Assembly: GCA_963783415.1 (NCBI GenBank)
Contig: CAWANN010000015.1
Coordinates: 42,711 to 106,710 of the forward strand
Length of the DNA: 64,000 nt
DNA from: an uncultured Solirubrobacterales bacterium
GTDB lineage: Bacteria; Actinomycetota; Thermoleophilia; Solirubrobacterales; Solirubrobacteraceae
Reading direction: 5' to 3'
Shown: positions 1 to 64,000 of the stretch, piece by piece
How the letters are laid out: the number at the start of each line of letters is the position of its first letter
How positions within the stretch are numbered: the stretch's first letter is position 1
Translations under genes and position numbers: made by a program
Notes under the pieces: model-generated
Database searches by the model: none
Told to the model about the DNA's origin: nothing
Seen by the model: only the letters and a program-made list of their open reading frames with translations

Positions 1-1
1 C

Positions 2-340
2 GTCGACGTCATCGGCGCCGTCGTCGCGGCACAGGTAGCCGCGCCCGTCCTGCGGGCAGCCGGCGGCGGCACCCTGTTGGTCACCAGCGGCGGCTTCGCC
101 GACAATCCAGTGCCCGCACTGGCGAGCCTATCCATGGGGAAGGCCGCTCTGCGCTCGGCGCAGACGCTGATTGCTGCCGGCGTTCGGGAGGACGGCATCC
201 ACGCCGCGACCGTCACGATCGTCGGTGCCGTCAAGCCGGGGACGAACTTCGATCCGGACAACATCGCGGAGCTTTTCTGGACCGCCCACACAGACTCCGA
301 GGACGCCTGGCAGACTGAGTATCGGTTCACAGGCGCATAG
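2..340 (+). CDS. SDR family oxidoreductase, 3' part (gene starts before the window)
   Basis: Open frame from base 2 (VDVIGAVVAAQVAAPVL...GTLLVTSGG...SLSMGKAALRS) resembles the C-terminal half of a classical SDR; stop at 338-340. Confidence 0.7.
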   Translation, partial: VDVIGAVVAAQVAAPVLRAAGGGTLLVTSGGFADNPVPALASLSMGKAALRSAQTLIAAGVREDGIHAATVTIVGAVKPGTNFDPDNIAELFWTAHTDSEDAWQTEYRFTGA

Positions 341-426
341 CACGGCGCCACCGCCAAGGCGTTTTCACCACGAGACCCGGCTCGCCGATCGGCAGATCTC
401 GTAATCCAAGAAAGCCCGCGGCCGAG

Positions 427-1029
427 CTAGTCGACGAGCTGGAGGTAGGCCCCCAAGAACGCGCCGGTACGGGCGAGCGCGGCGTCGGCCTCGTCAAGCT
501 CAGGCGCGGACGCCTGGAAAACGTGCCCCACTTCCGGCGTGACGTCAAGTTGGACGGCGACGTTAGCCGCGGCGACGGCGACGGCGAGGCGCGTCGCATC
601 GTCCAGCAACACTCGGAGCCGGTCGGGTGCTAGGACAACGTCGACCGCGGCCTTCGACTTCATGCTCGCACCGGCGAGCGTCATGTCGAGCCAAGGTGAG
701 TAGAGCACCGTCGCGCGAGCCTGTCGCGCGATCAGGCAGGCAAGGCCGGCGCTCGCGCGGGCCGACCCCAGTGCGAAAACGCCGCCGTGGAAGTACAGGA
801 GCGCGGCGTCCGTAGTGGCCTCGGGCATGGAGATCTCCAGCGCGAGAACACCGCCAAGCTTCGTTTCCGTGAGTGACACGTTAGACGGGAGCGGCGTTTG
901 GAGCATGAACTCCTCAAACAGGGGTCGAAGCACGGAAAGATCGGCGCGATCCTGGGGCGGTATTGCGCTCAACAGCTCTGGGAACGACTTTCTCTCGGGC
1001 TGGTTCATGAAGCGCATCATCACGACCAT
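427..1029 (-). pseudogene. Alpha/beta hydrolase (HSL/esterase family) with internal in-frame deletions
   Basis: YFHGG oxyanion motif, YSPWLD and GHVFQ are present; the usual YRLAPE...GDSAGG segment between ARATV and LYSPW is absent. Confidence 0.65.
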
Positions 1030-1044
1030 GGCGGTGAGCCCGCA

Positions 1045-1061
1045 TCACCTCATTCCGGTGA
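1045..1061. promoter_or_regulatory. 17-bp motif TCACC-N7-GGTGA, candidate LAL-regulator site
   Basis: TCACCTCATTCCGGTGA in the divergent esterase/LuxR intergenic region; an extra GGTGA half-site at 1033-1037, 24 bp earlier. Confidence 0.55.
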
Positions 1062-1162
1062 GTTGGTGCCGGGCGTGCGACGGGGTCTCGCACTGGTCCT
1101 CAGATGCCGGTCCTCGACATGGGCGGCCAGATCGTGCCGACTAAGCTTGATCGGACTGGGCG

Positions 1163-3862
1163 TTGAGCATGAGGGGCTTGGCAAAAGCGCGGCGTGACGA
1201 GGGTCTGGAGCGGCCGATCGCTCCGGAGATTCCAATAGCCCACGGCCGGCTTGACCGGGAGCATCTTCTGCGGAAGCTGGATCGCGCTGTGATGAGGCGG
1301 GTGACGGTCATCTCGGCGCCGGCGGGAAGTGGCAAGACGTCTCTGTTGCGTGCGTGGGCCGATCTTTCGACCAATGCTGCTCGCGTCGCGTTTGTGTCCG
1401 TCGACCGCGACGAACAGGAGGCGGAGCGGTTCTGGTCCCGTGTTCTGGATGCGCTCCGCGGCTCGGCAGCCTCGACCGATCGTCAGACGGATCGGGCGGC
1501 GGTCGGGGTTCCCGGCGACGAGCTGGTCGACGCGGTTGTTCTGGAGTTGGCCGAGCGGGCCGGGCCTTTCGTGTTGATCATCGACGATCTCCACGAGCTG
1601 AGGTCCGCTGATGCCGTGGCGCAGCTCGAGCGGTTGCTCGCGGTGCTGCCGAATTCGGCGCGCGTCGTGTTGTCGTCTCGCCGGGATCCGCCGATCAGGC
1701 TGCACAAGCTTAGGCTTGCCGACGAGCTCGCTGAGCTGCGCGCCGGCGATCTCCGGTTCACCGAGCGCGAGACGCGCGAGCTGCTTGCTGCATCGGGGAT
1801 CAGTCTGTCTGACGCCGGGGCGGCCGCGTTGTACCGGCGCACGGAAGGGTGGGCAGCCGGCCTGCGTCTCGCGGCGATCTCGCTCAGCGGTCACCCAGAC
1901 CCAGAGCGTTTCGTGGCGGAGTTCTCGGGCACGAACAGGGCGATCGGCGAGTATCTGATGGCCGAGATGCTCGAAGGCCAGCCGCGCGAGGTTCAGAGCA
2001 TGTTGCTGCGAACCTCGCTGGTCGATCGGGTGAACCGCGAACTCGCCGACCTGCTGGCAGGTCGCTCGGGCTCGGAGCAGATACTGCTCGAGCTGGAGGA
2101 CGCGAACGCGTTCGTGGTATCGCTGGACGCTCAGCGCACCTGGTTTCGCTACCACCACCTGCTGGCGGACTTCCTTCGGCTGGAGCTTCGCCGAACGTCG
2201 GCCGATGAGATTCCCGGCCTACACCGCCGGGCCGCCCGCTGGTTCGCCGACCACGGGGACGTCGTCGAGGCTGTGCGGCACACGCAAGCCGCCGGGGATT
2301 GGGTCGACGCCGCGCGACTGCTCGCGGACCACCTCTTCAGTTTGACGCTCAATGGGAACGATCGAGCGATCGCCGCGCTGTTGCGGTCATTTCCGGAGGG
2401 GCTGTCGGCGGATCATCCTGAGCTGGCGTTGGCTCACGCGGCGGTTCAGTTGGCACACGGCCGGCTGGAGGAAGCGGCTGCTCAGCTCGCGCTGGCCGAG
2501 TCCCATGTCGAGAGCGCCCAACCAGGGCGCCGCCGGGGACTCGCGGTTGCCATCGCCTCGCTGCGGTTGGCGCTCGCACGGCGTAGCGGTCAGTTCACGG
2601 AGGTGATCGAGCAGGTGAGCCTGCTTGATTCTTCGATCGCAGATGAGTCGAGCGGGGTGATCGCGATGAGCAGCGAGCTGCGCGGAGTCGCGCTGATGAA
2701 TCTCGGGATCGTCGAGATGTGGTCAGGGCGACTCGCGGACGCTGACCGGCACCTCGCCGACGGAGCCGAGCTTGCCCAGGCGATCGGCAGCCCCTACCTC
2801 GAGGTCGCGTGCCTCGCACATCGATGTTTCGCGTCGAAGCTGATCTCGGTCGCGACTGCACGTGAGCGCGGCGAGCGGGCCATCGCGCTGGCTGAGCGCT
2901 CTGGCTTCGCCGACCGCCCGATCGTCGTACCCGCGCTCGCGGCGGTCGGCGGCATCGCGGTCTGGAGGGGCGAGTTCGATGCGGGAGAAGGTTGGCTCCG
3001 TCGCGGCTGGGAGCTTGCAGAGCCGGGCGCCGACCCGGCCGCAGTCGTGTTCTTGCACGTGACGACAGGCATGCTGCACGCCGGACGCGGGCAACATCGA
3101 TCGGCGCTGGAAGAGTTCGCAGCGGCAGCCCGGACGCAAGCGCTGCTAACAGGGGTGCACGCACTTACGCCACGGATCACCGGGTGGCTCGCAGCGACGC
3201 AAGCTCGCCTCGGGATGCTGGACGAGGCTCGTACAACACTCGGTGACTACTCCGCCGAACCCGGGCGGCTGGGTGCCATCCACGCGATCGACAACGCGCG
3301 CGCCGTGGTCTTCATGGCGGAAGGTGATCCTGCGGCGGCCGTGGAGGCACTCGGAGATGTTCAGGACACGACCCAGGGCGTCCATGCGTTCACCCTCGTG
3401 GAGACGCATCTTCTAGCTGGCATCGCGCACCTGGAGCTCGGGGATCAAAATGCCGCGGCTGCCGCAGCCGAGGCAGCGCTCGCAGCCGCCGAGCCAGACC
3501 GGCTGATGTTTCCGTTCGCGATGACCGGCGCTGCGGAGCTACTCGATGCGCTACCGCGTCACAAGACCGCTCACGGCGCCCTGCTCGCCGACACCGTCAG
3601 CCTGCTGCGGGAAGAATGGGTCCCGAGCACCGACCGGGAGCGCCTCACGGAATCGGACGAGCTCAGCCCGAGCGAGCTTCGCGTGCTGCGGTATCTCCCG
3701 ACGAATCTGACCCGAGCCGAGATCGCGAGCGAGCTTTACGTGTCCACGAACACGGTCGCCACGCACATCCGCAACATCTACTCCAAGCTCGGCGTCCGCG
3801 ATCGGTCCTCCGCCGTTCGCCATGCACGCGAGTTGCGGCTCCTGTCTACCAGCCGCTCCTAA
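1163..3862 (+). CDS. MalT-like LuxR family (LAL) transcriptional regulator
   Basis: Walker A SAPAGSGKT, Walker B LIIDDLH, RTEGWAAGL, WFRYHHL, TPR-like middle region, C-terminal LuxR HTH (LSPSELRVL...VSTNTVATHIRNIYSKLGV). Confidence 0.93.
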   Translation: MSMRGLAKARRDEGLERPIAPEIPIAHGRLDREHLLRKLDRAVMRRVTVISAPAGSGKTSLLRAWADLSTNAARVAFVSVDRDEQEAERFWSRVLDALRGSAASTDRQTDRAAVGVPGDELVDAVVLELAERAGPFVLIIDDLHELRSADAVAQLERLLAVLPNSARVVLSSRRDPPIRLHKLRLADELAELRAGDLRFTERETRELLAASGISLSDAGAAALYRRTEGWAAGLRLAAISLSGHPDPERFVAEFSGTNRAIGEYLMAEMLEGQPREVQSMLLRTSLVDRVNRELADLLAGRSGSEQILLELEDANAFVVSLDAQRTWFRYHHLLADFLRLELRRTSADEIPGLHRRAARWFADHGDVVEAVRHTQAAGDWVDAARLLADHLFSLTLNGNDRAIAALLRSFPEGLSADHPELALAHAAVQLAHGRLEEAAAQLALAESHVESAQPGRRRGLAVAIASLRLALARRSGQFTEVIEQVSLLDSSIADESSGVIAMSSELRGVALMNLGIVEMWSGRLADADRHLADGAELAQAIGSPYLEVACLAHRCFASKLISVATARERGERAIALAERSGFADRPIVVPALAAVGGIAVWRGEFDAGEGWLRRGWELAEPGADPAAVVFLHVTTGMLHAGRGQHRSALEEFAAAARTQALLTGVHALTPRITGWLAATQARLGMLDEARTTLGDYSAEPGRLGAIHAIDNARAVVFMAEGDPAAAVEALGDVQDTTQGVHAFTLVETHLLAGIAHLELGDQNAAAAAAEAALAAAEPDRLMFPFAMTGAAELLDALPRHKTAHGALLADTVSLLREEWVPSTDRERLTESDELSPSELRVLRYLPTNLTRAEIASELYVSTNTVATHIRNIYSKLGVRDRSSAVRHARELRLLSTSRS

Positions 3863-3905
3863 CACTCGCGCAGCCAGCGCGGCCCTTTCTGCCGGCGGGG
3901 AACAA

Positions 3906-3946
3906 TCACCTGATCCGGGCGTAGATGGCTCACCGGATCGGGGTAC
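3906..3946. promoter_or_regulatory. Tandem pair of degenerate TCACC-N7-GG motifs, 24-bp spacing
   Basis: TCACCTGATCCGGGCGT (3906-3922) and TCACCGGATCGGGGTAC (3930-3946), just upstream of ATG 3958. Confidence 0.45.
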
Positions 3947-3957
3947 ATGATCGCAAG

Positions 3958-4260
3958 ATGACCACGCTGCCGGGCTTGTACTCGATTCGGATAAAGGGAC
4001 GGCTTGGAGCTACCGCCCTGTCCGCCTTTCCCTCGATGGCGTCCGAGCTGAAGGACGACGAGACGGTACTCACCGGCTCGCTGGAAGACCGATCGGCATT
4101 GTTCGGCGCCCTTGCGCAGGTCGAGGCCCTTGGTCTCGACCTGCTCGAACTCAAACAAATACACGCGGGAGCGAAACCGCCTAGCGGTCGCTCTCCACGA
4201 GCACCAGAGATGGGTGAATCACCGGAATCTGACGACGACGCGCCACCTGCTCGCCCGTGA
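3958..4260 (+). CDS. Small hypothetical protein of the type often adjacent to actinobacterial LAL regulators (possible ACT-like fold)
   Basis: YSIRIKGRLG...ETVLTGSLEDRSALFGALAQVEALGLDLLEL pattern; ATG 3958 preferred over 3925, which overlaps the motifs. Confidence 0.7.
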   Translation: MTTLPGLYSIRIKGRLGATALSAFPSMASELKDDETVLTGSLEDRSALFGALAQVEALGLDLLELKQIHAGAKPPSGRSPRAPEMGESPESDDDAPPARP

Positions 4261-4297
4261 GGATCTGACCACGCGTCATCGACTCCTAGGAGAACAG

Positions 4298-4381
4298 ATG
4301 AAGATCGACGCCGGATGGTGGCGAGAAGTCGCCACCGTGGCGCGGGCGTGTGTCACGCGAGATTCGCCAAGGACAAGGTGA
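4298..4381 (+). other. 27-codon ORF with RBS, coupled to the MFS gene; possible remnant of a deleted gene
   Basis: AGGAG 4288-4292, ATG 4298 (MKIDAGWWREVATVARA...); its TGA overlaps the MFS GTG (GTGA). Confidence 0.3.
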
Positions 4382-5892
4382 GGTTCGACTCTGCACCCGG
4401 TCGCTGGTTGCTCGCTGTGGCGGTGCTGGGCTCCGGTATCGCGTTCCTGGATGCCACCGTCGTCAATGTTGCATTGCCGGACATCGGCCGTGACCTGCAC
4501 GCGTCGACCAGCACCCTGCAGTGGATCCTCAACGGCTATACGCTGACGCTTGCCTCGCTGATCCTGCTCGGTGGGTCGCTTGGCGACCGGTATGGCCGGC
4601 GTCGCGTCTTCGTGTCCGGAACCGGCCTGTTCACGATCGCCTCGCTGCTGTGTGCGCTTGCGCCGAACGCCGGGCTGTTGGTGCTGGCGAGGCTCGTGCA
4701 GGGGGTCGGCGGGGCTCTTCTGACACCCGGCAGCCTGGCGATGGTCGAGTCGGGCTTTCGCCCCGCTGACCGGGCCCGAGCGATCGGCGCCTGGTCGGGG
4801 CTCAGCGCGGTGGCGGGCGCTCTGGGCCCGCTGCTCGGCGGCGTCCTGGTGGCGGCGGTGTCCTGGCGGGCGGTGTTCCTGATCAACCTTCCGCTCGGCA
4901 TCTTCATCGTCGTAATGGCAGGCCGCCACGTGCCCGAGACCCATGACCCAGCGGCCCGCGGGCCGCTCGACTTTCGCGGCGCGATCCTCGCAGCCGTCGG
5001 CCTGGCCGGCACCACCTACGCGCTGATCGAGGCCCCGGGCCGCGGCGGCTCGCCACTGGTCCTGGCGGCGGCGATCGGAGGGGGGCTTGCGCTGATCGCC
5101 TTCGTGCTCGCCGAGCGGCGTTCCGCCAATCCGATGATGCCGCTCTCGATGTTCGCTTCGCGCCAATTCAGCGCCGCCAACGCGGTGACGTTCGTCGTCT
5201 TCGGGGCCCTCAGTGGAGTGTTCTTCCTGCTTGTGGCGTTCTTGCAAATCTCGCTCGGCTACTCGCCGCTCGCGGCCGGTGCCGCCTCGCTGCCGATCAC
5301 GGCCCTGATGCTGCTCCTCTCCCCGGCTGCGGGAGAACTTGCGCAACGAATCGGGCCGAGGATCCCTTTGACCGTGGGACCGCTGGTCACGGCTATGGGA
5401 CTGGTGTTGATGTCGCGGATCGATCCAGGTGACAGCTATGTGTCGGGCGTGCTCCCGGCGGTGATCGTCTTTGGTTTGGGCCTGACCTTGGTCGTCGCGC
5501 CGGTCACGGCGACGGTGATGGCCGCCGCGGATGAGCGGCACTCGGGCATCGCGTCCGGGATCAACACCGCTGTTTCGCGTCTCTCCGGCCTGATCATCGT
5601 CGCCGTCCTGCCCTTGGTCGCGGGGCTGGCCGGGTCGAAGTTCTACGACCCGGCGGCAATGGACCACGGCTTCCACGTCGCGATGCTTACCTGCGCCGGT
5701 CTCGCGGTAGCCGGCGGGGTGCTGGCGTGGTTGACGATCAGCTCCGAAGTCCTCGAGTCCGAGCCCGCGCCCGGCGGCGACCTGCCGACCGGGGTACTCC
5801 ACGACTTCTCGTGCGCCGTCGCGGGTCCGCCACTAAGACCCGGACGCGAAGCGGAATGCCACCCCATCGCCGCCGAATCGCCGGCGGGATGA
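4378..5892 (+). CDS. MFS transporter, DHA2/EmrB-QacA family (14-TMS)
   Basis: FLDATVVNVALP, GGSLGDRYGRRR motif A, many hydrophobic helices; GTG 4378 is the likely start. Confidence 0.9.
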   Translation: MRFDSAPGRWLLAVAVLGSGIAFLDATVVNVALPDIGRDLHASTSTLQWILNGYTLTLASLILLGGSLGDRYGRRRVFVSGTGLFTIASLLCALAPNAGLLVLARLVQGVGGALLTPGSLAMVESGFRPADRARAIGAWSGLSAVAGALGPLLGGVLVAAVSWRAVFLINLPLGIFIVVMAGRHVPETHDPAARGPLDFRGAILAAVGLAGTTYALIEAPGRGGSPLVLAAAIGGGLALIAFVLAERRSANPMMPLSMFASRQFSAANAVTFVVFGALSGVFFLLVAFLQISLGYSPLAAGAASLPITALMLLLSPAAGELAQRIGPRIPLTVGPLVTAMGLVLMSRIDPGDSYVSGVLPAVIVFGLGLTLVVAPVTATVMAAADERHSGIASGINTAVSRLSGLIIVAVLPLVAGLAGSKFYDPAAMDHGFHVAMLTCAGLAVAGGVLAWLTISSEVLESEPAPGGDLPTGVLHDFSCAVAGPPLRPGREAECHPIAAESPAG

Positions 5893-5964
5893 GCCCAGCG
5901 CCATGCAAACCAAGAGCGCGACGCTTCGGAGCGCTAGCTATAAAGGGCGTGATTGCGCCGGCGG

Positions 5965-6873
5965 TCAGCCCTGGGAGCCGTTGGAGTAGGCGCCGGCCCC
6001 GATGTCCTCGATGAGGGTCGGGCCCGTCGGCTCCCACCCGAGCAGCTCGCGCGTGATCGCGCTCGAGGCGGCCATGTCGAGACCGACGAACTGCGCGAGG
6101 AAGCCGAAGCGTTCGCCGGCCTCCTCGAGCGAGATCGCGGTCGCCGGGAGCTCAAAGCGCTGGCTGATCGCGTCCGCGATATCGCGCATCGCGACGCCCT
6201 CCTCGCCGACGGCGTGCAGCACCGAGCCGCCGGGCGCGTGCTCGATCCCGAGGCGCACGAGCCGAGCGGCGTCCTTCTGGTGGACGGCGGCCCAGCGATT
6301 CTCGCCCTCTGCGACGTAGCCGGCGTCGCCGTGGCTGCGGTCGGCGTCGACGATCCGGGCGATGAAACCGTGGTCGCCGGTGCCGTGGACGGTCGGCGCG
6401 AACCGCACGCTCATCGACCGGACGCCACGCTCGGGGAGCGCGAGCACGGCGCGCTCGGAGGCGACGCGCGGGCTCGCCTCGTCGCCGGGCAGGTCTCGCT
6501 CGGTGGCGATCCCGCCTGGCCTCACCCCGGCGACGCCCGAGGCGACGGCGAGCGGTCCGTCGCTGCCGGACAGCACCTCCCCGAACACCTCGATCGCGCG
6601 ACGATCCGACGCGGCGGCCTCCTCGAAATGGCCGGTCCACGCGATGTCATGGCGGAAGGCCAGGTGGACGACCCCGTCGGCCTGCTCGGCGCCCGCGCGC
6701 AGAACATCGACGTCCTGGACATCGCCGAGCAGGACCTCGGCGCCGGACGCGGCCACCTTCTCGGCTGCCGCGTCAGAGCGAGCCAGCCCGACGACTTGAT
6801 GGCCGGCAGCGATCAGTTCGGGAACGACAGCCGAGCCGATCCAGCCGCTCGCGCCGGTAACGAATACACGCAT
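5965..6873 (-). CDS. NAD-dependent epimerase/dehydratase (extended SDR)
   Basis: MRVFVTGASGWIGSAVV Rossmann motif, VVHLAF, WAAVH. Confidence 0.9.
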   Translation of the reverse strand: MRVFVTGASGWIGSAVVPELIAAGHQVVGLARSDAAAEKVAASGAEVLLGDVQDVDVLRAGAEQADGVVHLAFRHDIAWTGHFEEAAASDRRAIEVFGEVLSGSDGPLAVASGVAGVRPGGIATERDLPGDEASPRVASERAVLALPERGVRSMSVRFAPTVHGTGDHGFIARIVDADRSHGDAGYVAEGENRWAAVHQKDAARLVRLGIEHAPGGSVLHAVGEEGVAMRDIADAISQRFELPATAISLEEAGERFGFLAQFVGLDMAASSAITRELLGWEPTGPTLIEDIGAGAYSNGSQG

Positions 6874-6943
6874 GAGAGATCCTCCGTCTTCAGGAATTGG
6901 TGTTTCGGCGACGAGAGCCGAATCGGTCCGCGCGGAGAGACCC

Positions 6944-6992
6944 GATGTCAGTCGCTGTCATCACCATAGCGCCGATGTCAGTGACTGTCAAC
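6944..6992. promoter_or_regulatory. Two TetR-type palindromic operators, 30-bp spacing
   Basis: GATGTCAGTCGCTGTCATC (6944-6962) and GATGTCAGTGACTGTCAAC (6974-6992) between the divergent SDR and TetR; TATGAT -10 at 6998-7003. Confidence 0.65.
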
Positions 6993-7009
6993 ACCACTAT
7001 GATTCGCGG

Positions 7010-7579
7010 ATGGCTCGATGGGAACCCGATGCGCGCGGCCGCCTCGTGCAGGCAGCGCTCGCACTGTATGGCGAGAACGGGTATGAAAACACCACGGTGG
7101 CCGAGATCGCCCAGCGGGCGGGGCTGACCGAGCGGACTTTTTTCCGTCACTTCGCCGATAAACGCGAGGTTCTGTTCGACGGCGGGGGCGCGCTGCAGGA
7201 GCTGATCGTCAGCGTCGTGGCCGACGCGCCCGACTCGCTGGCGCCGATCGACGCGGCAGCGGCCGGGCTTGACGCCGCAGGGGAGCATTTCTTCGTCCCC
7301 GAGCGCCGCGATTTCGCGAGACAGCGCCAGGCCGTGATCGCCTCCAACCCAGAGCTCCAAGAACGAGAGCTGACCAAGCTCGCAGCACTATCTACAGCGA
7401 TCGCAGACGCGTTGCGGCGACGCGGCGTCGAGGACCCGGCGGCGACGCTCACCGCCGAGGTCGCGATCGCGGTCTTCAGGACCGCGTTCGAGCGCTGGAT
7501 CGACCAAACCAACCGACACGACTTCCGCGAACTCGTCCGCGACTCGCTCGACCAGCTGAAAGCGCTGACCGCAGCGTAG
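7010..7579 (+). CDS. TetR/AcrR family regulator (probably leaderless)
   Basis: MARWEPDARGRL...TTVAEIAQRAGLTERTFFRHFADKREVLF HTH; ATG 6 nt after TATGAT. Confidence 0.92.
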   Translation: MARWEPDARGRLVQAALALYGENGYENTTVAEIAQRAGLTERTFFRHFADKREVLFDGGGALQELIVSVVADAPDSLAPIDAAAAGLDAAGEHFFVPERRDFARQRQAVIASNPELQERELTKLAALSTAIADALRRRGVEDPAATLTAEVAIAVFRTAFERWIDQTNRHDFRELVRDSLDQLKALTAA

Positions 7580-7694
7580 ACCGGCTCCGGACGGCACTCT
7601 CGCCCGCGCGAGCCTCAGATCTGCGCGAGTCCGGCCTCGCACCGTAGCGACCCGCGGGCGCGCACTCCGCCACAAACGGAGTCACCAGGCCGAC

Positions 7695-8009
7695 GTGACC
7701 CATAAGGGCGTGAAGCGGCGCCCGGTCATTCGCGCAAGAGCGGTCAGTCACGTGGGCAAACTCACCCTGGAGGACTACCTCTTTCTCTTCTTCGAGGGCT
7801 CCGAAACGAGTCGGGCCGCCGGCCGGGACTTCTGGCTCAGGCGACACCTGCGCACCGTCGACGTCGAGCCTTCGAGTTCGGCGCAAGCGTCCCAAGCTCA
7901 GCGATCCGCGCTGGTGGAGTGGAAAACACCTCGCGGCGAGCGGTTCGACGAGATCAAGGAGATCAGACAACCCACGCTGGTGGTCAGCGGCCGGAAAGGC
8001 GGACCATGA
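7695..8009 (+). pseudogene. Internal fragment of an alpha/beta hydrolase
   Basis: LEDYLFLFF...AAGRDFW.RRH.RT.DVEP...RFDEIKEIRQPTLVVSG resembles cap and beta-7 segments; lacks the N-terminus and catalytic His region. Confidence 0.55.
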
Positions 8010-8117
8010 CTTCGACCGACTATCAAGAGACGCATCACCCCGGGGCAATCGATAGGTCGCTCGCGCCGCGCTTTGACGGCACATCAAAACCAATCTCCCG
8101 CGGCCGCGCGTAGACGT

Positions 8118-8134
8118 TCACCCGGATCGGATGA
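8118..8134. promoter_or_regulatory. 17-bp motif TCACC-N7-GATGA
   Basis: TCACCCGGATCGGATGA; weaker copy TCCTCGATCCGGGATGG at 8158-8174. Confidence 0.55.
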
Positions 8135-8271
8135 TGCGCGGCCGCACCGTGGCGCGATCCTCGATCCGGGATGGCCCCAGACAGTTGGCGACCCTTCGGG
8201 AGACCGAGATGACGACGATCGAGCAGACCACGCCCAAGTCGGGCAACCTCGTGAGTCGCCTTTTTCCCGGC

Positions 8272-9087
8272 TCAGTACTTGGCTGAGATGTATTGGTAGG
8301 AGTGGTCGGGCTCGCGGTAGCCGCTTTGCTTCTCGCGAGCTGGTAGCCGCACGCGCTTCCGGGGTGGTGAGTCGTAGGGGAGCTGCTCAAGCAGGTGGCT
8401 GATGATGTTCAGTCGGGCGCGCTTCTTATCGTTGGAGTCAGCGACGTGCCAGGGAGCAAAGTCCGTGTTGGTCGCCTCGAACATCTCGTCGCGCGCTCGG
8501 GAGTAGTCATACCAGCGGCTGTAGGACTTGAGGTCCATGGGCGACAGTTTCCAGACCTTGCGCGGATCGTTGATCCGCGACTCGATTCTCCGCGTCTGCT
8601 CTTCCTGGCCGACCTCGAGCCAGTACTTGAGCAGGATGATCCCCGAGTCGACCATCGCCCTCTCGACCAACGGCGCCAGTCGCAAGAATCGCAATGCTTC
8701 GTCCTCGGAGCAGAAGCCCATCACCCGTTCGACCCCGGCGCGGTTGTACCAGCTGCGGTCGAAGATCACGACCTCGCCGGCGGCGGGAAAATGCTCCAGG
8801 TAGCGCTGGACGTACATCTGGGACTTCTCACGGTCGGTCGGTGCCGGGAGCGCGACCACCCGGAACACGCGAGGGCTCACTCGCTCGGTGATCCGTTTGA
8901 TTACCCCGCCCTTCCCGGCCGTGTCACGACCTTCGAACACGATGCAGACCTTGACCCCCTCCCGCACGACCCACTCCTGAAGCCGAACCAGTTCCCCCTG
9001 CAGACGAGCGAGCTCCTTCTCGTAGCGTTTGCGGCCAAGCTTTTCGACCGCTCGCGCGTCCTGTTTCGTCTGCTTGTTGTGACTCAT
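8272..9087 (-). CDS. ppk2: Polyphosphate kinase 2
   Basis: Walker A FEGRDTAGKGG, Walker B FDRSWYNRAGVERVMGF, WKLSPMD lid, DSNDKKRARLN; ATG 9087 (MSHNKQ...). Confidence 0.93.
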   Translation of the reverse strand: MSHNKQTKQDARAVEKLGRKRYEKELARLQGELVRLQEWVVREGVKVCIVFEGRDTAGKGGVIKRITERVSPRVFRVVALPAPTDREKSQMYVQRYLEHFPAAGEVVIFDRSWYNRAGVERVMGFCSEDEALRFLRLAPLVERAMVDSGIILLKYWLEVGQEEQTRRIESRINDPRKVWKLSPMDLKSYSRWYDYSRARDEMFEATNTDFAPWHVADSNDKKRARLNIISHLLEQLPYDSPPRKRVRLPAREKQSGYREPDHSYQYISAKY

Positions 9088-9177
9088 GTGCAGCCCTCCA
9101 CTGAGGCGCGGGAACTGGGCCTCAGGTCGAAAACTGGAGATCCTAAGTGACAGGTCTCTCCGCGCCAGCGATGTGGC

Positions 9178-9198
9178 CCTCCTCCTCCTCCTCCTCCT
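9178..9198. repeat. (CCT)7 trinucleotide microsatellite, (AGG)7 on the minus strand
   Basis: Seven perfect CCT units read directly. Confidence 0.9.
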
Positions 9199-9204
9199 CT
9201 CGCT

Positions 9205-9421
9205 ACCCCGCGCTAGCTCAGCCTGATACTCGGACAGCGGCTGAACGGCTTCTCCAGCCAGCGCGACGCCCTCTTGTTCCACTTGATGCAGCCTCTGAGG
9301 CGAAGGATCGAAGGCCTGGGGAGAGCCTCACGCGCGAGCCCGGCTCCACCTTGAACGGCGGGATGAACTCCGCCAGCCGTCGCTTCTGCTTACGGGTCAA
9401 TTCCTGATGTTGGCTGGTCAT
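9205..9421 (-). pseudogene. Frameshifted N-terminal remnant of a second (class III-like) PPK2
   Basis: MTSQHQELTRKQKRRLAEFIPPFKVEPGSRVRL, then in another frame EGVALAGEAVQPLSEYQAELA; stops before Walker A. Confidence 0.5.
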
Positions 9422-9484
9422 CTCAGCTCCGGACGCGCGGCCACTCACAACGCCTACGACCCTTTCCGGGGGCAGGCAGAATGA

Positions 9485-9501
9485 TCACCCCGATCAGATG
9501 A
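9485..9501. promoter_or_regulatory. 17-bp motif TCACC-N7-GATGA upstream of the ppk2 unit
   Basis: TCACCCCGATCAGATGA. Confidence 0.55.
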
Positions 9502-9503
9502 AG

Positions 9504-9899
9504 CTACGGCGTCGTGCTGGTCGTTGTCCTGGGCGCGGAGGTGTTCGTCGTCACCGCGTCGGCGGTGGTGACAGTGGTCGTCCGCGGCGGCGAGGTGACC
9601 GTGGTGCCGGTCGTGGTCGTTCTGGTCGGCTGCACGATGGTCGTGGTCTTGTCGACGCTCACCGATTTCGTTGTCGGCGTCGACGAGGTCTTCGACGAGC
9701 TGCTGTTGGCCAGCAGCACGACGACGACCACGACAGCGGCGATGGCCAGTGCGATCCCGCCGGCGATCGCCCAGCCGCGGCCCCCGCCTCCGCGCTCGGG
9801 CCCGTATCGACCGCTTCCCGGCCGCTCGCCCGGTGGAACGGGGCGGTCGCCGGGTGCTCCCGGACGGTCGTCGGGGGGAGGATCGAAGCTTTCAGACAT
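9504..9899 (-). CDS. Hypothetical single-pass membrane protein, Pro-rich N-terminus and Thr/Ser-rich C-terminus
   Basis: MSESFDPPPDDRPG..., TM segment WAIAGGIALAIAAVVVVVVLL, Thr-rich tail; start placed at 9899. Confidence 0.7.
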   Translation of the reverse strand: MSESFDPPPDDRPGAPGDRPVPPGERPGSGRYGPERGGGGRGWAIAGGIALAIAAVVVVVVLLANSSSSKTSSTPTTKSVSVDKTTTIVQPTRTTTTGTTVTSPPRTTTVTTADAVTTNTSAPRTTTSTTP

Positions 9900-9934
9900 G
9901 TCAGGAACGCTGTCGCGCGCCGGGGAGAGATGCG

Positions 9935-9951
9935 TCATCCCGATCGGATGA
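9935..9951. promoter_or_regulatory. 17-bp motif TCATC-N7-GATGA between the divergent membrane protein and SulP
   Basis: TCATCCCGATCGGATGA. Confidence 0.6.
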
Positions 9952-9993
9952 TGGCGCCGTCCGGACCGATCTGTACACCGGTCGTCTGTAGCC

Positions 9994-11742
9994 ATGGCGA
10001 CCAGGGATCGGAAGCAGGGTGGGCTCGCGCGTTACGTGCCGGCGGTCGGTTGGCTGCGCCGGTACGAGCGGCGGTGGCTGCGAGGTGATCTGGCGGCGGG
10101 CGTGGCCGTCACGGCGTTGGTCGTGCCGAAGAACCTCGGATACGCGGGCATCGCCGGTGTGCCGCTCCAGAACGGTCTCTATGCCGCGGCCGCGGGGGCG
10201 ATCATCTACGCCTTCTTCTGCACGTCTCGTCAGATCTCGACCGGCCCAAGCTCCTCGCTTGCCGCGGTCGCCGGTGGCGCGGTGCTGGCGACCAGCCTTG
10301 GCGGGCAGGACGCCGCGCAGCTGGTCGCGGCCATCACGCTGGCCACCGGGCTGCTGTTCCTCCTGCTTGCCGTGTTCCGGCTTGGGTGGATCGCGCAGTT
10401 CCTCTCAAAAGCGGTGGTCACGGGTTTCCTGGCCGGCGCCGCGGTGGACGTGGTCATCGGGGAGCTGCCGAAGCTGACCGGTACGTCGTCGAAGGGCGAC
10501 ACCGCCTGGCGCGAGCTGGCGACATGGGTCGGATCGCTCGGCGAGATCCATTGGACGACACTGGTGGTCGGGGTGCTGTCGATCGCGCTCATCCTCGCGC
10601 TCCGGTTCCTGGCGCCGGCCGTCCCGGGCGCGCTGGTGCTCGTGGCCGCGGGGCTGCTCGCATCCGCCGTGTTTGACCTCGGTGCCCACGGGGTGGCGCT
10701 CGTCGGGCACGTGCCACGAGGGCTCCCTGCCCCCAAGCTGCCCGATTTCACGATCGTGAGGCAGCACTACGCGAGCATCGGCATCGCTGCGGTCGCACTG
10801 CTGCTGATCGGGTTCTCGCAGACCGCGGGAGACGCTCGCGCGTTTGCCGCCCGGCACGGGTACCGGATCGACGTGAATCAGGAGTCCGTCGCGCAGGGGA
10901 TGGCGAACGTGGGTGCCGGCGTGTTCCAGGGGATGCCCGTCTCCACCAGCCTCTCGGCCAGCTCCTTGAACGAGTCCGCGGGCGCGCAGACTCCGGTCGC
11001 CTCGCTCACGACCGGGGCGCTCGTGATCGCGACGCTGATCGTGCTCGCGCCGGTGTTCTCGCATCTCCCGAAGGCCGTCCTCGGGGCCGTGATCATCGAC
11101 GCGGTCGTGTTCGGGATGATCGACATCGCCGAGCTGCGCCGTCTTCACCGCGTCGCGCGGTTCGACTTCTGGGTCGCGGTGATGGCGATCATCGGTGTGC
11201 TCTCTGCCGGAGTGCTCGCCGGCGTGGTCATCGGCGTCGTCCTCTCGCTGAGCTGGCTCGTGTATGTCGCCACCCGACCCCCGATGCCGCTGCTGGGCCG
11301 CGAGGCCGGAACGCAGGTGTTCCGCGACCTCGACGAGAACCCCGGTGACGAGACGTTCCCGGGGATCGCGGTTGTGCGTCTCGACGGCGGTCTGTTCTTC
11401 GCCACCGCCGAAGCGCTCGAGGATCGCGTTCGAGAACTCACCGAAGACGGCGGCCGGTCTCGCGCTCTGGTGCTCGATCTCGAAGGCGTCGATTTCGTCG
11501 ACTCGCAGGGCGCGGCAAAGCTGAGCGAGATCCACCGGCTCACCCAGGCCGACGGCGTCACGCTTCGCCTGGCGCGGGTGAAGCCACCCGTTCTCAAGGT
11601 GCTCCGCGCCGACGGGACCCTCGAGCTGATCGGCTCGGACCACATTCACGGCAACGTCAACCGCGCGATCGAGGCACAGCTCGCCGACGGTGAGACCGGC
11701 AGCCCGCCCCCCGAGGGCGACGCCGAGGGAGGAGCATCATGA
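9994..11742 (+). CDS. SulP family anion transporter with STAS domain
   Basis: GDLAAGVAVTALVVPKNLGYA.IAGVP...GLYAA, GP motif, C-terminal STAS (LFFATAE...LVLDLEGVDFVDSQG). Confidence 0.93.
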   Translation: MATRDRKQGGLARYVPAVGWLRRYERRWLRGDLAAGVAVTALVVPKNLGYAGIAGVPLQNGLYAAAAGAIIYAFFCTSRQISTGPSSSLAAVAGGAVLATSLGGQDAAQLVAAITLATGLLFLLLAVFRLGWIAQFLSKAVVTGFLAGAAVDVVIGELPKLTGTSSKGDTAWRELATWVGSLGEIHWTTLVVGVLSIALILALRFLAPAVPGALVLVAAGLLASAVFDLGAHGVALVGHVPRGLPAPKLPDFTIVRQHYASIGIAAVALLLIGFSQTAGDARAFAARHGYRIDVNQESVAQGMANVGAGVFQGMPVSTSLSASSLNESAGAQTPVASLTTGALVIATLIVLAPVFSHLPKAVLGAVIIDAVVFGMIDIAELRRLHRVARFDFWVAVMAIIGVLSAGVLAGVVIGVVLSLSWLVYVATRPPMPLLGREAGTQVFRDLDENPGDETFPGIAVVRLDGGLFFATAEALEDRVRELTEDGGRSRALVLDLEGVDFVDSQGAAKLSEIHRLTQADGVTLRLARVKPPVLKVLRADGTLELIGSDHIHGNVNRAIEAQLADGETGSPPPEGDAEGGAS

Positions 11743-13040
11743 AGTGGGAGATTCCCATACTCGCTGCGGCCCTGCTGGCCGTCGCGGGCGTGTCGCGCCG
11801 GCTGACCGACACGCCGTTCACGCCGGCCATGGCGTTCGTGCTGATCGGACTGGTGGTCGGACCGTTTGTGCTCGACGAGGTGTCGGTGTCCCCCGCGAGC
11901 GGGACGGTCCGCACGCTCGCCGAGGCGACGCTCGCTGTCGTGCTGTTCGCCGACGCCTCGCGTATCAAGCTCCGCGTGCTCAGGCGGGAGTACGCGGTGC
12001 CGCTGCGACTGCTCGGCATCGGGCTGCCGCTCACGATCGTGATCGGCGCGCTGCTCGCCGCGGCAATGTTCGCGCACCTGAACGCCGGTGAGGCCGTAGT
12101 GCTGGCCGTGCTGCTGGCGCCTACGGACGCCGCCCTCGGACAAGCGGTGGTGACCGAGCCGCGACTCCCGTCACGGATTCGACAGGGACTCAACGTCGAG
12201 AGCGGACTCAACGACGGGATCTGCGTGCCGCTGCTGTTGATCGCGCTGGCGGCCGCGGACATCGAGGCCAAGGCGACCACGAGCCATCATGCGATCAGCA
12301 TCGTGGCGGAAGAAATCGGCTACGGGATCCTCGGTGGCATGGTGGCGGGTCTGGCGGCCGGTGCCGTGGTCGCGATCGGCCACCGCCGGGATCTGATCAG
12401 CGGACCGTGGCTCCAGGTCATCCCGATCGCCGCCGCGGCCCTCGCCTACGGTTTCGCGGCGGCGCTCGGCGGCTCGGGGTTCATCGCAGCCTTCCTTGCC
12501 GGCGCCATCTTCGGTGGTCTCGTCCCGGAGGAGTCCGAGGAGGCCTCACGCCTCAACGAGGAGCTCGGGGCGCTCCTTGGCGGAGTGACGCTCCTGATCT
12601 TCGGCGCCGTGCTCCTAGGGCCAACCCTGAACCACGTGAGCTGGCAGATCGCCCTCTACGCGGGACTGAGCCTGACCGTCGTTCGCATGTTGCCCGTCGC
12701 GATCGCGATGCTCGGGAGCGCCGCCAAGTGGCAAACGGTCGGGTTCCTCGGCTGGTTCGGCCCGCGAGGGCTGGCATCGATCGTGTTCGCGGTAATCACC
12801 GTCCAGCAAGCGCACCTGGCCGGCGTCGACACGATCCTGCGCGCCACCTACCTGACCATCGGCCTGTCCGTATTCGCCCACGGCATCACCGCCGTGCCGC
12901 TGGCCAGGCGCTACGCCCGCTGGTACGAGGCTCACCCGCAGCACCGCAGGCCGCCGATGGAAAGCGTTCATGCGCCACACCATCGCGCCCGTTGGAGACC
13001 GCGGCCCCCGGGCGAGCCCGAATCATCGATTCCAGCGTGA
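11739..13040 (+). CDS. Cation:proton antiporter (CPA1/NhaP-like)
   Basis: LAPTDAALG, LNVESGLNDG, GWFGPRGLASIVF; ATGA overlap with SulP. Confidence 0.9.
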   Translation: MKWEIPILAAALLAVAGVSRRLTDTPFTPAMAFVLIGLVVGPFVLDEVSVSPASGTVRTLAEATLAVVLFADASRIKLRVLRREYAVPLRLLGIGLPLTIVIGALLAAAMFAHLNAGEAVVLAVLLAPTDAALGQAVVTEPRLPSRIRQGLNVESGLNDGICVPLLLIALAAADIEAKATTSHHAISIVAEEIGYGILGGMVAGLAAGAVVAIGHRRDLISGPWLQVIPIAAAALAYGFAAALGGSGFIAAFLAGAIFGGLVPEESEEASRLNEELGALLGGVTLLIFGAVLLGPTLNHVSWQIALYAGLSLTVVRMLPVAIAMLGSAAKWQTVGFLGWFGPRGLASIVFAVITVQQAHLAGVDTILRATYLTIGLSVFAHGITAVPLARRYARWYEAHPQHRRPPMESVHAPHHRARWRPRPPGEPESSIPA

Positions 13041-13390
13041 AGAACCGACCTCGAGCGCCCAAAGGCCCGCCGCCTGCGTGCTACTGACCCAGGTAGCGCT
13101 GGACGAGCTCCGAAGGTGCAGGCCGTCGTCGAGCACCGTGGCGCTCTCGGTCACGTTGGGCCTGCAGAGCCATGAGCCGTTGAACTCGTTGCCGTTGCTG
13201 TGGACACACGACACGTTCGCGACGACCCAGGGAGACCGGAGAAGTACGCCTGGAGATCCTTCTGCACCCTGGCATCCGACACGGGGCCAGCAGGAGTCTG
13301 GCTGCTCGGCACGGTCTTGGTGACGTGCTGGCTGCCGCAGCCGCTGAAAGCGGGGGCGGCAAGCACCGCCCCCGCTGCCAGGTACTTCAT
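13023..13390 (-). pseudogene. Small lipoprotein, probably frameshifted near 13228
   Basis: Lipobox AFSG-C after a hydrophobic stretch; 79-aa frame ends at 13151, a second frame continues VVANVSCVHSNGNEFNGSWLCRP; TGATG overlap with the collagen-like gene. Confidence 0.45.
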
Positions 13391-13974
13391 CAGCTAGCTG
13401 ACTCCGTGTAGGTCTGGTTGACCGGCACGTTCAGGTTGGGGACGCACAGCGCCCACACCTTGACCTTCTCGGGAGCCTGGCCGTTCTGGCTGGCGAACTG
13501 GACGATCCAACCGTCGAGCCGGCCCGGCTTTGGGGTGTTCGTGGACCAGTCCATGCGGCCCGGGAACGACTGGCCGACGGGCACCGTCTTGGTGTAGTCG
13601 TCAGTCGAGACGCCACCGCTGATCGCGGTATCAGTCGGCGCCTTGCAGGCCACCGTGGCGATCGCGCCGCCGTTCGTGTCGCCCACGTCGTAGTAGGCCA
13701 CGCTGTAGTACGCGCCCTGCAGGTACGAATCGCCGTTCTGACCGTTCTGGCCAGCCGGACCCTGCGCACCGTTCTGACCGTTCTGACCGGGAGCGCCGGC
13801 CGGACCGGTGTCGCCCCTCGGACCCTGCGACCGGGCGATGATCCGCCGCGTGGCGCGCTTGGTGATGTGGTGCTTGCCCTTGTGGGGCTTGGAGTGATGG
13901 CCCGTGTTCGCCATTGCGGTGGCGGGCATCAGCATGGTTGCGGCGGCTCCTGCGACCAGGATGATTTTGCGCAT
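13390..13974 (-). CDS. Secreted collagen-like protein (11 Gly-X-Y triplets plus C-terminal globular domain)
   Basis: Signal peptide ending AMA, His/Lys-rich segment, GPR-GDT-GPA-GAP-GQN-GQN-GAQ-GPA-GQN-GQN-GDS, two Cys; AAAGGAA RBS. Confidence 0.8.
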   Translation of the reverse strand: MRKIILVAGAAATMLMPATAMANTGHHSKPHKGKHHITKRATRRIIARSQGPRGDTGPAGAPGQNGQNGAQGPAGQNGQNGDSYLQGAYYSVAYYDVGDTNGGAIATVACKAPTDTAISGGVSTDDYTKTVPVGQSFPGRMDWSTNTPKPGRLDGWIVQFASQNGQAPEKVKVWALCVPNLNVPVNQTYTESAS

Positions 13975-14054
13975 TCGCGTTCCTTTGGGGGTTTATTTGC
14001 CAGCGGATGTCACTCCGCTCGGGGGGAGAGGCGGGCGCTCTTGCTTCACGTATT

Positions 14055-14179
14055 GCTAGCATTCGCGCTGGCAATTATGCTAGCACTTCCGCTAGCACGA
14101 TGAGGCCTCTTCTTAGGGACTTCTTCGCCGCGGACCGCTTAGCGTCCGCGCTGACGCTCGTGCTAGCATCGGCGCTAGC
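14055..14179. repeat. Two arrays of GCTAGC-type palindromes with 12-bp period (candidate RHH operator)
   Basis: GCTAGC 14055, GCTGGC 14067, GCTAGC 14079, GCTAGC 14091; CTTAGC 14138, GCTGAC 14150, GCTAGC 14162, GCTAGC 14174. Confidence 0.75.
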
Positions 14180-14217
14180 GCCGGACACCCTGACGATCTC
14201 TTCCCTAACTCTTTGCC

Positions 14218-14475
14218 ATGGCCATGACCCGCACCACGATCAGCTTTACCCGCGAGGGTATGCAGCTGATTCAGGAAGCGGCTAAGCGCCAGGGCTCGAG
14301 TGTCTCCCAGTTCGTCCGGGAAGCCGCGCTGATGCGCGCAACGATGGCCGCCGACGACAACCCGTACCCGATGCGCGCCCTCGCCGCCCAACTGCGCGCG
14401 ATCGGCGACCAGGGATACGCGCTAGCTGAGAAGGCGATGAAGGTCGCCGAGGACGAGGCCGAGCGCAAGTGGTGA
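14218..14475 (+). CDS. Ribbon-helix-helix DNA-binding protein (CopG/DUF1778-like)
   Basis: N-terminal strand RTTISF, helix MQLIQEAAKRQG, SVSQFVREAA. Confidence 0.75.
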   Translation: MAMTRTTISFTREGMQLIQEAAKRQGSSVSQFVREAALMRATMAADDNPYPMRALAAQLRAIGDQGYALAEKAMKVAEDEAERKW

Positions 14476-14764
14476 TGCCGCCAGGGCAACCGCCCGAGCG
14501 GCCTATCGCGACCGCCTGACCGGCGCCGGCGAACGACGGCCGTCATCGCCCGGCTTCGGCACTGGGAGCGGCTTCCGCCTACGCCGCAGCCTGGGCCCGG
14601 TCCGTGCGTTCGCGCTCGGCGTTAGCTGGCGGGGGGGTGTGCGCCTCTCTAAGAGGGGTGCTCGCGCCCTCCCGCTGCCCGCGGGTACGGGGTATGCTGC
14701 CCGCCAATACGGATCGGTCGCCTGCACTGAGACGGGTGGGCCGAGATGGGAGAGGTGGGTGGCC

Positions 14765-17464
14765 ATGTCGGAGCGTGTCAATGGCAGCGCCGGTTGGTCA
14801 ACTAGCGGTATTGGCAGGTGGCGTGCGGCCCTCGCGCTGCTGATGCCTCGCCGAGCGTGGCGCGTGCCGGTCCTCCTGCTGCTCGCGCTGGGGGCATTCC
14901 TGCTGCAGGCCGCTCCTGCCGGCGCAGTCTTTCGCCCCGGGCCACCCCCAGGGGCACCACCGCAGGTACGGGCCAACACCGAGCTGGTGATGTCCGGCAC
15001 CGGTAACGGCCAGGCGGTCAGCGGGTTCATCGCCACCCCGGCACCACCTTCGACCCAGTCACGGACCGCTATCCCACGAGCAACCCGACCACCGGCTTCA
15101 CCGCCCTTGAACGAGGGCTTCGCGGGCATCATCCGTCGCCCGTCCGCCCGAGCGGCGGCGCGAACCTGCAGCCTCTACTGCATCGACATCTTAACCGCTA
15201 CGTACGGCGGAATCGGGTACATAGCTGGGCACCTGGGACGCCGCCAACGTCCCCAACGTGGGCTACGTGGCGCGGCTGCTCAACGAGTACTACCCGAACA
15301 AGCCGACGAACCGGCCGCCTGACCGACCTCAACCAGACGGCCGCGGCCGTGCAGGCGGCCATCTGGTACTTCACCGACCGCTACGTGCTGAACACCACTG
15401 ACCCGCTGCACAGCACCGTGGCCGCCATCGTGGCCCACATCCAAATGGCGGGGCCAGCTGGGCGAGCCGGCGCCGCCCAGCCTCACCATCACCCCGCCGT
15501 CATGTGAGCGGCCCCGCCGTAGTGTGCTCGGGACCGTTCACGGTCAACACCAACAGCGGTCGCCACCACCACTTCCGGAGCGCCCGGACGCCACCGTGAC
15601 CGCCACGGGCGGGGAGATGTTCTCGGACTCGGCAGGCGCACGGTGCCGGATCGGAATCACAGCCACGGTGCCGTCCGGCCACGAAGATCTGGGTGCGCTC
15701 CACGGGTCCCACCATCGCGGTGCTCGAGGCCACGGCGGAGGCTACCGTCCCCAGCGGCAACGTCTACCTCTACGACGGCAACAGCGGGGTCAGCGACGCC
15801 CAGCACCTGATCCTGGCCAAGACGGGCACCTTGAAAACCACCGTCAAAGCTGAGGCCGAGTTTCTGCCCCCCGGCTCGCTCGTCGTCAAGAAGACGATCA
15901 CCGGTCCCGCGGCCGGATCGCAGGCGCATGTCGTCATCCACGTGGCCTGCGACGATGGCGTGCGCCAGGGACGACTTCATCATCCCCGCCGGTGCGCCCG
16001 CGGGCACCAAATCGAAGACGTACGAACCCATCCCGGCCGGAACGAGGTGTACCGTCACCGAGACTAACAACGGCAGCATCGTTGGCACGGACGTGGTGGT
16101 GATCGAGGCCGCGCAGGAGGCAACCATCCCGTCCGGCGGAACGCGAGACGGTGAAAATCAAGGACTTCTATTACCACGTCGGCTCGCTGCTCGTGAGGAA
16201 GACGATCGCGGGTCCGGCTGCGGGTCAGCAAGGGCAGATCACGATCCACTCCGAGTGTCATGGCAAGGCCTTGACCCCGGACTTTGTGATCCCCGCCGGG
16301 ACTCCCGCGGGTGACCAGACCATGCAATACGACAACATCCGTGTCCCAGCCAAATGCACGGTTACCGAGACCGTCGACGGACACACCAGCACCGTGTCGG
16401 TCGACGTCGTCGGGAGCGGGCAGACCGTACCCGTCGATCACGGTGACATCGCCGAGGCGGACATCAGCGACGCGTACGGACTCGTCCCCGGCCAGCTCGA
16501 GGTGACGAAATCCATTGCCGGCCCGCTTGCCGGGCAACAGGGACAGATCGTTATCCACACGGTCTGCAACGGCACCGCCCTGTCGCCTGACCTCATCATC
16601 CCGCCAGGGGCCACAGGCGACCATTCCCAGATGTACTCGAATATCCCCACCCCGGCGAGCTGCGTCTCCACCGAGACCGTGGACGGGGCTACCAGCGCCG
16701 TCTCGGTAGTCGTCACCGGCAGCCCCGACAGCGTCACGATCCCCGCGGGCGGCTCAGGGGCCGCTCACATCACCGACACCTACGGATCGGCTCCCGGCTC
16801 CCTGCTCGTCACAAAGACCATCGCCGGTCCCGCCGCCGGCCACCAGGGGCCGGTCACGATCAACGTGGTCTGCAACGGCGTCGCCCTGTCGCCGGACGTC
16901 GTGGTCGCGGCCGGGACTCACGCGGGCAACGTGTCGCAGGGTTTCGACGACATTCCAGCCGGCTCGGTATGCACCGTCACGGAGACCGCGGACGGCGCCA
17001 CCGCCACCGTCACGGCGACCGTATCCGGCAATGATCAGACGGTGACCGTACCCGCGGGCAAGGCGGTATCGGTGAACGTGATGGACGTCTACCAGCAGAC
17101 GCCCGGGCTCGCGCCAGAGGTACCGGGCCCGTCCGGCTCGCTCAGAGTGACCAAGACCATCGCTGGACCGGCCGCCCGCCAGCACGGTCGCATCTCGATC
17201 CTCGTGGTCTGTGGCGGCCCGATCCACACGTATGCCTTCCGCATCCCGGCCCACACCGGTCCCGGCTCTGTGTCACGCTATTACCCCGATCTCCCGGTCG
17301 GATCCCGCTGCACCGTCACCGAGACCACAGACGGCCACACCAGTACCGTCGCCGTGACAGCGACCAGCAAAGGCAAGAAGGCGACCATACACGCCAATCG
17401 CACAGCCACCGTTCATCTCACTGACACGTTCTTCAGTGTCAAGGCGGTCGCGGTCACGGGCTAA
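14765..17464 (+). pseudogene. Thioester-domain (TED/TQXA-type) surface protein with about five DUF5979-like repeats; many frameshifts in 15.0-16.15 kb
   Basis: Signal peptide ending APAGA; YCIDI at 15176; VQAAIWYF at 15349 in another frame; repeats GSL.V.KTIAGPAAG...C...C.VTET (four intact in 16151-17464); ends VAVTG-stop. Confidence 0.75.
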
Positions 17465-17523
17465 CGGGAGCGCAGGCGAAGCCGGGCTGCGCGATTCCAA
17501 CGATGTGACCGCGTCGCGCGCGT

Positions 17524-17540
17524 TCATCCCATCCGGGTGA
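17524..17540. promoter_or_regulatory. 17-bp motif TCATC-N7-GGTGA upstream of DUF6325
   Basis: TCATCCCATCCGGGTGA; GGTGA half-site again 24 bp later (17560-17564). Confidence 0.6.
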
Positions 17541-17609
17541 TGCCGTCGTCGGCCGGGTCGGTGAATCTGGACCCGGAGGGATCCCGCGCAGGGATGTCCG
17601 GCAACCCGT

Positions 17610-18092
17610 ATGGAGGACAGACCCATGAACGACGACGCCGCTGTGGATGAGCTCGGGCCGGTTGATTATCTGGTGGTCGAGTTTTCGGCTGACCGGGCGG
17701 ATTTCTCGGGTGCGATGGCCGCGGAGCTGTCTGCTCTGGTCAGGGGCGGCGTGGTTCGCGTGCTCGACTTGCTGATTCTCAAGAAGGACCTCGACGGGTC
17801 GGTGGAGGGCTTTGAGTCCCATGACTTCGGCGATAGCGATCTCGCTGAGCTGCTCGAGCTGGAGACGGAGCTCGCGATGCTGCTCGCGGCGGAGGACGTC
17901 GAGGCGATCGGGGCCGCGATGGAGCCTGGGTCTGTCGCGGCTGTGTTGATTTGGGAGAACGTCTGGGCCGCTCCGTTCGGCGCCGCGGTGCGGCGCTCGG
18001 GCGGGGAGTTGGTGGCCGGTGGCCGGATCCCGATCCAGGCGATAGCGGCCGCGGTCGAGGCGCATGAGGCCGAGATGACGGAAGGAGTCTGA
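17610..18092 (+). CDS. DUF6325 (DUF1269-like) family protein
   Basis: LGPVDYLVVEF...VRVLDLLILKKDLDGSV...PGSVAAVLIWENVWAAPF...GGELVAGGRIP. Confidence 0.8.
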   Translation: MEDRPMNDDAAVDELGPVDYLVVEFSADRADFSGAMAAELSALVRGGVVRVLDLLILKKDLDGSVEGFESHDFGDSDLAELLELETELAMLLAAEDVEAIGAAMEPGSVAAVLIWENVWAAPFGAAVRRSGGELVAGGRIPIQAIAAAVEAHEAEMTEGV

Positions 18093-18093
18093 G

Positions 18094-18276
18094 ATGTTGG
18101 GTCGAGGTCGACGGAGTGGAGGCGGACTGTTTGGAGGGCGACCGGTCGCGCGGACTGCCGCGGTGGCCGGCACGGCTGCGGTTGCGGTCCGGGGCGTCCG
18201 CCGCCGCGGCGATCGGCGCGAGGATCGGCGCGATGATCGTGGGGACCGGCGGGAGGATCGCCGGGACCGACGGTAG
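18094..18276 (+). CDS. Small basic/charged protein with VARTAAVAGTA motif and DRRE repeats
   Basis: Starts 1 nt after the DUF6325 stop; GGAG upstream; motif resembles N-termini of small proteins in DUF6325/SHOCT operons. Confidence 0.6.
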   Translation: MLGRGRRSGGGLFGGRPVARTAAVAGTAAVAVRGVRRRGDRREDRRDDRGDRREDRRDRR

Positions 18277-18852
18277 AGACATCCCGCGTTTCACCCGCCG
18301 TGGAGGCTCGGACCGGCGCCGGGACTTAGGGACCGCCGGTGAGTGGGCTGCCCACCTGGCCAAGGTCGCTGCGTTTGGATCCGGAACGCTGTCGCCGCGC
18401 CTGCGAACCAGCAGTACATCCGCCGTGAGCCGTCGTCTCGATCCGTGGCCCGGCCGACGATGCGGTAGCGATCCCGTTGCCCGACCGGACTGATGAAATG
18501 GAACGAACTCGACACGCTCGTTGGCGGCGGCCAAGAGATTGCCTTAGTGATCAGGCAGCGACAGTCTCAACCGGCCGCCAGCGGCTGCGCCCAGGTGGAG
18601 TGTCGGATCTCGATCGAAGGGAAGGCGACCTCATCGTCTCCTGCGAGCGTTCAAATGCCGGAGAGGGATGGAGTCCGCCTGCTTGTGGACGACCGGCCAG
18701 ACCCGCTCCGCCGGTGAATCGCTAACGGTGAGCGACTTGACCGTGTCGCGACGGAGTTTGTACTTCTTCCGGCGGAAGCCGTCGGCGTTTGCGGATGCCA
18801 AGCGGCACCGCGTATGCTACGGACCGCCAGGAAGTCGAACGAGCAGCGCGTG

Positions 18853-19428
18853 ATGCCTGACATGCAATCTCCCCCCCGTCGCCAACCCGAGCACCTCAGC
18901 AGCGCCAGGCTATTTGTGGGCGACGCGGAAATTGCGTTTCGGCTGCTGAACGAGGCGCGCTACCGCATCATGACCCGGGTGTTCGGAATGCCCAGGGAGC
19001 ACTCGAACCTCATGACGCTGTTCGTAGTCGCGGCGTCCGTTCGAGCGCTCCGCCGCGCCGCCGCGGCGCCAGGGACCCAGGTGCGCAAAGCCCGATCCAG
19101 CCCGACCGCCGTCGGCGACACGATGATCGGAGTCTCCGTGGCGAAGGAGACGGTGAACGGCATCGCGGGACGTCCGGCTCGGGACATGCCGTTCGCCGCC
19201 GCGCTGATCGCGCTCGCGATGACGGTCTACGCATTGCGCGCCGGAATTAAGCGGTTGCTCCACGAGGTGAGGCCGTTGTTCCGCCACGTCGTAGCCGTGG
19301 AGCACAGAGTGCGGGCCGTGATGCGTCGCTGGGGGATCTCACCGTCAGACAGCGACGCGTCGCCAGGGGCGAACACCCCCGCCGTCGGCGAGGACCGCGC
19401 GCACGCAGGCGCTGTCGCTTCGGGCTGA
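18853..19428 (+). CDS. Hypothetical protein (possibly membrane-associated)
   Basis: 191-codon ORF with hydrophobic segments; TATGCT at 18813-18818; no family recognised. Confidence 0.6.
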   Translation: MPDMQSPPRRQPEHLSSARLFVGDAEIAFRLLNEARYRIMTRVFGMPREHSNLMTLFVVAASVRALRRAAAAPGTQVRKARSSPTAVGDTMIGVSVAKETVNGIAGRPARDMPFAAALIALAMTVYALRAGIKRLLHEVRPLFRHVVAVEHRVRAVMRRWGISPSDSDASPGANTPAVGEDRAHAGAVASG

Positions 19429-19649
19429 GGCTGTCGCAAAATAATCGGCATGAGCTAGTCACAAACCGACGCCGAGCGGGCTCGGCGTCAGCTAATGAAC
19501 CGAGAAAGCGGCTCGAGAAAACGTCCCGTCGTCAGGTCGCTTTCTCGAGCCGGTCCCTCCCTAAACCCATCGTTGCTCGTCCAGCTCCTCCGCCCGTTGT
19601 GAGCTCGCCACAACAATGCGCTGGCCGAGCCTATTTGTGCGACAGCGTC
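19427..19649. mobile_element. MITE-like/IS remnant with 15-bp imperfect terminal inverted repeats
   Basis: Left GAGGCTGTCGCAAAA, right (reverse complement) GACGCTGTCGCACAA, 13/15 identical; internal hairpin GACGCCGAG-CGGG-CTCGGCGTC at 19468-19489; no transposase. Confidence 0.5.
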
Positions 19650-20130
19650 CCGGGCGGCACGTTGCGCCGCCACCCATGATGGATGAGAATCCTTGGTGCC
19701 GCCGGGCCCAGGCCGGCGAGGCTTGGTGCGGTAGTTAGAGCCCGTGCGACAGCGTGGCCCAGGACCCTGTGGAACCGTCGATTGCTGCCATGAGCGCGAA
19801 GGCCAGACTCATCTCTGGGAGGCTCCTCTCGGCGGCACACACCGCCCCCTCGACCCGGGAGTCCGCGGACCCAAGCTGACAATCGAGCGCGCTCACCCGG
19901 GTCCCGCTGACGCTGGGCTCGTCTTCGCGCGCACCGTCCCGGTTGACTACACGCGGGGATTCACAGTCCAGCCTCGGCTACTTGCGGCAGTCTCGACGCG
20001 GGTCACCGGAGCCGGCGAGACTGCTCGTACGGAACGCCAACAGCCACGCTGACCGACACGGCCAGAGCTGCCCCTCCGTCCCGGCGATACCGCACTCCTG
20101 CGGCGCCGACATGGGCGACCGGCCGACGAG

Positions 20131-20373
20131 TTGGGCTGGTGGCGGCAGCGGAACGCGCTCATCGTGTCGATGCTCGCCTACGCGGGGCTGCGACCGGTCG
20201 AGGACCGCGGCTCAACCTGGGAGGATCTACACGCCCGCACGCTGCACGTCGTCGCGTCCAAAACGGGCGGCCCCGCGATGTCGACCTGCTCGCCCCGCTC
20301 GCAGAAGACCTCGCCGATTGGCGACGCACAGGAGACGCAGGGTCTCGGACCGGTCGATCGGCGAGCGAGCTGA
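20131..20373 (+). pseudogene. Tyrosine recombinase/integrase fragment
   Basis: ALIVSMLAYAGLRP.E...TWEDL...TLHV.ASKTG (catalytic R and K region), continuing in another frame as VDLLAPLAEDLADWRR; no box II. Confidence 0.65.
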
Positions 20374-20393
20374 ATCCGCTGCACATGCGGCTA

Positions 20394-20466
20394 TGGGCGA
20401 TGCTGGGCTCGAACCAGCGACCTCCGCCTTGTCGAGACGGCGCTCTCCCAGCTGAGCTAATCGCCC
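20394..20466 (-). tRNA. tRNA-Val(GAC), CCA not encoded
   Basis: GGGCGAT-TA-GCTC-AGCTGGGA-GAGC-G-CCGTC-TCGACAA-GGCGG-AGGTC-GCTGG-TTCGAGC-CCAGC-ATCGCCC-A cloverleaf. Confidence 0.95.
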
Positions 20467-20566
20467 GGGAAGAGCTAAATGTACCTGGGTCCCCCGCGGC
20501 TCGTGGCCAAGTTCGCCTTCCGCGTCACTCGTGGCTGACAGGCCCTTCCTCACTAGCATCCCCGTT

Positions 20567-22480
20567 ATGGAGGTCGAGCTTCCCGACGGCAACAGACTGA
20601 CGCTCCCCGATGGCGCCACCGGGGCCGATGCCGCGGCCGCGATCGGCGCCGGCCTGGCGCGCGCGGCGCTCGCGGTCAAGGTCGACGGCGAGCTCCGCGA
20701 CCTGTCCCGCCCGCTGCCCGATAACCACGACGGCGGCCCGGCGAGGCTCGAGATTCTCACCGACCGCAGCGGCGACGAGGCGCTCGCCCTGATTCGCCAT
20801 GACGCCGCGCACGTGCTGGCAGCGGCCGTGCTGGATCTGTATCCCGGCGTCAAGATCTCGATCGGGCCGGCGATCGAGAACGGGTTCTACTACGACTTCG
20901 ATTTCCCGGAGGGTGTGTCGCTGTCCGAAGCCGACCTCGCGCCGATCGAGGCGAAGATGGGCGAGCACATCGCGGCTGACGAGACATTCGTGCGCGAGGA
21001 CGTCCCCGCGAGTGAAGCGCTCGACCGATTCTTGCGGGAAGCCCAGGATTACAAGGTCGAGCTGATCGAGGATCTGATCGAGAAGGACGGCGTCCCGACG
21101 GTTTCGCTGTACACGAACGGTCCGTTCACCGATCTGTGCCGCGGACCGCACGCACCGTCGACCAAGCGAATCAAGGCGTTCAAGCTCCAGTCGGTCGCCG
21201 GCGCGTACTGGCGCGGGGATTCGAACAAGCCGATGCTCACGCGAATCTACGGGACCGCGTTCTTCTCGGACAAGGACCTGCAGGAGTACCTTGAGCGACT
21301 CGAACAGGCGCGCGCCCGCGACCACCGCAAACTCGGCCCGCAACTCGGGCTGTTCAACTTCTCCGACGTCGCGCCCGGGATGGCGTTCTGGTTCCCCGCC
21401 GGGACGCAGGTGTTCAACTCGCTCGTGAGGCTCAGCCGCGAGATGGGCGACGTCCGCGGCTACACCGAGGTCAAGACCCCGCAGCTGTATGAGAGCTCAC
21501 TGTGGAAGACCTCGGGGCACTGGGACAAGTTCCGCGAGCACATGTTCCTCACCGAGTCCGCGGATGCGCCGATGGGGCTCAAGCCGATGAACTGCCCGGG
21601 CCACTGCCAGCTCTACTCGATGCAGCCTCACTCCTACCGGGACCTGCCGATCCGCTATTCCGAGCCGGGACTGCTGCACCGCAACGAGCTGAGCGGCGCG
21701 CTCCACGGGCTGCTGCGGACGCGGAACTTCGCCCAGGACGACGGCCATATCTTCTGCGCCGAGGACCAGGTACAGGACGAGCTCGAGGCGTGTCTCGACT
21801 TTGCGTTCGACACCTACGCGATCTTCGGTTTCGACGTTCGGCTCGAGCTCTCGACGCGACCTGACGAGCGGCTCGGATCCGACGAGGTGTGGGACCGCGC
21901 CGAGGGGCACCTGATCCAGGTGCTCGACCGCAAGGGCCTCGAGTACGACCTGAACCCTGGGGACGGCTCCTTCTACGGCCCCAAGATCGATCTGCACATG
22001 ACCGACTCACTGGGACGGTCGTGGCAGATCGGGACCGTGCAGCTCGACTACAACATGCCGGCGCGGTTCGGGCTCACGTACACGGGAGCCGACAACGCCG
22101 AGCATCAGCCCGCGCTGATCCATCGGGCTCTGATGGGGTCTTACGAGCGGTTCATCGCGATCCTGCTCGAGCACTACGGCGGCGAGCTGCCGGTGTGGCT
22201 CGCCCCCGTTCAGGCGATCGTGCTCCCGATCTCCGACCGGCACCTCGACTACGCCCGGGCCGTCGGCGACCAACTCCGAGCCGGCGGGGTGAGGGCCGAG
22301 GTCGACGAGCGCAGCGAATCGGTAGGGCGCAAGATTCGTGATGCCGAGCTACGCAAGATTCCGTACATGCTGGTTGTGGGCGACCGTGAACAGGAAGCTC
22401 AGCAGGTCGCGGTCCGCGAGCACCGGCGCGGGGACGAGGGATCGCTACCGGTTGAAGAGTTCATTGAGCGTCTGCGATAA
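20567..22480 (+). CDS. thrS: Threonine--tRNA ligase
   Basis: TGS domain, RHDAAHVLA, DLCRGPH, RDHRKLG, KPMNCPGH, FYGPKID; ATG 7 nt after TAGCAT. Confidence 0.98.
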   Translation: MEVELPDGNRLTLPDGATGADAAAAIGAGLARAALAVKVDGELRDLSRPLPDNHDGGPARLEILTDRSGDEALALIRHDAAHVLAAAVLDLYPGVKISIGPAIENGFYYDFDFPEGVSLSEADLAPIEAKMGEHIAADETFVREDVPASEALDRFLREAQDYKVELIEDLIEKDGVPTVSLYTNGPFTDLCRGPHAPSTKRIKAFKLQSVAGAYWRGDSNKPMLTRIYGTAFFSDKDLQEYLERLEQARARDHRKLGPQLGLFNFSDVAPGMAFWFPAGTQVFNSLVRLSREMGDVRGYTEVKTPQLYESSLWKTSGHWDKFREHMFLTESADAPMGLKPMNCPGHCQLYSMQPHSYRDLPIRYSEPGLLHRNELSGALHGLLRTRNFAQDDGHIFCAEDQVQDELEACLDFAFDTYAIFGFDVRLELSTRPDERLGSDEVWDRAEGHLIQVLDRKGLEYDLNPGDGSFYGPKIDLHMTDSLGRSWQIGTVQLDYNMPARFGLTYTGADNAEHQPALIHRALMGSYERFIAILLEHYGGELPVWLAPVQAIVLPISDRHLDYARAVGDQLRAGGVRAEVDERSESVGRKIRDAELRKIPYMLVVGDREQEAQQVAVREHRRGDEGSLPVEEFIERLR

Positions 22481-22495
22481 GCGGTCCAAACTCGC

Positions 22496-22522
22496 TTGAC
22501 TCCGCGGAACCGCCGCTATACT
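22496..22522 (+). promoter_or_regulatory. SigA-like promoter for infC
   Basis: TTGACT (22496-22501) and TATACT (22517-22522); the spacer is only 15 nt. Confidence 0.4.
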
Positions 22523-22594
22523 CGCGCTTGTTGATCCATGCGCAACATTCCATAGGGCCCGTCACCGCTTGACGCACGCCTCTCATCGCAGCTA

Positions 22595-23398
22595 GTGCCG
22601 GTCCCGCGAAAGTTCGACCGGCGCCCGCCCGAGCGGGACCAGACTCGGATCAACGATCGCATTCGTGTGCCCGAGGTACGCCTGATCGGCGCCGACGGCA
22701 CGCAGATCGGGATCGTGAAGACGCCCGAGGCGCTCGCGTACGCCCAGGACCGCGATCTGGACCTCGTCGAGGTCGCCCCCGAGGCGCGCCCGCCGGTGTG
22801 CCGCGTGCTCGACTACTCCAAATACAAGTACGAGCAGGCGCAGAAGCAGAAGGCGGCCCGCCGGCATCAGCAGCAGATCACGGTCCGCGAGATCAAGTTC
22901 CGGCCGAAGATCGCCCAGAACGACTACGACACGAAGAAGGGCCACGTGTCACGGTTCCTCAAGCACAAGGACAAGGTCAAGATCACGATCATGTTCCGCG
23001 GGCGCGAGGTCACCCACCCCGAGCGCGGTACCGCGCTCCTCGACCGCCTCGCGAGCGAGCTGTCGGAGATCGCGGTCGTCGAGCAGTCGCCGGTTCAGGA
23101 CGGCCGCAACATGACGATGCTGCTGGCGCCGTCAAAGGCGGTGCTGGCGGGGGAGAAGGACGGCAAGCAGGAGAAGTCCGTCGACGGCCGGCAGCCGAAG
23201 GACGAAGCGCAGCCCGAGGCGAATTCTGAGCAGGCCGCATCGAACGGAGAGCAGCCCGCCCCGAGCGGGGAGCAGCCCACTCCAAACGGGGAGCAGCCCG
23301 CCCCGAGTGGGGAGCAGCCCGCCCCGAACGGGGAGCAGCCCACCCCGGAGCCAGAGCAGCCCGAGCCCGTCGAGGCCGGACGCTCGAGCGCCGCCTGA
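22595..23398 (+). CDS. infC: Translation initiation factor IF-3 with acidic repeat tail
   Basis: [53 protein letters not shown]; start codon uncertain. Confidence 0.96.
23243..23368 (+). repeat. 21-bp tandem repeat (5 copies plus 1 degenerate) in the infC tail
   Basis: Units encode (N/S)GEQP(A/T)P. Confidence 0.85.
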
Positions 23399-23509
23399 CG
23401 CCGCCTCCTGACGCCCCCGTTGTCACAGACGGCGGCTTTCTCGCAATAAGTAAGCACGGAGCTTTCCGAATCACAGGGGCGCGTTCACGGCGAGGACACG
23501 GGCGACGCT

Positions 23510-23558
23510 GCGGCGTAACGCCGGGGAGGAGACGGTCAGCCTCCCCGGCGCACGCCGC
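23510..23558 (+). other. Long GC-rich hairpin in the infC-rpmI intergenic region
   Basis: CGCCGGGGAGG (23519-23529) pairs with CCTCCCCGGCG (23540-23550); outer GCGGCG/CGCCGC extension. Confidence 0.55.
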
Positions 23559-23587
23559 GGCCGCTCTGCTTTACTAGACGCCTCGCG

Positions 23588-23800
23588 ATGCCGAAGATGA
23601 AGACGCATTCGGGCGCCAAGAAGCGCTTCAAGGTGACCGCCACCGGCAAGGTGCGCGGACGCCGGGCATTCTCGACCCACATCCTCGAGAAGAAGTCGCC
23701 CAAGCGGAAGCGCCGCCAGGCGAAGCCGTCGTGGATCAGCCCCCACGATGAGCCTCGGGTGAAGACGCTGCTCGGCGTCAAGCGGAGGGAGCGCGGATGA
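23588..23800 (+). CDS. rpmI: 50S ribosomal protein L35
   Basis: [21 protein letters not shown]. Confidence 0.97.
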
Positions 23801-24159
23801 CGCGCGTCAAGCGTTCAGTACACGCGCGCAAGAAGCGCCGCGCGACGCTCGCGCTCACCAAGGGCTTCCGGGGCGATGCCAGCCGCCATTACCGGGTGGC
23901 CAAGGAGGCGCTGCTCAAGGCGGACCAGTACCGCTACCGCGACCGGCGCAACCGCAAGCGCGACTTCCGGCGCCTGTGGATCACCCGGATCAACGCCGCG
24001 GCGCGCCAGAACGATATGTCCTATTCGCAGTTCATCCACGGTCTCCAGCTCGCCGGCGTCGAGCTCGACCGCAAGATCCTCGCGGACATCGCAGTCCGCG
24101 ACGCCGAGACCTTCCGACGCTTTGCCGACCGCGCCCGCGAGGCGCTGGCGGCCGGCTGA
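23797..24159 (+). CDS. rplT: 50S ribosomal protein L20
   Basis: [42 protein letters not shown]. Confidence 0.98.
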
Positions 24160-24191
24160 CGAGAAGCCGACCAAACCAGCACCGCCACCCG

Positions 24192-24222
24192 GGCGCCGCT
24201 CCTCCAGGACGGCGCCTTTTTT
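24192..24222 (+). terminator. Possible intrinsic terminator after rplT
   Basis: GGCGCCG...CGGCGCC stem followed by T6; ends 1 nt before the next ATG, so readthrough is likely. Confidence 0.4.
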
Positions 24223-24223
24223 G

Positions 24224-24958
24224 ATGATCACTAGCTCCCACAACCAGAAGCTCAAAGAAATACGGAAGCTGCGCCAGCGGCGTCGCTGGCGCGAGCGTGC
24301 CGGGCAGTTCGTGGCGGAAGGTGAGGATTTATTGAGTTCAGCGGACGCGAGCGGCTGGGTTGCCATCGAGCGATATGTGGCGGCGGGCAGCGGTCTTGAC
24401 GGCGTCGAGGTCGAGCCTTCCGTTCTGGCCAGCGCCTCGGGCCTGAGCTCCGGGACGCGGGCACTCGCGGTGTACGAGGAGCGGTGGGCGCCGGCGCCGG
24501 TCGGGCCACTGTGCGTGTACCTGCATGGCGTCCACGACCCGGGGAACGTCGGCGCGATCCTGCGCTCGGCGCAGGCGTTCGGGGCGTCTTGCGTCGCGAT
24601 CGGACCGGGGACTGCGGACCCGTACGGGCCGAAGGCCGTGCGCGCCAGTATGGGCGCGATCTTCGCGCTCCCGGTCTCGCGTGCCGACCCGAGTCAGCTC
24701 CCGGGCGCGAAGATCGCTCTCGTCCCCAACGCCGGTCGCCCCTTGGAGGTTCTTTGGCGCTCAAGCTACGTATTTGTTAGTTCCAACGCCATCGGGGCCA
24801 CGATCCTTGTCGGCTCCGAACGTGACGGGCTGCCGGAGGAGGTCGTTGCGCAAGCCGATCACGTAGCACACATCCCGATCCAAACCGACTCCCTCAACGC
24901 GGCGATGGCAGCCACGATCGCCCTGTACGAATTGAGCCGTAGGATGGCGCCGGAATGA
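24224..24958 (+). CDS. TrmH/SpoU family RNA methyltransferase
   Basis: MITSSHNQKLK, DPGNVGAILRSA, VRASMG, VGSERDGL, SLNAAMA; typical position upstream of pheS. Confidence 0.9.
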   Translation: MITSSHNQKLKEIRKLRQRRRWRERAGQFVAEGEDLLSSADASGWVAIERYVAAGSGLDGVEVEPSVLASASGLSSGTRALAVYEERWAPAPVGPLCVYLHGVHDPGNVGAILRSAQAFGASCVAIGPGTADPYGPKAVRASMGAIFALPVSRADPSQLPGAKIALVPNAGRPLEVLWRSSYVFVSSNAIGATILVGSERDGLPEEVVAQADHVAHIPIQTDSLNAAMAATIALYELSRRMAPE

Positions 24959-26028
24959 CCGACCGAATCGCGAACATCCGTGCGGAGGCCGAGGAGGCGA
25001 TCACCGCCGCCGCCGACAGCAACGCGCTCGAGAACGTGCGCATTCAGTACCTCGGCCGCAAGGCCGAGCTGCCGAACCTGCTGCGCGACGTCGCCTCCCT
25101 CCCGGCGCAAGAGCGCGCCGCCACCGGCAAGGCCGCGAACGAGGCACGCAAGGCGCTCGAGGTTGCGATCGAGCAGCGCGCCGAGCAACTTGCCGCGACG
25201 GAGCTCGAGTCACGGCTCGAGCGCGACCGCGTCGACATAACGCTCCCGGCGGATCCAGTCCCGGAGCTCGGCCGCCTGCATCTCATCACCCAAACCCGGC
25301 GCGAGATCGAGGACGTGTTCATCGGCCTCGGCTTCAACGTCGAAGAGGGGCCCGAAGTCGAGACCGTCTACTACAACTTCGACGCGCTCAACTTCGATTC
25401 GACGCACCCCTCGCGGCTCATGTCGGACACGTTCTACGTCGAGCCGGCGCCAGACATCTTCGATCCGCAAGCGGTGCTGCTGCGGGTGCACACCTCACCG
25501 ATGCAGGTCCGCGCGATGGAGCGCCAGCCGCCGCCGCTCTACATCATCGTCCCGGGCCGCACGTATCGCCCCGACAACGACGCCACCCACACGCCCCAGT
25601 TCCACCAGATCGAGGGGCTCGCGGTCGACACCGACATTACGCTCGGCGACCTCCAAGGGACACTGCTGGCGGTCGCACGCGCGATCTTCGGCGAGGAGCG
25701 CGAGGTCCGCCTGCGGCCCCACTTCTTCCCGTTCACCGAGCCGAGCGTCGAGGTCGATGTGTCGTGCTTTAACTGCACCGCCGGAGTCACCGCCGACGGT
25801 CAGCGGTGCCCGCTGTGCAAGGGCACGGCGTGGATCGAGATCCTAGGGTCCGGGATGGTCGACCCGAACGTGTTCGAGTACGTGCGCGACTACGGTTACG
25901 ACCCTGAGCGGATCCAGGGGTTCGCTTTCGGCATGGGGATCGAACGGATCGCGATGCTCAAACACGGCGTCCCCGACCTGCGCCTGCTGTATGACAACGA
26001 CGTCCGCTTCCTGGAGCAGTTCGGCTGA
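24955..26028 (+). CDS. pheS: Phenylalanine--tRNA ligase alpha subunit
   Basis: YNFDALN, LLRVHTSPMQ, HTPQFHQIEG, HFFPFTEPS, GFAFGMGIERIAM. Confidence 0.98.
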   Translation: MTDRIANIRAEAEEAITAAADSNALENVRIQYLGRKAELPNLLRDVASLPAQERAATGKAANEARKALEVAIEQRAEQLAATELESRLERDRVDITLPADPVPELGRLHLITQTRREIEDVFIGLGFNVEEGPEVETVYYNFDALNFDSTHPSRLMSDTFYVEPAPDIFDPQAVLLRVHTSPMQVRAMERQPPPLYIIVPGRTYRPDNDATHTPQFHQIEGLAVDTDITLGDLQGTLLAVARAIFGEEREVRLRPHFFPFTEPSVEVDVSCFNCTAGVTADGQRCPLCKGTAWIEILGSGMVDPNVFEYVRDYGYDPERIQGFAFGMGIERIAMLKHGVPDLRLLYDNDVRFLEQFG

Positions 26029-28517
26029 TGCGCGTCCCGCTCGAATGGTTGAACGAATACGTCGTGCCCGATCTCGACACGGCCGCGCTCGCCGAGCGCC
26101 TCGCGATGACCGGCACCGAGGTCGAGCGCATCGAGCGCCACGGCGTTGCCGCGCTCGAGAACTTTGTGATCGGCCGCGTGCTCGAGGCTGAGCAGCACCC
26201 CAACGCCGATCGTCTACGAGTCTGCGTCGTAGACATCGGAGACGGGACCCCGTCGCAGATCGTGTGCGGCGCCCCCAACGTCGCCGCGGGCCAGACGGTG
26301 GCGGTCGCCAAGCCCGGCGCGGTGATGCCCGACGGGACCAAGCTCGGCAAGGCAAAGCTTCGCGGCATCGAGTCCAACGGGATGATTCTCGCCGAGGACG
26401 AGGTCGCGATCGGCACCGAGCACGACGGCATCATGGTGCTCGCCTACACCAACGGGCTGGAGCCGGGTACGCCGCTCAAGGATGTCCTTCCGATCGCCAC
26501 CGACGTGCTCGTGCTCGAGATCACGCCGAACCGGCCGGACTGCCTCGCGATCTATGGAGTCGCGCGCGAGGTCCATGCCGCCACCGGAGCGCCACTCGAG
26601 CCGCCCCCGTGGCGAGACGACCCCGGCGAGCCGGGCGAGGTCGCCGGCGCGAAGGTCATCGTCGAGTGCCCCGACCTGTGCCCGCGGTTCACCGCGCGTC
26701 TATTCGAGGACGTCAAGCTCGGACCGAGCCCGCTGTGGCTGAAGGCGCGGCTGATGGCCGCCGGGCAGCGCCCGATCTCGAACGTGGTCGACATCACCAA
26801 CTACGTGATGTTGCTGACCGGCCAGCCGCTCCATGCGTTCGACCTCGACCGCGTCGAAGGCGCAACGCTCACAGTCCGCCTCGCGCACGACGGCGAGCAG
26901 GTCGAGACGCTCGACGGCCAGACGCGCACGCTCGACTCGGACATGATGCTGATCGAGGACGCGGCCGGACCGACGTCGATCGCCGGCGTGATGGGCGGGG
27001 CACGCTCAGAGGTTGGCGACGACACAACGCGCGTGCTGATGGAGGCCGCGAACTGGGACGGGGCAAACATCCATCAGACGTCGCTGAAGCTCGGCCTTCG
27101 GAGCGAGGCGTCGAGCCGGTTCGAGAAAGGGATCCAGCCTGAGCAGGCGATCGACGCGCAGGCCGTCTCGACCCGGCTGATGCTCGACCTGGCCGGCGCG
27201 AGACTCGTCCCCGGCACGATCGACGTCGGCGGCGAGGGGCCGCCGCCGAAGACGATCCGTCTGCGCGAGGCCCGGGTCGAGAGCGTGCTGGGGGCGCCAA
27301 TCTCGCGCGCCCGGTGCGCCGAGATCCTGAACGCGCTCGAGTTCACTACCGCCGACGCTGAAGACGGCCTCGACGTGACCGTTCCGGCGTTCCGGCGCAC
27401 GGATGTCACTCGGGAGGCCGATCTGATCGAGGAGGTCGCGCGGCTCGACGGGCTCGACAAACTCCCGGCGACTCTTCCCTCGCGCCATGGCGCGTCGGGC
27501 CTGCTGACGGCGCGGCAGCGGCTCCGCCGGCGCGCCGCGGACGCGCTCGCCGCTCAGGGGCTGAACGAAATAGTCGGCTGGAGCTTCGCCCACCCCGACC
27601 TCGCCGACCGGCTCCGCCTCGGCGCCCAGCACCCGCTCCGGCGCGCGGTCACGCTGGCCAACCCGCTCTCGACGGACCTGTCGGAGCTCCGCACGACGCT
27701 GCTTGGCTCGCTGCTCGATGTGACCCAGCACAACCGCGCCCGTGGCATCGGCATGGTGCGGTTGTTCGAGGCGGGCGCCGTGTACCTGCCGACCGAGCCG
27801 GGGAATGGGGGAGGGTCGGCGGCGCCTGACGGCGGCGCCTCGGGGCTTACGTCGGCGGCGCCTGGCGGCGGCGCCTTGCTCCCGCGCGAGCCCTATCACG
27901 TGGGCGCCCTGCTCACCGGGACCGTTCGTCCGCCGAGTTGGCGCGACGGTCACCCGCCGGCGGTCGACTTCTTCGCCGCCAAGGGAGTGCTCGCGGGGCT
28001 GCTGGACACTCTCCGCGTGGACTGGCGCGTCGAGCCGGCGCACCAGCCGTTCCTGCACCCGGGACGATCGGCCGGGATCCTCGTCGGCGGAGTCATCGTC
28101 GGCTGGCTCGGCGAGATCCATCCGCTGGTGGCGGCCGAGTGGGACCTGCGCGACAGCGTCGCCGGGTTCGAGCTGAACCTCGACGCGGTGCCCGAGCCGG
28201 CTACCACGCTGTACCGCGAGGTGAGCGGGTTCCCCGACGTGCGCGAGGACATCGCGGTCGTCGTCCCCGAGCACGTGACGGCGGCTCAGCTGCTCGCGCT
28301 CGTCCGTCACGCCGGCGGCCGTCTGCTGGCGGGGGCCGAGGTCTTCGACGTGTATCGCGATCCGGAGCGGATCGGCGAAGGCAACGTGTCGCTGGCGGTG
28401 CGGCTCACCTACCGGGCCGCCGACCGGACGCTGACCGATGAGGAAGTCGCCGAGCGCCGCGAGGCGATCTCGGAGGCGGTTACCGACCAGCTCGGCGGGA
28501 GGATCCGTGCCGCATAG
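26028..28517 (+). CDS. pheT: Phenylalanine--tRNA ligase beta subunit
   Basis: HPNADRL, IVCGAPN, ITPNRPDC, SEASSRFEKG, FDX-ACB C-terminus (TLTDEEV). Confidence 0.98.
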   Translation: MRVPLEWLNEYVVPDLDTAALAERLAMTGTEVERIERHGVAALENFVIGRVLEAEQHPNADRLRVCVVDIGDGTPSQIVCGAPNVAAGQTVAVAKPGAVMPDGTKLGKAKLRGIESNGMILAEDEVAIGTEHDGIMVLAYTNGLEPGTPLKDVLPIATDVLVLEITPNRPDCLAIYGVAREVHAATGAPLEPPPWRDDPGEPGEVAGAKVIVECPDLCPRFTARLFEDVKLGPSPLWLKARLMAAGQRPISNVVDITNYVMLLTGQPLHAFDLDRVEGATLTVRLAHDGEQVETLDGQTRTLDSDMMLIEDAAGPTSIAGVMGGARSEVGDDTTRVLMEAANWDGANIHQTSLKLGLRSEASSRFEKGIQPEQAIDAQAVSTRLMLDLAGARLVPGTIDVGGEGPPPKTIRLREARVESVLGAPISRARCAEILNALEFTTADAEDGLDVTVPAFRRTDVTREADLIEEVARLDGLDKLPATLPSRHGASGLLTARQRLRRRAADALAAQGLNEIVGWSFAHPDLADRLRLGAQHPLRRAVTLANPLSTDLSELRTTLLGSLLDVTQHNRARGIGMVRLFEAGAVYLPTEPGNGGGSAAPDGGASGLTSAAPGGGALLPREPYHVGALLTGTVRPPSWRDGHPPAVDFFAAKGVLAGLLDTLRVDWRVEPAHQPFLHPGRSAGILVGGVIVGWLGEIHPLVAAEWDLRDSVAGFELNLDAVPEPATTLYREVSGFPDVREDIAVVVPEHVTAAQLLALVRHAGGRLLAGAEVFDVYRDPERIGEGNVSLAVRLTYRAADRTLTDEEVAERREAISEAVTDQLGGRIRAA
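27815..27877 (+). repeat. Two in-frame copies (36-bp period) of a 27-bp REP-like element in pheT
   Basis: GTCGGCGGCGCCTGACGGCGGCGCCTC (27815-27841) and GTCGGCGGCGCCTGGCGGCGGCGCCTT (27851-27877). Confidence 0.8.
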
Positions 28518-29550
28518 CGTGTCGGTGTTCGGGAGCGCCGGATTCACGGGCGCGCTGGCCGCGCGGCTGCTGTACCGCCATCCGTCGCTGGAGCTCCGCG
28601 CGATCACCGCGCGCAGCGACGTGGGGCGGAGGCTCGACGACCTGTATCCCCACCACCGGGTGCCGCTCGAGCTCGAGGAGCTCGACTTCGACCGCCACGC
28701 CGACGTCGACGCCGCGGTCGTCGCCTACCCCCACGGCGCGGCCGCACCGGTGGTGGCCGAGCTGCGCGAGAGGGGCGTTCGGGTTGTCGACCTGAGCGCC
28801 GACTTCCGCCTCCATGACCCCGCGGTGTACGGGCGCTGGTACCGCGAGCACCAGGCGCCGAAGCTCCTCGGCGAGGCGGTCTACGGCCTCCCAGAGCTTT
28901 ACCGCGAGGAGATCCGCGGCGCCTCGCTGGTCGCGAACCCGGGCTGCTACCCGACGGCGTCGCTGCTGGCGCTCGCGCCGCTGGCGCGGGCGGGGGTCAT
29001 CGCGGACGTGGTCATCGACGCGAAGTCCGGGGTGTCGGGCGCTGGCCGGGCCGCGACCGAGAAGACCCATTTCGTGACCGTCGACGAGAACCTGACCGCG
29101 TATGGCGTGCCGCGCCACCGCCACATCCCCGAGATCGAACAGGAGCTTGCGGTATTGGATCCCGCCCACCCCGACGTCCGGGTCACGTTCATTCCGCATC
29201 TCGTGCCGCTGGACCAGGGCGAGCTCGTCAGTTGCTACGTGACGCCGTCCGAGGCGATCCGCGACCTCGGAAGCCTCGAAGCGCTGTACGCCGACGCCTA
29301 CGCGGACGAGCCTTTCGTCGAGCTCGCCACCGGGCCGCCCGGTGTCCGTGATGTCCGCGAGACGAACATCTGCCGCATCTCCGTGCACCGGGACGAGCGA
29401 ACGGGGCGCGTGATCGTGTTCGGCGCGATCGACAACCTATGGAAGGGCGCGGCGTCCCAAGCAGTCCAGAACCTCAACCTGATGCTCGGCCTCCCCGAGG
29501 ACGAGGGAATCGGGGTCGGCCGCACGCCCGCTCGCGAGGCGCTCACGTGA
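28507..29550 (+). CDS. argC: N-acetyl-gamma-glutamyl-phosphate reductase
   Basis: GSAGFTG, DLSADFRL, ANPGCYPTA, DAKSGVSGAGR, IDNLWKGAASQAVQNLN; GTG overlaps the pheT end. Confidence 0.96.
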   Translation: MPHSVSVFGSAGFTGALAARLLYRHPSLELRAITARSDVGRRLDDLYPHHRVPLELEELDFDRHADVDAAVVAYPHGAAAPVVAELRERGVRVVDLSADFRLHDPAVYGRWYREHQAPKLLGEAVYGLPELYREEIRGASLVANPGCYPTASLLALAPLARAGVIADVVIDAKSGVSGAGRAATEKTHFVTVDENLTAYGVPRHRHIPEIEQELAVLDPAHPDVRVTFIPHLVPLDQGELVSCYVTPSEAIRDLGSLEALYADAYADEPFVELATGPPGVRDVRETNICRISVHRDERTGRVIVFGAIDNLWKGAASQAVQNLNLMLGLPEDEGIGVGRTPAREALT

Positions 29551-30794
29551 CGGCTACCGGGTCGTTCTTCGGATCGCGCTGGGTCGAGGTTCCGGGCAAC
29601 GTCTCCGAGCCCGGCGGTGGGTTGCCGAAGGGGTTCACGGCGGCCGGCGTGGCCTGCGGGATCAAGCCGAGCGGCGGGCTCGACCTCGGCCTGATCGTCT
29701 CGAGCGCGCCGGCCACGACGAGCGCGGCTCGCTTCACCAACTCGGGCACGCAGTCGGCGCCGGTGCTGCTGTGCCGGGAGCGGTGCTCGCTCGCCGGCAT
29801 CCGCGCGATCGTCGTCAATTCCGGGAACGCCAACGCGGCCACCGGGCGCCCGGGGTTCGAGAACGCCGTCAAGATGCAGGGCGCCGCGGCGCTGGCCAGC
29901 CGCTGCACGGAGAGCGCGGTGGCGGTCGCCTCGACCGGAGTGATCGGGGTGCCGCTCCCGGTGAGCTCCGCGATCACGGGAATCGTGCAGGCGACGCACG
30001 CGCTCCGCCCTGACGGCGAGGTCGACTTCGCGCACGCGATCCGAACCACCGACGCGCTCGACAAGCACGCCTGCCTCGACGTCGAGGTCGGCGCCGGCGC
30101 CGTGCGCCTGACCGCGCAGGCCAAGGGCGCCGGGATGATCTCGCCGAACTTCGCGACGCTCTTGTGCTTCGTCCAGACCGACGCGGCGTTGTCGCCGGAA
30201 ACCTGCGACCTGCTCCTCGGGGTCACGGTTAAGCGTTCGTTCGAGCGGATCAGCGTCGACGGCCAGCTGTCGACCAGCGACACGGTGATCCTCCAGGCCA
30301 GCGGTGAGTCGGGCGTGGCGATCGAGCCGGAGACCGAGGACGAGGTACGGTTCGGCGAGGCACTCGACGCGGTGCTCCGGCAACTGGCGCTGAACATCGT
30401 GCGCGACGGCGAGGGTGCCCGTCGCGTCGGCCGCGTCGTCGTCCGCGGAGGCACCGACGCGGTGGTGGACCGCGTCGCGCATGCGGTCGCGGACTCGCCG
30501 TTGGTCAAGACCGCGCTCTACGGAGGCGACCCGAACTGGGGGCGGATCATCCAGTCGGTCGGGATGGCGATGCCCGGCACCGCGCCGCTTGCGGTCGACA
30601 TCGCGATCGAGGGGATCCAGGTGTGCGCGCGCGGGCAGTACGTCCCGCACGACGAGGAGGCCCTGAAGGCGGCCGTTCAGGGCGAGGAGGTCGAGTACGA
30701 GATCGGCCTCCCCGGCGAGGGAGCCGAGACCGAGCGCTACTTCTCCGATCTCGGACACGAGTACGTGACGCTGAATGCCGAGTACACCACCTAG
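29547..30794 (+). CDS. argJ: Bifunctional ornithine acetyltransferase/N-acetylglutamate synthase
   Basis: STGVIG, AKGAGMISPNFATLL, VDGQLSTSDT, DGEGA, DPNWGRI, NAEYTT. Confidence 0.95.
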   Translation: MTATGSFFGSRWVEVPGNVSEPGGGLPKGFTAAGVACGIKPSGGLDLGLIVSSAPATTSAARFTNSGTQSAPVLLCRERCSLAGIRAIVVNSGNANAATGRPGFENAVKMQGAAALASRCTESAVAVASTGVIGVPLPVSSAITGIVQATHALRPDGEVDFAHAIRTTDALDKHACLDVEVGAGAVRLTAQAKGAGMISPNFATLLCFVQTDAALSPETCDLLLGVTVKRSFERISVDGQLSTSDTVILQASGESGVAIEPETEDEVRFGEALDAVLRQLALNIVRDGEGARRVGRVVVRGGTDAVVDRVAHAVADSPLVKTALYGGDPNWGRIIQSVGMAMPGTAPLAVDIAIEGIQVCARGQYVPHDEEALKAAVQGEEVEYEIGLPGEGAETERYFSDLGHEYVTLNAEYTT

Positions 30795-31662
30795 CACGCA
30801 CGACTCGCAGAGCCAGCGGGACGTCGGCACGCTGCTCGAAGCGCTGCCGTACATCCGCGAGTTCCACGGCAAGACCGTCGTGATCAAGTACGGCGGGGCG
30901 GCGATGATCGATGCCTCGCTCAAGGAAGAGTTCGCGCGCGACGTGGTGCTGCTCAAGTACGTCGGAATGAACCCGGTGATCGTGCACGGCGGCGGCCCGG
31001 AGATCACGAGCTACATGCAGCGCCTCGACCTGCCGGTGCAGTTCGTCGAAGGCCTGCGGGTGTCGAGCGCCGAGACCGTCGAGGTCGCAAAGATGGTGCT
31101 CGTCGGCAAGGTCAACAAGGACATCGTGCTGCTGATCAACCGCCACGGCCAGCCTGCGATCGGCCTGTGCGGGGACGACGGGCTGCTGTTCCGGGCCAAG
31201 CGCAAGACCGCGCCGAGCGGCCAGGACATCGGCTTCGTCGGCTCGATCGAACGCGTCGACGTCGACGTGCTGACCCATGTCGCGCAGGACTACATCCCCG
31301 TGGTGGCGAGCGTCGGCGCCGACCGCGACGGCAACTCCTACAACATCAACGCCGACGAGGCCGCCGGCGCCGTCGCCCGCGCGCTGACGGCGTACAAGCT
31401 GATGTTCCTCACCGACGTTCCCGGCTGGCTCGCCGACCCCGAGGACCCGGCGAGCGTCGTGTCGGAGGCGGGCGTCGATTCAGTGGTCGACGCGCTCGCG
31501 AGCATCGGCGGCGGGATGCGGCCAAAGCTCCAGGCCTGCGTCGACGCGATCCAGGGCGGCGTCTCGTTCGCGCACATCGTCGACGGCCGCGTGCCGCATT
31601 CGCTGCTGCTCGAGCTGTTCACGAACGCCGGCCTGGGCACGAAGATCAGGCCCGCCGTATGA
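30775..31662 (+). CDS. argB: Acetylglutamate kinase
   Basis: VVIKYGGAAM, VHGGGPEI, NINADEAA, GGMRPKL, LLLELFT. Confidence 0.97.
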   Translation: MPSTPPSTHDSQSQRDVGTLLEALPYIREFHGKTVVIKYGGAAMIDASLKEEFARDVVLLKYVGMNPVIVHGGGPEITSYMQRLDLPVQFVEGLRVSSAETVEVAKMVLVGKVNKDIVLLINRHGQPAIGLCGDDGLLFRAKRKTAPSGQDIGFVGSIERVDVDVLTHVAQDYIPVVASVGADRDGNSYNINADEAAGAVARALTAYKLMFLTDVPGWLADPEDPASVVSEAGVDSVVDALASIGGGMRPKLQACVDAIQGGVSFAHIVDGRVPHSLLLELFTNAGLGTKIRPAV

Positions 31663-32819
31663 GCGTCTCAGAGCTCCAGGACCTCGAGCGCGAGTACGCG
31701 GTGCCGACGTACGTGCGGAACCCGGTGCAGTTCGTGCGCGGCTCCGGCGTGCGCCTGTGGGATGCCGACGACAACGAGTACCTCGACTTCCTCGCCGGGA
31801 TCTCGGTGCTCAACGTCGGGCACTGCCACCCTCGGGTGGTGCAGGCCGTCCGCGAGCAGGCCGGTCGCCTTTCCCACGTCAGCAACCTCTACTACACCGA
31901 GCCCGCGCTGAAGCTGTCGGCGGCGCTGTCGCGGAGCTCGCTCGGGGGCAAGGTGTTCCTGTGTAACTCCGGCGCCGAGGCGAACGAGGCGGCGATCAAG
32001 CTCGCCCGGCGCGCGCGGCCCGGCGGGAACGTCGTCGTTTTTGAAGGGGCGTTCCACGGACGCACCTATGGCGCGCTTTCGGCCACCCCTCAGGAGACCA
32101 AGCAGGCGCCGTTCGCGCCGCTGGTGCCGGGGTTCGTCGTCGTCCCGAAGGATCCGGGCGCGCTTTACGGGGCGGTCGACGACCGCACCGCGGCGGTGCT
32201 GCTCGAGCCGATCCAGGGGGAGACCGGGATCCACGTCCTGTCCGACGACCTGCTTCTGGCGGCGCGCGAGGCGTGTGACCGGACCGGTGCCGCGCTGATC
32301 TTCGACGAGATCCAGTCAGGGATGGGGAGGACCGGCACCCTGTGGGCCTACGAGCAGACCGACGTCATCCCCGACGCGCTCACGAGCGCCAAGGCGCTCG
32401 GCGGTGGGCTGCCGATTGGAGCTTTGATAACCGGGCCACGGCTGGGTGACACGCTCCAGCCCGGCGACCATGGCTCGACGTTCGCCGGCGGTCCCGTGGT
32501 GTCGTCCTCGGCACTCGTCGCGCTCGAGATCTGCTCGGATCCGGAGCTGCTCGCGCGCGTGCGTGCCGCCGGGCAGCGACTTGCGGCGGGGCTTGCGACC
32601 CTGCCGTATGTTGGGGCGGTGCGTGGGCGGGGACTGATGCTGGCGATCGACGTCGATCCGGAGATCGACGCGGCCGAGCTGGCGCGGCGCGCCTTGCTCG
32701 AGCAGCGGCTGGTCGTCAACGCCACCGGCCCGGCGACGATCCGCCTCGAGCCGCCCCTGATCGTCTCCGACGGCGAGCTCGACGAGGCCGTGGCGCGGCT
32801 GGAGGCGCTGGCGCCGTGA
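31659..32819 (+). CDS. argD: Acetylornithine aminotransferase
   Basis: YLDFLAGI, NSGAEANEAAIK, FHGRT, EPIQGETG, FDEIQSGMGRTG, AKALGGG. Confidence 0.95.
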   Translation: MSVSELQDLEREYAVPTYVRNPVQFVRGSGVRLWDADDNEYLDFLAGISVLNVGHCHPRVVQAVREQAGRLSHVSNLYYTEPALKLSAALSRSSLGGKVFLCNSGAEANEAAIKLARRARPGGNVVVFEGAFHGRTYGALSATPQETKQAPFAPLVPGFVVVPKDPGALYGAVDDRTAAVLLEPIQGETGIHVLSDDLLLAAREACDRTGAALIFDEIQSGMGRTGTLWAYEQTDVIPDALTSAKALGGGLPIGALITGPRLGDTLQPGDHGSTFAGGPVVSSSALVALEICSDPELLARVRAAGQRLAAGLATLPYVGAVRGRGLMLAIDVDPEIDAAELARRALLEQRLVVNATGPATIRLEPPLIVSDGELDEAVARLEALAP

Positions 32820-34369
32820 CCGGCACTGAGTTGCTGCTTCCGGACGAGATGACCCTTCGCGGCGCGGGCGAGGCCCTTGCGGCGCGCCTCCAGATCGAGG
32901 ACGGCGTGAGCTGCGAGCGCGAGCGGATCTACTACGACACGTTTGACGGGTTGCTGCGGGACGCCGGGCTGACGGTGATGCACGTCGACGGGACGTTGTC
33001 GGCGACGTCGCACGACTCCGGGATGGTGGTCGCATCGCTCCCGATGCCGGCGCCGACCAAGCCGCTGTTCGCCCGCGAGCTGCCGCCCGGCCCGCTGCGC
33101 GACGCGCTGGCTCCGATCACCGACGTTCGCGCGGTGCTCCCGCTCGTGCATCTCCAAAGCGACGAGCGCTTGCTGTCCGTGCTCGACGACGAGCGCAAGA
33201 CGGTCGTCCGCCTCACGCTCGAGGAGACGAAGCTCGTCGGATCGAACGGCCCGGACGCGGCGCTGCGGCCGCGCCTGCGGATGACCGGCATCCGCGGGTA
33301 CGACAAGCAGCTGAGCCGCGTGCAGGAGGTGCTCGTCGTCGAGCTCGGCTTCAAGCCCGCCGACCAGCCGCTGGTCGATGAGGCGGTCAGGGCCGCCGGC
33401 GGCGTGCCCGGCGGTCTCCCGACGAAGGTTGGGGTTCCGCTCCAGCCCGGTCAGCGCTCGGACGCCGCTGCCGCGGTCGTGTTGCGCGGGATGCTCGAGG
33501 TGATCGAGGCGAACCTCGACGGCACGATCGCCGACATCGACACCGAGTTCCTGCACGACCTGAGGGTGTCGGTGCGACGCTCGCGCTCAGTTCAGCGCGA
33601 GCTCAAGCGCGTATTCCCGCCCGACGAGCTCGCGCACTACCGGGCGGAGTTCCGCTGGCTGCAACAGGCCACCGGCGACGTCCGCGACCTCGACGTGTAC
33701 CTGCTCGAGTTCGACTCGACGCGCGTACTCGTTCCCGCAGCGATGCAGGATGACCTCGATCCGCTGCTGCGCGTGCTGCGAGCACGGCGCGCGGCGGCCC
33801 GCCGGGCGATGGTCCGGGCGCTCCGCTCCAAACGGACCTCGACGCTGCTCTCGGACTGGGGTTCGTTCCTCGACGGGCTCGAGGCGATGCCGGAGGACGA
33901 GCGTCCGGATGCGGCGCGCCCGATCGGCGAGGTCTCCGGCGAGCGGATCCGGAAGGTCTACCGGCGGATGCTGAAGATGGGCGGCGCGATCGACGAGTCG
34001 AGCCCCGCCGAGGCCTACCACGAGCTGCGGAAGAAGGGGAAGGAGCTGCGCTACCTGCTCGAGCTGTTCGGCGTCCCGCTGTTCCCCGAGGAGGTGGTCA
34101 AGCCGATGATCAAGACGCTCAAGGCCCTCCAGGACGTGCTCGGCCGCCACCAGGATCGCGAGGTGCAGATATCGCTGCTGCGTTCGCTGGGTTCCGAATT
34201 GGTGCCCGCCCGCCCGGCGGCGGGCGGCGAGGCCGCGCTGATGGCGATCGGGGCGCTGGTGGCGCGGCTCGGTGAGGACGAGCGCGCTGCCCGAGGAGAA
34301 TTCGCCGGCCGGTTCGCCGAGTTCGCGTCCAAGGAGCAACGACGGCTGGTCAAGGAGACATTCGCATGA
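32816..34369 (+). CDS. CYTH-like plus CHAD domain protein (polyphosphate-binding family)
   Basis: YYDTFDG N-terminal motif; DTEFLHDLRVSVRRSRS, HELRKKGKELRY, LQDVLGRHQD CHAD motifs. Confidence 0.88.
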   Translation: MTGTELLLPDEMTLRGAGEALAARLQIEDGVSCERERIYYDTFDGLLRDAGLTVMHVDGTLSATSHDSGMVVASLPMPAPTKPLFARELPPGPLRDALAPITDVRAVLPLVHLQSDERLLSVLDDERKTVVRLTLEETKLVGSNGPDAALRPRLRMTGIRGYDKQLSRVQEVLVVELGFKPADQPLVDEAVRAAGGVPGGLPTKVGVPLQPGQRSDAAAAVVLRGMLEVIEANLDGTIADIDTEFLHDLRVSVRRSRSVQRELKRVFPPDELAHYRAEFRWLQQATGDVRDLDVYLLEFDSTRVLVPAAMQDDLDPLLRVLRARRAAARRAMVRALRSKRTSTLLSDWGSFLDGLEAMPEDERPDAARPIGEVSGERIRKVYRRMLKMGGAIDESSPAEAYHELRKKGKELRYLLELFGVPLFPEEVVKPMIKTLKALQDVLGRHQDREVQISLLRSLGSELVPARPAAGGEAALMAIGALVARLGEDERAARGEFAGRFAEFASKEQRRLVKETFA

Positions 34370-35634
34370 GCGCCTCGGACTTCGGCCACCTGCCGACGAC
34401 CACCTACGAGGCTGACCCGTCGCATGTCCATCGTGTCTTGCTGCTCTACAGCGGCGGCCTCGACACGAGCGTGATGCTCAAGTGGATCCAGGAGCAGTAC
34501 CAGGCCGAGGTCGTGGCGCTGACCGTGAACCTGGGCCAGCCCGGCGAGGACTACGAGGTGATTCGGGGAAAGGCGCTCCGGCTCGGCGCGCTCGACTGCC
34601 ATGTGGTCGACGCGCGCGAGGAGTTCGCACGGGAGTACATCGTTCCCGCGATCAAGGCCAACGGGATCTACGGCCTCGGCTACCCGCTCTTCACCGCGCT
34701 CGGCCGTCCGCTGATCGCGAAGCTCGCGGTGCAGTACGCGCGGCAATCCGGATGCGACACGATCGCGCACGGCTGCACCGGTAAGGGCAACGATCAGGTC
34801 CGAATCGACGCGACCGTGGCCACTCTCGGGCCCGAGCTGCGCGTGATCGCGCCGGTCCGCGGGTGGCGGATGGGGCGCGAGGAGGAGGTCGCGTACGCGC
34901 GCGACCACGGCATCCCGGTCAAGGGCGGGACCGAAGTCGCTCCGTATTCGATCGACGACAACCTGTGGGGGCGATCGAGCGAGGGCCGCTGGATCGAGCA
35001 GCTCGACCACGCGCCCGACGACGATGTGTTCCAGCTCGTCACCAGGCCCGAGGAGGCGCCCGATTCTGCCGAGATCGTGACCGTGGAGTTCGAGAGCGGG
35101 GTCCCGGTGGCGCTCAACGGGGAGCGGCTCGAATTGGTTTCGCTGCTCGAGCGCGCGGGGGAGATCGGCGCGCGCCACGGCGTCGGGATCGTCGACCACA
35201 TCGAGGACCGCATCGTCGGCCTGAAGGTTCGCGACATCTACGAGGTGCCGGCGGCTGCGATCCTGCTGCTCGCCCACCAGGAACTCGAGAAGCTCGTCGG
35301 CACGATCCACCAGAACCAGCTCAAGCCGATGCTCGACCAGCGGTGGGCGTATCTCGTCTATGCCGGCCTGTGGTGGGATCCGCTCCGGAGCGACCTCGAC
35401 GCCTACATGGACGCCGCGAATTCACAGGTGACCGGCACGATCGGGATCAAGCTGTACAAGGGCTCGGCGCGGGCGGTCACGCGCTCGTCGCCGCACGCGG
35501 TCTACGACGAGCAGCTGGCCTCGTTCGCCCAGTCGGGCGGGCTGTTCGCCCAGGCCGCGTCACCCGGATTCATCGAGCTGTGGTCGCTGCAGTCGCGGAT
35601 GGCGTGGCGGCTGCGGCATGGACAGCAGGATTGA
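34366..35634 (+). CDS. argG: Argininosuccinate synthase
   Basis: LLYSGGLDTS, HGCTGKGNDQVR, YSIDDNLWGRS, IYEVPAA. Confidence 0.95.
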   Translation: MSASDFGHLPTTTYEADPSHVHRVLLLYSGGLDTSVMLKWIQEQYQAEVVALTVNLGQPGEDYEVIRGKALRLGALDCHVVDAREEFAREYIVPAIKANGIYGLGYPLFTALGRPLIAKLAVQYARQSGCDTIAHGCTGKGNDQVRIDATVATLGPELRVIAPVRGWRMGREEEVAYARDHGIPVKGGTEVAPYSIDDNLWGRSSEGRWIEQLDHAPDDDVFQLVTRPEEAPDSAEIVTVEFESGVPVALNGERLELVSLLERAGEIGARHGVGIVDHIEDRIVGLKVRDIYEVPAAAILLLAHQELEKLVGTIHQNQLKPMLDQRWAYLVYAGLWWDPLRSDLDAYMDAANSQVTGTIGIKLYKGSARAVTRSSPHAVYDEQLASFAQSGGLFAQAASPGFIELWSLQSRMAWRLRHGQQD

Positions 35635-35663
35635 GCCGCGAACCCGGGGGTAGCTTCAACTCA

Positions 35664-35816
35664 ATGGGTTACAAGGTTCTTGGATACATGGTCTGGCAGG
35701 GCAGCAAGTGGTACTTCCGCCAAAAGATGCCCGGCCCGAAGCTCGCGATTGCAGGGATCGCCGGCGCCGCGCTCGCCGGCGGCGCGCTGGTCGTCCAGCG
35801 CCGAGTCGCTCACTGA
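35664..35816 (+). CDS. 50-aa hypothetical membrane protein
   Basis: MGYKVLGYMVWQGSKWYF...AIAGIAGAALAGGALVV; ATG 7 nt after TAGCTT. Confidence 0.6.
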   Translation: MGYKVLGYMVWQGSKWYFRQKMPGPKLAIAGIAGAALAGGALVVQRRVAH

Positions 35817-35976
35817 CGCTCACGCGGCCTGCCTAACGCGACAATCGGCTCGGCTCGGCCCGAACCGTGCCGTGTCGTGCGTGCCCCACGTGAACGACAC
35901 GCCACGGTCGCGGCCAAGCGGGTCGCGTGTCGTGTTATTGCGTGTTCGTCCGCTCGCGGCCGTACCTTCCCGGGCG

Positions 35977-38070
35977 ATGAGCGATCTGCCTTCCGCCCTT
36001 GGGATCGAGGCGGTGGAGCTCGTGGCTGAAGGCGGGCGCAGCGTGACGGTTCGCGTCACCGGGAGATGGCGGCGCCGGCGCCCCGAGCTCCGCGGTCAGG
36101 CGATGCTCGTGGTCGAGACGGGGACGGTACGGCAGCGGTTCGTGGCGATGCCCGAGCCTCCCTCGCTGATCGGCGCGGCCCCGGGGACGTGGCGACTGAG
36201 CTTCACCGTGCCGGCCGAGCTCGCGCCGCAGCTGGCTGGCAAGACGTTCCTACAGCTGGGGGCGGTGATGGTGCCCCTCCCGGTCGGCGAGGCGTCGGCC
36301 CCCGGCGAGGAGGTCGCCTCGGAGGATCCGGATTCAGCGCTGATCGAGGCCCGCCGGCTCCGCAGCTCAGAGCTCGCGGCCGAGAGCGCCCGCCGGCGCG
36401 CCGCCGAAGCGGAGGCGACGGTGGTCGAGCTCGAAGCCCAGGTCGCTGAGGTCGAGGGCGAGCTGGCGCGGGCGCGGGCGGAGTCGGACCGGCTTCGGGA
36501 CGAGATCGCCGAGCGCGAGTGCCGGCTGCGGAGCTCCGAGCAGCACGTCCACGCCGAGGCCGCCCGGCGCAGCGAGGTCGAGCAGTCGCTGAGCCAGAAG
36601 ACACGCGCCGCCGGGCACGACCTCCGGGTCCTCCACGAGCACGTCGCCGACCTCGAGCGGGAGCTCGCCCGGACGCGCCGGGCGGTGGACGAGGCGCAGC
36701 ATCTGGCCGCCGCCGCGCATGCCGGACGTGCTGAAGCCGAACGTCGGCTGGCGGAGCGGCCGCCGCCCGCGCCCGAACCGCCGGCGCCCGAACCGCCCGC
36801 GTTGGAGCCACCGGCGCAGGAACCGGCGGCGCCGGCGCCCGACCCGCCCCCCTCGGTCAACGGGGCCCGGGCGGCGCGAATTGCGACAGAGCTCGCGCTG
36901 GCCCGAGCAACGGCGGTGCGCCGAGCCGCGCCCCCGATTCGAATCGCGCCGGCACGCGCCGCCGACGGCCAGGCGCTCCGCCTCGAATCGGCGATGGTCG
37001 AGCATCGCGCCGCCGGCCTCGAGCGCGAGCTCGCCGTGGCGCGCCACGAGCTTGCCGACGCCCGCCGCGATCTTGCCCACGCCCGCCGTGACCTCGAGCG
37101 CCAGCGGCTCCTGAACGAGCGCGCCTACCTCGCGATCGAGCACGTTCGCGGGGAGCTGGCCCGGCTTGGTGACAGTTCCCCGCCGGAGCCAGCCCCACGA
37201 GCGCCGGCATCGGCGGACCCGGTCCAGGCGGAGAAGCTCAGCGCTGCCCTCGCCCGGCTACGAGAGACGTCGTCGGCGTCGCCCGAGGAATCCGTGCCCG
37301 CGGAACCGGCTGCCGTGATCGAGCCGACCGGACGGCCTGCGAAGCCGTGGCTGGGCAAGGCGTTCCGGACGCTCGTCGCCCGCGACGCATCCGCGGCCGG
37401 GCGGCTGTTGCGGGCGCTGCTCGCTGCCCAGCGGGCGGCGGACCCGCGGGCGGTGGCGTACGACCTCATCCTCGGCGACATGGCGGCCGTGCGGGTGACC
37501 GTGTCGAGCGCGACGGCGGAGGTCGATCTTGGCGACTCTCCCCGACCGCTGTCCGAGGTCGACTTCCAGCTCGATGGAGACCTCGCGAGCATCGCCCGCC
37601 TGCTCGCGGCCGGCCCGTGGCGACGCCGGTTCGCTCGCCTGCCTATCGGCGGCCGGCTGGCACGGGTCCGAGGAGACCGGAACCGGCTCGGAGCGCTCGA
37701 GCATCTGCTCGGCGCTCCGCTGACTCTCGGCCAGCTGCGCGCGGCCGGGGTGGGGCTCGACCCGTTGCTGGCGCTGACCGTTGCCGCGGCGATGATCGAG
37801 CCCGGATGGACAGCGGGCGAGCGCTTCACGATCGCCCACCGCGAGCCTCCGGCGGCCTCGCCCGACGGCTATCTGCACGTCCGCGATGCGCGGGCCCCGA
37901 TCGCCACCGAGGAGCCGCCGAACGGGCCGGTCGCGACGACGATCGAGTGTGCCGCGGGCGACCTGTTCGGCCTCCTCGCCGGTGAGCAGGTGGCATCTGT
38001 CGCGATCTCCGGCGACCAACGGCCGCTCACGCTGGTTCGCCAGTGGCTGGATCGCGCACAGTGCGGATGA
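35977..38070 (+). CDS. Hypothetical protein: N-terminal beta domain, long coiled coil, Pro-rich linkers, C-terminal SCP2-like domains
   Basis: E/R/A-rich heptads, (PPAPE)-type repeats, C-terminal segments with SCP2-like alternation; domain call tentative. Confidence 0.7.
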   Translation: MSDLPSALGIEAVELVAEGGRSVTVRVTGRWRRRRPELRGQAMLVVETGTVRQRFVAMPEPPSLIGAAPGTWRLSFTVPAELAPQLAGKTFLQLGAVMVPLPVGEASAPGEEVASEDPDSALIEARRLRSSELAAESARRRAAEAEATVVELEAQVAEVEGELARARAESDRLRDEIAERECRLRSSEQHVHAEAARRSEVEQSLSQKTRAAGHDLRVLHEHVADLERELARTRRAVDEAQHLAAAAHAGRAEAERRLAERPPPAPEPPAPEPPALEPPAQEPAAPAPDPPPSVNGARAARIATELALARATAVRRAAPPIRIAPARAADGQALRLESAMVEHRAAGLERELAVARHELADARRDLAHARRDLERQRLLNERAYLAIEHVRGELARLGDSSPPEPAPRAPASADPVQAEKLSAALARLRETSSASPEESVPAEPAAVIEPTGRPAKPWLGKAFRTLVARDASAAGRLLRALLAAQRAADPRAVAYDLILGDMAAVRVTVSSATAEVDLGDSPRPLSEVDFQLDGDLASIARLLAAGPWRRRFARLPIGGRLARVRGDRNRLGALEHLLGAPLTLGQLRAAGVGLDPLLALTVAAAMIEPGWTAGERFTIAHREPPAASPDGYLHVRDARAPIATEEPPNGPVATTIECAAGDLFGLLAGEQVASVAISGDQRPLTLVRQWLDRAQCG

Positions 38071-38152
38071 TCGGTTCGCCGAGGGCCAAGATCGTCCGGC
38101 GCGATGCCTATGCTCGTAGGGCGGGCTGACTTCAGCATCCCGACTCCCTCGT

Positions 38153-41100
38153 ATGACCTCTCCCTGCGCGCATCTGCACGTTCACTCCGAGTATTCGCTG
38201 CTCGACGGGGCGTGCAAGATCGAAGCCCTGGTCGAGCGGGCGGCGTCGTTCGATCAGCCGGCGGTCGGCCTGACCGATCACGGGGTGATGAACGGCGCGG
38301 TCGAGCTGTTCTCCGCCGCGCGCAAGCACGGCGTAAAGCCGATTCTCGGTTGTGAGGCGTATGTCGTCGACGACCACGAACGGCGCGCGCCGGGCCGGCT
38401 CGACCGTTTCCATCTGACGCTGCTCGCGGCTACGCCGACCGGTTATCGGAACCTCGTCAAGCTGTGCTCGGCCGGCTTCCTCGAGGGCTATCAGCGCGGC
38501 AAGCCGTCGGTCGATATGCCACAGCTCGCGGCTCACGCCGACGGCGTGATCGTGCTCACCGGCTGCCTGCAGTCGCGCTTCTGTCAGCACCTGCTCGACG
38601 GCCGGGTCCCGCAGGCGCGGGCGCACGCCGACGAGCTGATCCAGGCGTTCGGCGCCGACAACGTGTACTTCGAGGTGCAGAAGAACGGCCTCGCCGCCCA
38701 GGACCAGGCGAACGAGGGGATCGTGAAGATCGCCCGCGAGCTGGGACGACCGCTGGTCGGCACGGGCGACGTCCACTACCTACGGCGCGAGGATTACTCG
38801 AACCACGCGGCGCTGCTCTGCGTCCAGACGAAGTCGACGCTCGATCAACCCAAGATCAGCTTCGACGCCAACGAGTTCTACCTGCGCTCCAACGACGAGA
38901 TGGCGCAGGCGTTCGCGGAGTGGCCCGAGGCGATCGCGACTACGCTCGAGATCGCGGAGCGCTGCGACGTGGAGCTCGAGCTTGGCCGTCAGCTGATCCC
39001 GCGCTATCCGACGCCGAGCGGCGAGAGCGAGGGGACGTACCTGCGCGAGCGCGTCGAGGAGGGGCTGCGCGAGCGCTATGGGGATCCCGTGCCGGCGGAG
39101 GCGCTCGAGCGCGCCGACTACGAGCTCGGCGTGATCGAGCGGATGGGCTTCAGCGGCTACTTCCTGATCGTGTGGGACTTCGTGAAGTACGCCAAGGACT
39201 CCGGCATCGCGGTTGGGCCGGGCCGTGGCTCGGCCGCCGGGTCGCTGGTCGCCTACTCGCTGCAGATCACCGACGTCGACCCGCTCCGGTATGGGCTCCT
39301 GTTCGAGCGCTTCCTCAATCCGGAGCGCGTGTCGATGCCGGACATCGACATCGACTTCTCCGTGCGTGGCCGGGAGCGCGTGATCCGGTACGTGACCGAC
39401 AAGTACGGCAAGGAGTCGGTGGCGCAGATCGTCACGTTCGGCAAGATGTTCCCGCGCGCGGCGACGCGGGACGCCGCCCGCGTGCTCGGGCACGACTACG
39501 GCGCCGGCGACCGCCTCGCGAAACTGATCCCCGACCCGATCATGGGCCGGCCGCCGAGCTTCGAGGACTGCCTGAAGCCGGGACAGCCGCTGCGCGCCGA
39601 GGTGGATCGCGACCCGACCGCCAAGCAGATCATCGAGGTCGCGCAGGGGCTCGAGGGGATCGTCCGCAACTCCTCGATCCACGCGGCGGCCGTCGTGATC
39701 GCTGATCGCCCGCTGACCGAGATCGTGCCGCTGCAGATCGCCGATGCCGGCGCGGACGAGAACGGCGAGCGCGTATTTCGCACCGTGACCCAGTTCACGA
39801 TGAAGCCGGTCGAGCAGATCGGGCTGCTCAAGATGGACTTCCTGGGGCTGCGCAACCTCGACGTGATCGAGGACGCACTCGACATCATCGAACGCTCGAC
39901 CGGCGAGCGCCCGGACATGGCCGCGCTTCCGCTCGACCACGCCCCGACGTACGAGATGATGGCCCGTGGCGACTCGGTCGGGGTGTTCCAGTTCGAGTCC
40001 GAGGGGATGCGCGAGGCGCTCAAGAAGGTCAAGCCGGACGAGTTCGACGACCTCGTCGCGCTGAACGCGCTGTATCGGCCGGGCGCAATGGATCAGATCC
40101 CCACGTACGCGCGCGGCAAGCACCACCCCGAGTTGATCTCCTATCCGGACGATCGGCTCCGGCCGATCCTCGAGGCCACCAAGGGCGTGATCCTCTACCA
40201 GGAGCAGGCGATGCAGATCGCCAAAGACCTGGCGGGGTTCAGCGGCGCCAAGGCGGACGACCTCCGCAAGGCGATCGGGAAGAAGAACCGGGAGGCGATG
40301 GCGAAGCTCAAGCCGGAGTTCATGGCCGGCTGCCGGTCGTCGGGCACGAGCGAGCAGGTGATCGAGTTGCTGTGGACGACCAACGAGCGCTCCGCGGACT
40401 ACAGCTTCAACCGCTCCCACGCCGCCTGCTACACGCTGATCGCGTACCGCACCGCGTGGCTGAAGGCGAACTATCCGGCGGAGTACATGGCGGCGCTGAT
40501 CTCCTCGGTGATGGACACCAAGGACAAGGTCCCGTTCTTCGTCTCCCAGGCCGAGCAGATGGGGATCTCGATCCTCCCGCCCGACGTCAACCTCTCAGAC
40601 CACGAATTCGTCGTGGTCGACGGCAACATCCGGTTCGGCCTCGACGCGGTCAAGGGCGTCGGCTACCAGGCGGTTGAGGCGATCAAGCGTGCCCGCGGCG
40701 ACTACGACGGGATTGATGATCCCACCCACCCGCCCCCCAACCCATCCGTGGCCCGACCGTTCCTGAACCTGTTCGACTTCTGCTCGCGGGTCGACGGCCG
40801 GGCGGTCAACAAGAAGGCGATCGAGGCGCTGATCAAGTGCGGCGCCCTAGGGTCGACGGGCGCCACCCGCAAGGGGATGCTGATGATGCTCGAACAGGCT
40901 CAGGGCGCCGGTCAGAAGGCGCAGCAGGACGCGCAGATCGGGCAGAGCTCGATCTTCGACCTGGTGGGCCTCGGCGATGCAGATGGGGCCAGCACGGAGG
41001 ACGGCGGCGCGTTCGTGACGCCCAGCCACGCCCCGATTCCCGCGGTGGAATTCGACCGGGCGGAGCTGCTCGCGGCCGAGAAGGAGTCGATCGGGCTGTT

Positions 41101-41797
41101 CATCTCGGCCCATCCGCTCAAGGAGGTACGCGCGGCGCTCAGGGCACGCGTCGACTGCCCGCTGGCCGACCTGGCCGACCGGCGCGACGGCGACTGGGTC
41201 CTCGTCGGCGGCATGATCACCGAGATCAAGAAGATCAGGACCAAGAAGGGCGACCCGATGATGTTCGCGACGCTCGACGACCTCGAGGGGTCGGTCGAGC
41301 TGCTCGTGTTCGGCAACGCGCTAGCCGCCGCCGGCGAGGTGCTCGCGCCGGACTCGATCGTGCTCGTTCGCGGGCGCGTGGACCACAAGGACCGCGACAA
41401 GACGTGCATCGTCGCTCAACAGATCGAGCCTTTTCGTCCGTCTGCCGAAGAGGTGAGCGAGGCCGAGGAGCAGGAGGCCAGGCAGGCCGCCGCCACTCCG
41501 AGCGCCCTCCGCCTGCGGCTCGATGCGACCGCGCTGGCCGCGTCCGTGCTCGGGGAGCTCAAGGACGTGCTCACCGGTTTCCCGGGCGACTGCGAGGTGG
41601 TGATCGAGCTGAGCACATCGATCGGCGACCGGCGGCTGAAGCTTGGCCCCGACTTCCGCGTCGCCCACAGCGCCGGGCTGCACGCCGAACTCGACGCGCT
41701 GCTCGGCCACGCGATCCTGTCCGACGGCGACATCGAGGCGGACAACGTGAGCGTCGAGAGCGAGCGCCGCCGCGCCGCCGCCACGGCCCTGAGCTGA
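38153..41797 (+). CDS. dnaE: DNA polymerase III alpha subunit
   Basis: HLHVHSEYSLLDG PHP, PGRGSAAGS, ERVSMPDIDIDF, KMDFLGL, YSFNRSHA, OB fold; no intein. Confidence 0.98.
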   Translation: MTSPCAHLHVHSEYSLLDGACKIEALVERAASFDQPAVGLTDHGVMNGAVELFSAARKHGVKPILGCEAYVVDDHERRAPGRLDRFHLTLLAATPTGYRNLVKLCSAGFLEGYQRGKPSVDMPQLAAHADGVIVLTGCLQSRFCQHLLDGRVPQARAHADELIQAFGADNVYFEVQKNGLAAQDQANEGIVKIARELGRPLVGTGDVHYLRREDYSNHAALLCVQTKSTLDQPKISFDANEFYLRSNDEMAQAFAEWPEAIATTLEIAERCDVELELGRQLIPRYPTPSGESEGTYLRERVEEGLRERYGDPVPAEALERADYELGVIERMGFSGYFLIVWDFVKYAKDSGIAVGPGRGSAAGSLVAYSLQITDVDPLRYGLLFERFLNPERVSMPDIDIDFSVRGRERVIRYVTDKYGKESVAQIVTFGKMFPRAATRDAARVLGHDYGAGDRLAKLIPDPIMGRPPSFEDCLKPGQPLRAEVDRDPTAKQIIEVAQGLEGIVRNSSIHAAAVVIADRPLTEIVPLQIADAGADENGERVFRTVTQFTMKPVEQIGLLKMDFLGLRNLDVIEDALDIIERSTGERPDMAALPLDHAPTYEMMARGDSVGVFQFESEGMREALKKVKPDEFDDLVALNALYRPGAMDQIPTYARGKHHPELISYPDDRLRPILEATKGVILYQEQAMQIAKDLAGFSGAKADDLRKAIGKKNREAMAKLKPEFMAGCRSSGTSEQVIELLWTTNERSADYSFNRSHAACYTLIAYRTAWLKANYPAEYMAALISSVMDTKDKVPFFVSQAEQMGISILPPDVNLSDHEFVVVDGNIRFGLDAVKGVGYQAVEAIKRARGDYDGIDDPTHPPPNPSVARPFLNLFDFCSRVDGRAVNKKAIEALIKCGALGSTGATRKGMLMMLEQAQGAGQKAQQDAQIGQSSIFDLVGLGDADGASTEDGGAFVTPSHAPIPAVEFDRAELLAAEKESIGLFISAHPLKEVRAALRARVDCPLADLADRRDGDWVLVGGMITEIKKIRTKKGDPMMFATLDDLEGSVELLVFGNALAAAGEVLAPDSIVLVRGRVDHKDRDKTCIVAQQIEPFRPSAEEVSEAEEQEARQAAATPSALRLRLDATALAASVLGELKDVLTGFPGDCEVVIELSTSIGDRRLKLGPDFRVAHSAGLHAELDALLGHAILSDGDIEADNVSVESERRRAAATALS

Positions 41798-41855
41798 TCG
41801 CAAGTATTCGAACGCCGCTTGCCTCGAATGCGCGGCTTGCGATTAGCTTCCCGGC

Positions 41856-42653
41856 GTGCCCGGTCTGAGCGATGGCATCACCACCTGCCTGTTTGACCTC
41901 GACGGCGTGTTGACGCAGACGGCGAAGGTTCATGCCAAGGCGTGGAAGCAGACGTTCGACGAGTTCCTGCGCGGCTGGTACGAGCGCGCCGGCGAGCCCT
42001 ATCGCGAGTTCGTGCTTCCCGACGATTACGAGAGGTACGTCGACGGCAAGCCGCGTGAGGACGGTGTGCGCTCGTTTCTGCAGTCGCGGTCCATCGACCT
42101 GCCCGAGGGGTCACCGGACGATCCCCCCGAGGCCGACACGATCTACGGCATAGGCCTGCGCAAGAACAACCTGGTGACGGCGCTGATCAAAGATGAGGGC
42201 GTTGAGCCGTACCCGGATGCGGTCGCGTTCGTCAAGCACGCGAAACAGCGGGGGCTGCGGCGGGCCGTGGTGTCCTCGAGCGCCAACGCTCAGGAGGTGC
42301 TGATCGCGGCCGGCATCGACGATCTGTTCGAGGCGCGGATAGACGGCATCGTCGCCGAGCGCGAGCACCTGGCCGGGAAGCCCGCGCCCGACACGTTCCT
42401 GGCCGGGGCCCGGGCGGTCGGCGCCGAGCCGGCCCAGGCTGCGGTGTTCGAGGATGCCGAGGCCGGCGTCGAGGCGGGCCACGCCGGCCACTTCGGCCTG
42501 GTCGTGGGGGTCGACCGTACCGGAGGGGTCGACCGCGCCGGAGGGGTCGACCGCGCCGCCGGGGACGATCGCACCCGCCACGGCGAGGCGCTGCGCGAGC
42601 ATGGGGCCGACATCGTCGTCCGCCAGCTGACCGAGCTACTGGAGCGGTCGTGA
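41856..42653 (+). CDS. Beta-phosphoglucomutase-like HAD hydrolase
   Basis: FDLDGVLT, VDGKPREDGVRSFL, VSSSAN, GKPAPD, FEDAEAGV. Confidence 0.9.
   Translation: MPGLSDGITTCLFDLDGVLTQTAKVHAKAWKQTFDEFLRGWYERAGEPYREFVLPDDYERYVDGKPREDGVRSFLQSRSIDLPEGSPDDPPEADTIYGIGLRKNNLVTALIKDEGVEPYPDAVAFVKHAKQRGLRRAVVSSSANAQEVLIAAGIDDLFEARIDGIVAEREHLAGKPAPDTFLAGARAVGAEPAQAAVFEDAEAGVEAGHAGHFGLVVGVDRTGGVDRAGGVDRAAGDDRTRHGEALREHGADIVVRQLTELLERS
42507..42560 (+). repeat. 18-bp tandem repeat x3 inside the HAD gene
   Basis: GVDRTG-GVDRAG-GVDRAA, followed by a degenerate GDDRT. Confidence 0.8.
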
Positions 42654-45001
42654 TCGGCCCGCACACGTTCTCGGTGGAGCCGTGGTGCGTCTGCGAGAGC
42701 GAGCTCGACCTCGGGTTGCTGGGCACGACCGAGTCGATCTTCGCGCTCTCCAACGGTCACATCGGCCTGCGGGGAAACCTCGATGAGGGCGAGCCCGCCG
42801 GGTCACCGGGCACGTATCTGAACAGCTTCTACGAGGTGCGCCCGCTGCCGTATGCCGAGTCCGCGTATGGCAACCCGGAGGCGGGCCAGACGATGATCAA
42901 CGTCACCAACGGGAAGGTGTTCCGCCTGCTGGTCGACGACGAGCCGTTCGACGTCCGGTACGGGAAGCTGATCCGCCACGAGCGGACGCTCGACCTCCGC
43001 GACGGGGTCCTGCGGCGCGAGGCCGAGTGGGTCTCGCCCGCGGGCCAGGCGATCCACGTGCGGTCGACCCGGATGGTGTCGTTCGTGCAGCGGTCGATCG
43101 CCGCGATCCTGTATGAGGTCGAGTCGATCGGTGCCGCGGCTAGGATCGGCGTGCAATCCGAGCTGGTGGCGAACGAGCCGGTCCCGGCCGAGTCGAGCGA
43201 CCCGCGCACCGCCGCCGCGCTGGCCGCGCCGCTGATCGCCGAGGATCACGTGCACAACGCGCTCCGCGTGAGCCTCGTGCACCGCACCCGCATGAGTGGC
43301 CTGCGGATGGCCGCCGGCATGGACCACGTGATCGACGGGCCAGACGGCACGGTGACGGCCGCCGAGAGCCAACCCGATCTCGGCCGGTTGACGGTCAGCA
43401 CCGAGCTCAAACCGGGCGAGAAGCTGCGGATCGTCAAGTTCCTCGGGTACGGATGGTCGAGCCAGCGATCGCTGCCGTCGCTGCGCGACCAGGTCCACCT
43501 GGCGCTGGCTTCGGCCCGGCGCACCGGCTGGGAAGGGCTGCTGAAGACTCAGCGCGAGTACCTCGCCGACTTCTGGGAGCGAGCCGACATCCAGCTCGAC
43601 GGCGACGCCGCGCTCCAGCAGGCGGTGCGGTTCGCGCTGTTCTCCATCGTACAGGCGGCGGCGCGGGCCGAGCTCCGCGCGATTCCGGCCAAGGGGCTGA
43701 CCGGCAACGGCTACGACGGACACACGTTCTGGGACATGGACGCGTACACGCTCCCGGTGCTCACCTACACGGTGCCCGACGCGGCGCGCGATGCGCTCGC
43801 ATGGCGCCACGCGACGATGGACCTCGCCGGAGCTCGCGCTCGGGAGCTGGGGCTGAAGGGCGTGACGTTCCCGTGGCGCACGATCCGCGGTCAGGAGTGC
43901 TCGGGCTACTGGCCGGCGGGCACCGCCGCGTTCCACATCAACGCCGACGTCGCCGAGGCGGTCCGCCGGTATCTCGCCGCCACCGGGGACCAGGAGTTCG
44001 AGGAGGGGCCGGGACTCGAACTGCTCGTGAACACCGCCCGGCTGTGGCGGTCGCTCGGCCACCACGACGCTCAGGGCGGGTTCCGGATCGACCGGGTCAC
44101 CGGTCCGGACGAGTACACCGCGCTGACCGACAACAACGTCTATACGAATCTGATGGCCGCTCGGAATCTGTCCGTTGCCGCCGACCTGGTGGTTCACCAT
44201 CGCAGGCGCGCTGCCGAGCTTGGAATCGATGAGGAAGAGATCGCCAGCTGGCGCGACGCCGCGTCCGCGATCGTGGTCCCGTTCGACCGCGATGCTCGCA
44301 TCACTCAGCAGTGCAACGGCTTCACGCGATTGCGCAAGTGGGACTTTGAGGACACCCCGCCGGACCAGTACCCGCTCCTGCTCCACTACCACAACTACAT
44401 GCTGTACTCGAGCCAGGTCATCAAGCAGGCGGACCTGGTGTTCGCGATCTACCTGTGTGGCGACCACTGGCCCAGCGAGGAGCAGAAGGCGCGGGACTTC
44501 AACTTCTACGAGCGTGTCACGGTGCGGGACTCATCGCTGTCGGCCTCGATCCAGGCGGTGGTGGCGGCCGAGGTCGGCCACCTCGAGCTCGCCTGGGAGT
44601 ACCTGAACGAAACCGCGTTCATCGACCTGCGCGACCTGGCGAACAACACGAGCGATGGCGTGCACCTCGCCGCGCTGTCGGGGGTGTGGCACGCGATCGT
44701 CGCCGGCTTCGGCGGCATGCGCGACCACGGCGAGACGCTGGCGTTCGCACCGCGGCTCCCGTCGAGGATGACCCGCCTCCAGTTTCGGCTGTCGTATCGC
44801 GGGCGGCGGCTTCGCATCGAGGTCAACCCCGATCACGCGATCTACGAGCTGCTCGACGGCGAGGCGCTCGAGATCGTCACCCACGGGGAGCGGGTCACGG
44901 TCGAGCCGGGTACGCCGCAGACGTGCCCGGTGCCGCCGGCGCCCCAATACCCCCAGCCCCACGCTCCAGCCGGCCGCCAACCCGGCTTCCTCACCGAATA
45001 A
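42650..45001 (+). CDS. Glycoside hydrolase family 65 (disaccharide phosphorylase)
   Basis: ALSNGHIGLRG, KGLTGNGYDGHTFWD, VTGPDEY, KQADLV, DSSLS. Confidence 0.93.
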   Translation: MIGPHTFSVEPWCVCESELDLGLLGTTESIFALSNGHIGLRGNLDEGEPAGSPGTYLNSFYEVRPLPYAESAYGNPEAGQTMINVTNGKVFRLLVDDEPFDVRYGKLIRHERTLDLRDGVLRREAEWVSPAGQAIHVRSTRMVSFVQRSIAAILYEVESIGAAARIGVQSELVANEPVPAESSDPRTAAALAAPLIAEDHVHNALRVSLVHRTRMSGLRMAAGMDHVIDGPDGTVTAAESQPDLGRLTVSTELKPGEKLRIVKFLGYGWSSQRSLPSLRDQVHLALASARRTGWEGLLKTQREYLADFWERADIQLDGDAALQQAVRFALFSIVQAAARAELRAIPAKGLTGNGYDGHTFWDMDAYTLPVLTYTVPDAARDALAWRHATMDLAGARARELGLKGVTFPWRTIRGQECSGYWPAGTAAFHINADVAEAVRRYLAATGDQEFEEGPGLELLVNTARLWRSLGHHDAQGGFRIDRVTGPDEYTALTDNNVYTNLMAARNLSVAADLVVHHRRRAAELGIDEEEIASWRDAASAIVVPFDRDARITQQCNGFTRLRKWDFEDTPPDQYPLLLHYHNYMLYSSQVIKQADLVFAIYLCGDHWPSEEQKARDFNFYERVTVRDSSLSASIQAVVAAEVGHLELAWEYLNETAFIDLRDLANNTSDGVHLAALSGVWHAIVAGFGGMRDHGETLAFAPRLPSRMTRLQFRLSYRGRRLRIEVNPDHAIYELLDGEALEIVTHGERVTVEPGTPQTCPVPPAPQYPQPHAPAGRQPGFLTE

Positions 45002-45104
45002 GCTCGCTTCCGGGGGCACGCCCCAGTCCTGCGCCCGCGCTCTTCCGCCGCCGCGTCGCGGGCCGACCGTGATCGGGCGCGAGTGGCGCAGATGGGGCGG
45101 CGCC

Positions 45105-45157
45105 CCCTCGCTCGTAGCTGGGAAGCCACCCCGGTCGCCCACCGCTACGAGCGAGGG
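45105..45157. other. 14-bp perfect inverted repeat (terminator or REP-like)
   Basis: CCCTCGCTCGTAGC (45105-45118) and GCTACGAGCGAGGG (45144-45157). Confidence 0.6.
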
Positions 45158-45259
45158 TGCGATGCCGAATCCGGGCCCCTCGCGCCCGGCCCGGTCGTCG
45201 TGCGACCACGCCTCGTCGGCGCACGGGGGCCCCGGATTGGGCAGGCACCCGAAGCGAGT

Positions 45260-45273
45260 TGCAATCGTGTGCA
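45260..45273. promoter_or_regulatory. LacI-type operator overlapping the lacI -10 (autoregulation)
   Basis: TGCAATCGTGTGCA; CATAAT at 45272-45277. Confidence 0.65.
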
Positions 45274-45285
45274 TAATGGCTCTGA

Positions 45286-46362
45286 ATGGCGACGAGCAAA
45301 GTGAGCGTCGCGGGGCCGATCACGCTACGGGACGTGGCGCGCGTCGCCGGGGTGCATCCGGGCACCGTCTCGCGCGCGCTCAATCCGGAGACGCGGGGAC
45401 TCGTCAACGAACTGACCGCGGAGCGGGTGCTCGAGGCGGCCAAGGAGCTCGGCTACCGGCCGAACCCGATCGCCCGGGGTCTCCGAACGAACCGGTCCAA
45501 CACGATCGGGGTGCTCGTGCCGGACCTGATGAACCCGCTGTTCGCCGCGGTCGTGCGCGGAATCGAGGACGGGTTGCGCGACGGCGGCTACACGCCGCTG
45601 ATCGCCAACACCGACAACGACTCCGAGCGCGAGCGGGTGGCGTTCGATGCGATGAGCGCACGGCAGGTCGACGGGTTCATCGCAGCCACCGCCCGGCGCG
45701 ACCATTGGCTGCTCGCGGACGAGGTGATCTCGGGCGCGAAGGTCGTGCTCGTCAACCGGCGCGTCGACAGCGATGCGCTTCCAGCCGTCACCGGCGACGA
45801 CCACGAGGGGGTTCGTCTGGCCGTCGGGCACCTGGCCGAGCTCGGGCATGAGCGGATCGCTCACCTCGCCGGCGCGCAGGTCCTGTACACCGGCTGGTCG
45901 CGCAACCAGGGGTTCGTCGACGCGATGCGAGCGCGCGGTTTTGAGCTCGATCCCGGCCTGATCGTGTTCAGCGAGGCGTTCACCGAACGGGAGGGGGCGC
46001 GGTGCTGCGGTGAGCTGCTCGACCGGCGTCGCGACTTCACGGCGATCGTGGCCGGTAACGACCTGCTCGCGCTCGGGTGCTACGACGCGCTCGAACAGCG
46101 CGGCCTTCGCTGCCCGGATGACGTCTCGGTCGTCGGTTACAACGACATGCCGTTCGTCGATCGCTTCCGGCCGCCGCTCACGACCATTCGGGTCCCGCAT
46201 TACGAGCTGGGGTCGACCGCGGCGCACCTGATGCTCGAGCAGCTCCAGGGAATCGACGCGCCGCCGCGCCAGCTGCTGCTCGCACCCGAGCTGGTGATCC
46301 GCGGCTCGACCGCCCCGCCGTCGGCGGACACGACCTTCTCCGGCGGCGGCGGAACAAGCTGA
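45286..46362 (+). CDS. LacI family transcriptional regulator
   Basis: ITLRDVARVAGVHPGTVSRALN, YRPNPIARGL, GNDLLALG, SVVGYND, PPLTTIR. Confidence 0.95.
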   Translation: MATSKVSVAGPITLRDVARVAGVHPGTVSRALNPETRGLVNELTAERVLEAAKELGYRPNPIARGLRTNRSNTIGVLVPDLMNPLFAAVVRGIEDGLRDGGYTPLIANTDNDSERERVAFDAMSARQVDGFIAATARRDHWLLADEVISGAKVVLVNRRVDSDALPAVTGDDHEGVRLAVGHLAELGHERIAHLAGAQVLYTGWSRNQGFVDAMRARGFELDPGLIVFSEAFTEREGARCCGELLDRRRDFTAIVAGNDLLALGCYDALEQRGLRCPDDVSVVGYNDMPFVDRFRPPLTTIRVPHYELGSTAAHLMLEQLQGIDAPPRQLLLAPELVIRGSTAPPSADTTFSGGGGTS

Positions 46363-46408
46363 TTGCAACACGGCTTCCCTTGACACCTCACAGTCACGAC
46401 GATAACGT

Positions 46409-46435
46409 CGCACACGATTGCAGCAAACGTTTGCA
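46409..46435. promoter_or_regulatory. Tandem LacI-type operators upstream of the ABC operon
   Basis: CGCACACGATTGCA (46409-46422) and AGCAAACGTTTGCA (46422-46435). Confidence 0.7.
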
Positions 46436-46537
46436 ATCCGGGATGACTGAACTGCCCGAAGGTGGCTGCAGCCGATCCCGAGTGCGTTCGCTGGTCCGCA
46501 AGTCGACGTATTGAGCGCCTGGGAGGAGAAGGTCCAG

Positions 46538-47830
46538 ATGACACGGTCTAGCCGAAGTGGTTGGATGTTGTCGACCGCGGCCGTGGTCGCGGTCGCCGCA
46601 CTCGTCGCGGGGTGTGGGGGCTCCAGTAGCAGCTCCTCGACCGCGAGCGGCGCGAGCTCGGGCTCGGCGACGAGCTCGACGCAGGCGAGCAAGTCGCCGG
46701 TCACGGTCGGCGCGTCGCTGTCGCTTTCCGGCGACTTCGCCGCCGACGGCCAGGCGTTCCAAAAGGGCTACGAGCTGTGGGCCGCGGATATCAACAAGGC
46801 GGGCGGTCTGCTCGGCCATCCGGTCAAGCTCGACATCGTGTCCGACGCCTCGAGCCCGGCACAGGTCGTGACCAACTATCAGAAGCTGATCTCCTCAGAC
46901 CACGACCAGCTCGTGTTCGGCCCGTTCTCGACGCTGCTCACCGTGCCGTCCTCGAAGGTCGTCAATCGGTACGGGTACGCGTTCGTCGAGGGTGCCGGCG
47001 GCGCGCCGGCGGCATTCGGCAACGGCCTGAAGAACATCTTCGACGTGAGCCTGCCGGTGATCGACAACCTCATCCCGTTCGCGCACTGGCTCGCGACGCT
47101 GCCCGCGTCGCAGCGGCCCAAGACCGCCGCGGTCGCCACCAGCGACGACCCGTTCACGCAGCCGCAGTTCCCGGCGGCGGTCAAGATCCTCCAGAACGCC
47201 GGGATCAAGATCGTCTACAACAAGGTGTTCCCGGCCGAGGTCACGGACTATGCGCCGATCGCGACGAGTGTCGCGAGCACGAAGGCCGACGCATTTCTGC
47301 TGGGCTCGGTCGACGTACCGACGGTGTCGGCGTTCATCCACACGTTCATCCAGCAGCATTACAACCCCAAGGCGTTCATCGCCACCGCCGGTCCGGATCA
47401 AGGCGCCGCGTTCCTGAAGGCGATCGGCGGCGCGTCGAACGCGGAGGGCGTGATGGTTCCGAACGGCTGGTATCCGGGGTACGTCAACGCCGCCAGCCAG
47501 AAGATGGTCCAGGAGTACGTCGCCAAGTACGGCGGCAGCCCCTCCGACGTGAACGCGGACGTCGCCGAGGCCTACTCGGTGGGTCAGATCGTCGCCCAGG
47601 CTGCCGCCGCGACGCACAGCCTCGACAACTCGAAGATCATCGCTTACCTGCACAGCCCCGTCACATTCAACAGCGTCCAGGGGCCGGTCAAGTTCAATTC
47701 GCTTGGTGAGAACGGCGCCGCCGCGGCGTTCGCGTTCCAGTGGCAGAAGGGTAATCTCGTGCAGGTGTTGCCGGTCGGGGCGACAAGCTCCAAGCCGGTC
47801 GTATACCCGAAGCCAAACTGGGGATCGTGA
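46538..47830 (+). CDS. Branched-chain amino acid-type ABC substrate-binding lipoprotein (LivK-like)
   Basis: GGAGGAG RBS, lipobox LVAG-C, SLSLSGDFA, INKAGGLLG, LVFGPFS. Confidence 0.9.
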   Translation: MTRSSRSGWMLSTAAVVAVAALVAGCGGSSSSSSTASGASSGSATSSTQASKSPVTVGASLSLSGDFAADGQAFQKGYELWAADINKAGGLLGHPVKLDIVSDASSPAQVVTNYQKLISSDHDQLVFGPFSTLLTVPSSKVVNRYGYAFVEGAGGAPAAFGNGLKNIFDVSLPVIDNLIPFAHWLATLPASQRPKTAAVATSDDPFTQPQFPAAVKILQNAGIKIVYNKVFPAEVTDYAPIATSVASTKADAFLLGSVDVPTVSAFIHTFIQQHYNPKAFIATAGPDQGAAFLKAIGGASNAEGVMVPNGWYPGYVNAASQKMVQEYVAKYGGSPSDVNADVAEAYSVGQIVAQAAAATHSLDNSKIIAYLHSPVTFNSVQGPVKFNSLGENGAAAAFAFQWQKGNLVQVLPVGATSSKPVVYPKPNWGS

Positions 47831-48711
47831 GCGCTTCCTCAATTGCCAAGGCGGTCGTCGACGGGATCCTGACGGGGGGCGTATACGCCCTGATGGCGGC
47901 GGGGCTCACGCTCATCTTCGGGGTGATGGACATCATCAACATCGCCCAGGGCGCCCTGATCGTGCTCGGCGCCTACATGAGCTACGTTCTGTCGGTCCAC
48001 CTCGGAATCGATCTGTTCGTCGGCTTGATCATCACGATCCCGGCGTTCTTCGTGCTCGGCGTGTTCATCGAGTGGGCGTTCATGCGCCGCCTGCGCGAAC
48101 AGGAGCGGACCGCGATGTCAATTCTCGTGACCTACGCGGTGGCGATCATCATCGAGGGCATTCTGAGTGTCATCTTCGGGGTCGATTACCTCCAGCTCCA
48201 AGCCTCGTATGTGAACAGCTCGTTCCACATACTCGGTTTCTATCTGCCCTACATCTACGTGTTCGGATTTGTGCTCGCGCTCGCGCTGATGGGTGTCCTG
48301 TACTGGATCCTGTACCGCACTCATTTCGGCCGCGGGGTGAGAGGGTCACTGCAGAACCGTTCGGCGGCGGAGTTGATCGGGGTGAACGTGAACCGGGTAC
48401 GCGCGCTGTCGGTCGGGATCGGTGTGTCGGTCACCGCGGCCGGCGGGATGGTGTTCGGTGCGACGAACTCGTTCAATCCAAGCAGCGGGTACGACCTGAT
48501 ATCGCGCCTGCTGTCGATCGTGATCCTGGCCGGGCTGGGCAGCATCGGCGGTGCGCTGATCGCGGCGATATTCATGGTCACGCTGGAGGACGTGGTCGCG
48601 GTCGTGTGGTCGCCGGTGTGGGCGACGCTCGTGTATTACGCGTCGCTGATCGTCGTGCTGTCGTTCATGCCGAACGGCCTGTTCGGCAAGGCGGCAGTCC
48701 GGGCGCAATGA
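47827..48711 (+). CDS. ABC permease (LivH-like)
   Basis: GGVYALMAAGLTLIFGVMDIINIAQG, IGVNV, VILAGLGSIGGA. Confidence 0.92.
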   Translation: MSASSIAKAVVDGILTGGVYALMAAGLTLIFGVMDIINIAQGALIVLGAYMSYVLSVHLGIDLFVGLIITIPAFFVLGVFIEWAFMRRLREQERTAMSILVTYAVAIIIEGILSVIFGVDYLQLQASYVNSSFHILGFYLPYIYVFGFVLALALMGVLYWILYRTHFGRGVRGSLQNRSAAELIGVNVNRVRALSVGIGVSVTAAGGMVFGATNSFNPSSGYDLISRLLSIVILAGLGSIGGALIAAIFMVTLEDVVAVVWSPVWATLVYYASLIVVLSFMPNGLFGKAAVRAQ

Positions 48712-48730
48712 CGCCGCGGGACTGCGTCGC

Positions 48731-49768
48731 GTGACCACGCGCCGATTGATACGGGTGGTGAAGATCGCGATCGCGATCGCGATCCTGGCCCTGTTTCCAC
48801 AGGTGTTCAGCAACCCGGCCACGACCTCGATCGCGGTGTTCACGCTGATCTTCATGGTCGCGGCGTCCTCCTGGAACATATTCTCCGGTTACTCCGGCTA
48901 CATCGCGCTTGGCCACGCGGTCTACTTCGGAGTCGGCGCCTATGCCCTGACGCTGCTTGCCAACCATCTGGGTTTCGCCGCGGGGTGGGGGATATTCGCG
49001 TTGGTGCCGGTCGCCGGGATCATCGCCGGCCTGGTGGCCGTCCCCACGGGGTTGATCGCGCTCCGCGCCCGCCGCCACACGTTCGTGGTGATCACGATCG
49101 CGTTCATGTTCGTCTTCCAGCTCGCGGCGAGCAACTTCGCCTTCACCGGAGGGACCTCGGGCCTCCAGCCGCCGACGCCGCTGTGGTCGGCCGCCTCCTA
49201 CAACGACCACTTCTATTACGTGACCGCGATCGTCCTGGTCGCGACGGTCGCGCTGTCGTGGCTGGTTCGCCGATCGCGCTTCGGCCTCCAGCTGTTCGCG
49301 ATCCGCGATGACGAGGAGCGGGCCCGCGGCCTCGGGGTTCGCGTGGCGCGGGTCAAGCTGACCGCATTCGTCACCTCGGCAATCCCCGTCGGGATGGTCG
49401 GCGGGATCTACGCGTACTTCCTCGGCCAGATATTCCCGCAGTTCGCGTTCGACCCGCTGTTCGACCTCTCGATTGCGTTGATGGCGTTCATCGGCGGTCT
49501 GGGGACGGTGTGGGGACCACTGCTGGGAGCGTTCGTGCTGGAATCGCTCCAGCAGTACTTCACCGAGCAATCGGGCGCGAGCCAGGTGTACCTGATCATC
49601 TACGGCGGGCTCTTCCTCGCGGTCATCCTGCTGCTCCCGCGGGGCATCATTCCGAGCATTCAGGAGCTGCTCGAGCGATGGCGCACGCGGGGCGCGGAGC
49701 AGGACCGGGCCCTGGAGGAGGACGCCGGCCGCGCGGGCGACGTCGTCAAGGCGGCGGGGGCGCGATGA
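48731..49768 (+). CDS. ABC permease (LivM-like)
   Basis: WNIFSGYSGYIALGHAVYFGVGAY, AIRDDEERARGLGV, FIGGLGTVWGPLLGA. Confidence 0.92.
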   Translation: MTTRRLIRVVKIAIAIAILALFPQVFSNPATTSIAVFTLIFMVAASSWNIFSGYSGYIALGHAVYFGVGAYALTLLANHLGFAAGWGIFALVPVAGIIAGLVAVPTGLIALRARRHTFVVITIAFMFVFQLAASNFAFTGGTSGLQPPTPLWSAASYNDHFYYVTAIVLVATVALSWLVRRSRFGLQLFAIRDDEERARGLGVRVARVKLTAFVTSAIPVGMVGGIYAYFLGQIFPQFAFDPLFDLSIALMAFIGGLGTVWGPLLGAFVLESLQQYFTEQSGASQVYLIIYGGLFLAVILLLPRGIIPSIQELLERWRTRGAEQDRALEEDAGRAGDVVKAAGAR

Positions 49769-50562
49769 GCGCGTTCATCGGGAATTTGTCGGCGGCGCCT
49801 GGCGGCGGCGCCTTACTCGAGGCCGAGGGCGTGTGCAAGGCGTTCGGCGGTCTCCAGGCACTCTCGGACTGCTCGCTGTCGGTCCCCAAAGGGTCGATCG
49901 CCGGCCTGATCGGACCCAACGGGTCGGGCAAGACGACGCTGTTCAACGTGATGACGGGCTACGAGCGGTGCAATGCCGGCGAGATCCGGTTCGCCGGCGA
50001 GTCGATCACCGGCGCCACGCCCGAGCGCGTGTTCGGACTCGGGGTCGGGCGGACGTTCCAGATCACCAGGCTCTTCTTCCGGCTGAGCGTGCTCGAGAAC
50101 ATCCTCGTGGCCACGCAACGGCACGAGGGATGGATGCGCAGCGTGGCCCGCCGGGCGGGCTCGGCGGCAGAGCGCCGGCGGGCGCTGGAGATGCTCGAGT
50201 TCGTGGGGCTCGAGCGGTTGGCGAACGGCCCCGCCGGCAATCTGTCGTACGGGCAGCGCAAGCTGCTGGAACTGGCGTCGCTGCTGGTCGCCGACCCCGC
50301 CGTGCTGCTCCTCGACGAGCCGACCGCGGGCGTCAACCCGGTCCTGATCGAGCAGCTGTCCGAGCGCATTCGCGAGCTCAATCGCGCCGGCAAGACATTC
50401 CTGGTCGTCGAGCACAACATGGAGTTCGTGATGGGGCTGTGTCACGAGGTGACGGTGCTGCACCAGGGGCGGACGCTCGTCAACGGGACGCCCGAGCAAG
50501 TCCGCGCGAACCCGGCGGTGCTCGACGCGTACCTGGGCGGAGGCGACGACGATGACTTCTAG
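49765..50562 (+). CDS. ABC ATP-binding protein (LivG-like)
   Basis: GPNGSGKTT, LSYGQRKLLE, LLDEP, VEHNM. Confidence 0.93.
   Translation: MSAFIGNLSAAPGGGALLEAEGVCKAFGGLQALSDCSLSVPKGSIAGLIGPNGSGKTTLFNVMTGYERCNAGEIRFAGESITGATPERVFGLGVGRTFQITRLFFRLSVLENILVATQRHEGWMRSVARRAGSAAERRRALEMLEFVGLERLANGPAGNLSYGQRKLLELASLLVADPAVLLLDEPTAGVNPVLIEQLSERIRELNRAGKTFLVVEHNMEFVMGLCHEVTVLHQGRTLVNGTPEQVRANPAVLDAYLGGGDDDDF
49788..49814 (+). repeat. In-frame copy of the 27-bp REP-like element
   Basis: GTCGGCGGCGCCTGGCGGCGGCGCCTT, identical to 27851-27877. Confidence 0.8.
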
Positions 50563-51325
50563 CGGGCCGAACGGCTCAGGTCCGGGAGGCAACGCACTTC
50601 TCGCCCTCGACGGAGTGACCGCCGGCTACGGCGGCGGCGACATCCTCAAGGGCGTCTCGTTCACGGTCGCCGAACGCGAGATCATGTGCATCGTCGGCCC
50701 CAACGGCGCCGGAAAGTCCACGCTGCTGGCCACGATCAGCGGCGTCCTCCGTCCCCGCCGCGGGGCGATTGCGTTCAGGGGCGAGTCGCTGCTCGGCCTC
50801 GCGCCGCGCCAGGTGCTGGCCAAGGGGGTGGTCATGGTTCCGCAGGCCCACAGCCTGTTCGGAGAGATGACCGTTCGCGAGAACGTCGAGATGGGCGCGT
50901 ACACGGTCCGCGACGCCGGACTGGTCCGGCGCCGACTCGGCAAGGTCGAGGAGCTGTTCCCGCTCGTGCGCGAGCGGGCGCACGACAAGGCCGGGGGCCT
51001 GTCCGGCGGTCAGCAGCGCCTGGTCGAGCTCGCGCGCAGCCTGATGCTGGATCCGGCGCTGATCGTCCTCGACGAGCCGTCGATCGGGCTCGATCCGCCC
51101 ACGCGCAAGATCGTCTTTCAGATGATCCGGCTGCTGAACCAGCAGGGTCGAACGATCTTGCTCGTCGAGCAGAACGCGCGCGCGGGTCTGAGGCTCTCAA
51201 CGCGCGGCCTCGTACTGGAGAACGGGCGCGTGCGGCTCACCGGGACCGGACGCGAGATCCTCGAGCACCCCGAGATCGGGGCGCTGTACCTCGGTGGCGC
51301 GGTGTCGAGCACGTCCGCGAGCTGA
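50552..51325 (+). CDS. ABC ATP-binding protein (LivF-like)
   Basis: GPNGAGKST, LSGGQQR, LDEPSIGL, LVEQNA. Confidence 0.93.
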   Translation: MTSSGPNGSGPGGNALLALDGVTAGYGGGDILKGVSFTVAEREIMCIVGPNGAGKSTLLATISGVLRPRRGAIAFRGESLLGLAPRQVLAKGVVMVPQAHSLFGEMTVRENVEMGAYTVRDAGLVRRRLGKVEELFPLVRERAHDKAGGLSGGQQRLVELARSLMLDPALIVLDEPSIGLDPPTRKIVFQMIRLLNQQGRTILLVEQNARAGLRLSTRGLVLENGRVRLTGTGREILEHPEIGALYLGGAVSSTSAS

Positions 51326-52389
51326 TGCCCGACGCCCGGGTGCAGGCCGCGATTGATCACTGGGCGCCGCGCTTCATCGCGATGGGCGTCGACTACAACG
51401 ACTTCGTGCGTACCACCCGCCGGATCGAGCGATGGGAGGAGTGGCTCGACGCATGGACCGAGCTCGCCGAGGAGCACCTCGAGCTCGCTGCCGACGCCGA
51501 GGCCGGGGGGCGGGGCCGAACCGCCGGGGAGGCGTATCTGCACGGGGCCGTGTGCCTGCACTTCGGCAAGTTCGTGTGGGTGCTCGATGCGGCTGCGCAT
51601 CGCGCCGCGACCGAGCGGTCGATCGCGGCGATGGCCAAGGCCCACTCGTTTCTCGACCCGACCGCGGAGCGGATCGAGGCGCGGCTCGACAGTGGCATGC
51701 TGGCGGCCAACCTCCGGCGGCCCGCCACCGAGCCGCCTCCGCCGCTGGTCATCCTCATCCCCGGCCTTGACTCCACCAAGGAGGAGTTCTTCCACTGGGA
51801 GAACTCGTTCCTCGCGCGCGGGATGGCGACGCTGTCGATGGACGGTCCCGGCCAGGGGGAGGCCGGGTTCAAGCTGCCGATCCGGCATGACTACGAGGTC
51901 GCGGTGGCGGCGATGCTCGACGCGCTCGGTGGCCGCGACGACATCGACCTCGCACGCGTCGGCGCCGCCGGGGTCAGCCTCGGTGGCTATTACGCGCCCC
52001 GCGCGGCCGCCTTCGAGCCGCGTATCCGCGCCGTCGCGGCGATCAGCGGCCCGTACAACTTCGGCGAGGTGTGGGACGACCTGCCGCCGCTGACCCGCGC
52101 GGCGTTCACCTTCAAGTCGGGGGCACGCGACGAGCGGGACGGCCGCGAGCGCGCCCACGCCCTCAACCTCGCCGGCGTTCTCGGAACCCTGACGCAGCCG
52201 GCCCTGTTCGTCACCGGCGGTCTCGACCGCATCATCCCGTGGCGCCAGACCGAGCGAGCCGCGCGCGAGACTCCCGACGGCTCGTTCGTGCTGTACGAAC
52301 GCGGCACGCACGTGTGCAGCAACCTGCCCTACCGCTACCGCCCGCTGGTGGGCGATTGGATGGCCGAGCGGCTGGCTCCAGCCGCATGA
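51325..52389 (+). CDS. Alpha/beta hydrolase related to 2,6-dihydroxypseudooxynicotine hydrolase
   Basis: IPGLDSTKEE, DGPGQGE, nucleophile GVSLGG, Asp in GGLD, His in GTHVCSN. Confidence 0.8.
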   Translation: MPDARVQAAIDHWAPRFIAMGVDYNDFVRTTRRIERWEEWLDAWTELAEEHLELAADAEAGGRGRTAGEAYLHGAVCLHFGKFVWVLDAAAHRAATERSIAAMAKAHSFLDPTAERIEARLDSGMLAANLRRPATEPPPPLVILIPGLDSTKEEFFHWENSFLARGMATLSMDGPGQGEAGFKLPIRHDYEVAVAAMLDALGGRDDIDLARVGAAGVSLGGYYAPRAAAFEPRIRAVAAISGPYNFGEVWDDLPPLTRAAFTFKSGARDERDGRERAHALNLAGVLGTLTQPALFVTGGLDRIIPWRQTERAARETPDGSFVLYERGTHVCSNLPYRYRPLVGDWMAERLAPAA

Positions 52390-54554
52390 TCGGTCAACCG
52401 CTGCGCCGGCGGGAGGATCTGCCACTGGTACGAGGGCAGGGCCGCTACGTCGACGACATCGACATGCCCGGACTCGCGCACGTCGTGTTCGTGCGCAGCC
52501 ACGACGCGAGGGCGCGGATTCTCGACATGCGCCTACCGGCGTCCGCTCCCGGATTGCTCGGTGTGCTGACGGCTCGGGACCTGCGCGGACGCGCGCGGCC
52601 GCTGGCGGTGGCCGAGCTCGAGGGGGCCGAGCTCGCCGATCTGCCGCACCCGATTCTCGCCGCCGATGAGGTCCGGTATTCCGGCCAGCCGGTGGCGGCG
52701 GTCGTGGCCGAGACGCGCGCGCAGGCGATGGACGCCGCCGAGCGGGTCGAGGTCGCGTACGAGACCCTTCAGGCGGTCGTCGATCCACGCGACGCGCCGG
52801 AGACGCTGATGCGGTGGGAGCGCAGCGCCGGGGACGTCGAGGCGCTGCTCGGCAGCGCTCCGCATCGCGTCGCGGCGCGCTACCGGATCCCGCGGCTCGT
52901 GGCGGCGCCGATCGAGCCCCGCGGCGTCGTGGTCGCCTACGACGCGCGCTCGGACATGCTCACGGTGTGGGCGTCCGCGCAGGACCCGCACCGCCCGCTG
53001 GACCAGCTCGCGCACGCTTTGGAGCGGCCCGCCGAGCGGATCCGGGTAGTGGTGCAGGACGTCGGCGGCGCGTTCGGGAGCAAGGGGACGATCGCGGTCG
53101 AGGCGGTCGTGGTGGCCGTCGCGGCGATGGGGCTGGGCCGTCCCCTGAAGTGGGTGGAGGACCGGGGCGAGAACTTCCTCGGGGCCTACCAGGGCCGCGG
53201 CGTCGAGGCGGAGGTCGAGCTCGGGCTGGACGGCCGCGGTCGGATCCTGGCCTTGAAGGCCTCGATTCTGGCCGACCTGGGGGCGTACCTGCTGCCGACG
53301 ACTGCGATTCCCCCGCGGACCGCCGCGATGTTGATGACCGGCTGCTACGACATCGCGGCGGCGAAGGTGTCGGTGCGCGGCGCGCGCACGGACAAGGTCC
53401 CGACCGGGCCGTACCGCGGTGCCGGGCGGCCCGAAGCCGCATACGTGCTCGAACGCACGGTGGATCTCGCGGCCCGCCGGCTCGGCCTCGATCCGGTGGA
53501 GCTGCGCCGACGCAACCTGATCCGGTCGTTCCCGCACCGCAGCGCGCTCGGCTTCACGTATGACTCGGGCGACTACGCGCGCTGCCTTGACCTGGCGCTC
53601 GAACTGCTGGGGGACGCGCCGCAGGGCGTCGGCGGCGCGGATCGCGCGGTCGGCACCGGCGTGGCGATGTACGTCGAGCGCGCCGGGGGCAACTGGGAGA
53701 GCGCACGGATCTCGATCGGCGCCGACGGTCGGGTGATCGCGCGGAGCGGGTCGACGCCCCATGGCCAGGGGCATGACACGACGTTCGCGCAGATCGTCGC
53801 CGACCGCCTCGGGATCGAAGTGGGGGAGGTCGAGATGCGATTCGGCGACACGGCCGAGGTACCGCCCGGGGTGGGAACGTTCGGCAGCCGCTCGGTCGCG
53901 GTGGGCGGCTCCGCGCTCGTGCAGGCGGTCGAGCAGCTCCTCGAGCGGGCCACCGGCGTAGCCGCCGGGCTGCTCGGTTGCCCCGAGATTCTCGTCGCGC
54001 GGTCGGGAACGCGGTGGACGGGCCCGGACGGTCGGTCGGTCACGCTGGCCGAGGTCGCCGCGGCCGGTCACGGCCTCGAGGCGGAGGCGCGGTTCGATTC
54101 CGAGATGGTCTTCGGCTCGGGCGCCTACGGCGCCAGCGTCGAGATCGATCGCGCCACCGGCGCCCTCACCGTCCGGCGGCTGGTCGCGGTCGACGATGCC
54201 GGCACGATCATCAACCCGCTCCTGGCCGAGGGCCAGGTTCACGGGGGCATCGTCCAGGGCCTCGGCGCGGTTCTGATGGAGGAGGCCGTACACGACGTGG
54301 ACGGTCAGCTGCTGGGTGCGTCGTTCTCCGAGTACGCCCTTCCCGGCGCCGCCGAGGTGCCGCCGATCGCCAGCGCGTTCGTTGAGTCGCCCTCGCCGAA
54401 CAACCCCCTGGGCGCCAAGGGGATCGGCGAGGGCGGGGCGATCGGCACTCCGGCCGCGATCGCGAACGCCGTGGCCGACGCACTGGGAGGGGACGCGCCC
54501 GACCCGCCGTTCACGGCCGAGAAGCTGTGGCGAGCGCTGCGGACGCTCGCGTGA
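52386..54554 (+). CDS. Xanthine dehydrogenase family molybdopterin-binding (large) subunit, CoxL form II-like
   Basis: DVGGAFGSK, PYRGAGRPE, HGQGHDT, TFGSRS, GAKGIGE. Confidence 0.92.
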   Translation: MIGQPLRRREDLPLVRGQGRYVDDIDMPGLAHVVFVRSHDARARILDMRLPASAPGLLGVLTARDLRGRARPLAVAELEGAELADLPHPILAADEVRYSGQPVAAVVAETRAQAMDAAERVEVAYETLQAVVDPRDAPETLMRWERSAGDVEALLGSAPHRVAARYRIPRLVAAPIEPRGVVVAYDARSDMLTVWASAQDPHRPLDQLAHALERPAERIRVVVQDVGGAFGSKGTIAVEAVVVAVAAMGLGRPLKWVEDRGENFLGAYQGRGVEAEVELGLDGRGRILALKASILADLGAYLLPTTAIPPRTAAMLMTGCYDIAAAKVSVRGARTDKVPTGPYRGAGRPEAAYVLERTVDLAARRLGLDPVELRRRNLIRSFPHRSALGFTYDSGDYARCLDLALELLGDAPQGVGGADRAVGTGVAMYVERAGGNWESARISIGADGRVIARSGSTPHGQGHDTTFAQIVADRLGIEVGEVEMRFGDTAEVPPGVGTFGSRSVAVGGSALVQAVEQLLERATGVAAGLLGCPEILVARSGTRWTGPDGRSVTLAEVAAAGHGLEAEARFDSEMVFGSGAYGASVEIDRATGALTVRRLVAVDDAGTIINPLLAEGQVHGGIVQGLGAVLMEEAVHDVDGQLLGASFSEYALPGAAEVPPIASAFVESPSPNNPLGAKGIGEGGAIGTPAAIANAVADALGGDAPDPPFTAEKLWRALRTLA

Positions 54555-54590
54555 GAGCGGAGCTTCGCGCCAGGCCGTGAGACGGCCGCG

Positions 54591-55106
54591 TCAAGCGCTC
54601 AGCCCGGCCAGCAGCTGATTCGCCGCGGCGTTGAACCGCGTGAGGTCGCCGTACGGCCGGGCCACGAGCATCGCGCCCTCCAGCGTGCTCAGAATGCCCT
54701 GCGCCACGTCCTCCGGGTCGCCGCTGTATTTCAGCGTGTGATCCGTCTTGCCCCCGGTGAGCACCTGCGCGAGCCACTTCTGGTTCTCGTCGAAGAAGCT
54801 GATCACCGCAGTGCGCATCGGCTTGGGCAAGGTCTGATACTCGGCGGCGAGGATCCCGCACATGCACATCCGCTTGCCCCGCAGTACCTCGGCGTACAGG
54901 TCCGCGTAGGCCTCGAGCTTCGCACGGGCATCGGGCTGGTCGCGATCGATCCGTTCGAGCGCTTCCGAGAACCGGTCGGTGTAACGGGTGATCAGGGCCT
55001 GCCCGAGCTCAGCCTTTCCCGGGTAGTGGTAGTGGAGGCTGGCCTTGGTGATGCCGAGCTCGGTCGCGATGTCGGCGTAGCTGAAGTTGTTGAACCCGCG
55101 AGAAAT
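54591..55106 (-). pseudogene. TetR family regulator missing its first helix and a canonical start
   Basis: Frame reads stop-R-D-N-I-SRGFNNFSYADIATELGITKASLHYHYPGK...MCMCGIL; no ATG/GTG/TTG before the HTH. Confidence 0.75.
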
Positions 55107-55129
55107 GTTATCCCTTTAGGGTTGAGAGC

Positions 55130-55185
55130 TTACCTACTGGAAGGTAGGTTATCGGACGTCGGGACCTCTACCTACTAGTAGGTAG
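55130..55185. promoter_or_regulatory. Two TetR operators
   Basis: Perfect palindrome CTACCTACTAGTAGGTAG (55168-55185) and variant TTACCTACTGGAAGGTAG (55130-55147). Confidence 0.75.
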
Positions 55186-55213
55186 GTAAACACCAAACAA
55201 AGAGGAGGGGGCC

Positions 55214-55575
55214 ATGGGCACCGTCACCACCTTCGACTCGACCGCTTCACCCGGGCGGCCGAGGAGCGCGACGCCGCGACGCAGGTGTCGATGTACGGGC
55301 CGGATGCGGTCGTGACGATCACCAACAAGATCTCCCAGCCGGGTGCGCCGCGGGTGCTGCGCAAGCGGGAGGAGATCAAGGGTTGGCTCGAGGACACGTA
55401 CAGCCGCGAGATGACCCACAAGGTCAGGCACCGCGTCCTCGACGACACCGGCGCGGCCTACACCCAGGCATGCCGGTACCCCGACGGCACCAACGTGTTG
55501 TGCTCGACCGTGATCGAGCTCGACGGCGGAGTGATCTCGGCGCAGAGCGTGCTCGAGGTCTGGGACGAGGCATGA
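55214..55575 (+). pseudogene. SnoaL/NTF2-like protein with a 1-nt frameshift near 55238
   Basis: GAGGAGG RBS and MGTVTTFD in one frame, DRFTRAAEERDAATQVSMYGPDA... in the next. Confidence 0.65.
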
Positions 55576-55578
55576 GCC

Positions 55579-56652
55579 ATGTCGACCACGATCCAGCCTG
55601 TCGATCAGGCAAAGCTCGATGAGTTCATGGGCCGGTTCGTGGGTGATCTGGGCGCCGCGCTAAGCGCGGCGCTCGTGGTCATCGGCGATCGGTTGGGCCT
55701 CTACCGGGCGATGGCCGACGGTGAGCCGGTCGGGCCCGATGAGCTGGCGGAGCGGACGGGCACCGATGCACGCTATGTGCGCGAGTGGCTGTCCAACCAG
55801 GCCGCGAGCGGCTACGTCAACTACGACTCCGGCCAGGGAACCTTCTCGCTATCGCCCGAGCAGGCCTTCACGCTTGCCCAGGAGGACAGTCCGGCGTTCG
55901 TGCCGGGCGCGTTTCAGGTGGCGACGGCGGCGATCAAGGATGAGGAGAAGATCGAGCGTGCGTTCGTCGGCGGGCACGGAGTCGGCTGGCACGAGCATCA
56001 CGACGATCTGTTCAGCGGCACCGAGCGGTTCTTCCGGCCAGGGTACGCGGCCAATCTCGTGTCGTCGTGGATTCCGGCGCTCGACGGGGTCGAGGGCAGG
56101 TTGCAAACCGGGGCGCGCGTGGCCGACGTCGGCTGCGGCCACGGCGCGTCGACGCTCCTGATGGCGCAGGCGTTCCAGCGCTCGGAGTTCGTCGGGTTCG
56201 ACTACCACGCACCGTCGATCGAGCACGCTCGCGCGGCGGCGGCGAAGGCCGGCCTGGGCGACCGGGCGCGTTTCGAGGTCGCGTCCGCCAAGGACTATCC
56301 CGGAGACGCGTACGACCTCATGTGCATGTTCGACTGCCTGCACGACATGGGCGACCCGGTCGGCGCCGCCGCCCACGTGCTGCGGAGCCTCGCGCCGGAC
56401 GGGACCTGGCTGATCGTCGAGCCCTACGCCGGCGACCGGCTCGAGGACAACCTCAACCCGGTCGGCCGCGTGTACTACGGCGCATCGACGCTCGTGTGCA
56501 CGCCGGCATCGCGGGCTCAGGAGGTCGGCCTGGCGCTAGGCGCCCAGGCCGGCGAGGCTCGGCTCCGCGAGGTGGTCACCGCCGGCGGCTTCACGCGCTT
56601 TCGCCGCGCGACCGAGACGCCGTTCAACCTGGTTCTGGAGGCGCGCCCGTAG
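55579..56652 (+). CDS. Class I SAM-dependent methyltransferase with N-terminal wHTH (Rv2258c-like)
   Basis: IGDRLGLY, RYVREWL, VADVGCGHG, FDCLHDMGDP, TPFNLVLEARP. Confidence 0.9.
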   Translation: MSTTIQPVDQAKLDEFMGRFVGDLGAALSAALVVIGDRLGLYRAMADGEPVGPDELAERTGTDARYVREWLSNQAASGYVNYDSGQGTFSLSPEQAFTLAQEDSPAFVPGAFQVATAAIKDEEKIERAFVGGHGVGWHEHHDDLFSGTERFFRPGYAANLVSSWIPALDGVEGRLQTGARVADVGCGHGASTLLMAQAFQRSEFVGFDYHAPSIEHARAAAAKAGLGDRARFEVASAKDYPGDAYDLMCMFDCLHDMGDPVGAAAHVLRSLAPDGTWLIVEPYAGDRLEDNLNPVGRVYYGASTLVCTPASRAQEVGLALGAQAGEARLREVVTAGGFTRFRRATETPFNLVLEARP

Positions 56653-56655
56653 GGA

Positions 56656-58014
56656 TTATCCGAGCGCTAGCGATGCCCCGGGGTCGCCCGCGGGCATCGC
56701 CTCCTGCGTCTCGTGGTTCAGGACCGTGTTGCGCTCCGAGGTGACCTCGCGCTCGAGCGGCAGCGACCCGCCGACCGTCTGGTACCGCCTGCCGGCGATC
56801 ACGAGATCCTCGGCGGGGAAGCGGGTGATCACCTCGCAGCCGTCCGCGGTAACGACCAGCTGCTCCTCGATCCGCGCCGCCGACCAGCCGTCGCTGGCCG
56901 GCCAGAACGTCTCGAGCGCGAACACCATGCCCTCCCGGATCTCCTCGGGATGGTCGAGCGAGACGAGCCGGCTGAAGATCGGCTTCTCCCAGATCGACAG
57001 ACCGACACCGTGTCCAAACTGGAGCGCGAACGCCGCCTCCTCGTCGGAGAACCCGAACTCCTGCGCCCGCGGCCAAACGCCGGCCACCTCGCCGGTGGTG
57101 GCGCCGGGACGGATCAGTTCGATCGCCGCGTCGAGGTAGTAGCGGCACCGCCTGTAGGCGTCGACCAGCGCTCGCGAGGCACTCGCCACCGCGAACGTGC
57201 GGTAGTAGCACGTGCGGTAGCCCATGAAGCTGTGGAGGATGTCGAAGTACGCGGGGTCGCCGGGCCGGAGCGCACGATCGGTGTACACGTGCGGGTGGGG
57301 GTTGCAGCGCTCGCCCGAGATCGCGTTGACCCCCTCCACGAACTCCGACCCCATGTCGTAGAGCACCTTGTTGACCAGGCCGACGCACTCGTTCTCGCGC
57401 ATCCCTGGCTTCATCGCGCGGTACAGCTCCTCGTAGGCGGCGTCGACCATCGCGCACGCGTGGTTGAGCAGCGTGATCTCGTCCTGGGTCTTGATCACGC
57501 GGGCCTGCTGCATCAACTGCTGGCCGTCGACGACCTGGATTCCCCGGGCCTGCAGCGCGAACAGCACGGGTGGCTCGACGGCGTCGACGCCGACCGGCTC
57601 ACCGAGGAGGCCGCGCTGCTCAAGCTCGACCGCGATCTTGTCCGCGACGTCCTCGGCCCGGCCGGACTCGGGGGCCATCGCGCCGCGCAGGGTTGAGATG
57701 CCGGCGCGAGAGCGACCCTGCGCCAGCCATGGGTTGTACAGCTGATGGTGGCGCGCGGCCGACCCGAAATCCCACATGATCGGCTCGTCGTGCTGGGGGA
57801 GCAGGCAGAAGCGGTTCAGCTTGTCCTGCGCCCAGGTGCCGATGTGGGTCGCCGTGATGTAGCGGATGTTCGTCATGTCGAAGCACAGCAGTGCTCCGAG
57901 CGAGGACTCCGCCAGCAGGCCGGCGATCCGCGCGAGCCGCTCCGTGCGCAGGCGATCGAAGCGGACGCGCTCCTCCCAGTCGACGGCCATCGTCCCGTAG
58001 GTGCGGAGTCCCAC
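56656..58014 (-). CDS. M24 (Xaa-Pro peptidase/creatinase/DddP-like) family protein
   Basis: LLCFDMTNIRY, IKTQDEI, FDILH, FGHGVG, ALETF, RIEEQL; GTG 6 nt after TAAGCT. Confidence 0.88.
   Translation of the reverse strand: MGLRTYGTMAVDWEERVRFDRLRTERLARIAGLLAESSLGALLCFDMTNIRYITATHIGTWAQDKLNRFCLLPQHDEPIMWDFGSAARHHQLYNPWLAQGRSRAGISTLRGAMAPESGRAEDVADKIAVELEQRGLLGEPVGVDAVEPPVLFALQARGIQVVDGQQLMQQARVIKTQDEITLLNHACAMVDAAYEELYRAMKPGMRENECVGLVNKVLYDMGSEFVEGVNAISGERCNPHPHVYTDRALRPGDPAYFDILHSFMGYRTCYYRTFAVASASRALVDAYRRCRYYLDAAIELIRPGATTGEVAGVWPRAQEFGFSDEEAAFALQFGHGVGLSIWEKPIFSRLVSLDHPEEIREGMVFALETFWPASDGWSAARIEEQLVVTADGCEVITRFPAEDLVIAGRRYQTVGGSLPLEREVTSERNTVLNHETQEAMPAGDPGASLALG
56670..56700. terminator. 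Hairpin at the convergent junction
   Basis: GCGATGCCC...GGGCATCGC 9-bp stem. Confidence 0.35.
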
Positions 58015-58024
58015 AGCCGAAGCT

Positions 58025-58038
58025 TACAATCGTTTGCA
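58025..58038. promoter_or_regulatory. LacI-type operator overlapping the M24 -10
   Basis: TACAATCGTTTGCA (reverse complement TGCAAACGATTGTA). Confidence 0.65.
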
Positions 58039-58137
58039 CCCGGCGCGAGACGCGTGCGACTGAGTTTTTCGCTGGATATCAGCGAAAAACACAGTCGCGT
58101 CGGCGGGTTGACGCAACAAGCGACAGTCCGGTACGCT

Positions 58138-58151
58138 TGCAAACGATTGCA
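58138..58151. promoter_or_regulatory. LacI-type operator upstream of the dehydrogenase operon
   Basis: TGCAAACGATTGCA. Confidence 0.7.
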
Positions 58152-58185
58152 TCAGGGGACCGGGACGCTAGGAGAATTGACTGCT

Positions 58186-59136
58186 ATGCAGGATCGAAAC
58201 CTGAACGAGAAGCGCCTCGGCTGGGTGGGTGCGGGCCGCATGGGTCTGGCGCTCGCGACCCGTCTGCTCGACGCCGGGTGCGACGTCGCGGTCTACAACC
58301 GCACGCGGTCGAAGGCCGAGCCGCTGGCCGCGCTCGGCGCGACGATCGTCGATGCGCCGGCGGACCTCGGTGACCGTGACATCGTGTTCACGATCGTCGC
58401 GGGGCCGGCCGACTTCCAGCAGGTGGTCACCGGACCCGAAGGGGTGTTGTCGGGGTCGGGACAGGCGCCGGCGGTCATCGTCGATTCCACGACCGTGTCG
58501 GCGGAGGCGTCCGCCGTCGTGAGGGCCGAGGCCGAGAGGCGCGGGACCGCGCTGCTGGCCGCGCCCGTCAGCGGGAACCCGAAGGTGGTCAAGGCCGGCC
58601 GGCTGACGATGGTCACCTCAGGACCCGAGGAGGCGCATCGCGCGGCGCTGCCCTACCTCGAGATCATGGCCGCGGGCGGCGTGACGTATTGCGGCGACGG
58701 AGACGGCGCCCGGCTGGTCAAGGTGTGCCACAACCTGATGCTCGGGATCGTCGCGCAGACGCTGGCGGAGATCCTCGTGCTCGCCGAGAAGGGCGGCGTG
58801 TCGCGGGCGGACCTGATGGAGTTCCTGAACAACAGCGTGATGGGCTCGACCTTCACCCGCTACAAGACGCCGGCCTACGTCAACCTGGATTTCACGCCGA
58901 CGTTCACCCCCGAGCTCCTGCTCAAGGACTTCGATCTTGGACACCAGGCGGCGCGCGAGCTCGGCGTGCCGATGCCGGTGGCCTCGGCCGCGCAACAGGT
59001 CGTCCAGGCTTTGATCGGCAACGGCTACACCGACGTCGACTTCGCCGCGCTGATCGAGCTCCAGGCCAAGGCGTCGTCGCTCGAGCTCGAGTCCGAGGCC
59101 GCGCCCGTGTCCGATGGGCTGGAGCGCGCCGCGTGA
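58186..59136 (+). CDS. NAD(P)-dependent beta-hydroxyacid dehydrogenase (HIBADH/6PGD-like)
   Basis: GWVGAGRMG, VYNRTRSK, AAPVSG, KVCHN, KDFDL; AGGAG RBS. Confidence 0.9.
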   Translation: MQDRNLNEKRLGWVGAGRMGLALATRLLDAGCDVAVYNRTRSKAEPLAALGATIVDAPADLGDRDIVFTIVAGPADFQQVVTGPEGVLSGSGQAPAVIVDSTTVSAEASAVVRAEAERRGTALLAAPVSGNPKVVKAGRLTMVTSGPEEAHRAALPYLEIMAAGGVTYCGDGDGARLVKVCHNLMLGIVAQTLAEILVLAEKGGVSRADLMEFLNNSVMGSTFTRYKTPAYVNLDFTPTFTPELLLKDFDLGHQAARELGVPMPVASAAQQVVQALIGNGYTDVDFAALIELQAKASSLELESEAAPVSDGLERAA

Positions 59137-60107
59137 CGGTCGACGCCGCGGTCGGCACCGAGGCGCCCGCGGCGTACCTCGAGCGCTACGGGCGGATGCT
59201 CCTGATTCGCCTGTTCGAGACCGAGATGCAGCGGCTGTTCCTGAAGGGCGAGGTCCACGGCACCACCCACCTGTGCGCGGGCCAGGAGGCCGTGCCGGTG
59301 GGGGTCTGCTCGGCGCTCGAGCCCGACGACTACCTCGCCGGGACCTACCGCGGCCACGGCCACGCGCTCGCCAAGGGCACCGACCCCGGCGCGCTGATCG
59401 CGGAGATGCTCGGCCGCGCCACCGGCGTCTGCGCCGGGCGGGCCGGATCGATGAACGTGATCGACATCGAACACGGGTTGGTCGGCTGCTTCGGGATCGT
59501 CGGCGGCAGCATCGCCGCCGCCACCGGCGCCGCGCTCGCCGCCAAGCGCCAGGGCCGCGTCGCGGTCGCGATGTTCGGCGACGGCGCGACTAACCAGGGG
59601 TACTTCCACGAATGCCTGAACTTCGCCAAGGTGTTCTCCCTGCCCGCCGTGTTCGTGTGTGAGAACAACTTCTACGGAGAGTTCACGCCGATGACGGCGG
59701 TGACCGCCGGCCACGACATCGCGGCGCGCGCCGGCGCGTACGGGATCCCCGGCGATGTCGTCGACGGCAACGATGTGTGGGCGGTGCGTGAGGCCGCCGT
59801 CGAGGCCGTCGCACGCGCTCGAAGCGGCTCTGGGCCGACGCTGCTCGAGTGCCAGACATATCGCCATCACGGCCACTCGAAGGCGGACCCGGCGCGCTAC
59901 CGCCCTCCGGAGGAGGTCGAGCGGTGGCTGGCGCGCGACCCGCTCGGGATCGCGCGGGCGCGTCTGGTCGAGCTCGGGGTCGCCGAGTCGGAGATCGACG
60001 AGGTCGAGGAGGCGACCCGCGCCCGGATGGATCGGGCGGTGGAGGCGGCGCTCGCCGCGCCGTACCCCGACCCGCAGGCCGAGCACGCGACGGAGTTCGC
60101 CCCATGA
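59133..60107 (+). CDS. TPP-dependent 2-oxoacid/acetoin dehydrogenase E1 alpha
   Basis: HLCAGQEA, TYRGHGH, FGDGATNQG...ENN, TYRHHGHS. Confidence 0.93.
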   Translation: MTVDAAVGTEAPAAYLERYGRMLLIRLFETEMQRLFLKGEVHGTTHLCAGQEAVPVGVCSALEPDDYLAGTYRGHGHALAKGTDPGALIAEMLGRATGVCAGRAGSMNVIDIEHGLVGCFGIVGGSIAAATGAALAAKRQGRVAVAMFGDGATNQGYFHECLNFAKVFSLPAVFVCENNFYGEFTPMTAVTAGHDIAARAGAYGIPGDVVDGNDVWAVREAAVEAVARARSGSGPTLLECQTYRHHGHSKADPARYRPPEEVERWLARDPLGIARARLVELGVAESEIDEVEEATRARMDRAVEAALAAPYPDPQAEHATEFAP

Positions 60108-61090
60108 CCCTCGAGTTCCGCGCCGCGATCCGCGAGGCGATCATCGAGGAGATGGAGCGCGACCAGTCGGTCGTGTTCTTCGGCGAGGACGTCGCCGCCG
60201 AACAGGGCGGCGTGTTCGCGGTCACGCCCGGCATCCAGGAACGATTCGGATCCGAGCGGGTGTTCGACACGCCGATCTCCGAGCTCGCGCTGGCGGGCGC
60301 GGCGTTCGGCGCCGCCGTCGCCGGCCTGCGCCCGATCATCGAGATCATGTTCGGCGACTTCATGGGGCTGGCGATGGACTCGCTCGTCAACCAATCCGCC
60401 AAGTACTGGTACCTGTCAGCAGAGCAGCGCAGCGTGCCGCTCGTCGTCCGCTCGGCCGTCGGCGGCGGTGGCCGGTTCGGCGCGATCCACTCCCAGACGC
60501 ACGCGACCTGGTTCCAGGGGATCCCCGGGCTGAAGATCGCGTTCCCGTCCTCGCCGGCGGAGGCGAAGGGGCTTCTCAAGGGCGCGATCCGCGACGATAA
60601 CCCGGTGATCTTCCTCGAGCACAAGCGCCTCTACTCGGTCAAGGGTCCAGCTCCCGCGGTCGCCGACGAGGTCATCCCGCTGGGCCGCGCGCGCGTGGCG
60701 CGCTCCGGCAGCGACGTGACGATCGTCTCCGCCGGCAAGGGCGTGCCCGACGCGCTCGAAGCCGCCGAGCAGCTTGCCCGCGGCGGCGTCGAGGCCGAGG
60801 TCATCGACGTGCGCACACTCCGGCCGCTCGATCTCGACACCGTGCTCGAGTCGGTGGCTCGGACCAACCGCCTGCTGGCCGTCGAGGAGGGGCCTCGCAC
60901 CGGGGGCTGGGGATCGGGTTTGCTCGGCCGGGTCGCCGAGCACGGGCTCCACGATCTCGACGACGCCTGGCTGCTCGCCACCGACGAGCTTCCGATCCCC
61001 TACAGCCCGACGCTCGAGGACGCGTTCATCCCAGGCGCCGCCGCGATCGCGGCCGCGGTAGCGGAGCGCGCGGGCATCGCGGTGAGCTGA
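60104..61090 (+). CDS. TPP-dependent dehydrogenase E1 beta
   Basis: FGEDV, DTPISE, EIMFGDF, HSQ, FLEHKRLY, DVRTLRPLD. Confidence 0.93.
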   Translation: MTLEFRAAIREAIIEEMERDQSVVFFGEDVAAEQGGVFAVTPGIQERFGSERVFDTPISELALAGAAFGAAVAGLRPIIEIMFGDFMGLAMDSLVNQSAKYWYLSAEQRSVPLVVRSAVGGGGRFGAIHSQTHATWFQGIPGLKIAFPSSPAEAKGLLKGAIRDDNPVIFLEHKRLYSVKGPAPAVADEVIPLGRARVARSGSDVTIVSAGKGVPDALEAAEQLARGGVEAEVIDVRTLRPLDLDTVLESVARTNRLLAVEEGPRTGGWGSGLLGRVAEHGLHDLDDAWLLATDELPIPYSPTLEDAFIPGAAAIAAAVAERAGIAVS

Positions 61091-61091
61091 C

Positions 61092-62237
61092 ATGCCCGAG
61101 ATCGTGATGCCGCGGTTGTCGGACTCGATGGAGGAGGGCACGATCGTCCGCTGGCTGAAGCAGGACGGCGATGAGGTGTCGAAGGGTGAGCCGCTCGCCG
61201 AGGTCGAGACCGACAAGGCGACCGTCATGTTCGATGCGGACGCCGACGGGACGCTGCGGATCCTCGCCGGCGAGGGCGAGACCGTGGCGATCGGCGGCGT
61301 GATCGGGAGCATCGGCGACGCGCTGCCCCGATCTCCGGCGCCCGCCCAGCCCGGCCCCGCCGCGCCGGCCCCCGCCGCCGCGGGCAAATCATCCGATGCC
61401 GGCAACGGGTCCGACCGCGTCAAGGCATCACCGCTCGCCCGGCGGATCGCGCGCGAATCGGAGGTCGACCTACGCGGGCTGAGCGGCTCCGGTCCCGGCG
61501 GGCGAATCGTCAAGGCTGACGTGCCCAAGCGCGGCGCCAAGGGCGTCGTCACGACCGAGCAGCCCTCCCGCATCCAGGTCCAGATCGCCCAGCGGATGGC
61601 GGAATCCAAGGCGACGATCCCGGACTTCACGCTGCATGCGGAGGTCGCCATGGAGCAGGCGGTCGAGCTTCGCTCGCAGCTGCGCAAGGCGGCGCCTGAC
61701 GGCGGCGCCTTGGCGGTGCCGTCCTACAACGACATGGTGGTCAAGGCGTGCGGGCTCGCGCTGCGCGAGCATCCGCGCGCGAACGCCGCCTACCGCGACG
61801 GCGCGTTCGAGCTGTACGAGCGCGTCAACGTCGGGATCGCGGTCGCGGCGCACGACAGCCTCATCGTCCCGACCGTATTCGACGCCGACCGCAAGTCGTT
61901 GCTCGAGATCGCGCGGGAGACGCGGACGCTCGTCGAGCGCGTCCGGTCACACCAGATCACGCCCGCCGAGCTGTCGGGAGGCACGTTCACGGTGTCCAAC
62001 CTGGGGATGTACGGCGTGGCCGGCTTCGAGGCGATCATCAATCCGCCGCAGGCTGCGATTCTGGCGGTCGGGGAGCTGCAAGAGGTCCCGGTCGTCCGCG
62101 AGCGGCAGGTGGTTCCCGGCTCGCGGATGAGCATCGCGCTCACGTGCGACCACCGGATTCTGTATGGCGCCCCGGCCGCGGAGTTCCTCGCGCGCGTCCG
62201 GCAACTGCTCGAGCAGCCGCTCTACTTGCTCGTCTGA
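61092..62237 (+). CDS. Dihydrolipoamide acyltransferase E2
   Basis: Lipoyl motif EVETDKA, KASPLARR binding domain, TVSNLG, catalytic DHRILYG. Confidence 0.94.
   Translation: MPEIVMPRLSDSMEEGTIVRWLKQDGDEVSKGEPLAEVETDKATVMFDADADGTLRILAGEGETVAIGGVIGSIGDALPRSPAPAQPGPAAPAPAAAGKSSDAGNGSDRVKASPLARRIARESEVDLRGLSGSGPGGRIVKADVPKRGAKGVVTTEQPSRIQVQIAQRMAESKATIPDFTLHAEVAMEQAVELRSQLRKAAPDGGALAVPSYNDMVVKACGLALREHPRANAAYRDGAFELYERVNVGIAVAAHDSLIVPTVFDADRKSLLEIARETRTLVERVRSHQITPAELSGGTFTVSNLGMYGVAGFEAIINPPQAAILAVGELQEVPVVRERQVVPGSRMSIALTCDHRILYGAPAAEFLARVRQLLEQPLYLLV
61688..61711 (+). repeat. In-frame 24-bp core of the REP-like element
   Basis: GGCGGCGCCTGACGGCGGCGCCTT, encoding AAPDGGAL. Confidence 0.75.
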
Positions 62238-63637
62238 TCGGGCAGCCACGGAGCGCGCCAGCCGCCGTGGCCGGCGACCAGCTTGTCCGCCTCCGCGGGT
62301 CCCCACGAGCCCTGCGCGTATGGCTGCACCGGGGGCGGCGAGTCCAGCAGCGGCTCGACGATCCGCCAGCACTCCTCGACGTTGTCCTGCCGGTTGAAAT
62401 AGGCGGCGTCCCCGCACAGCGCCGCGTGGAGCAGCACCTCGTACGGCGTCGCACCCTCGCCGCCCTCCTCGGCGAACTTCACTTCGAAGTCGATCTCGTT
62501 CGCTCCCGGCTTGTCGGCGCGCTCGGCGTCGAGGGTAAGCCGGATCCCGGGCGACGGATCGATCCTGAACACGAGCTGATTCGGCGCCGGCGCGCGGTGA
62601 TCGTGAGGAAGGAAGTGAAGGCGCGGGGGATGCTTGAACACCAGCCGCAGCTCGGTCTCCCTGACCGCGAGGTGCTTGCCGGTCCGGATGTAGAACGGCA
62701 CGCCTTGCCACCGCCAGGAGTCGATGTACAGGCGCAGGGCGGCGTATGTCTCGGTGGTCGAATCCGGCGCGACGCCGTCGGTGTCGCGGTAACCGTCGTA
62801 CTGGCCGCGCACGTAGTGGGACGGGTCGGCGTCCGGCATCGCTCGAAACACGGCTTGTCTGGAATCCTTGATCGTGTCGGGATCGCCGCCGCTCGGCGGG
62901 TCCATCGCCGCCGCGGCGACCACCTGCAGGAGATGGTTGACGACCACGTCCCGCAGCGCCCCGACGGGATCGTAAAAGCGCCCCCGGTCCTCTACCCCGA
63001 AGTCCTCGGCCATCGTGATCTGCACGCACGAGATGTAGTTGCGGTTCCAGACCGGTTCGAGCATCGTGTTCGCGAACCGCAGGTAGACGACTTCCTCGAG
63101 CCCCATCTTCCCGAGGAAGTGGTCGATCCGGTAGATCTGGGACTCGTCGAGGTAGCGATGCAGATCGGCCGCGAGCTCGCGCGCCGACTGGAGGTCGTGC
63201 CCGAACGGCTTCTCGACCACGACGCGCTGTCCGTTCGACACGAGGTTCGCCTTGGCCAAGCCCTCGACCACCGTGGCGAACAGCGATGGCGGAACCTCGA
63301 GGTAGAAAACGGGGTTGTGGCGGTCTCCGAGCGCCTGCGCCAGCTTCGAATACGTCTGGCCCTGGTCGAAGTCGCCGCCGACGTAGAAGAGCCGCCCCGC
63401 GAACCGGTCGAACACGGCTTCGTCGAGGTCCTCGCCGGTCTGCTCGATCGCATCGCGCGCGCGGCGTCGAAGGTCGTCGTCGGTCAAGTCCTGGCGCGCC
63501 ACTCCGAACACCGGGACGTCGAGCAGCCCGCGCGCCTCGAGCCGGTAAAGCGATTGGAACGTCTGCTTCTTGGCCAGGTCGCCGGTGATGCCGAAGATGA
63601 CAAGCGCGTCTCCTTCGCGATCGCTCATCTCCGGCAC
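62222..63637 (-). CDS. zwf: Glucose-6-phosphate 1-dehydrogenase
   Basis: IFGITGDLAKK, VEKPFGHDL, YRIDHFLGK, LRDVVVNHL, RWQGVPFYIRTGK. Confidence 0.96.
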   Translation of the reverse strand: MPEMSDREGDALVIFGITGDLAKKQTFQSLYRLEARGLLDVPVFGVARQDLTDDDLRRRARDAIEQTGEDLDEAVFDRFAGRLFYVGGDFDQGQTYSKLAQALGDRHNPVFYLEVPPSLFATVVEGLAKANLVSNGQRVVVEKPFGHDLQSARELAADLHRYLDESQIYRIDHFLGKMGLEEVVYLRFANTMLEPVWNRNYISCVQITMAEDFGVEDRGRFYDPVGALRDVVVNHLLQVVAAAAMDPPSGGDPDTIKDSRQAVFRAMPDADPSHYVRGQYDGYRDTDGVAPDSTTETYAALRLYIDSWRWQGVPFYIRTGKHLAVRETELRLVFKHPPRLHFLPHDHRAPAPNQLVFRIDPSPGIRLTLDAERADKPGANEIDFEVKFAEEGGEGATPYEVLLHAALCGDAAYFNRQDNVEECWRIVEPLLDSPPPVQPYAQGSWGPAEADKLVAGHGGWRAPWLPDQTSK

Positions 63638-63693
63638 GCTATCGATTACCCGGCGGCGGGCGCGTTCTCAAGATAGGCGGCGGCGCCGCGCAA

Positions 63694-63713
63694 CATGGGG
63701 AGTCCTCCCGATG
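63694..63713. promoter_or_regulatory. Imperfect palindrome, candidate regulator site
   Basis: CATGGGGAG-TC-CTCCCGATG, arms 8/9 complementary. Confidence 0.35.
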
Positions 63714-63778
63714 CCCGCCCGGCAGCGCGCTCGTAGGTTCTGAGGCGATACACGAACCGACCGATCAGGAGGACGTAC

Positions 63779-64000
63779 ATGCCGAGATACATGAAGCAGA
63801 TCACCAAGCGCGCGCTTACCGGAGCTGTGATCCTGGCCGCCGCCGCGCCGTCCGGCGCAGCCGCCAGGCCGTTGTTTGACCCGCCGGGTTCGTCGTATTC
63901 GGGCGGCGTGCCGGCGGTCGAGACCTCCGCGCCGCTGCCGGTGGCGCAGTCGGGGCAGGGGTTCCGGTGGGACGACGCCGGGCTCGGCGCCGCAGGGATG
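63779..64000 (+). CDS. Small secreted/membrane protein, runs off the window
   Basis: AGGAGG RBS, signal peptide (GAVILAAAAPSGAAA), GFRWDDAGLGAAG motif. Confidence 0.65.
   Translation, partial: MPRYMKQITKRALTGAVILAAAAPSGAAARPLFDPPGSSYSGGVPAVETSAPLPVAQSGQGFRWDDAGLGAAGM

Follow-up and report, generated by a model that had tools for sequence, protein, structure and literature searches.

The window, a stretch of 64,000 nucleotides from an uncultured Solirubrobacterales bacterium (contig CAWANN010000015.1), carries near its start a gene for a MalT-like LAL regulator (LAL_win), several transporter genes, a polyphosphate kinase 2 gene (ppk2), a DUF6325 gene and a series of 17-bp sites referred to here as boxes. 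The boxes fall into two classes, A and B, and the scores given below are those of a class A position weight matrix (PWM):

427..1008, minus strand: alpha/beta hydrolase (esterase), Pfam Abhydrolase_3
1045..1061, minus strand: class B box TCACCGGAATGAGGTGA-TG, read leftwards, scoring only 16.2; placed to drive the esterase, divergent from LAL_win
1163..3862, plus strand: MalT-like LAL regulator LAL_win, with AAA_16/STAND, TPR and GerE domains
3906..3922, plus strand: degenerate class B-like box TCACCTGATCCGGGCGT, score 11.6, ahead of the small ORF and the MFS gene
3958..5892, plus strand: small ORF (3958-4260, no family match) and MFS transporter (4315-5892, Pfam MFS_1)
8118..8134, strand not assigned: class A box, score 26.3, past the 3' end of ppk2
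8272..9087, minus strand: polyphosphate kinase 2, 271 aa (Pfam PPK2, E = 4e-97; NCBIfam TIGR03707 above cut-off)
9215..9448, minus strand: 77-codon ORF; MTSQHQELTRKQKRRLAEFIPPFKVEPGSRVRL occurs in its translation, after which the frame is lost
9485..9501, minus strand: class A box, read leftwards, score 25.1; GTG 36 nt to the left at 9448, transcript predicted to run into ppk2
9935..9951, plus strand: class A box TCATCCCGATCGGATGA-TG, score 28.7, the best of the window; placed to drive the SulP-antiporter operon
9994..13040, plus strand: SulP/STAS anion transporter (9994-11742; Pfam Sulfate_transp, STAS) and Na+/H+ exchanger (11739-13040; Pfam Na_H_Exchanger), overlapping, an operon
17524..17540, plus strand: class A box TCATCCCATCCGGGTGA-TG, score 26.5, with TG flank and -10 element GAATCT at offsets 23-28; placed to drive the DUF6325 gene
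17610..18092, plus strand: DUF6325 gene (Pfam PF19850), a conserved regulon member

In its original form the motif, TCAYC-N7-GRTGA, has five exact copies in the window (1045, 8118, 9485, 9935 and 17524) against 0.28 expected, a number reached in none of 100 shuffles, and 40 exact matches across the genome, about 30 of which are intergenic. A genome scan with a PWM bears out that the motif is real. The final PWM was built from 20-29 intergenic seeds without iteration, an iteration at low threshold having been dropped after it drifted to coding-like patterns, and genes were called by codon log-likelihood in place of an earlier GC3-threshold caller that covered only 66% of the genome. The refined box reads (ca)TCAYCC-N5-GGRTGA(tg), often with CGATCG in its centre, and is present in about 30 copies in the 5.6-Mb genome, which are palindromic and mostly single, with a spacer of 5 nt in every strong site. 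Genome-wide the scores are bimodal; although coding sequence takes up 87% of the genome, 27 of the 32 sites scoring at least 18 lie between genes (binomial p = 1e-19). Strict boxes number 17 versus 1 for a reversed-pattern control, which gave 0-1 matches per genome in the genomes compared.

For the sites that the sequence-only reading had listed, the outcome was mixed: 8118, 9485, 9935 and 17524 are strong (PWM 25-29), 1045 and 3906 reach only 16.2 and 11.6, and the weaker or second sites at 8158, 1021, 3930 and 17548 score below 0. The idea of a partner site exactly 24 bp away does not hold at 1021/1045 and 17524/17548, because 1021 and 17548 are among the sites below 0, and 3906/3930 consists of two similar direct copies (TCACCTGATCCGGG, TCACCGGATCGGGG) rather than a pair of palindromes. 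The observation that copies are absent from 20-64 kb was correct, as no site scoring 7 or more lies past 20 kb of the window. As to the placing of the sites between genes and upstream of starts, 9935 runs into the 3' end of an ORF (9514-9951) that is doubtful and without family match, and 8118 has no clear target.

The boxes stand at a fixed position in their promoters. In about ten genes the gap between the box and the ATG or GTG is 33-36 nt, as for leaderless starts, and the box is followed after 22 nt by a -10 element, a hexamer (T)ANNNT at offsets 23-28. When 303 boxes oriented by their TG flank, taken from this genome and from 115 related loci, are compared, 62% have A at offset 24 and 73% have T at offset 28, and the same boxes taken in the opposite orientation give a weak signal only. 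Since the -10 element lies at 22 nt and leaderless starts follow at 33-36 nt, the box overlaps the -35 region. In the mechanism that we propose, the palindrome TCAYCC-N5-GGRTGA, in most cases with TG next to it towards the promoter, would replace the -35 element, its 3' end lying about 34-35 nt from the transcription start (as deduced from the -10 element and the start codons) and its centre near -43; a LuxR-type HTH dimer on the box would recruit RNA polymerase in a class-II-type activation, the bound regulator presumably acting as an activator, and many of the targets would be leaderless. The same geometry bears on the explanation that the motif has no regulatory role and reflects chance, a repeat family or codon bias. 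PWM matches below about 18 are almost all intragenic and noise-like, and this, like the drift of the over-permissive iteration, is what such an explanation would have in its favour; it is refuted by the intergenic enrichment of the strong matches, their fixed distance to -10 elements and start codons, their conservation upstream of orthologous genes in many genomes and the reversed-pattern control, so that its probability is negligible.

The four class A boxes of the window are outliers of a genome-wide regulon, and DUF6325, the SulP/antiporter operon and ppk2, already proposed as target genes, are plausible members of it (boxes 17524, 9935 and 9485, respectively). Of 15 homologues of the DUF6325 gene from other genomes, 12 are preceded by a box at no more than 400 bp, and boxes also accompany two paralogues of the present genome (C16:134517-134969 and C20:221931-222395). 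At the SulP gene the ATG lies 42 nt past box 9935, and genome G017 retains the box, the 42 nt and a SulP remnant, followed by a 90% identical antiporter. An upstream box was also sought at the SulP orthologues of G008 and G013 and none was found, therefore membership of SulP in the regulon is lineage-specific. The ppk2 gene is on the minus strand and starts at the ATG at 9087, as judged from coding statistics and the N-terminus MSHNKQTK, and its upstream box is thus 9485 and not 8118, the site formerly assigned to the ppk2 unit, which lies beyond the 3' end of the gene. The orientation of box 9485 was taken from the genes downstream because TG is absent on both flanks; the intervening ORF 9215..9448, judged by eye, may be what is left of the N-terminal part of another PPK2-type gene, and in G017 a 93% identical ppk2 is part of an operon divergent from a box. 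Rightwards, box 8118 is flanked by TG and followed by the -10-like sequence GATCCT; the ATG at offset 37 opens an ORF of only 13 codons, after which a transcript would be antisense to the 3' end of ppk2. Leftwards, an ATG is found 33 nt away; the ORF that it opens (7476-8084, minus strand) was rejected as a target, being not coding-like (GC3 0.63) and having no homologues or family matches.

A box of this kind is known from Actinoplanes sp. SE50/110, in which the MalT-like regulator ACSP50_3915 is associated with TCATCC-5nt-GGATGA, a site that overlaps the -35 region with about 34 nt between its 3' end and the transcription start; deletion and overexpression of ACSP50_3915 changed about 40 of the 51 genes of the island (Droste et al., 2020; PMC7567727). 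Judged by sequence, geometry and target families, the class A box is the published Actinoplanes MalT-type box, identical in sequence and in its -35-overlapping position (deduced here from -10 elements and start codons), so the earlier statement that this was no recognised regulon is superseded, box and start distance having been reported in that study. In both systems a MalT-like LuxR/STAND gene lies inside a box-rich island with more than one LuxR-type regulator, many targets are membrane proteins and gene order is highly fluid between genomes. Common targets are DUF1269, SHOCT, diacylglycerol kinase (DAGK) and MFS proteins, with DUF2252 and ppk2 in SE50/110 relatives, in whose equivalent islands ppk2 has been reported (PMC7567727). 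The present genome carries all of these families (DUF1269 in two copies) and, unlike the Actinoplanes system, also has SulP, Na+/H+ exchanger, ClC, MIP, K+ channel and DUF6325 genes among its targets, whereas genes for amylase, glucosidase or arginine deiminase were not encountered. Further differences are the host, an uncultured soil MAG of the Solirubrobacterales in the class Thermoleophilia, the dispersal of the regulon over at least nine contigs, and a conserved pair of NarL-type response regulators in the island. This core island, at 233-258 kb of contig C17, holds 15 boxes, and the window boxes are far from the candidate regulator encoded there. The regulator genes of C17 are:

C17:232316-232981: RR-B, tandem NarL-type response regulator, core island
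C17:233202-233930: RR-A, tandem NarL-type response regulator, core island
C17:236752-238932: LAL_C17, MalT-like STAND/LAL with TPR_MalT and GerE domains, within the core island
C17:239386-240000: PAS-LuxR

The sequence-only reading had attributed all the listed sites to LAL_win and had regarded ppk2, SulP/antiporter and DUF6325 as one local module. It was right in the kind of regulator, a MalT/LAL-type (STAND plus LuxR HTH) activator. That this activator is LAL_win appears very improbable, in spite of the proximity of the gene to the sites, its MalT-like character (a score of about 266 bits with the MalT equivalog model, whose cut-off is 537), its recognition helix (THIRNIYSKLG), which is near that of Escherichia coli MalT (THIRNLYQKLG) and nearer than that of LAL_C17, and the canonical promoter geometry of the flanking boxes 1045 and 3906. 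LAL_win is not the class A regulator because its orthologues occur in box-free genomes (G010 and G006) and are missing from at least eight box-rich ones (G001, G003, G012, G014, G017, G018, G019 and G024); within the genus, orthologues are restricted to 25 of 151 genomes, and its presence is uncorrelated with boxes, which occur in genomes without LAL_win. Moreover, the boxes near its orthologues belong to the other class, TCACC-N7-GGTGA, which also removes it as an Actinoplanes-type MalT regulator, and most class A boxes are on other contigs, around another LAL. The supposed module of 1-17.5 kb thus gives way to a genome-wide regulon with its core on C17, although LAL_win, given its MalT-like recognition helix, may cross-bind class A boxes. 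The PAS-LuxR protein was likewise discarded, since it is missing in box-rich G007, G012, G014, G018 and G019 and present in box-free G011.

We consider it likely that the four strong sites are MalT-type activator boxes bound by LAL_C17, and that the window holds outlying members of its regulon. LAL_C17 has a box in its own divergent promoter, kept in relatives, and its best structural-sequence match is MalT (PDB 8bob, E = 1e-26). As to co-occurrence across genomes, which is observed and from which the binder is most likely LAL_C17, 14 of the 16 box-rich genomes of the genus have an orthologue and none of the 9 box-poor ones does. At 80 loci of the LAL_C17 family (Solirubrobacterales, Thermoleophilaceae, Conexibacteraceae, Gaiellaceae) boxes are found by nearly all homologues of at least 36% identity, many without a response regulator within 10 kb. 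Against LAL_C17 stand the LAL-positive G202, G232, G262 and G253, which lack a strict box, and two genomes, G266 (10 boxes) and G026 (4 boxes), with a response regulator orthologue and no LAL detected by a search that scored only three first-look candidates per genome and may therefore give false negatives.

These last two genomes favour another possibility, that RR-A and RR-B bind class A boxes as homo- or heterodimers and that LAL_C17 is a co-clustered member or an upstream regulator. The response regulators track the boxes as well as LAL_C17 does (orthologue in 16/16 box-rich and 0/9 box-poor genomes of the genus), their HTH is highly conserved across the order, 18 of 64 homologues have a box within 400 bp upstream, and a NarL-type dimer suits a 17-bp palindrome. 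A precedent is BldM, an orphan NarL/FixJ-type response regulator of Streptomyces venezuelae, which binds TCACcCgnncGgGTGA and heterodimerises with WhiI (Al-Bassam et al., 2014; PMC4125116). BldM resembles the present case in being a LuxR-type HTH dimer on a palindrome with nearly the same half-sites; it is developmental, and its site is 16 bp long with a 4-nt spacer versus 17 bp and 5 nt here. A BldM-type box (TCACCC-N4-GGGTGA) was rejected, since all strong sites have the 5-nt spacer and boxes persist in 34 genomes that lack a response regulator orthologue. In the order-wide comparison, over 301 genomes, the mean number of strict boxes is 8.3 with both LAL and response regulator, 3.7 with the LAL only, 3.0 with the response regulator only and 0.87 with neither (LAL only versus neither, p = 1e-10). 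The LAL-only genomes are the 34 just mentioned; 22 of them have at least three boxes, and the LAL gene is immediately preceded by one (about 100-220 bp upstream in G133, G089, G151, G124, G101, G196 and G233). Conversely, 14 of the 26 genomes with the response regulator only have 0-1 boxes (e.g., G031, G035, G066, G091, G183 and G246), and several apparent exceptions with boxes and the response regulator but seemingly no LAL (G261, G263 and G313) do carry a LAL, divergent or frameshifted, among the clustered boxes. [quoted passage not shown] Control by the response regulators is thus unlikely, and LAL_C17 is preferred. Two characters were of no use in these decisions: the half-site sequence, as MalT and BldM both use GGRTGA/TCACCC-like half-sites, and HTH similarity to E. 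coli MalT, which does not separate LAL_C17 from LAL_win.

LAL_C17 shares with MalT of E. coli and Klebsiella the STAND ATPase, the TPR-like sensor and the C-terminal LuxR HTH, and the half-site GGATGA corresponds to the MalT-box core GGA(T/G)GA (PMC7567727), the promoter-proximal MalT box also overlapping -35. Nevertheless, an E. coli-type maltose regulon was rejected: E. coli MalT boxes are asymmetric (GGGGAKGAGG) and arranged in direct-repeat arrays, whereas those found here are mostly single palindromes, both LALs are far below the equivalog cut-off (222 bits for LAL_C17 and about 266 for LAL_win versus 537), and no mal genes are among the targets found, which are transporters and DUF proteins. 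LAL pathway regulators of actinomycete secondary-metabolite clusters, such as PikD and AveR, have an N-terminal ATPase and a C-terminal LuxR HTH and act on one biosynthetic cluster. Unlike these, the present system has membrane, ion-transport and DUF proteins as targets genome-wide and no biosynthetic cluster.

The regulon type is thus one already described, and no new mechanism is revealed. For this uncultured lineage of the Solirubrobacterales, the annotation gains about 30 promoters together with a likely activator. The MalT-type box of Actinoplanes, with the fixed geometry of its promoters, is seen to reach as far as Thermoleophilia, a deep-branching class. Some little-understood membrane proteins (DUF1269, DUF6325, CMD, SHOCT) are conserved as the regulon core, and this offers a way into what they do. 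There is a caution in the case too: the LuxR/LAL gene closest to the boxes is not their regulator, and only co-occurrence across genomes shows so.

Boxes 1045 and 3906 belong to the related but distinct class TCACC-N7-GGTGA, which is enriched beside LAL_win orthologues, where the boxes score 3.6-16 on the class A PWM. They are probably sites of LAL_win, which would control only its immediate neighbours, the esterase on one side and the small ORF and MFS gene on the other. A joint reading, possible though somewhat doubtful, is that paralogous LALs diverged to distinct boxes, LAL_C17 using TCAYCC-N5-GGRTGA for membrane and ion homeostasis genome-wide and LAL_win and its paralogue using TCACC-N7-GGTGA locally, with the response regulator pair as a second input or co-binder, like BldM with WhiI; if true, the two box classes would insulate two regulons with a common promoter geometry. 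Read leftwards, box 1045 shows the canonical geometry, with TG at its flank and GATGAT beyond it, and the ATG at offset 37 (position 1008) is in the reading frame of the esterase, whose transcript is probably leaderless from this ATG, the start being taken from box geometry. The closest LAL_win orthologues (L135 and L136) keep TCACC-N7-GGTGA at the corresponding position, -121, with the same TG flank. On the other side, the small ORF and the MFS gene are, by their position alone, probable local targets: an ATG at 3958 lies 35 nt past box 3906, in frame with ORF 3925-4260 (MTTLPGLYSIRIKG...), and LAL_win orthologues often have TCACC-N7-GGTGA 35-93 nt past the stop codon.

The inverted repeat TCAYC-N7-GRTGA, which the sequence-only reading had taken as the mark of a regulon at 1045-17540, occurs as five exact matches in the window (1045, 8118, 9485, 9935 and 17524), against 0.28 expected from shuffled sequence, and as 40 exact matches, about 30 of them intergenic, in the source genome (5.63 Mb in 24 contigs, 68.5% GC, with the window at C15:42711-106710). 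The genome-wide matches have in common a longer consensus, (ca)TCAYCC-N5-GGRTGA(tg), here called the class A box. Scores of the palindromic class A matrix (PWM) are bimodal over the genome: 32 sites reach at least 18, of which 27 are intergenic in a genome that is 87% coding (p = 1e-19), and sites below 18, almost all intragenic in the genome-wide scan, are read as noise. In the window, the boxes at 9935 (28.7), 17524 (26.5), 8118 (26.3) and 9485 (25.1) are strong, and the sites at 1045 (16.2) and 3906 (11.6) are weak. The original observation was largely right; the partner sites proposed at 1021, 3930, 8158 and 17548 all score below 0. The strong boxes are concentrated mainly on a contig other than that of the window, with 15 in C17:234-258 kb and further ones on C15, C21, C7, C20, C16 and C1. 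The top box of the genome (C20:306368, PWM 29.6) lies ahead of a 175-aa ORF (C20:306459-306986) with 80% identity to residues 1-142 of the window's Na+/H+ exchanger, and box and ORF are thus a duplicated promoter plus a 5' gene fragment.

The same box has been published, contrary to the earlier view that no described regulon could be recognised. In an island of 51 genes in Actinoplanes sp. SE50/110, the palindrome 5'-TCATCC-5nt-GGATGA-3' precedes 17 mapped transcription starts; it overlaps the –35 region, its 3' end is 34.4 +/- 1.0 nt from the transcription start, and its half-site has been related to GGA(T/G)GA, the core of the MalT box of E. coli (Droste et al., 2020, PMC7567727). About 40 of the 51 genes went down when ACSP50_3915, a MalT-like LuxR regulator that the island itself encodes, was deleted, and up when it was overexpressed (PMC7567727). 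The kind of regulator first suggested was correct. The Actinoplanes island and those of its relatives contain, besides many genes for membrane proteins, the families SHOCT, DUF1269, diacylglycerol kinase, MFS, DUF2252 and ppk2 (PMC7567727). The first five families also occur among the genes of the C17 island and the dispersed targets here (DUF1269 in two copies), which further include SfLAP (two copies), MIP, ClC, K+ channel, PAP2, CMD (two copies), DUF7144 and DUF6325 (three copies). The regulon described here is a Thermoleophilia member of the published type. Many of its predicted members are ion channels, transporters or membrane DUF proteins.

In about ten genes the gap between box and ATG or GTG is 33-36 nt, which suggests that the mRNAs are leaderless. 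When 612 oriented half-windows from the source genome and 115 related loci were pooled, the 303 flanked by TG displayed a fixed –10 element spanning offsets 23-28 downstream of the box, where offset 24 is A in 62% and offset 28 is T in 73%, and the opposite orientation a faint signal only. This spacing predicts a transcription start about 35 nt after the box, with the box centre near –43; the box is thereby predicted to take up the –35 region, arranged like a class-II-type activator site.

The genes at and between the strong boxes of the window are the following:

9087, minus strand: true start (ATG) of ppk2 (Pfam E = 4e-97)
9215-9448, minus strand: 77-codon ORF between ppk2 and box 9485, GTG start 36 nt from the box
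9935: box 42 nt ahead of the ATG of the SulP gene, which overlaps the Na+/H+ exchanger gene
13390-13974, minus strand: collagen-repeat protein
14218-14475: RHH/NikA-like small protein
16151-17464: DUF5979 repeat surface protein
17524: box ahead of DUF6325

The stretch 13390-17464, between the SulP operon and DUF6325, carries genes unrelated to the regulon. To us, the N-terminus of the 77-codon ORF (…LAEFIPPFKVEPGSRVRL…) seems to resemble the remnant of a second PPK2-type gene, and the ORF may have decayed from the first gene of an operon with two ppk2 genes. For box 8118, inspection of ORFs and coding composition revealed no convincing target on either side: the leftward ORF 7476-8084 was rejected (GC3 0.63, not coding-like), and rightward there is only a 13-codon ORF, beyond which a transcript would be antisense into ppk2. 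The approximately 700 bp around this strong box (7580-8270) hold no ORF with coding-like composition, and the region may represent an orphan promoter, a small RNA or a transcript antisense to the 3' end of ppk2.

In other genomes a box lies at most 400 bp upstream of 12/15 homologues of DUF6325, of 29/35 and 29/34 for DUF1269, and of 36/58 and 34/49 for CMD. Membership is fluid, as also noted for the Actinoplanes-type islands (Droste et al., 2020, PMC7567727): the SulP orthologues in G008 and G013 have no box, and G017 keeps the antiporter box, followed after 42 nt by a SulP remnant and then an exchanger of 90% identity; an MFS-ppk2 operon diverges from this box.

Five LuxR-HTH candidates for the regulator were compared across 41 relatives. 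Within the genus, strict boxes number 7-27 in 16 genomes (box-rich) and 0-4 in 9 (box-poor), with 0-1 per genome for a reversed-pattern control. The MalT-like STAND and LuxR HTH regulator (LAL) encoded at 1163-3862, LAL_win, to which the sites had been attributed, has orthologues in only 25/151 genomes of the genus; these are present (at least 70% identity) in the box-free G010 and G006, and no orthologue (best at most 47%) is found in ten box-rich genomes (G001, G003, G008, G012, G014, G015, G017, G018, G019 and G024). The boxes thus occur in genomes without LAL_win, a finding that the sequence-only reading had itself named as refuting its proposal, and that attribution fails. The presence of a PAS-LuxR protein is uncorrelated with boxes. 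Two further candidates, both inside the core island on C17, do track the boxes: a second MalT-like regulator, LAL_C17 (C17:236752-238932), with orthologues in 14/16 box-rich vs 0/9 box-poor genomes, and the tandem NarL-type response regulators RR-A and RR-B (C17:232316-233930), found in 16/16 vs 0/9.

The two were separated by scoring profiles A1 (LAL) and A2 (RR) on 301 genomes of the order, each at least 85% complete, with the LAL call resting on the top 3 candidates scored per genome.

Strict boxes by regulator content (301 genomes)
LAL and RR: n = 38, mean 8.3, 92% with at least 3
LAL without RR: n = 34, mean 3.7, 65% with at least 3
RR without LAL: n = 26, mean 3.0, 35% with at least 3
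Neither: n = 203, mean 0.87, 8% with at least 3

Genomes with LAL only differ from those with neither (p = 1e-10) and from those with RR only (p = 0.04). In seven RR-less genomes (G133, G089, G151, G124, G101, G196 and G233) the LAL gene is preceded by a box at a distance of about 100-220 bp, and three genomes first scored as LAL-negative (G261, G263 and G313) hold a divergent or frameshifted LAL within the box cluster. Among 80 LAL-family loci, drawn from named records of Solirubrobacterales, Thermoleophilaceae, Conexibacteraceae, Gaiellaceae, Solirubrobacter soli (boxes at locus L056) and Candidatus S. pratensis, boxes stand beside nearly every homologue of at least 36% identity, often with no response regulator within 10 kb. 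Binding of class A boxes by RR-A/RR-B would have a precedent in the NarL/FixJ-type BldM, which binds TCACcCgnncGgGTGA (Al-Bassam et al., 2014, PMC4125116), and in G266 and G026 boxes accompany a response regulator, with no LAL detected among the top 3 candidates. G079 and G100 are likewise LAL-negative exceptions on those candidates. Binding by the response regulators is nevertheless improbable. Because of the co-occurrence and locus data, together with the Actinoplanes genetics, LAL_C17 is the best candidate and the likely binder of these boxes.

RR-A and RR-B share 58% identity and an invariant HTH 'LTKRAVEKH(V/I)N'; no adjoining histidine kinase was identified, and a tandem RR pair lies at most 10 kb from a MalT-like LAL in about 35 of the 80 loci, across Thermoleophilia. 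Box-linked LAL orthologues carry in-frame stops or frameshifts in some genomes (G208, G261, G313). The LAL of G208 has two stops and no strict box is present, which fits regulon decay; in genus g61 (G202, G232, G262) the LAL is intact and no strict box is present, so the box may have drifted.

The sites at 1045 and 3906 have low class A scores, yet show canonical promoter geometry: leftward, 1045 is followed by a TG flank, then by GATGAT and, at offset 37, by an ATG that is in frame with the esterase, and rightward of 3906 an ATG 35 nt on is in frame with a small ORF that precedes the MFS gene. They fall in a second class of box, class B, with the pattern TCACC-N7-GGTGA, of which 3906 is a degenerate copy. 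Class B is without the inner CC/GG of class A, and its sites are:

1045-1061 and 3906-3922, in the window
C17:62193, and C17:65492 with the sequence TCACCATCATCCGGTGA
loci L135-L161

At 30 loci of LAL_win orthologues the class B pattern gives 12 exact matches in 77 kb of flanks against about 0.3 expected, and none inside the LAL genes; the flank matches all have class A PWM scores of 3.6-16, with TCACCATCATCCGGTGA as a frequent form. Two box classes had thus been merged into one motif set. The class B box is probably the LAL_win family's own site, and LAL_win probably serves local class B boxes only. The two orthologues closest to LAL_win also keep a box at –121, where the TG flank recurs.

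Follow-up and report, generated by a model that had tools for sequence, protein, structure and literature searches.

Small palindromic repeats are usually regarded as extragenic, and to our knowledge the Rickettsia palindromic elements (RPEs) are the only textbook case of a repeat spreading in frame through housekeeping genes. Mycobacterial interspersed repetitive units (MIRUs) are units of 46–101 bp that are not hairpin-centred; they lie between operon genes and are not known to occur deep inside genes. REP and REPIN sequences, together with RAYT transposases, have been described in Enterobacteria, Pseudomonas and Stenotrophomonas (PMC2817692, PMC3116915, PMC3337134). RPEs measure about 100–150 bp and have no known mobilising enzyme (PMC10969869). 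The ERIC and RU-1 to RU-3 elements (100–170 bp) have terminal inverted repeats and usually target duplications, and intragenic copies are the exception among them (PMC2759123).

Here we describe a repeat of about 36 nt that occurs inside three unrelated genes within 64,000 nt (the window) of a metagenome-assembled genome (MAG) of an uncultured Solirubrobacterales bacterium. This source genome is 94% complete, and all comparison genomes are MAGs as well. With a probability of roughly 0.85, we consider the sequence to be a non-autonomous REP-like selfish repeat that, in a small number of species within a single uncultured Solirubrobacterales genus, was copied to new sites on repeated and independent occasions. 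Like REP and REPIN sequences, it is an imperfect G+C-rich palindrome of about 35 nt in which a mismatch and a short 5' head are conserved. It further agrees with them in having about 100 copies per genome that cluster at gene ends, in leaving no target duplication and in being restricted to certain species. It differs from them in that no RAYT or Y1 gene was found in repeat-rich genomes, arrays run head to tail where REPINs and BIMEs form inverted doublets or alternate in orientation, 43% of the loci overlap coding sequence whereas REPs are extragenic, the head is GTC and not GTAG, and the host is an actinobacterium of the order Solirubrobacterales. With MIRUs it has in common an actinobacterial short tandem unit at gene boundaries, often a multiple of three in length, with frames running into the start and stop codons of neighbouring genes and a copy number that varies between strains. 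As with RPEs, a palindrome occurs repeatedly in frame in unrelated housekeeping genes, adding a conserved peptide at fold-compatible positions that is absent from orthologues (PheT, LivG and E2 here). Unlike an RPE, the unit is only 36 nt long, belongs to an unrelated lineage and sequence, occurs in predicted reading frames in both orientations, often supplies the stop codon and forms tandem arrays, which have not been reported for RPEs (PMC10969869). Finally, it resembles ERIC, RU-1 to RU-3 and other intragenic MITEs in being small and non-autonomous, with open frames and occasional in-frame gene fusions, but intragenic copies make up a large share here.

Unit structure and copy number

Exact matches to the 22-mer GGCGGCGCCTGRCGGCGGCGCC lie at 27818–27839, 27854–27875, 49791–49812 and 61688–61709 of the window, all on the plus strand, against 0.01 expected from dinucleotide shuffles, none of 100 of which reached four. 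These matches confirm the four-copy repeat of the original prediction, with two pheT copies 36 bp apart, and the identity at 27/27 positions of the copies at 27851–27877 and 49788–49814 (both gtcggcggcgcctggcggcggcgcctt) holds as well. The expectation of many copies genome-wide also proved right. The core is present 83 times exactly, 106 times at ≤1 mismatch and 121 times at ≤3 mismatches, in 61 loci, and its reversed-sequence control has no match at ≤1 mismatch.

The unit of about 36 nt is composed of a leader (GGRWTKGTC), the 22-nt hairpin core and a tail (TYRG). In a positional conservation profile of 51 loci, conservation extends over positions −9 to −1 in the leader and +1 to +4 in the tail; the leader is only semi-conserved, and both the leader and the inserted length (33–42 nt) are variable. 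GTC stands immediately before the stem in 47–49 of the 51 loci, with K and T ahead of it, and is analogous to the GTAG of REPs without being GTAG. Structure prediction reproduced the fold described earlier from the letters, a G+C stem of 4+4 bp with a central G.G mismatch and the 4-nt loop TGAC. The predicted free energy of the core DNA is −12.4 kcal/mol (z = −3.3), and the RNA hairpin is predicted to be very stable in either orientation (−17.7 and −15.8 kcal/mol). No Rfam family scored above threshold in the window.

After insertion the unit multiplies locally, giving head-to-tail arrays of 2–10 units with copy numbers that differ between sister species; at loci shared by the source genome and its sister G020 these are, for example, 8 versus 2, 5 versus 2 and 1 versus 3. 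Neighbouring copies no more than 200 nt apart form 55 pairs, every one of them direct; the periods are 33–42 nt (mode 36; 36 or 42 for arrays inside coding sequences), and mixed-strand arrays number zero. The spacers (11–20 nt) are identical within one array and specific to it, and some arrays lie in promoter-side regions. A CRISPR array was considered and rejected, given these short, identical spacers and the housekeeping genes next to them. The two core arms double as a 9-nt direct repeat, and some units have lost one arm and the loop, leaving half units.

Copies in genes and in related genomes

The pheT gene (26028–28517, plus strand) encodes the phenylalanyl-tRNA synthetase beta subunit as an 829-aa open reading frame that matches PheT chains in the PDB. 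Unit 1 (27807–27842, plus strand) has the leader GGGGGAGGGTC, the core at 27818–27839 with a TGAC loop and the tail TCG, and reads GGGSAAPDGGAS; unit 2 (27843–27878, plus strand) has the leader GGGCTTACGTC, the core at 27854–27875 with the loop variant TGGC and the tail TTG, and reads GLTSAAPGGGAL. Offset by 36 bp, the two units constitute an insertion of 72 nt (24 aa). Of 31 genus genomes, 29 yielded a pheT orthologue; the orthologues of G001 (87% amino acid identity), G016, G045 and G007, and nine more besides, lack the insertion. In G020 just a leader-like remnant is present at the site of unit 2, probably the result of decay by partial deletion. At the insertion site, the sequence of the M. 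tuberculosis PheT structure naturally contains a long loop.

The livG-like ABC ATPase gene (49765–50562, plus strand) has a start at 49765 that is conserved in relatives, its ATG overlapping the stop of the upstream permease gene (ATGA). The N-terminal unit (49780–49815, plus strand), with the leader GGGAATTTGTC, the core at 49791–49812 (TGGC loop) and the tail TTA, reads GNLSAAPGGGAL. The insertion, of 36–39 nt, is present only in the source genome and G020 and is absent from G001, G016, G045 and G007.

The E2 dihydrolipoamide acyltransferase gene (61092–62237, plus strand) matches E2 catalytic domains in the PDB, and 80 orthologous loci were retrieved. Its unit (61688–61712, plus strand) is restricted to the core at 61688–61709 and the tail TTG and reads (K)AAPDGGAL. 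The original description needs one correction here, in that the E2 copy is a truncated unit and has therefore no 5' leader. A full 36-nt unit (GAT/GGAGAAsGGTC-core-TTR/, slashes marking its borders) is present at the identical site in G020, L032 and L036, and the site is empty in L031, L033, L034 and L035. The allele of the source genome equals the full allele minus 30 nt, with a net gain of 6 nt, and the deletion runs between GGC repeats; units thus decay by partial deletion. The site varies in length among orthologues, and the empty target (CGCGGCGGCGAC/GCC) is similar to a core arm. We also observed that the unit with this same unusual leader occupies the same site in four genomes, yet closer E2 orthologues are empty; this pattern needs explaining by a hot spot, by precise loss of the unit or by exchange of alleles.

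The orthologue alignments thus bear out the claim that the PheT, LivG and E2 peptides are insertions, and the claim that they occupy tolerant places is also sustained, the sites being length-variable loops or termini. According to Pfam, further hosts are an ECF sigma linker, an Mfd linker, a loop of LPG_synthase_TM and the middle domain of an acyl-CoA dehydrogenase, and terminal hosts are the C-terminal tails of AOR, CoaBC and HisD and the N-terminal tail of LeuA. In each of these hosts the copy is placed in a linker, in a loop or at a terminus. In relatives, five additional insertions lie well within genes and a sixth at a stop codon.

Genes were called with a purpose-made caller based on codon statistics, by which start codons are uncertain near N-terminal copies. 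On these calls, 22 of 51 repeat loci (43%) lie inside predicted coding sequences, compared with a coding fraction of 85% (p = 4e-12), and most of the 22 are ≤70 nt from a gene end. Another five loci include the stop of the host gene. A stop codon immediately precedes the core in about 10 loci, and about half of the full set of loci are in contact with the 3' end of a gene. At gene ends the loop TGA, or the reverse complement of a TTA or TCA tail, is often the stop codon of the gene. Intergenic copies (5 divergent, 5 convergent and 14 tandem) are distributed about as expected by chance, and no terminator-like distribution over these classes was found. Orientation is biased neither by replication strand (27 of 51 loci) nor by gene strand, the repeat occurring in either orientation relative to the neighbouring gene.

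The frame rich in small residues is used by 11 of 11 sense copies and by 10 of 13 antisense copies, and the predicted inserts, SAAPDGGA(L/S) in sense and (K/E)APPSGAAD in antisense, are small and flexible. It had been pointed out that all four window copies are sense and in one frame, reading (S)AAP(D/G)GGA(L/S). This was confirmed in long open reading frames, but the shared frame is largely trivial: a sense unit has a single stop-free frame, since TGA in the loop and TAG in the tail block the remaining two. The loop is mutated from TGAC to TGGC or TGCC in 9 of the 22 loci in coding sequences and in none of 29 outside (p = 1.6e-4). In relatives TGGC alone is enriched in coding sequences (p = 0.02); all loop variants pooled give 9/16 versus 9/30, which is not significant (p = 0.12). 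Such loop mutation would mark either inactivation of an activity at the DNA level or adaptation of the inserted peptide. We suggest that selection would remove most coding insertions, and that the survivors in genes would be those that keep the frame, avoid reading through the stops of the repeat itself and are placed in a linker, in a loop of variable length or at a terminus; the PheT, LivG and E2 copies would belong to these.

Among relatives, the repeat is carried by 8 of 61 genus genomes (53 of 61 lack it) and by 0 of 16 genomes from other families of the order, in agreement with the lineage-restricted interspersed repeat that had been proposed. Of 24 loci syntenic with G020, both genomes carry the repeat at about 15 and G020 alone at 9, and of 10 filled loci syntenic with G016 none is filled in the source genome. 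Six clean gains of 36 nt all lie inside genes, gains of 34 and 35 nt are intergenic, and a gain of 38 nt is at a predicted gene start. New copies arise without target-site duplication, none being present at 12 filled/empty pairs, and the empty sites have for the most part no similarity to the repeat. A MITE was rejected as a candidate on the same lack of target duplication and because no insertion sequence in the genome has the core at its ends. At single-copy orthologous sites the core is about 6% divergent and the flanks 9.7%, so that conservation of the core is not clearly above that of its flanks at these sites. The insertion pattern suggests transposition.

The possible mover and the rival explanations

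An identical 26-mer is intact across species whose orthologous genes are about 77–80% identical and which have zero insertion sites in common. From this we infer a trans-acting protein that would recognise the invariant hairpin core and would be other than a Y1/RAYT transposase. The exact 26-mer occurs in at least 120 metagenome stretches; no match to it was found in viral contigs, and a phage vector is not supported. That the mover is a hairpin-specific enzyme new to REP-like repeats, and that the repeat has in addition adapted to intragenic life, is a tentative proposal that we rate well below even odds. The adaptation may be reflected in the modal 36-nt unit, the one open small-residue frame per orientation and the stops in its own loop and tail.

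The original prediction named a RAYT/IS200-type driver, and this part was not borne out, no Y1 transposase being associated with the repeat in genomes or metagenome loci. The survey with PF01797 (Y1_Tnp) covered the source genome and 61 genus genomes, MAGs that may miss a single-copy or plasmid-borne enzyme. It gave no hit in the source genome and none in six relatives with 9–68 copies (G020, G063, G066, G016 and G007 among them); of 14 control genomes, 6 were positive in the same search, one of them E. coli. Four genomes do have Y1_Tnp (G001, G002, G014 and G046), and their repeat copies number 0–4. A Y1 profile derived from the genus found nothing in the six-frame translation of the source genome or in the 478 kb of metagenomic DNA that surround 80 copies. 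Insertion sequences with the hairpin at their ends were also considered; a self-BLAST of the genome returned IS30-, IS1182/IS5- and IS3-like repeats, none of which adjoins a core. No transposase was found between inverted copies (six intervals of the source genome, the 1.7-kb G020-specific segment L179 and the metagenome loci L232 and L239). Genes that could be identified there are of housekeeping, GNAT, XRE-cupin or DsbA-like type; in L239, the stretch of 657 nt that separates the copies contains no convincing open reading frame. Beside the copies of 80 metagenome loci, just common housekeeping paralogues recur as protein families.

How, then, do the possible explanations compare? A classical REP/REPIN family moved by a RAYT, an IS200-like Y1 HUH transposase, would account for the short imperfect palindrome with its conserved mismatch, the GTC beside the stem, the copy number of about 100 and, as in HUH single-strand transposition, the lack of target-site duplication; the MAGs are incomplete, and Y1_Tnp does occur in the genus. 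Y1_Tnp, however, is absent from the source and repeat-rich genomes and present where copies are few or none, the genus-derived profile is empty, inverted doublets are missing among the 55 direct pairs, replication-strand bias is lacking and 43% of loci lie in coding sequences, so that we consider this distinctly improbable. The alternative that no dedicated mobiliser exists, and that host repair or replication spreads copies which slippage then expands, seems unlikely to us. Template switching at hairpins, microhomology capture at breaks (Ku/LigD end joining) or gene conversion via GGCGGCGCC-like patches would be its routes. It fits the lack of an associated transposase, the variable leader and inserted length, the E2 target resembling a core arm, and direct-repeat arms that visibly recombine, as in the half units and the 30-nt E2 deletion. 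Against it are empty sites that are mostly dissimilar to the repeat, about 78 identical 22-nt cores and a 26-mer kept across species, which looks like sequence-specific recognition, and the patchy distribution over 8 of 61 genomes, which suggests a transmissible factor.

The repeat might instead benefit the host as a structural element selected at gene ends (a stabiliser of mRNA 3' ends, a terminator without a U-tract or a protein-binding site), with coding copies as by-products. The stable RNA hairpin predicted for both orientations, the cores directly after stops, the contact of about half of the loci with gene 3' ends and the identical core in species without common insertion sites would all be expected. 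But terminator positions are not preferred among the intergenic copies, both orientations to the neighbouring gene occur, arrays of up to 10 units include promoter-side ones, and presence and copy number vary between sister species, with 53 of 61 genus genomes lacking the repeat; we judge such a benefit improbable. That there is no mobile element at all, only convergent Gly/Ala-rich low-complexity linkers or assembly artefacts, has next to no chance. It could draw on the genome's G+C content of 69%, at which GGC/GCC-rich strings are common, and on the tie at 4 mismatches between core and reversed control (34 each). It is already refuted by the counts (0 for the control versus 106 at ≤1 mismatch) and by the orthologous filled and empty sites: copies are identical over 22–27 nt, synonymous positions included, the same unit occurs in non-coding arrays in both orientations, and MAGs and metagenomes that were assembled independently have the same insertions at orthologous sites. 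The selfish, REP-like repeat is the reading that we retain.

Significance for the genus

The repeat causes problems of gene boundaries and frameshift-like annotation in these MAGs, and, as its copy number varies between genomes, it is a potential marker for strain typing. Since no RAYT was found, a testable question is what recognises and copies such a hairpin. A unit much smaller than an RPE spreads in frame in a free-living, high-G+C soil actinobacterium. Fresh insertions that are polymorphic between sister species, together with clean empty sites, arrays, half units and partially deleted copies, make it possible to follow directly how peptide inserts arise, are filtered and decay.

A hairpin repeat in the window and across the genome

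The 22-nt core of the repeat, GGCGGCGCCTGRCGGCGGCGCC, has four exact + strand matches in the window, at 27818, 27854, 49791 and 61688, against a chance expectation of 0.01 matches in the window as estimated from dinucleotide shuffles. These are the four sites of the original prediction; its sequences were correct, as was the 27/27 identity that it reported between positions 27851-27877 and 49788-49814. Each of the four copies is inside a long ORF and reads, as it had stated, (S)AAP(D/G)GGA(L/S) in predicted translation. The host genes are pheT (window 26028-28517), a livG-like ABC ATPase gene (ATG at window 49765, overlapping the stop codon of the permease gene upstream) and the E2 dihydrolipoamide acyltransferase gene (window 61092-62237). 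The core is predicted to form a hairpin whose 4+4 bp stem has a G.G mismatch at its centre (C.C in the opposite strand) and encloses a 4-nt loop; the fold energy is −12.4 kcal/mol for DNA and −17.7 kcal/mol for RNA. The sole above-threshold Rfam match in the window is a tRNA gene at 20394-20466 (−).

The window corresponds to C15:42711-106710 of a 5.63 Mb assembly (68.7% G+C, 24 contigs), and all of the genomes compared were metagenome-assembled (MAGs). Genome-wide, 83 exact cores were found, 106 at ≤1 mismatch and 121 at ≤3 mismatches, whereas the reversed, non-complemented control core gave 0 matches at ≤1 mismatch in the same genome. The copies fall into 61 loci, 40 of them single and 21 arrays of 2-10 units, and neighbouring units are arranged head-to-tail in 55/55 pairs with a period of 33-42 nt (mode 36). 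Array spacers are the same within each array and differ from array to array. A conservation profile of 51 independent loci gave the consensus unit GGRWTKGTC + 22-nt core + TYRG, with information content falling off outward. The two hairpin arms are also direct repeats of each other and have recombined, as nine half units (leader, one arm and tail) show. Two groEL-like paralogous segments (C2:621541-623984 and C23:95077-97519) both carry the repeat immediately 3' of the stop codon, one as a full unit and the other as a half unit that has lost one arm and the loop.

Other repeats were observed outside the window. A second hairpin family, CCGCCGGGCACGGACGCCCGGCGGAACGG then CCCCAcGGAcGCCGAGCG, numbers 25 copies, of which 23 are intergenic (for example C22:95653-95681, C2:122054-122082 and C11:371493-371521; loci L180-L183), and shows compensatory stem changes (CCGCTGGGC..GCCCAGCGG; CCGCCAGGC..GCCTGGCGG); its sole likeness in Rfam is a sub-threshold match to CRISPR-DR29. 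At a contig end, C13:99733-104065 is a 4.3-kb internally repetitive stretch (20 self-HSPs) with 12-copy 18-mers such as GGCGGCGCCAGCGGCAGCAGCTCGGTGACGCTGAGCGGCACGG, likely a tandem-repeat protein gene.

Insertion of units into genes

Comparison with orthologues bore out the claim that the peptides are insertions in PheT, LivG and E2, the E2 insertion having been followed by a deletion. PheT of 13 orthologues, including that of the genus genome G001 (87% amino-acid identity), reads ...AVYLPTEPGQ-LPREPYH... without the insert, and window PheT reads ...AVYLPTEPGN[GGGSAAPDGGASGLTSAAPGGGAL]LPREPYH..., a gain of 72 nt, or two 36-nt units. The pheT site of the sister species, G020, has no core; it holds a leader-like remnant, GGGGATGGAACAAGGTCGGC, and four additional residues, which may represent a decayed copy. 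The coding sequence of this pheT (L027/L030, G020:C4:1002040-1004360) is interrupted by changes of frame, and one alignment shows five in-frame TGA codons; assembly frameshifts in that MAG are the probable cause. In livG, a unit with the identical TGGC loop variant follows codon 5 in both our genome and G020 (93% DNA identity there), and LivG of G001, G016, G045 and G007 has MNALIEAEG without the unit. The E2 site contains a complete 36-nt unit (GGAGAAsGGTC-core-TTR, directly after GAT) in G020 and in two MAG loci, L032 and L036, and is empty at exactly that nucleotide in L031, L033, L034 and L035. The window E2 allele differs from the full allele by the loss of 30 nt, deleted between GGC repeats; the net gain is 6 nt, and APDGGAL stands in place of the ancestral RGGD. 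The E2 insert site is common to several MAGs, yet closer orthologues are without the insert. Insert sites are length-variable: other lineages have separate indels at the E2 site, and at the PheT site the M. tuberculosis protein naturally carries a long loop.

Genes were called with a simple, self-built codon-statistics caller (5135 genes, coding fraction 85%). By place, 22 of 51 loci are inside CDS, 5 contain the stop codon of the host gene and 24 are intergenic. Coding copies are far rarer than under random insertion (p = 4e-12), and most are ≤70 nt from a gene end. Host genes and unit placement were confirmed by Pfam: units lie between regions 2 and 4 of an ECF sigma factor, between the UvrB-interaction and RID domains of Mfd, in a loop of an LPG_synthase_TM membrane protein, in the middle domain of an acyl-CoA dehydrogenase (antisense), in the C-terminal domain of a GH79 protein, in the C-terminal tails of AOR, CoaBC and HisD, and in the N-terminal tail of LeuA. 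In a second liv operon, the C-terminal 47 residues of a LivG/F-like ABC ATPase are made up of four antisense units (C20:11798-11927). A SnoaL_4-like ORF (C11:160304-160649) is split by a 10-unit antisense array giving ~120 residues of KAPPSGAADxSP repeats, 7/10 units carrying a stem-weakening G4-to-C change. In the sister species, locus L179 (G020:C4:263800-267700) has a DsbA/HCCA-isomerase-like ORF with two in-frame units (NLSAAPDGGASANLSAAPDGGAL; locus positions 2810-2867) and a GNAT ORF with two antisense units close to the N-terminus (1605-1699); its GNAT/XRE segment is missing from our genome.

A sense unit has a single open frame, SAAPDGGAL, the other two being closed by TGA in the loop and TAG in the tail, so that the use of this frame by 11/11 sense copies is expected. 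An antisense unit has two open frames; KAPPSGAAD is used by 10/13 copies, and the remaining three (RRRRQAPP) are all ≤17 residues from a terminus. The element supplies the stop codon of an adjacent gene through its TTA/TCA, read in reverse complement, in ~10 loci and through the loop TGA in at least 2.

Changes of the standard TGAC loop to TGGC, TGCC or TAAC were found in 9/22 CDS loci versus 0/29 outside CDS in our genome (p = 1.6e-4). Core position 12, the loop A, corresponds to window 27865 and 49802. In four relatives (G016, G063, G066 and G060), TGGC is mostly in CDS, 7/9 versus 9/30 for TGAC (p = 0.019; p = 0.024 after merging likely orthologous sites), and with all loop variants pooled the CDS enrichment in these four is not significant (9/16 versus 9/30, p = 0.12). 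Simple ageing fails to explain the variants in CDS, because synonymous core positions are unchanged. The variants may reflect selection on the protein (Asp to Gly), inactivation of intragenic elements or the existence of a TGGC subfamily.

Spread of the family and what may move it

The repeat is present in 8/61 sampled genus genomes, where the 26-mer (≤1 mismatch) has 103, 68, 25, 23, 23, 9, 4 and 3 copies, and in 0/16 genomes belonging to other families of the order. The exact 26-mer occurs in at least 120 metagenome stretches and had no match in viral contigs. Mobility was assessed by mapping the flanks of G020 and G016 copies onto our genome. Among 24 syntenic G020 loci, ~15 have the repeat in both genomes, frequently in unequal copy number, and 9 in G020 only; 0/10 syntenic G016 loci are filled in our genome. 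The family has thus been independently active in the different lineages. No target-site duplication was seen when filled and empty sites were aligned. Clean 36-nt gains map inside genes in 6/6 cases; five lie deep inside, at a distance of 51-686 nt from the end of the gene, and the sixth is at the stop codon itself. The gains of 34 and 35 nt fall in intergenic DNA, and that of 38 nt at a predicted gene start.

In size, hairpin, copy number and absence of duplication the repeat resembles REPs. Like MIRUs, the repeat forms tandem units, occurs at gene boundaries and has an actinobacterial host. It differs from the REPIN/RAYT system in the defining features tested, as no RAYT and no inverted doublets were found and it is not confined to extragenic DNA. 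Its in-frame peptide inserts in housekeeping genes are reminiscent of RPEs (PMC10969869), although the unit is far smaller than RPEs and than ERIC/RU elements or MITEs (PMC2759123). No publication describing such repeats in Solirubrobacterales came up in our literature search.

The proposal that a RAYT/IS200-type transposase drives the repeat failed every test run. The Y1 transposase family PF01797 is absent from our genome (a MAG) in a search that was positive in 6/14 control genomes, including E. coli, and from all six relatives with ≥9 repeat copies (also MAGs); it is present in four genus genomes holding 0-4 copies. A Y1 profile derived from genes of the genus itself had no match, either in the six-frame translation of our genome or in the 478 kb of metagenomic DNA that surround 80 copies. 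None of the 55 neighbouring pairs is an inverted doublet, orientation shows no bias relative to GC skew (27/51) or gene strand (20/51), and none of the IS elements of our genome carries the core. Identifiable genes between nearby copies are mainly housekeeping, and no recurrent neighbour family was seen beside the 80 metagenome loci beyond common housekeeping paralogues.

A role of the hairpin as terminator or stabiliser is not favoured, given the 5:5:14 ratio of divergent, convergent and tandem settings of intergenic copies and the 53/61 genus genomes that lack the repeat. Spreading of copies by host repair or template switching is a live alternative to a dedicated factor. The identical 26-mer is kept in species without shared insertion sites, whose PheT proteins are 77-80% identical, and from this conservation we infer that some trans-acting factor would recognise the repeat in a sequence-specific manner.

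What the first reader, a model, noticed from the sequence alone, without database searches (positions are those of the whole stretch)
45260..62237. LacI-controlled catabolic cluster for an unknown (possibly N-heteroaromatic) substrate
Seen: five related operators (45260, 46409, 46422, 58025, 58138; consensus TGCAAACGATTGCA) link lacI, the ABC-hydrolase-Mo subunit operon, the M24 gene and the dehydrogenase-E1/E2 operon across 17 kb. Established: LacI operators have a central CG palindrome; the DHPON hydrolase of Paenarthrobacter nicotinovorans is an alpha/beta-fold C-C hydrolase acting beside molybdo-hydroxylases. Inference: uptake, Mo-dependent hydroxylation, hydrolytic C-C cleavage, amide hydrolysis or lyase step, then oxidation and oxidative decarboxylation to an acyl-CoA. 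A LacI regulator paired with a Liv-type transporter and this enzyme set matches no pathway I know.
Basis: partly seen in the sequence, partly recalled or inferred. Interest (0 to 1): 0.68.

Follow-up and report, generated by a model that had tools for sequence, protein, structure and literature searches.

The report
LacI-controlled catabolic cluster, substrate unknown
This is a real, repressor-controlled set of about 13 genes that lets a soil actinobacterium import and break down a still unidentified small organic compound; its core enzymes recur in many soil phyla, and I found no description of the pathway.

Summary
All five 14-bp palindromes are present, and all lie in the three promoter regions. 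Four of the six best sites in the 5.6-Mb genome fall here. The same sites sit at the same promoters in 14 of 16 related genomes and in a second actinobacterial class.

The gene calls are also right: LacI, a Liv-type ABC importer, a DHPON-hydrolase-like alpha/beta hydrolase, a CoxL-type molybdenum large subunit, an M24 protein, a HIBADH-type dehydrogenase, and E1alpha/E1beta/E2.

The interpretation needs revision. The conserved core is the importer, the hydrolase, and a cross-phylum module: an M24 protein with an invariant Cys at a metal-ligand position, a dehydrogenase and thiamine E1alpha/beta (often E2). The molybdenum subunit is a lineage-specific accessory. Here it lacks its FAD and Fe-S partners. 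Sister genomes put an NAD aldehyde dehydrogenase in its place or have nothing there. It therefore looks more like an aldehyde oxidiser than the key ring hydroxylase.

The M24 protein is not a DMSP lyase. A 2.1-kb decaying TetR/SnoaL/methyltransferase insert interrupts the cluster. No curated family model or paper I could search assigns the pathway. The substrate remains unknown, and an N-heteroaromatic one is possible but not favoured.

The parts
45260..45273 (.). Operator O1 (TGCAATCGTGTGCA), directly upstream of lacI and overlapping a -10-like CATAAT; probable autoregulation.
   Evidence: The same position is occupied in L013, L015, L016 and L019.
45286..46362 (+). LacI/GalR-family repressor, 358 aa.
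   Evidence: Pfam LacI HTH plus Peripla_BP_1/3. No NCBIfam equivalog is reached; the best is RbsR at 227 bits against a cut-off of 382. Orthologues are 52-95% identical in relatives.
46409..46435 (.). Tandem operators O2a (46409-46422) and O2b (46422-46435), which share one base. They lie just after TTGACA-17-TAACGT of the ABC operon promoter.
   Evidence: The tandem pair is conserved in L015 and L016, and a single site in L013 and L014.
46538..47830 (+). Substrate-binding lipoprotein of a HAAT (Liv-type) ABC importer; signal peptide ending LVAGC.
   Evidence: Pfam Peripla_BP_6, E 1.5e-45. The best solved relatives are only E 1e-14. N-terminus read.
47827..51325 (+). LivH-like permease (47827-48711), LivM-like permease (48731-49768), LivG-like ATPase (49765-50562) and LivF-like ATPase (50552-51325); mostly linked by short overlaps (19-nt gap between the two permease genes).
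   Evidence: ORFs, junction sequences, synteny.
51325..52389 (+). Alpha/beta hydrolase of the DHPON-hydrolase / AntI / Ayg1 / FrsA clade. Ser-Asp-His triad retained (GVSLGG, GGLD, GTHV).
   Evidence: PDB 2jbw at E 6e-47. The triad columns align. Identity to bona fide DHPON hydrolases is 33%.
52386..54554 (+). Molybdopterin-binding large subunit of CoxL/Kdh/Qor type. It has a YRGAGR loop (not the CO-dehydrogenase form-I loop) and GIGEGG. No medium or small subunit gene follows it.
   Evidence: Pfam and NCBIfam and PDB neighbours. Relatives have L-M-S order. There are no orthologous M/S genes in the genome. dN/dS is 0.17-0.23.
54591..56652 (.). Insert that is not part of the regulon: an N-terminally truncated TetR gene (54591-55115, minus strand), AT-rich palindromes (55131-55184), a SnoaL-like gene with a 1-nt frameshift (ATG at 55214, continuing in another frame to 55575), and a SAM methyltransferase (55579-56652, plus strand).
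   Evidence: It is absent from the closest relative L013, where Mo and M24 are 56 bp apart, and partly present in L015 and L016.
56656..58014 (-). M24 'pita-bread' protein of a distinct family, here called M24(Cys). Ligand set is D258 / C269 / H335 / E368 / E383, with C269 invariant. It is the most conserved gene of the cluster.
   Evidence: Identity to proteins in other phyla is 64-88%.
58025..58038 (.). Operator O3 (TACAATCGTTTGCA), 11 nt upstream of the M24 start codon.
   Evidence: Conserved in every relative that has the M24/DH divergent region.
58138..58151 (.). Operator O4 (perfect TGCAAACGATTGCA), abutting the -10 (TACGCT) of the dehydrogenase-E1-E2 promoter.
   Evidence: The TTGAC(G/C)-17/18-TAnnnT-operator architecture is conserved in ten relatives.
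58186..59136 (+). Beta-hydroxyacid (HIBADH-type) NAD(P) dehydrogenase.
   Evidence: Pfam NAD_binding_2 plus NAD_binding_11. No equivalog is reached. PDB neighbours are generic.
59133..61090 (+). Thiamine-diphosphate E1 alpha (59133-60107) and E1 beta (60104-61090), PDH/acetoin-like.
   Evidence: E1 alpha scores 331 bits against the PDH cut-off of 394; the best solved relative is human PDH E1 alpha.
61092..62237 (+). E2 acyltransferase with lipoyl, E3-binding and catalytic domains. The catalytic motif reads DHRILYG instead of DHRxxDG. No E3 gene is in the cluster.

Best explanation
What it is. This is a LacI-repressed catabolic regulon for one unidentified small organic nutrient. It is assembled from a conserved core plus lineage-specific accessories.

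Shown:
- The repressor gene and three promoter regions carry the same 14-bp palindrome, placed over or just after the -10 elements. Binding there would block transcription of lacI, of the importer-hydrolase-Mo operon, of the M24 gene and of the dehydrogenase-E1-E2 operon.
- The core is a Liv-type ABC importer, a DHPON-type Ser-Asp-His hydrolase, an M24 protein with an invariant Cys at a metal-ligand position, a HIBADH-type dehydrogenase, and E1alpha/beta with E2.
- This core travels together across phyla under different regulators (LacI, GntR or XRE-cupin).

Inferred sequence of steps:
1. The compound is imported.
2. The hydrolase cuts a C-C (retro-Claisen) or ester bond of a beta-dicarbonyl-type substrate.
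3. The M24(Cys) enzyme performs a metal-dependent hydrolysis or elimination on a carboxylate-bearing fragment.
4. The dehydrogenase oxidises the resulting hydroxy compound.
5. The thiamine/lipoyl E1-E2 system, using an E3 encoded elsewhere, cleaves the product oxidatively to an acyl-CoA. This may be an acetoin-type cleavage that also releases an aldehyde.
6. The aldehyde is oxidised by the Mo large subunit here, which must borrow Fe-S and FAD subunits from a paralogous set. In sister genomes an NAD aldehyde dehydrogenase does this.

The inducer is presumably the substrate or an early intermediate.
For: Regulon:
- The window has 5 sites against 2.4 expected. Four of the 6 best sites in the genome are here.
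- Sites are conserved at orthologous promoters in 14 of 16 relatives and in Streptosporangiaceae-type loci that carry a LacI orthologue.

Core:
- Full synteny holds across the genus and in a second family.
- Among 80 loci from about 10 phyla chosen by M24 similarity, the neighbours are E1beta in 64, E1alpha in 61, the dehydrogenase in 52, Liv ATPases in 36, E2 in 34, the binding protein in 29 and the hydrolase in 22.
- 17-18 of 20 genomes with the hydrolase also have M24(Cys), against 43-46 of 301 overall (Fisher p about 1e-13).

Accessory status of Mo:
- Relatives have L-M-S order, and the genome has no orthologous M/S genes.
- An aldehyde dehydrogenase occupies the same position downstream of the hydrolase in L023 and L025.
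- An ALDH-superfamily gene lies in 16 of the 80 loci, and one sits between the lipoyl and E2 genes on Phaeobacter plasmids.
- The best NCBIfam match is glyceraldehyde dehydrogenase alpha.
- The gene is still under purifying selection, with dN/dS 0.17-0.23.

Other support:
- The hydrolase triad is retained, and its nearest solved relatives are all retro-Claisen C-C hydrolases.
- Junctions within the operons are short overlaps or gaps of at most 19 nt, consistent with co-transcription.
Against: - No substrate, inducer or enzyme activity has been tested, so every chemical step is inferred from family membership and gene context.
- The M24/E1 module occurs without the hydrolase in about 60% of the genomes that have it. 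It could therefore process a common downstream intermediate and not belong to one fixed pathway.
- The aldehyde dehydrogenases found in different loci are only about 35-40% identical to each other and may not be equivalent.
- An orphan Mo large subunit with no cognate electron-transfer subunits may be inactive or may do something else.
- E1/E2 could simply be a 2-oxoacid dehydrogenase that releases CO2 and not an aldehyde.
- The 80 loci were chosen as the best M24 hits, and genomes are phylogenetically non-independent, so counts and p-values overstate independence.
Confidence: 0.55

Rival explanations
1. The substrate is an acyl-substituted N-heteroaromatic, such as a pyridine-type alkaloid or vitamin derivative. 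The Mo enzyme hydroxylates the ring next to the acyl group. The DHPON-type hydrolase then removes the side chain, as KdhLMS and DHPON hydrolase do for nicotine. M24, the dehydrogenase and E1/E2 dispose of the side chain.
For: - The closest characterised relative of the hydrolase is DHPON hydrolase (2jbw, E 6e-47).
- On the nicotine plasmid pCZY that hydrolase gene lies next to the large Kdh subunit, whose two partner genes are 4 kb away. This parallels the hydrolase-Mo adjacency here.
- KdhL is among the near-equal best solved matches of the Mo subunit (7dqx, E 1e-107).
- Relatives add an ACMSD-family decarboxylase, which acts on (hetero)aromatic or vinylogous acids, and full L-M-S subunits.
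- Some distant M24 contexts hold an amidohydrolase, amidase, RidA and cupins.
Against: - Mo orthologues are restricted to Thermoleophilia and are absent from most loci that have the hydrolase plus importer plus M24 module.
- The Mo gene is replaced by an NAD aldehyde dehydrogenase or by nothing in sister genomes.
- M and S subunits are absent here.
- Identity to DHPON hydrolase is only 33%.
- No ring-hydroxylating or ring-cleaving oxygenase lies in the regulon.
- The flavoprotein in relatives is CrtI-like, not 6-hydroxynicotine-oxidase-like.
- The Mo subunit scores as well against CO dehydrogenase and glyceraldehyde oxidoreductase as against Kdh.
Confidence: 0.2
2. The cluster is two independent pathways under one repressor. 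The importer-hydrolase-Mo unit serves one substrate. The M24-dehydrogenase-E1/E2 unit is a general-purpose module for a common metabolite. They are co-regulated but not consecutive.
For: The M24/E1 module occurs with sugar-type ABC transporters, with amidohydrolase/bicupin sets, or alone. It is present without the hydrolase in 26-28 of the 43-46 genomes that have it.
Against: - The hydrolase almost never occurs without M24(Cys) in the same genome, and the two are usually within 5 kb.
- The same 12-gene arrangement, DH-E1a-E1b-M24-E2-SBP-LivHMGF-hydrolase, recurs in Chloroflexota and Alicyclobacillus under a GntR regulator.
- One operator type controls all units in two classes.
Confidence: 0.15
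3. A DMSP or acrylate-type route. The M24 protein is a DddP-like lyase that releases acrylate, which is hydrated, oxidised by the HIBADH enzyme to malonate semialdehyde, and converted to acetyl-CoA.
For: DddP is the nearest solved structure and the best NCBIfam family. HIBADH-type enzymes include 3-hydroxypropionate dehydrogenases (my own knowledge).
Against: - The NCBIfam DddP score is 116 bits against a cut-off of 600.
- Two of DddP's six invariant metal ligands are lost: D297 aligns to a gap and D307 to Cys.
- Both proposed catalytic residues, Y366 and D377, are absent (residue roles from PMC4108388).
- The organism is a soil bacterium.
Confidence: 0.03
4. The E1/E2 operon is simply the housekeeping pyruvate or branched-chain dehydrogenase, and the palindromes near it are incidental.
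For: E1 alpha is most similar to PDH E1 alpha.
Against: - The scores fall below the PDH equivalog cut-offs.
- The genome has four other E1 alpha/beta sets, only 41-47% identical to this one.
- The operator at this promoter is conserved in every relative examined.
- M24 is embedded between E1 beta and E2 in many phyla.
Confidence: 0.04

Closest known systems
6-hydroxypseudooxynicotine dehydrogenase (KdhLMS) plus 2,6-dihydroxypseudooxynicotine hydrolase of the Paenarthrobacter nicotine plasmids (pAO1, pCZY)
   Same: An alpha/beta C-C hydrolase of the same clade, with the Ser-Asp-His triad, is encoded next to a CoxL-type Mo large subunit. That subunit's partner genes are not adjacent.
   Different: - Identity to the hydrolase is only 33%.
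- The Mo subunit is no closer to KdhL than to CO dehydrogenase or glyceraldehyde oxidoreductase.
- There is no 6-hydroxynicotine oxidase, no 2,6-dihydroxypyridine hydroxylase and no Ndh.
- Regulator, importer and downstream module are different.
- The Mo gene is dispensable in sister clusters.
DMSP lyase DddP (M24 'pita-bread' lyase; PDB 4b28, 4rzy)
   Same: It has the same two-domain fold (TM 0.72-0.75). It is the best sequence match among solved structures. Four of its six metal ligands are retained (D295, H371, E406, E421 equivalents).
   Different: D307 is replaced by an invariant Cys. D297, Y366 and D377 are missing. Identity is 21-23%. The protein is always paired with thiamine E1 subunits and not with DMSP genes.
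Acetoin dehydrogenase (AcoABC, with acetaldehyde dehydrogenase AcoD) and pyruvate dehydrogenase complexes
   Same: There is a heterotetramer-type E1 alpha/beta plus a lipoyl E2, and E3 is supplied from elsewhere. An aldehyde-oxidising enzyme is frequently co-encoded, as in acetoin catabolism (the AcoD comparison is from my own knowledge).
   Different: - Scores are below the PDH equivalog cut-offs.
- An M24 gene is embedded in or adjacent to the operon.
- The partner dehydrogenase is HIBADH-type and not a butanediol dehydrogenase.
- The E2 of this order carries DHRxxYG.
- The substrate is untested.
LacI/GalR repressors with cre/PurR-type operators (core AANCGNTT)
   Same: It has an HTH plus a periplasmic-binding-protein fold, and a 14-bp palindrome with central CG placed over the promoters, including its own.
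   Different: It is paired with an amino-acid-type (HAAT) importer instead of a sugar importer, and the effector is unknown. In other phyla the same enzyme set is run by GntR or XRE-cupin regulators.

Membership tests
LacI/GalR transcriptional repressor | N-terminal LacI-type HTH plus a periplasmic-binding-protein-like effector domain | tested here: met
   PF00356 at E 2.6e-13, PF13377 at E 1e-37 and PF00532 at E 7e-33.
LacI/GalR transcriptional repressor | Palindromic operators with a central CG at the regulated promoters, conserved with the regulator | tested here: met
LacI/GalR transcriptional repressor | Known effector, or membership of a named equivalog | tested here: not met
   The best NCBIfam equivalog is RbsR at 227 bits against a cut-off of 382. 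Effector binding is not testable here.
2,6-dihydroxypseudooxynicotine hydrolase (EC 3.7.1.19) | FrsA/DHPON-type alpha/beta fold with a Ser-Asp-His triad | tested here: met
   The match to 2jbw covers residues 8-350. S218, D301 and H329 align with the triad residues of 2jbw. Which residues form the triad is from my own memory of the 2jbw paper.
2,6-dihydroxypseudooxynicotine hydrolase (EC 3.7.1.19) | Orthology and nicotine-pathway gene context | tested here: not met
   Identity to annotated DHPON hydrolases is 33%. None of the kdhA/B, dhpH or 6-hydroxynicotine oxidase genes seen on pCZY is present here.
DMSP lyase DddP | Six invariant metal ligands (D295, D297, D307, H371, E406, E421) and invariant Y366 and D377 | tested here: not met
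   D297 aligns to a gap, D307 to Cys269, Y366 to Ala, and D377 to a gap. Residue roles are from PMC4108388. The NCBIfam score is 116 bits against 600.
M24 (creatinase/prolidase) fold | Pita-bread catalytic domain with a creatinase-like N-domain | tested here: met
   PF00557 at E 3.7e-34. The AlphaFold model (pLDDT 69) matches DddP, prolidases, creatinase and DoeA with TM 0.6-0.75.
Molybdenum hydroxylase (xanthine oxidase / CoxL family) holoenzyme | Large subunit with the hammerhead domain and two MoCo-binding domains | tested here: met
   PF01315, PF02738 and PF20256.
Molybdenum hydroxylase (xanthine oxidase / CoxL family) holoenzyme | Co-encoded FAD (medium) and 2Fe-2S (small) subunits | tested here: not met
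   Neither is in the cluster. The best genomic CoxM and CoxS matches are 45% and 53% identical and belong to other complete sets. Relatives L018, L019, L024, L026 and L027 do have them.
Aerobic CO dehydrogenase form I | Cys-containing active-site loop (VAYRCSFR) | tested here: not met
   The loop reads YRGAGR. The NCBIfam CODH scores of 447-489 bits fall below the cut-offs of 950-991. The loop criterion is from my own knowledge.
2-oxoacid / acetoin dehydrogenase complex | E1 alpha (TPP), E1 beta, and an E2 with lipoyl, E3-binding and catalytic domains | tested here: met
2-oxoacid / acetoin dehydrogenase complex | Equivalog-level assignment to PDH, BCKDH, OGDH or acetoin DH; canonical DHRxxDG in E2; E3 in the cluster | tested here: not met
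   E1 alpha scores 331 bits against 394. E2 scores 334 bits against 445. The E2 motif is DHRILYG. No E3 gene is in the cluster.
2-oxoacid / acetoin dehydrogenase complex | Substrate class: 2-oxoacid or alpha-hydroxyketone | not testable with these tools
   The only evidence is contextual: aldehyde-oxidising genes are co-encoded, and a split transketolase is found in L019 and L026.
HAAT-family (Liv-type) ABC importer | Cluster-B binding protein, two permeases and two ATPases | tested here: met
   PF13458, gene order and lipoprotein signal.

The most novel reading that the evidence does not exclude
The invariant-Cys M24 protein and the thiamine E1 alpha/beta pair that almost always accompanies it form a previously undescribed two-enzyme unit, in which a metal-dependent ring-opening or elimination feeds an unstable product directly into a thiamine-dependent C-C cleavage. 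The 12-13-gene cluster built around this unit would be the route for an abundant but unrecognised soil compound used by Actinomycetota, Chloroflexota, Acidobacteriota, Dormibacterota and others.
Probability: 0.3. Interest if true: 0.8.

Novelty: new variant of a known kind. Interest (0 to 1): 0.6.

Why it matters
- **Distribution.** About one in seven sampled Actinomycetota genomes carries the M24(Cys) gene. The same module appears in at least ten phyla, mostly from soil and groundwater.
- **Annotation.** These genes are currently labelled 'Xaa-Pro peptidase', 'pyruvate dehydrogenase' or 'DHPON hydrolase'. The labels hide a coherent, unassigned pathway.
- **Conservation.** The M24 protein is far more conserved than the genes it is co-transcribed with: median 71% identity against 48% for E1 and 38% for E2, on a set chosen by M24 similarity. 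This points to an unusually constrained catalyst.
- **What identification would give.** Finding the substrate would add a carbon or nitrogen flux to soil models and a new reaction to the M24 and thiamine enzyme families. It would also correct thousands of annotations.
- **Experimental entry point.** The well-defined LacI and operator pair, together with the binding protein, give direct handles for ligand screening.

Tried and rejected
1. **DddP identity.** Rejected on residues and score.
2. **CO dehydrogenase.** Rejected on the active-site loop and score.
3. **Orthology to the nicotine Kdh/DHPONH pair.** The resemblance in layout is real, but the identities and the context do not support membership.
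4. **Amine-oxidase step in relatives.** I asked whether the flavoprotein in relatives could be a 6-hydroxynicotine-oxidase analogue. It is CrtI-like.
5. **Phloroglucinol route.** The ring-opening enzyme there belongs to the 'cyclase' family and not to M24.
6. **Sulfonamide degradation.** M24/E1 loci occur on Paenarthrobacter plasmids, but the sad genes of strain SD-1 lie on another plasmid and the paper does not mention these genes.
7. **Fusion proteins as functional links.** The long 'fusions' among metagenome proteins carry partial domains and look like frameshifted gene calls.
8. **Extra operator-like sites.** The two sites elsewhere in the genome, on C16 and C23, flank unrelated genes.
9. 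**Sigma-70 and terminator scan.** Uninformative in this 69% G+C genome. Promoters were read by eye and by conservation.
10. **Literature.** Nine searches that ran found no paper describing this gene set. The library lacks most subscription journals, so this is absence in the library and not proof of absence.
11. **Recent horizontal transfer as the cause of M24 conservation.** The M24 tree largely follows taxonomy, with 13 label changes against a minimum of 9 and a shuffled mean of 29.5.

Full report
**Organism and layout.** The window is contig C15:42711-106710 of a 5.6-Mb, 69% G+C assembly. The nearest database proteins come from Solirubrobacteraceae and Solirubrobacterales metagenome bins. 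Between 45.2 and 62.3 kb I read the following genes:
- lacI (45286-46362)
- a binding lipoprotein (46538-47830)
- two permeases and two ATPases (47827-51325)
- an alpha/beta hydrolase (51325-52389)
- a Mo-binding large subunit (52386-54554)
- an insert (54591-56652)
- an M24 gene on the minus strand (56656-58014)
- a dehydrogenase, E1 alpha, E1 beta and E2 (58186-62237)

Junctions within the two operons are ATGA/GTGA-type overlaps or gaps of 1-19 nt. GH65 upstream and zwf downstream carry no operator.

**Observation.** That is 9 strand matches against 2.41 expected, with no shuffle reaching 9. Genome-wide, 4 of the 6 sites with at most 1 mismatch to TGCAAWCGWTTGCA are in this cluster. The other two flank unrelated genes. 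Each site sits on a promoter:
- O1 overlaps CATAAT just before a probably leaderless lacI.
- O2a and O2b follow TTGACA-17-TAACGT.
- O4 abuts TTGACG-18-TACGCT.
- O3 lies 11 nt before the M24 start.

**Conservation of the regulon.**
- I fetched 20-kb neighbourhoods of the hydrolase from 16 related genomes. Fifteen of the 16 keep at least part of the set, and four (L013-L016) keep every gene in the same order.
- Sites with at most 2 mismatches occur only in intergenic promoter regions. There are always two between M24 and the dehydrogenase gene. Others lie before lacI, before the binding-protein gene, before E1a/E2 where E2 is inverted, and before the hydrolase or its upstream gene.
- The -35/-10/operator architecture of the dehydrogenase promoter is alignable across ten genomes.
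- The same motif accompanies LacI orthologues (54-56% identical) in Streptosporangiaceae-type loci of another class. It is absent where the regulator is GntR or XRE-cupin.

**The M24 protein.**
- It is the most conserved gene: 84-95% identical within the order, where the neighbours drop to about 60%.
- A pattern-plus-tblastn scan of one genome per species returned 599 relatives. The best 80 are 64-88% identical and come from Actinomycetota, Chloroflexota, Acidobacteriota, Dormibacterota, Rokubacteria, Deinococcota, Myxococcota, Bacillota and Pseudomonadota.
- Outside its own order the median identity is 71% for M24, against 48% for E1 alpha and beta and 38% for E2. The set was chosen by M24 similarity, so this comparison is biased upward.
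- The M24 tree largely follows taxonomy and has short branches. Slow evolution, more than recent transfer, explains the conservation.
- Alignment to DddP shows that D295, H371, E406 and E421 equivalents are kept. D307 is an invariant Cys (C269, in GYRTCYYRT). D297, Y366 and D377 are missing (residue roles from PMC4108388).
- Sequence search of the PDB and Foldseek on a moderate-quality AlphaFold model both rank DddP first, with prolidases, creatinase and ectoine hydrolase behind.
- The protein is thus a separate M24 family of unknown reaction.
- Earlier notes of this scan had flagged the same Asp-to-Cys change and the same M24/E1/HIBADH association in over a dozen other genomes. I treated these as leads and re-derived both points here.

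**Core and accessory genes.** Around the 80 M24 loci, de novo clustering of ORFs gives these counts:

| Neighbour | Loci out of 80 |
|---|---|
| E1 beta | 64 |
| E1 alpha | 61 |
| HIBADH-type dehydrogenase | 52 |
| Liv ATPases | 36 |
| E2 | 34 |
| binding protein | 29 |
| hydrolase | 22 |
| aldehyde dehydrogenase | 16 |
| CrtI-like flavoprotein | 13 |
| ACMSD-like amidohydrolase-2 | 12 |
| LacI | 9 |
| Mo large subunit | 8 |

- The canonical arrangement outside Actinomycetota is GntR | DH-E1a-E1b-M24-E2 | SBP-LivHMGF-(ACMSD-like)-(ALDH)-hydrolase. One example is Alicyclobacillus sp. ALC3.
- In an even sample of 301 Actinomycetota genomes, 17-18 of the 20 with the hydrolase also have M24(Cys), against 43-46 of 301 overall.
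- The hydrolase therefore depends on the M24/E1 module, but the module does not depend on the hydrolase.

**The hydrolase.** Its best solved relative is DHPON hydrolase, followed by AntI, Ayg1/Yg1, FrsA and AbyA5. The Ser-Asp-His columns are conserved. Identity to true DHPON hydrolases is 33%. The family resemblance supports a retro-Claisen or ester hydrolysis and does not identify a substrate.

**The Mo subunit.**
- It matches M. smegmatis CoxL, Sulfolobus glyceraldehyde oxidoreductase, KdhL and Qor almost equally. Its best NCBIfam match is glyceraldehyde dehydrogenase alpha, below the cut-off.
- In L018, L019, L024, L026 and L027 it is followed by FAD and 2Fe-2S subunit genes.
- In this genome and its four closest relatives those genes are gone. 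The genome holds no orthologous copies, only five or six paralogous sets.
- The gene is nevertheless under purifying selection like its neighbours.
- In L023 and L025 an NAD aldehyde dehydrogenase occupies the slot after the hydrolase, and in L021 nothing does.
- On Phaeobacter plasmids an aldehyde dehydrogenase sits between the lipoyl and catalytic E2 genes of an SDR-M24-E1a-E1b-...-LpdA operon.
- These substitutions suggest that the step is aldehyde oxidation. They fit an acetoin-type E1/E2 cleavage that yields an acyl-CoA plus an aldehyde, but this is inference.
- The layout does echo the nicotine plasmid, where the hydrolase gene lies beside the large Kdh subunit gene. For that reason I keep the heteroaromatic reading as the main rival at 0.2.

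**The insert.**
- Between the Mo and M24 genes lie a TetR gene lacking its N-terminus, two AT-rich palindromes, a SnoaL-like gene with a 1-nt frameshift, and an intact methyltransferase.
- The closest relative has only 56 bp at this point, while L015 and L016 have parts of the insert.
- The insert replaces the position where other relatives keep CoxM and CoxS, and it is not under the LacI operator.

**Known pathways.** None of the ten proteins reaches an NCBIfam equivalog cut-off, and public annotations are generic. Literature searches found no description. The library is incomplete, so a characterisation in a subscription journal cannot be excluded.

**Verdict.** The regulon is real and conserved, and it belongs to a widespread gene set whose function I could not find described. 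The Mo-centred, N-heteroaromatic chemistry is not the best-supported reading. The substrate remains unknown.

Noticed in passing
window 54591-56652: A decaying insert sits between the Mo and M24 genes. It holds a TetR gene that has lost its N-terminal helix (stop codons upstream of RDNISRGF), a SnoaL-like gene with a 1-nt deletion after codon 8, and an intact Rv2258c-like methyltransferase. It occupies the place where relatives have CoxM and CoxS.
   Followed up: partly
window 55131-55184: Two AT-rich inverted repeats (TACCTAC-N7-GTAGGT and the perfect TACCTACTAGTAGGTA) lie in the TetR/SnoaL intergenic region. They are probably the TetR operator. The segment is strikingly low in G+C for this genome.
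   Followed up: no
window 62148-62168 (E2 residues 353-359): The E2 catalytic motif reads DHRILYG instead of the canonical DHRxxDG. The Asp-to-Tyr change (Asn in one case) is shared by the cluster E2 of the Thermoleophilia loci where E2 was found (L013-L016, L019-L020, L022-L025, L027-L028, L033). E2 genes of the same module in other phyla keep Asp.
   Followed up: partly
window 58069-58093: A perfect 10-bp stem with a 5-nt loop (TTTTTCGCTG-GATAT-CAGCGAAAAA) lies between the two operators of the divergent M24/DH region. It is recognisable only in the closest relative L013 and not in more distant ones.
   Followed up: partly
window 56656-58014 (M24 residues 233-242): Besides C269, the orthologues that are at least 64% identical share an invariant SGERCxPHPH loop (C237, H240, H242). 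It is lost in more distant family members and poorly modelled by AlphaFold. It may be a second metal or substrate site.
   Followed up: no
L019:2169-6203 and L026:14258-19347: Two relatives carry a second, paralogous LacI (52% identical) with similar operators. It controls a split transketolase (N- and C-terminal halves), a crotonase-family protein and a second HIBADH-type dehydrogenase. No E1/E2 was found within the 20 kb fetched for L026.
   Followed up: partly
L018:4340-6486, L031:12264-13496, and Haloarcula plasmid L030: A second, different M24 protein with creatinase-like altered ligands recurs with a Zn-dependent alcohol dehydrogenase, an EamA/DMT transporter, an amidohydrolase-2 and the DHPON-type hydrolase. 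This holds from Thermoleophilia to a haloarchaeal plasmid.
   Followed up: no
genome contig C20:595466-608478 (outside the window): A paralogous E1alpha/E1beta/E2 set lies about 8 kb from another CoxL-like gene, which tblastn returns as two adjacent pieces and which may be frameshifted.
   Followed up: no
window 62222-62237: The E2 gene and the convergent glucose-6-phosphate dehydrogenase gene overlap tail to tail by 16 bp. This adjacency is kept only in the four closest relatives.
   Followed up: no
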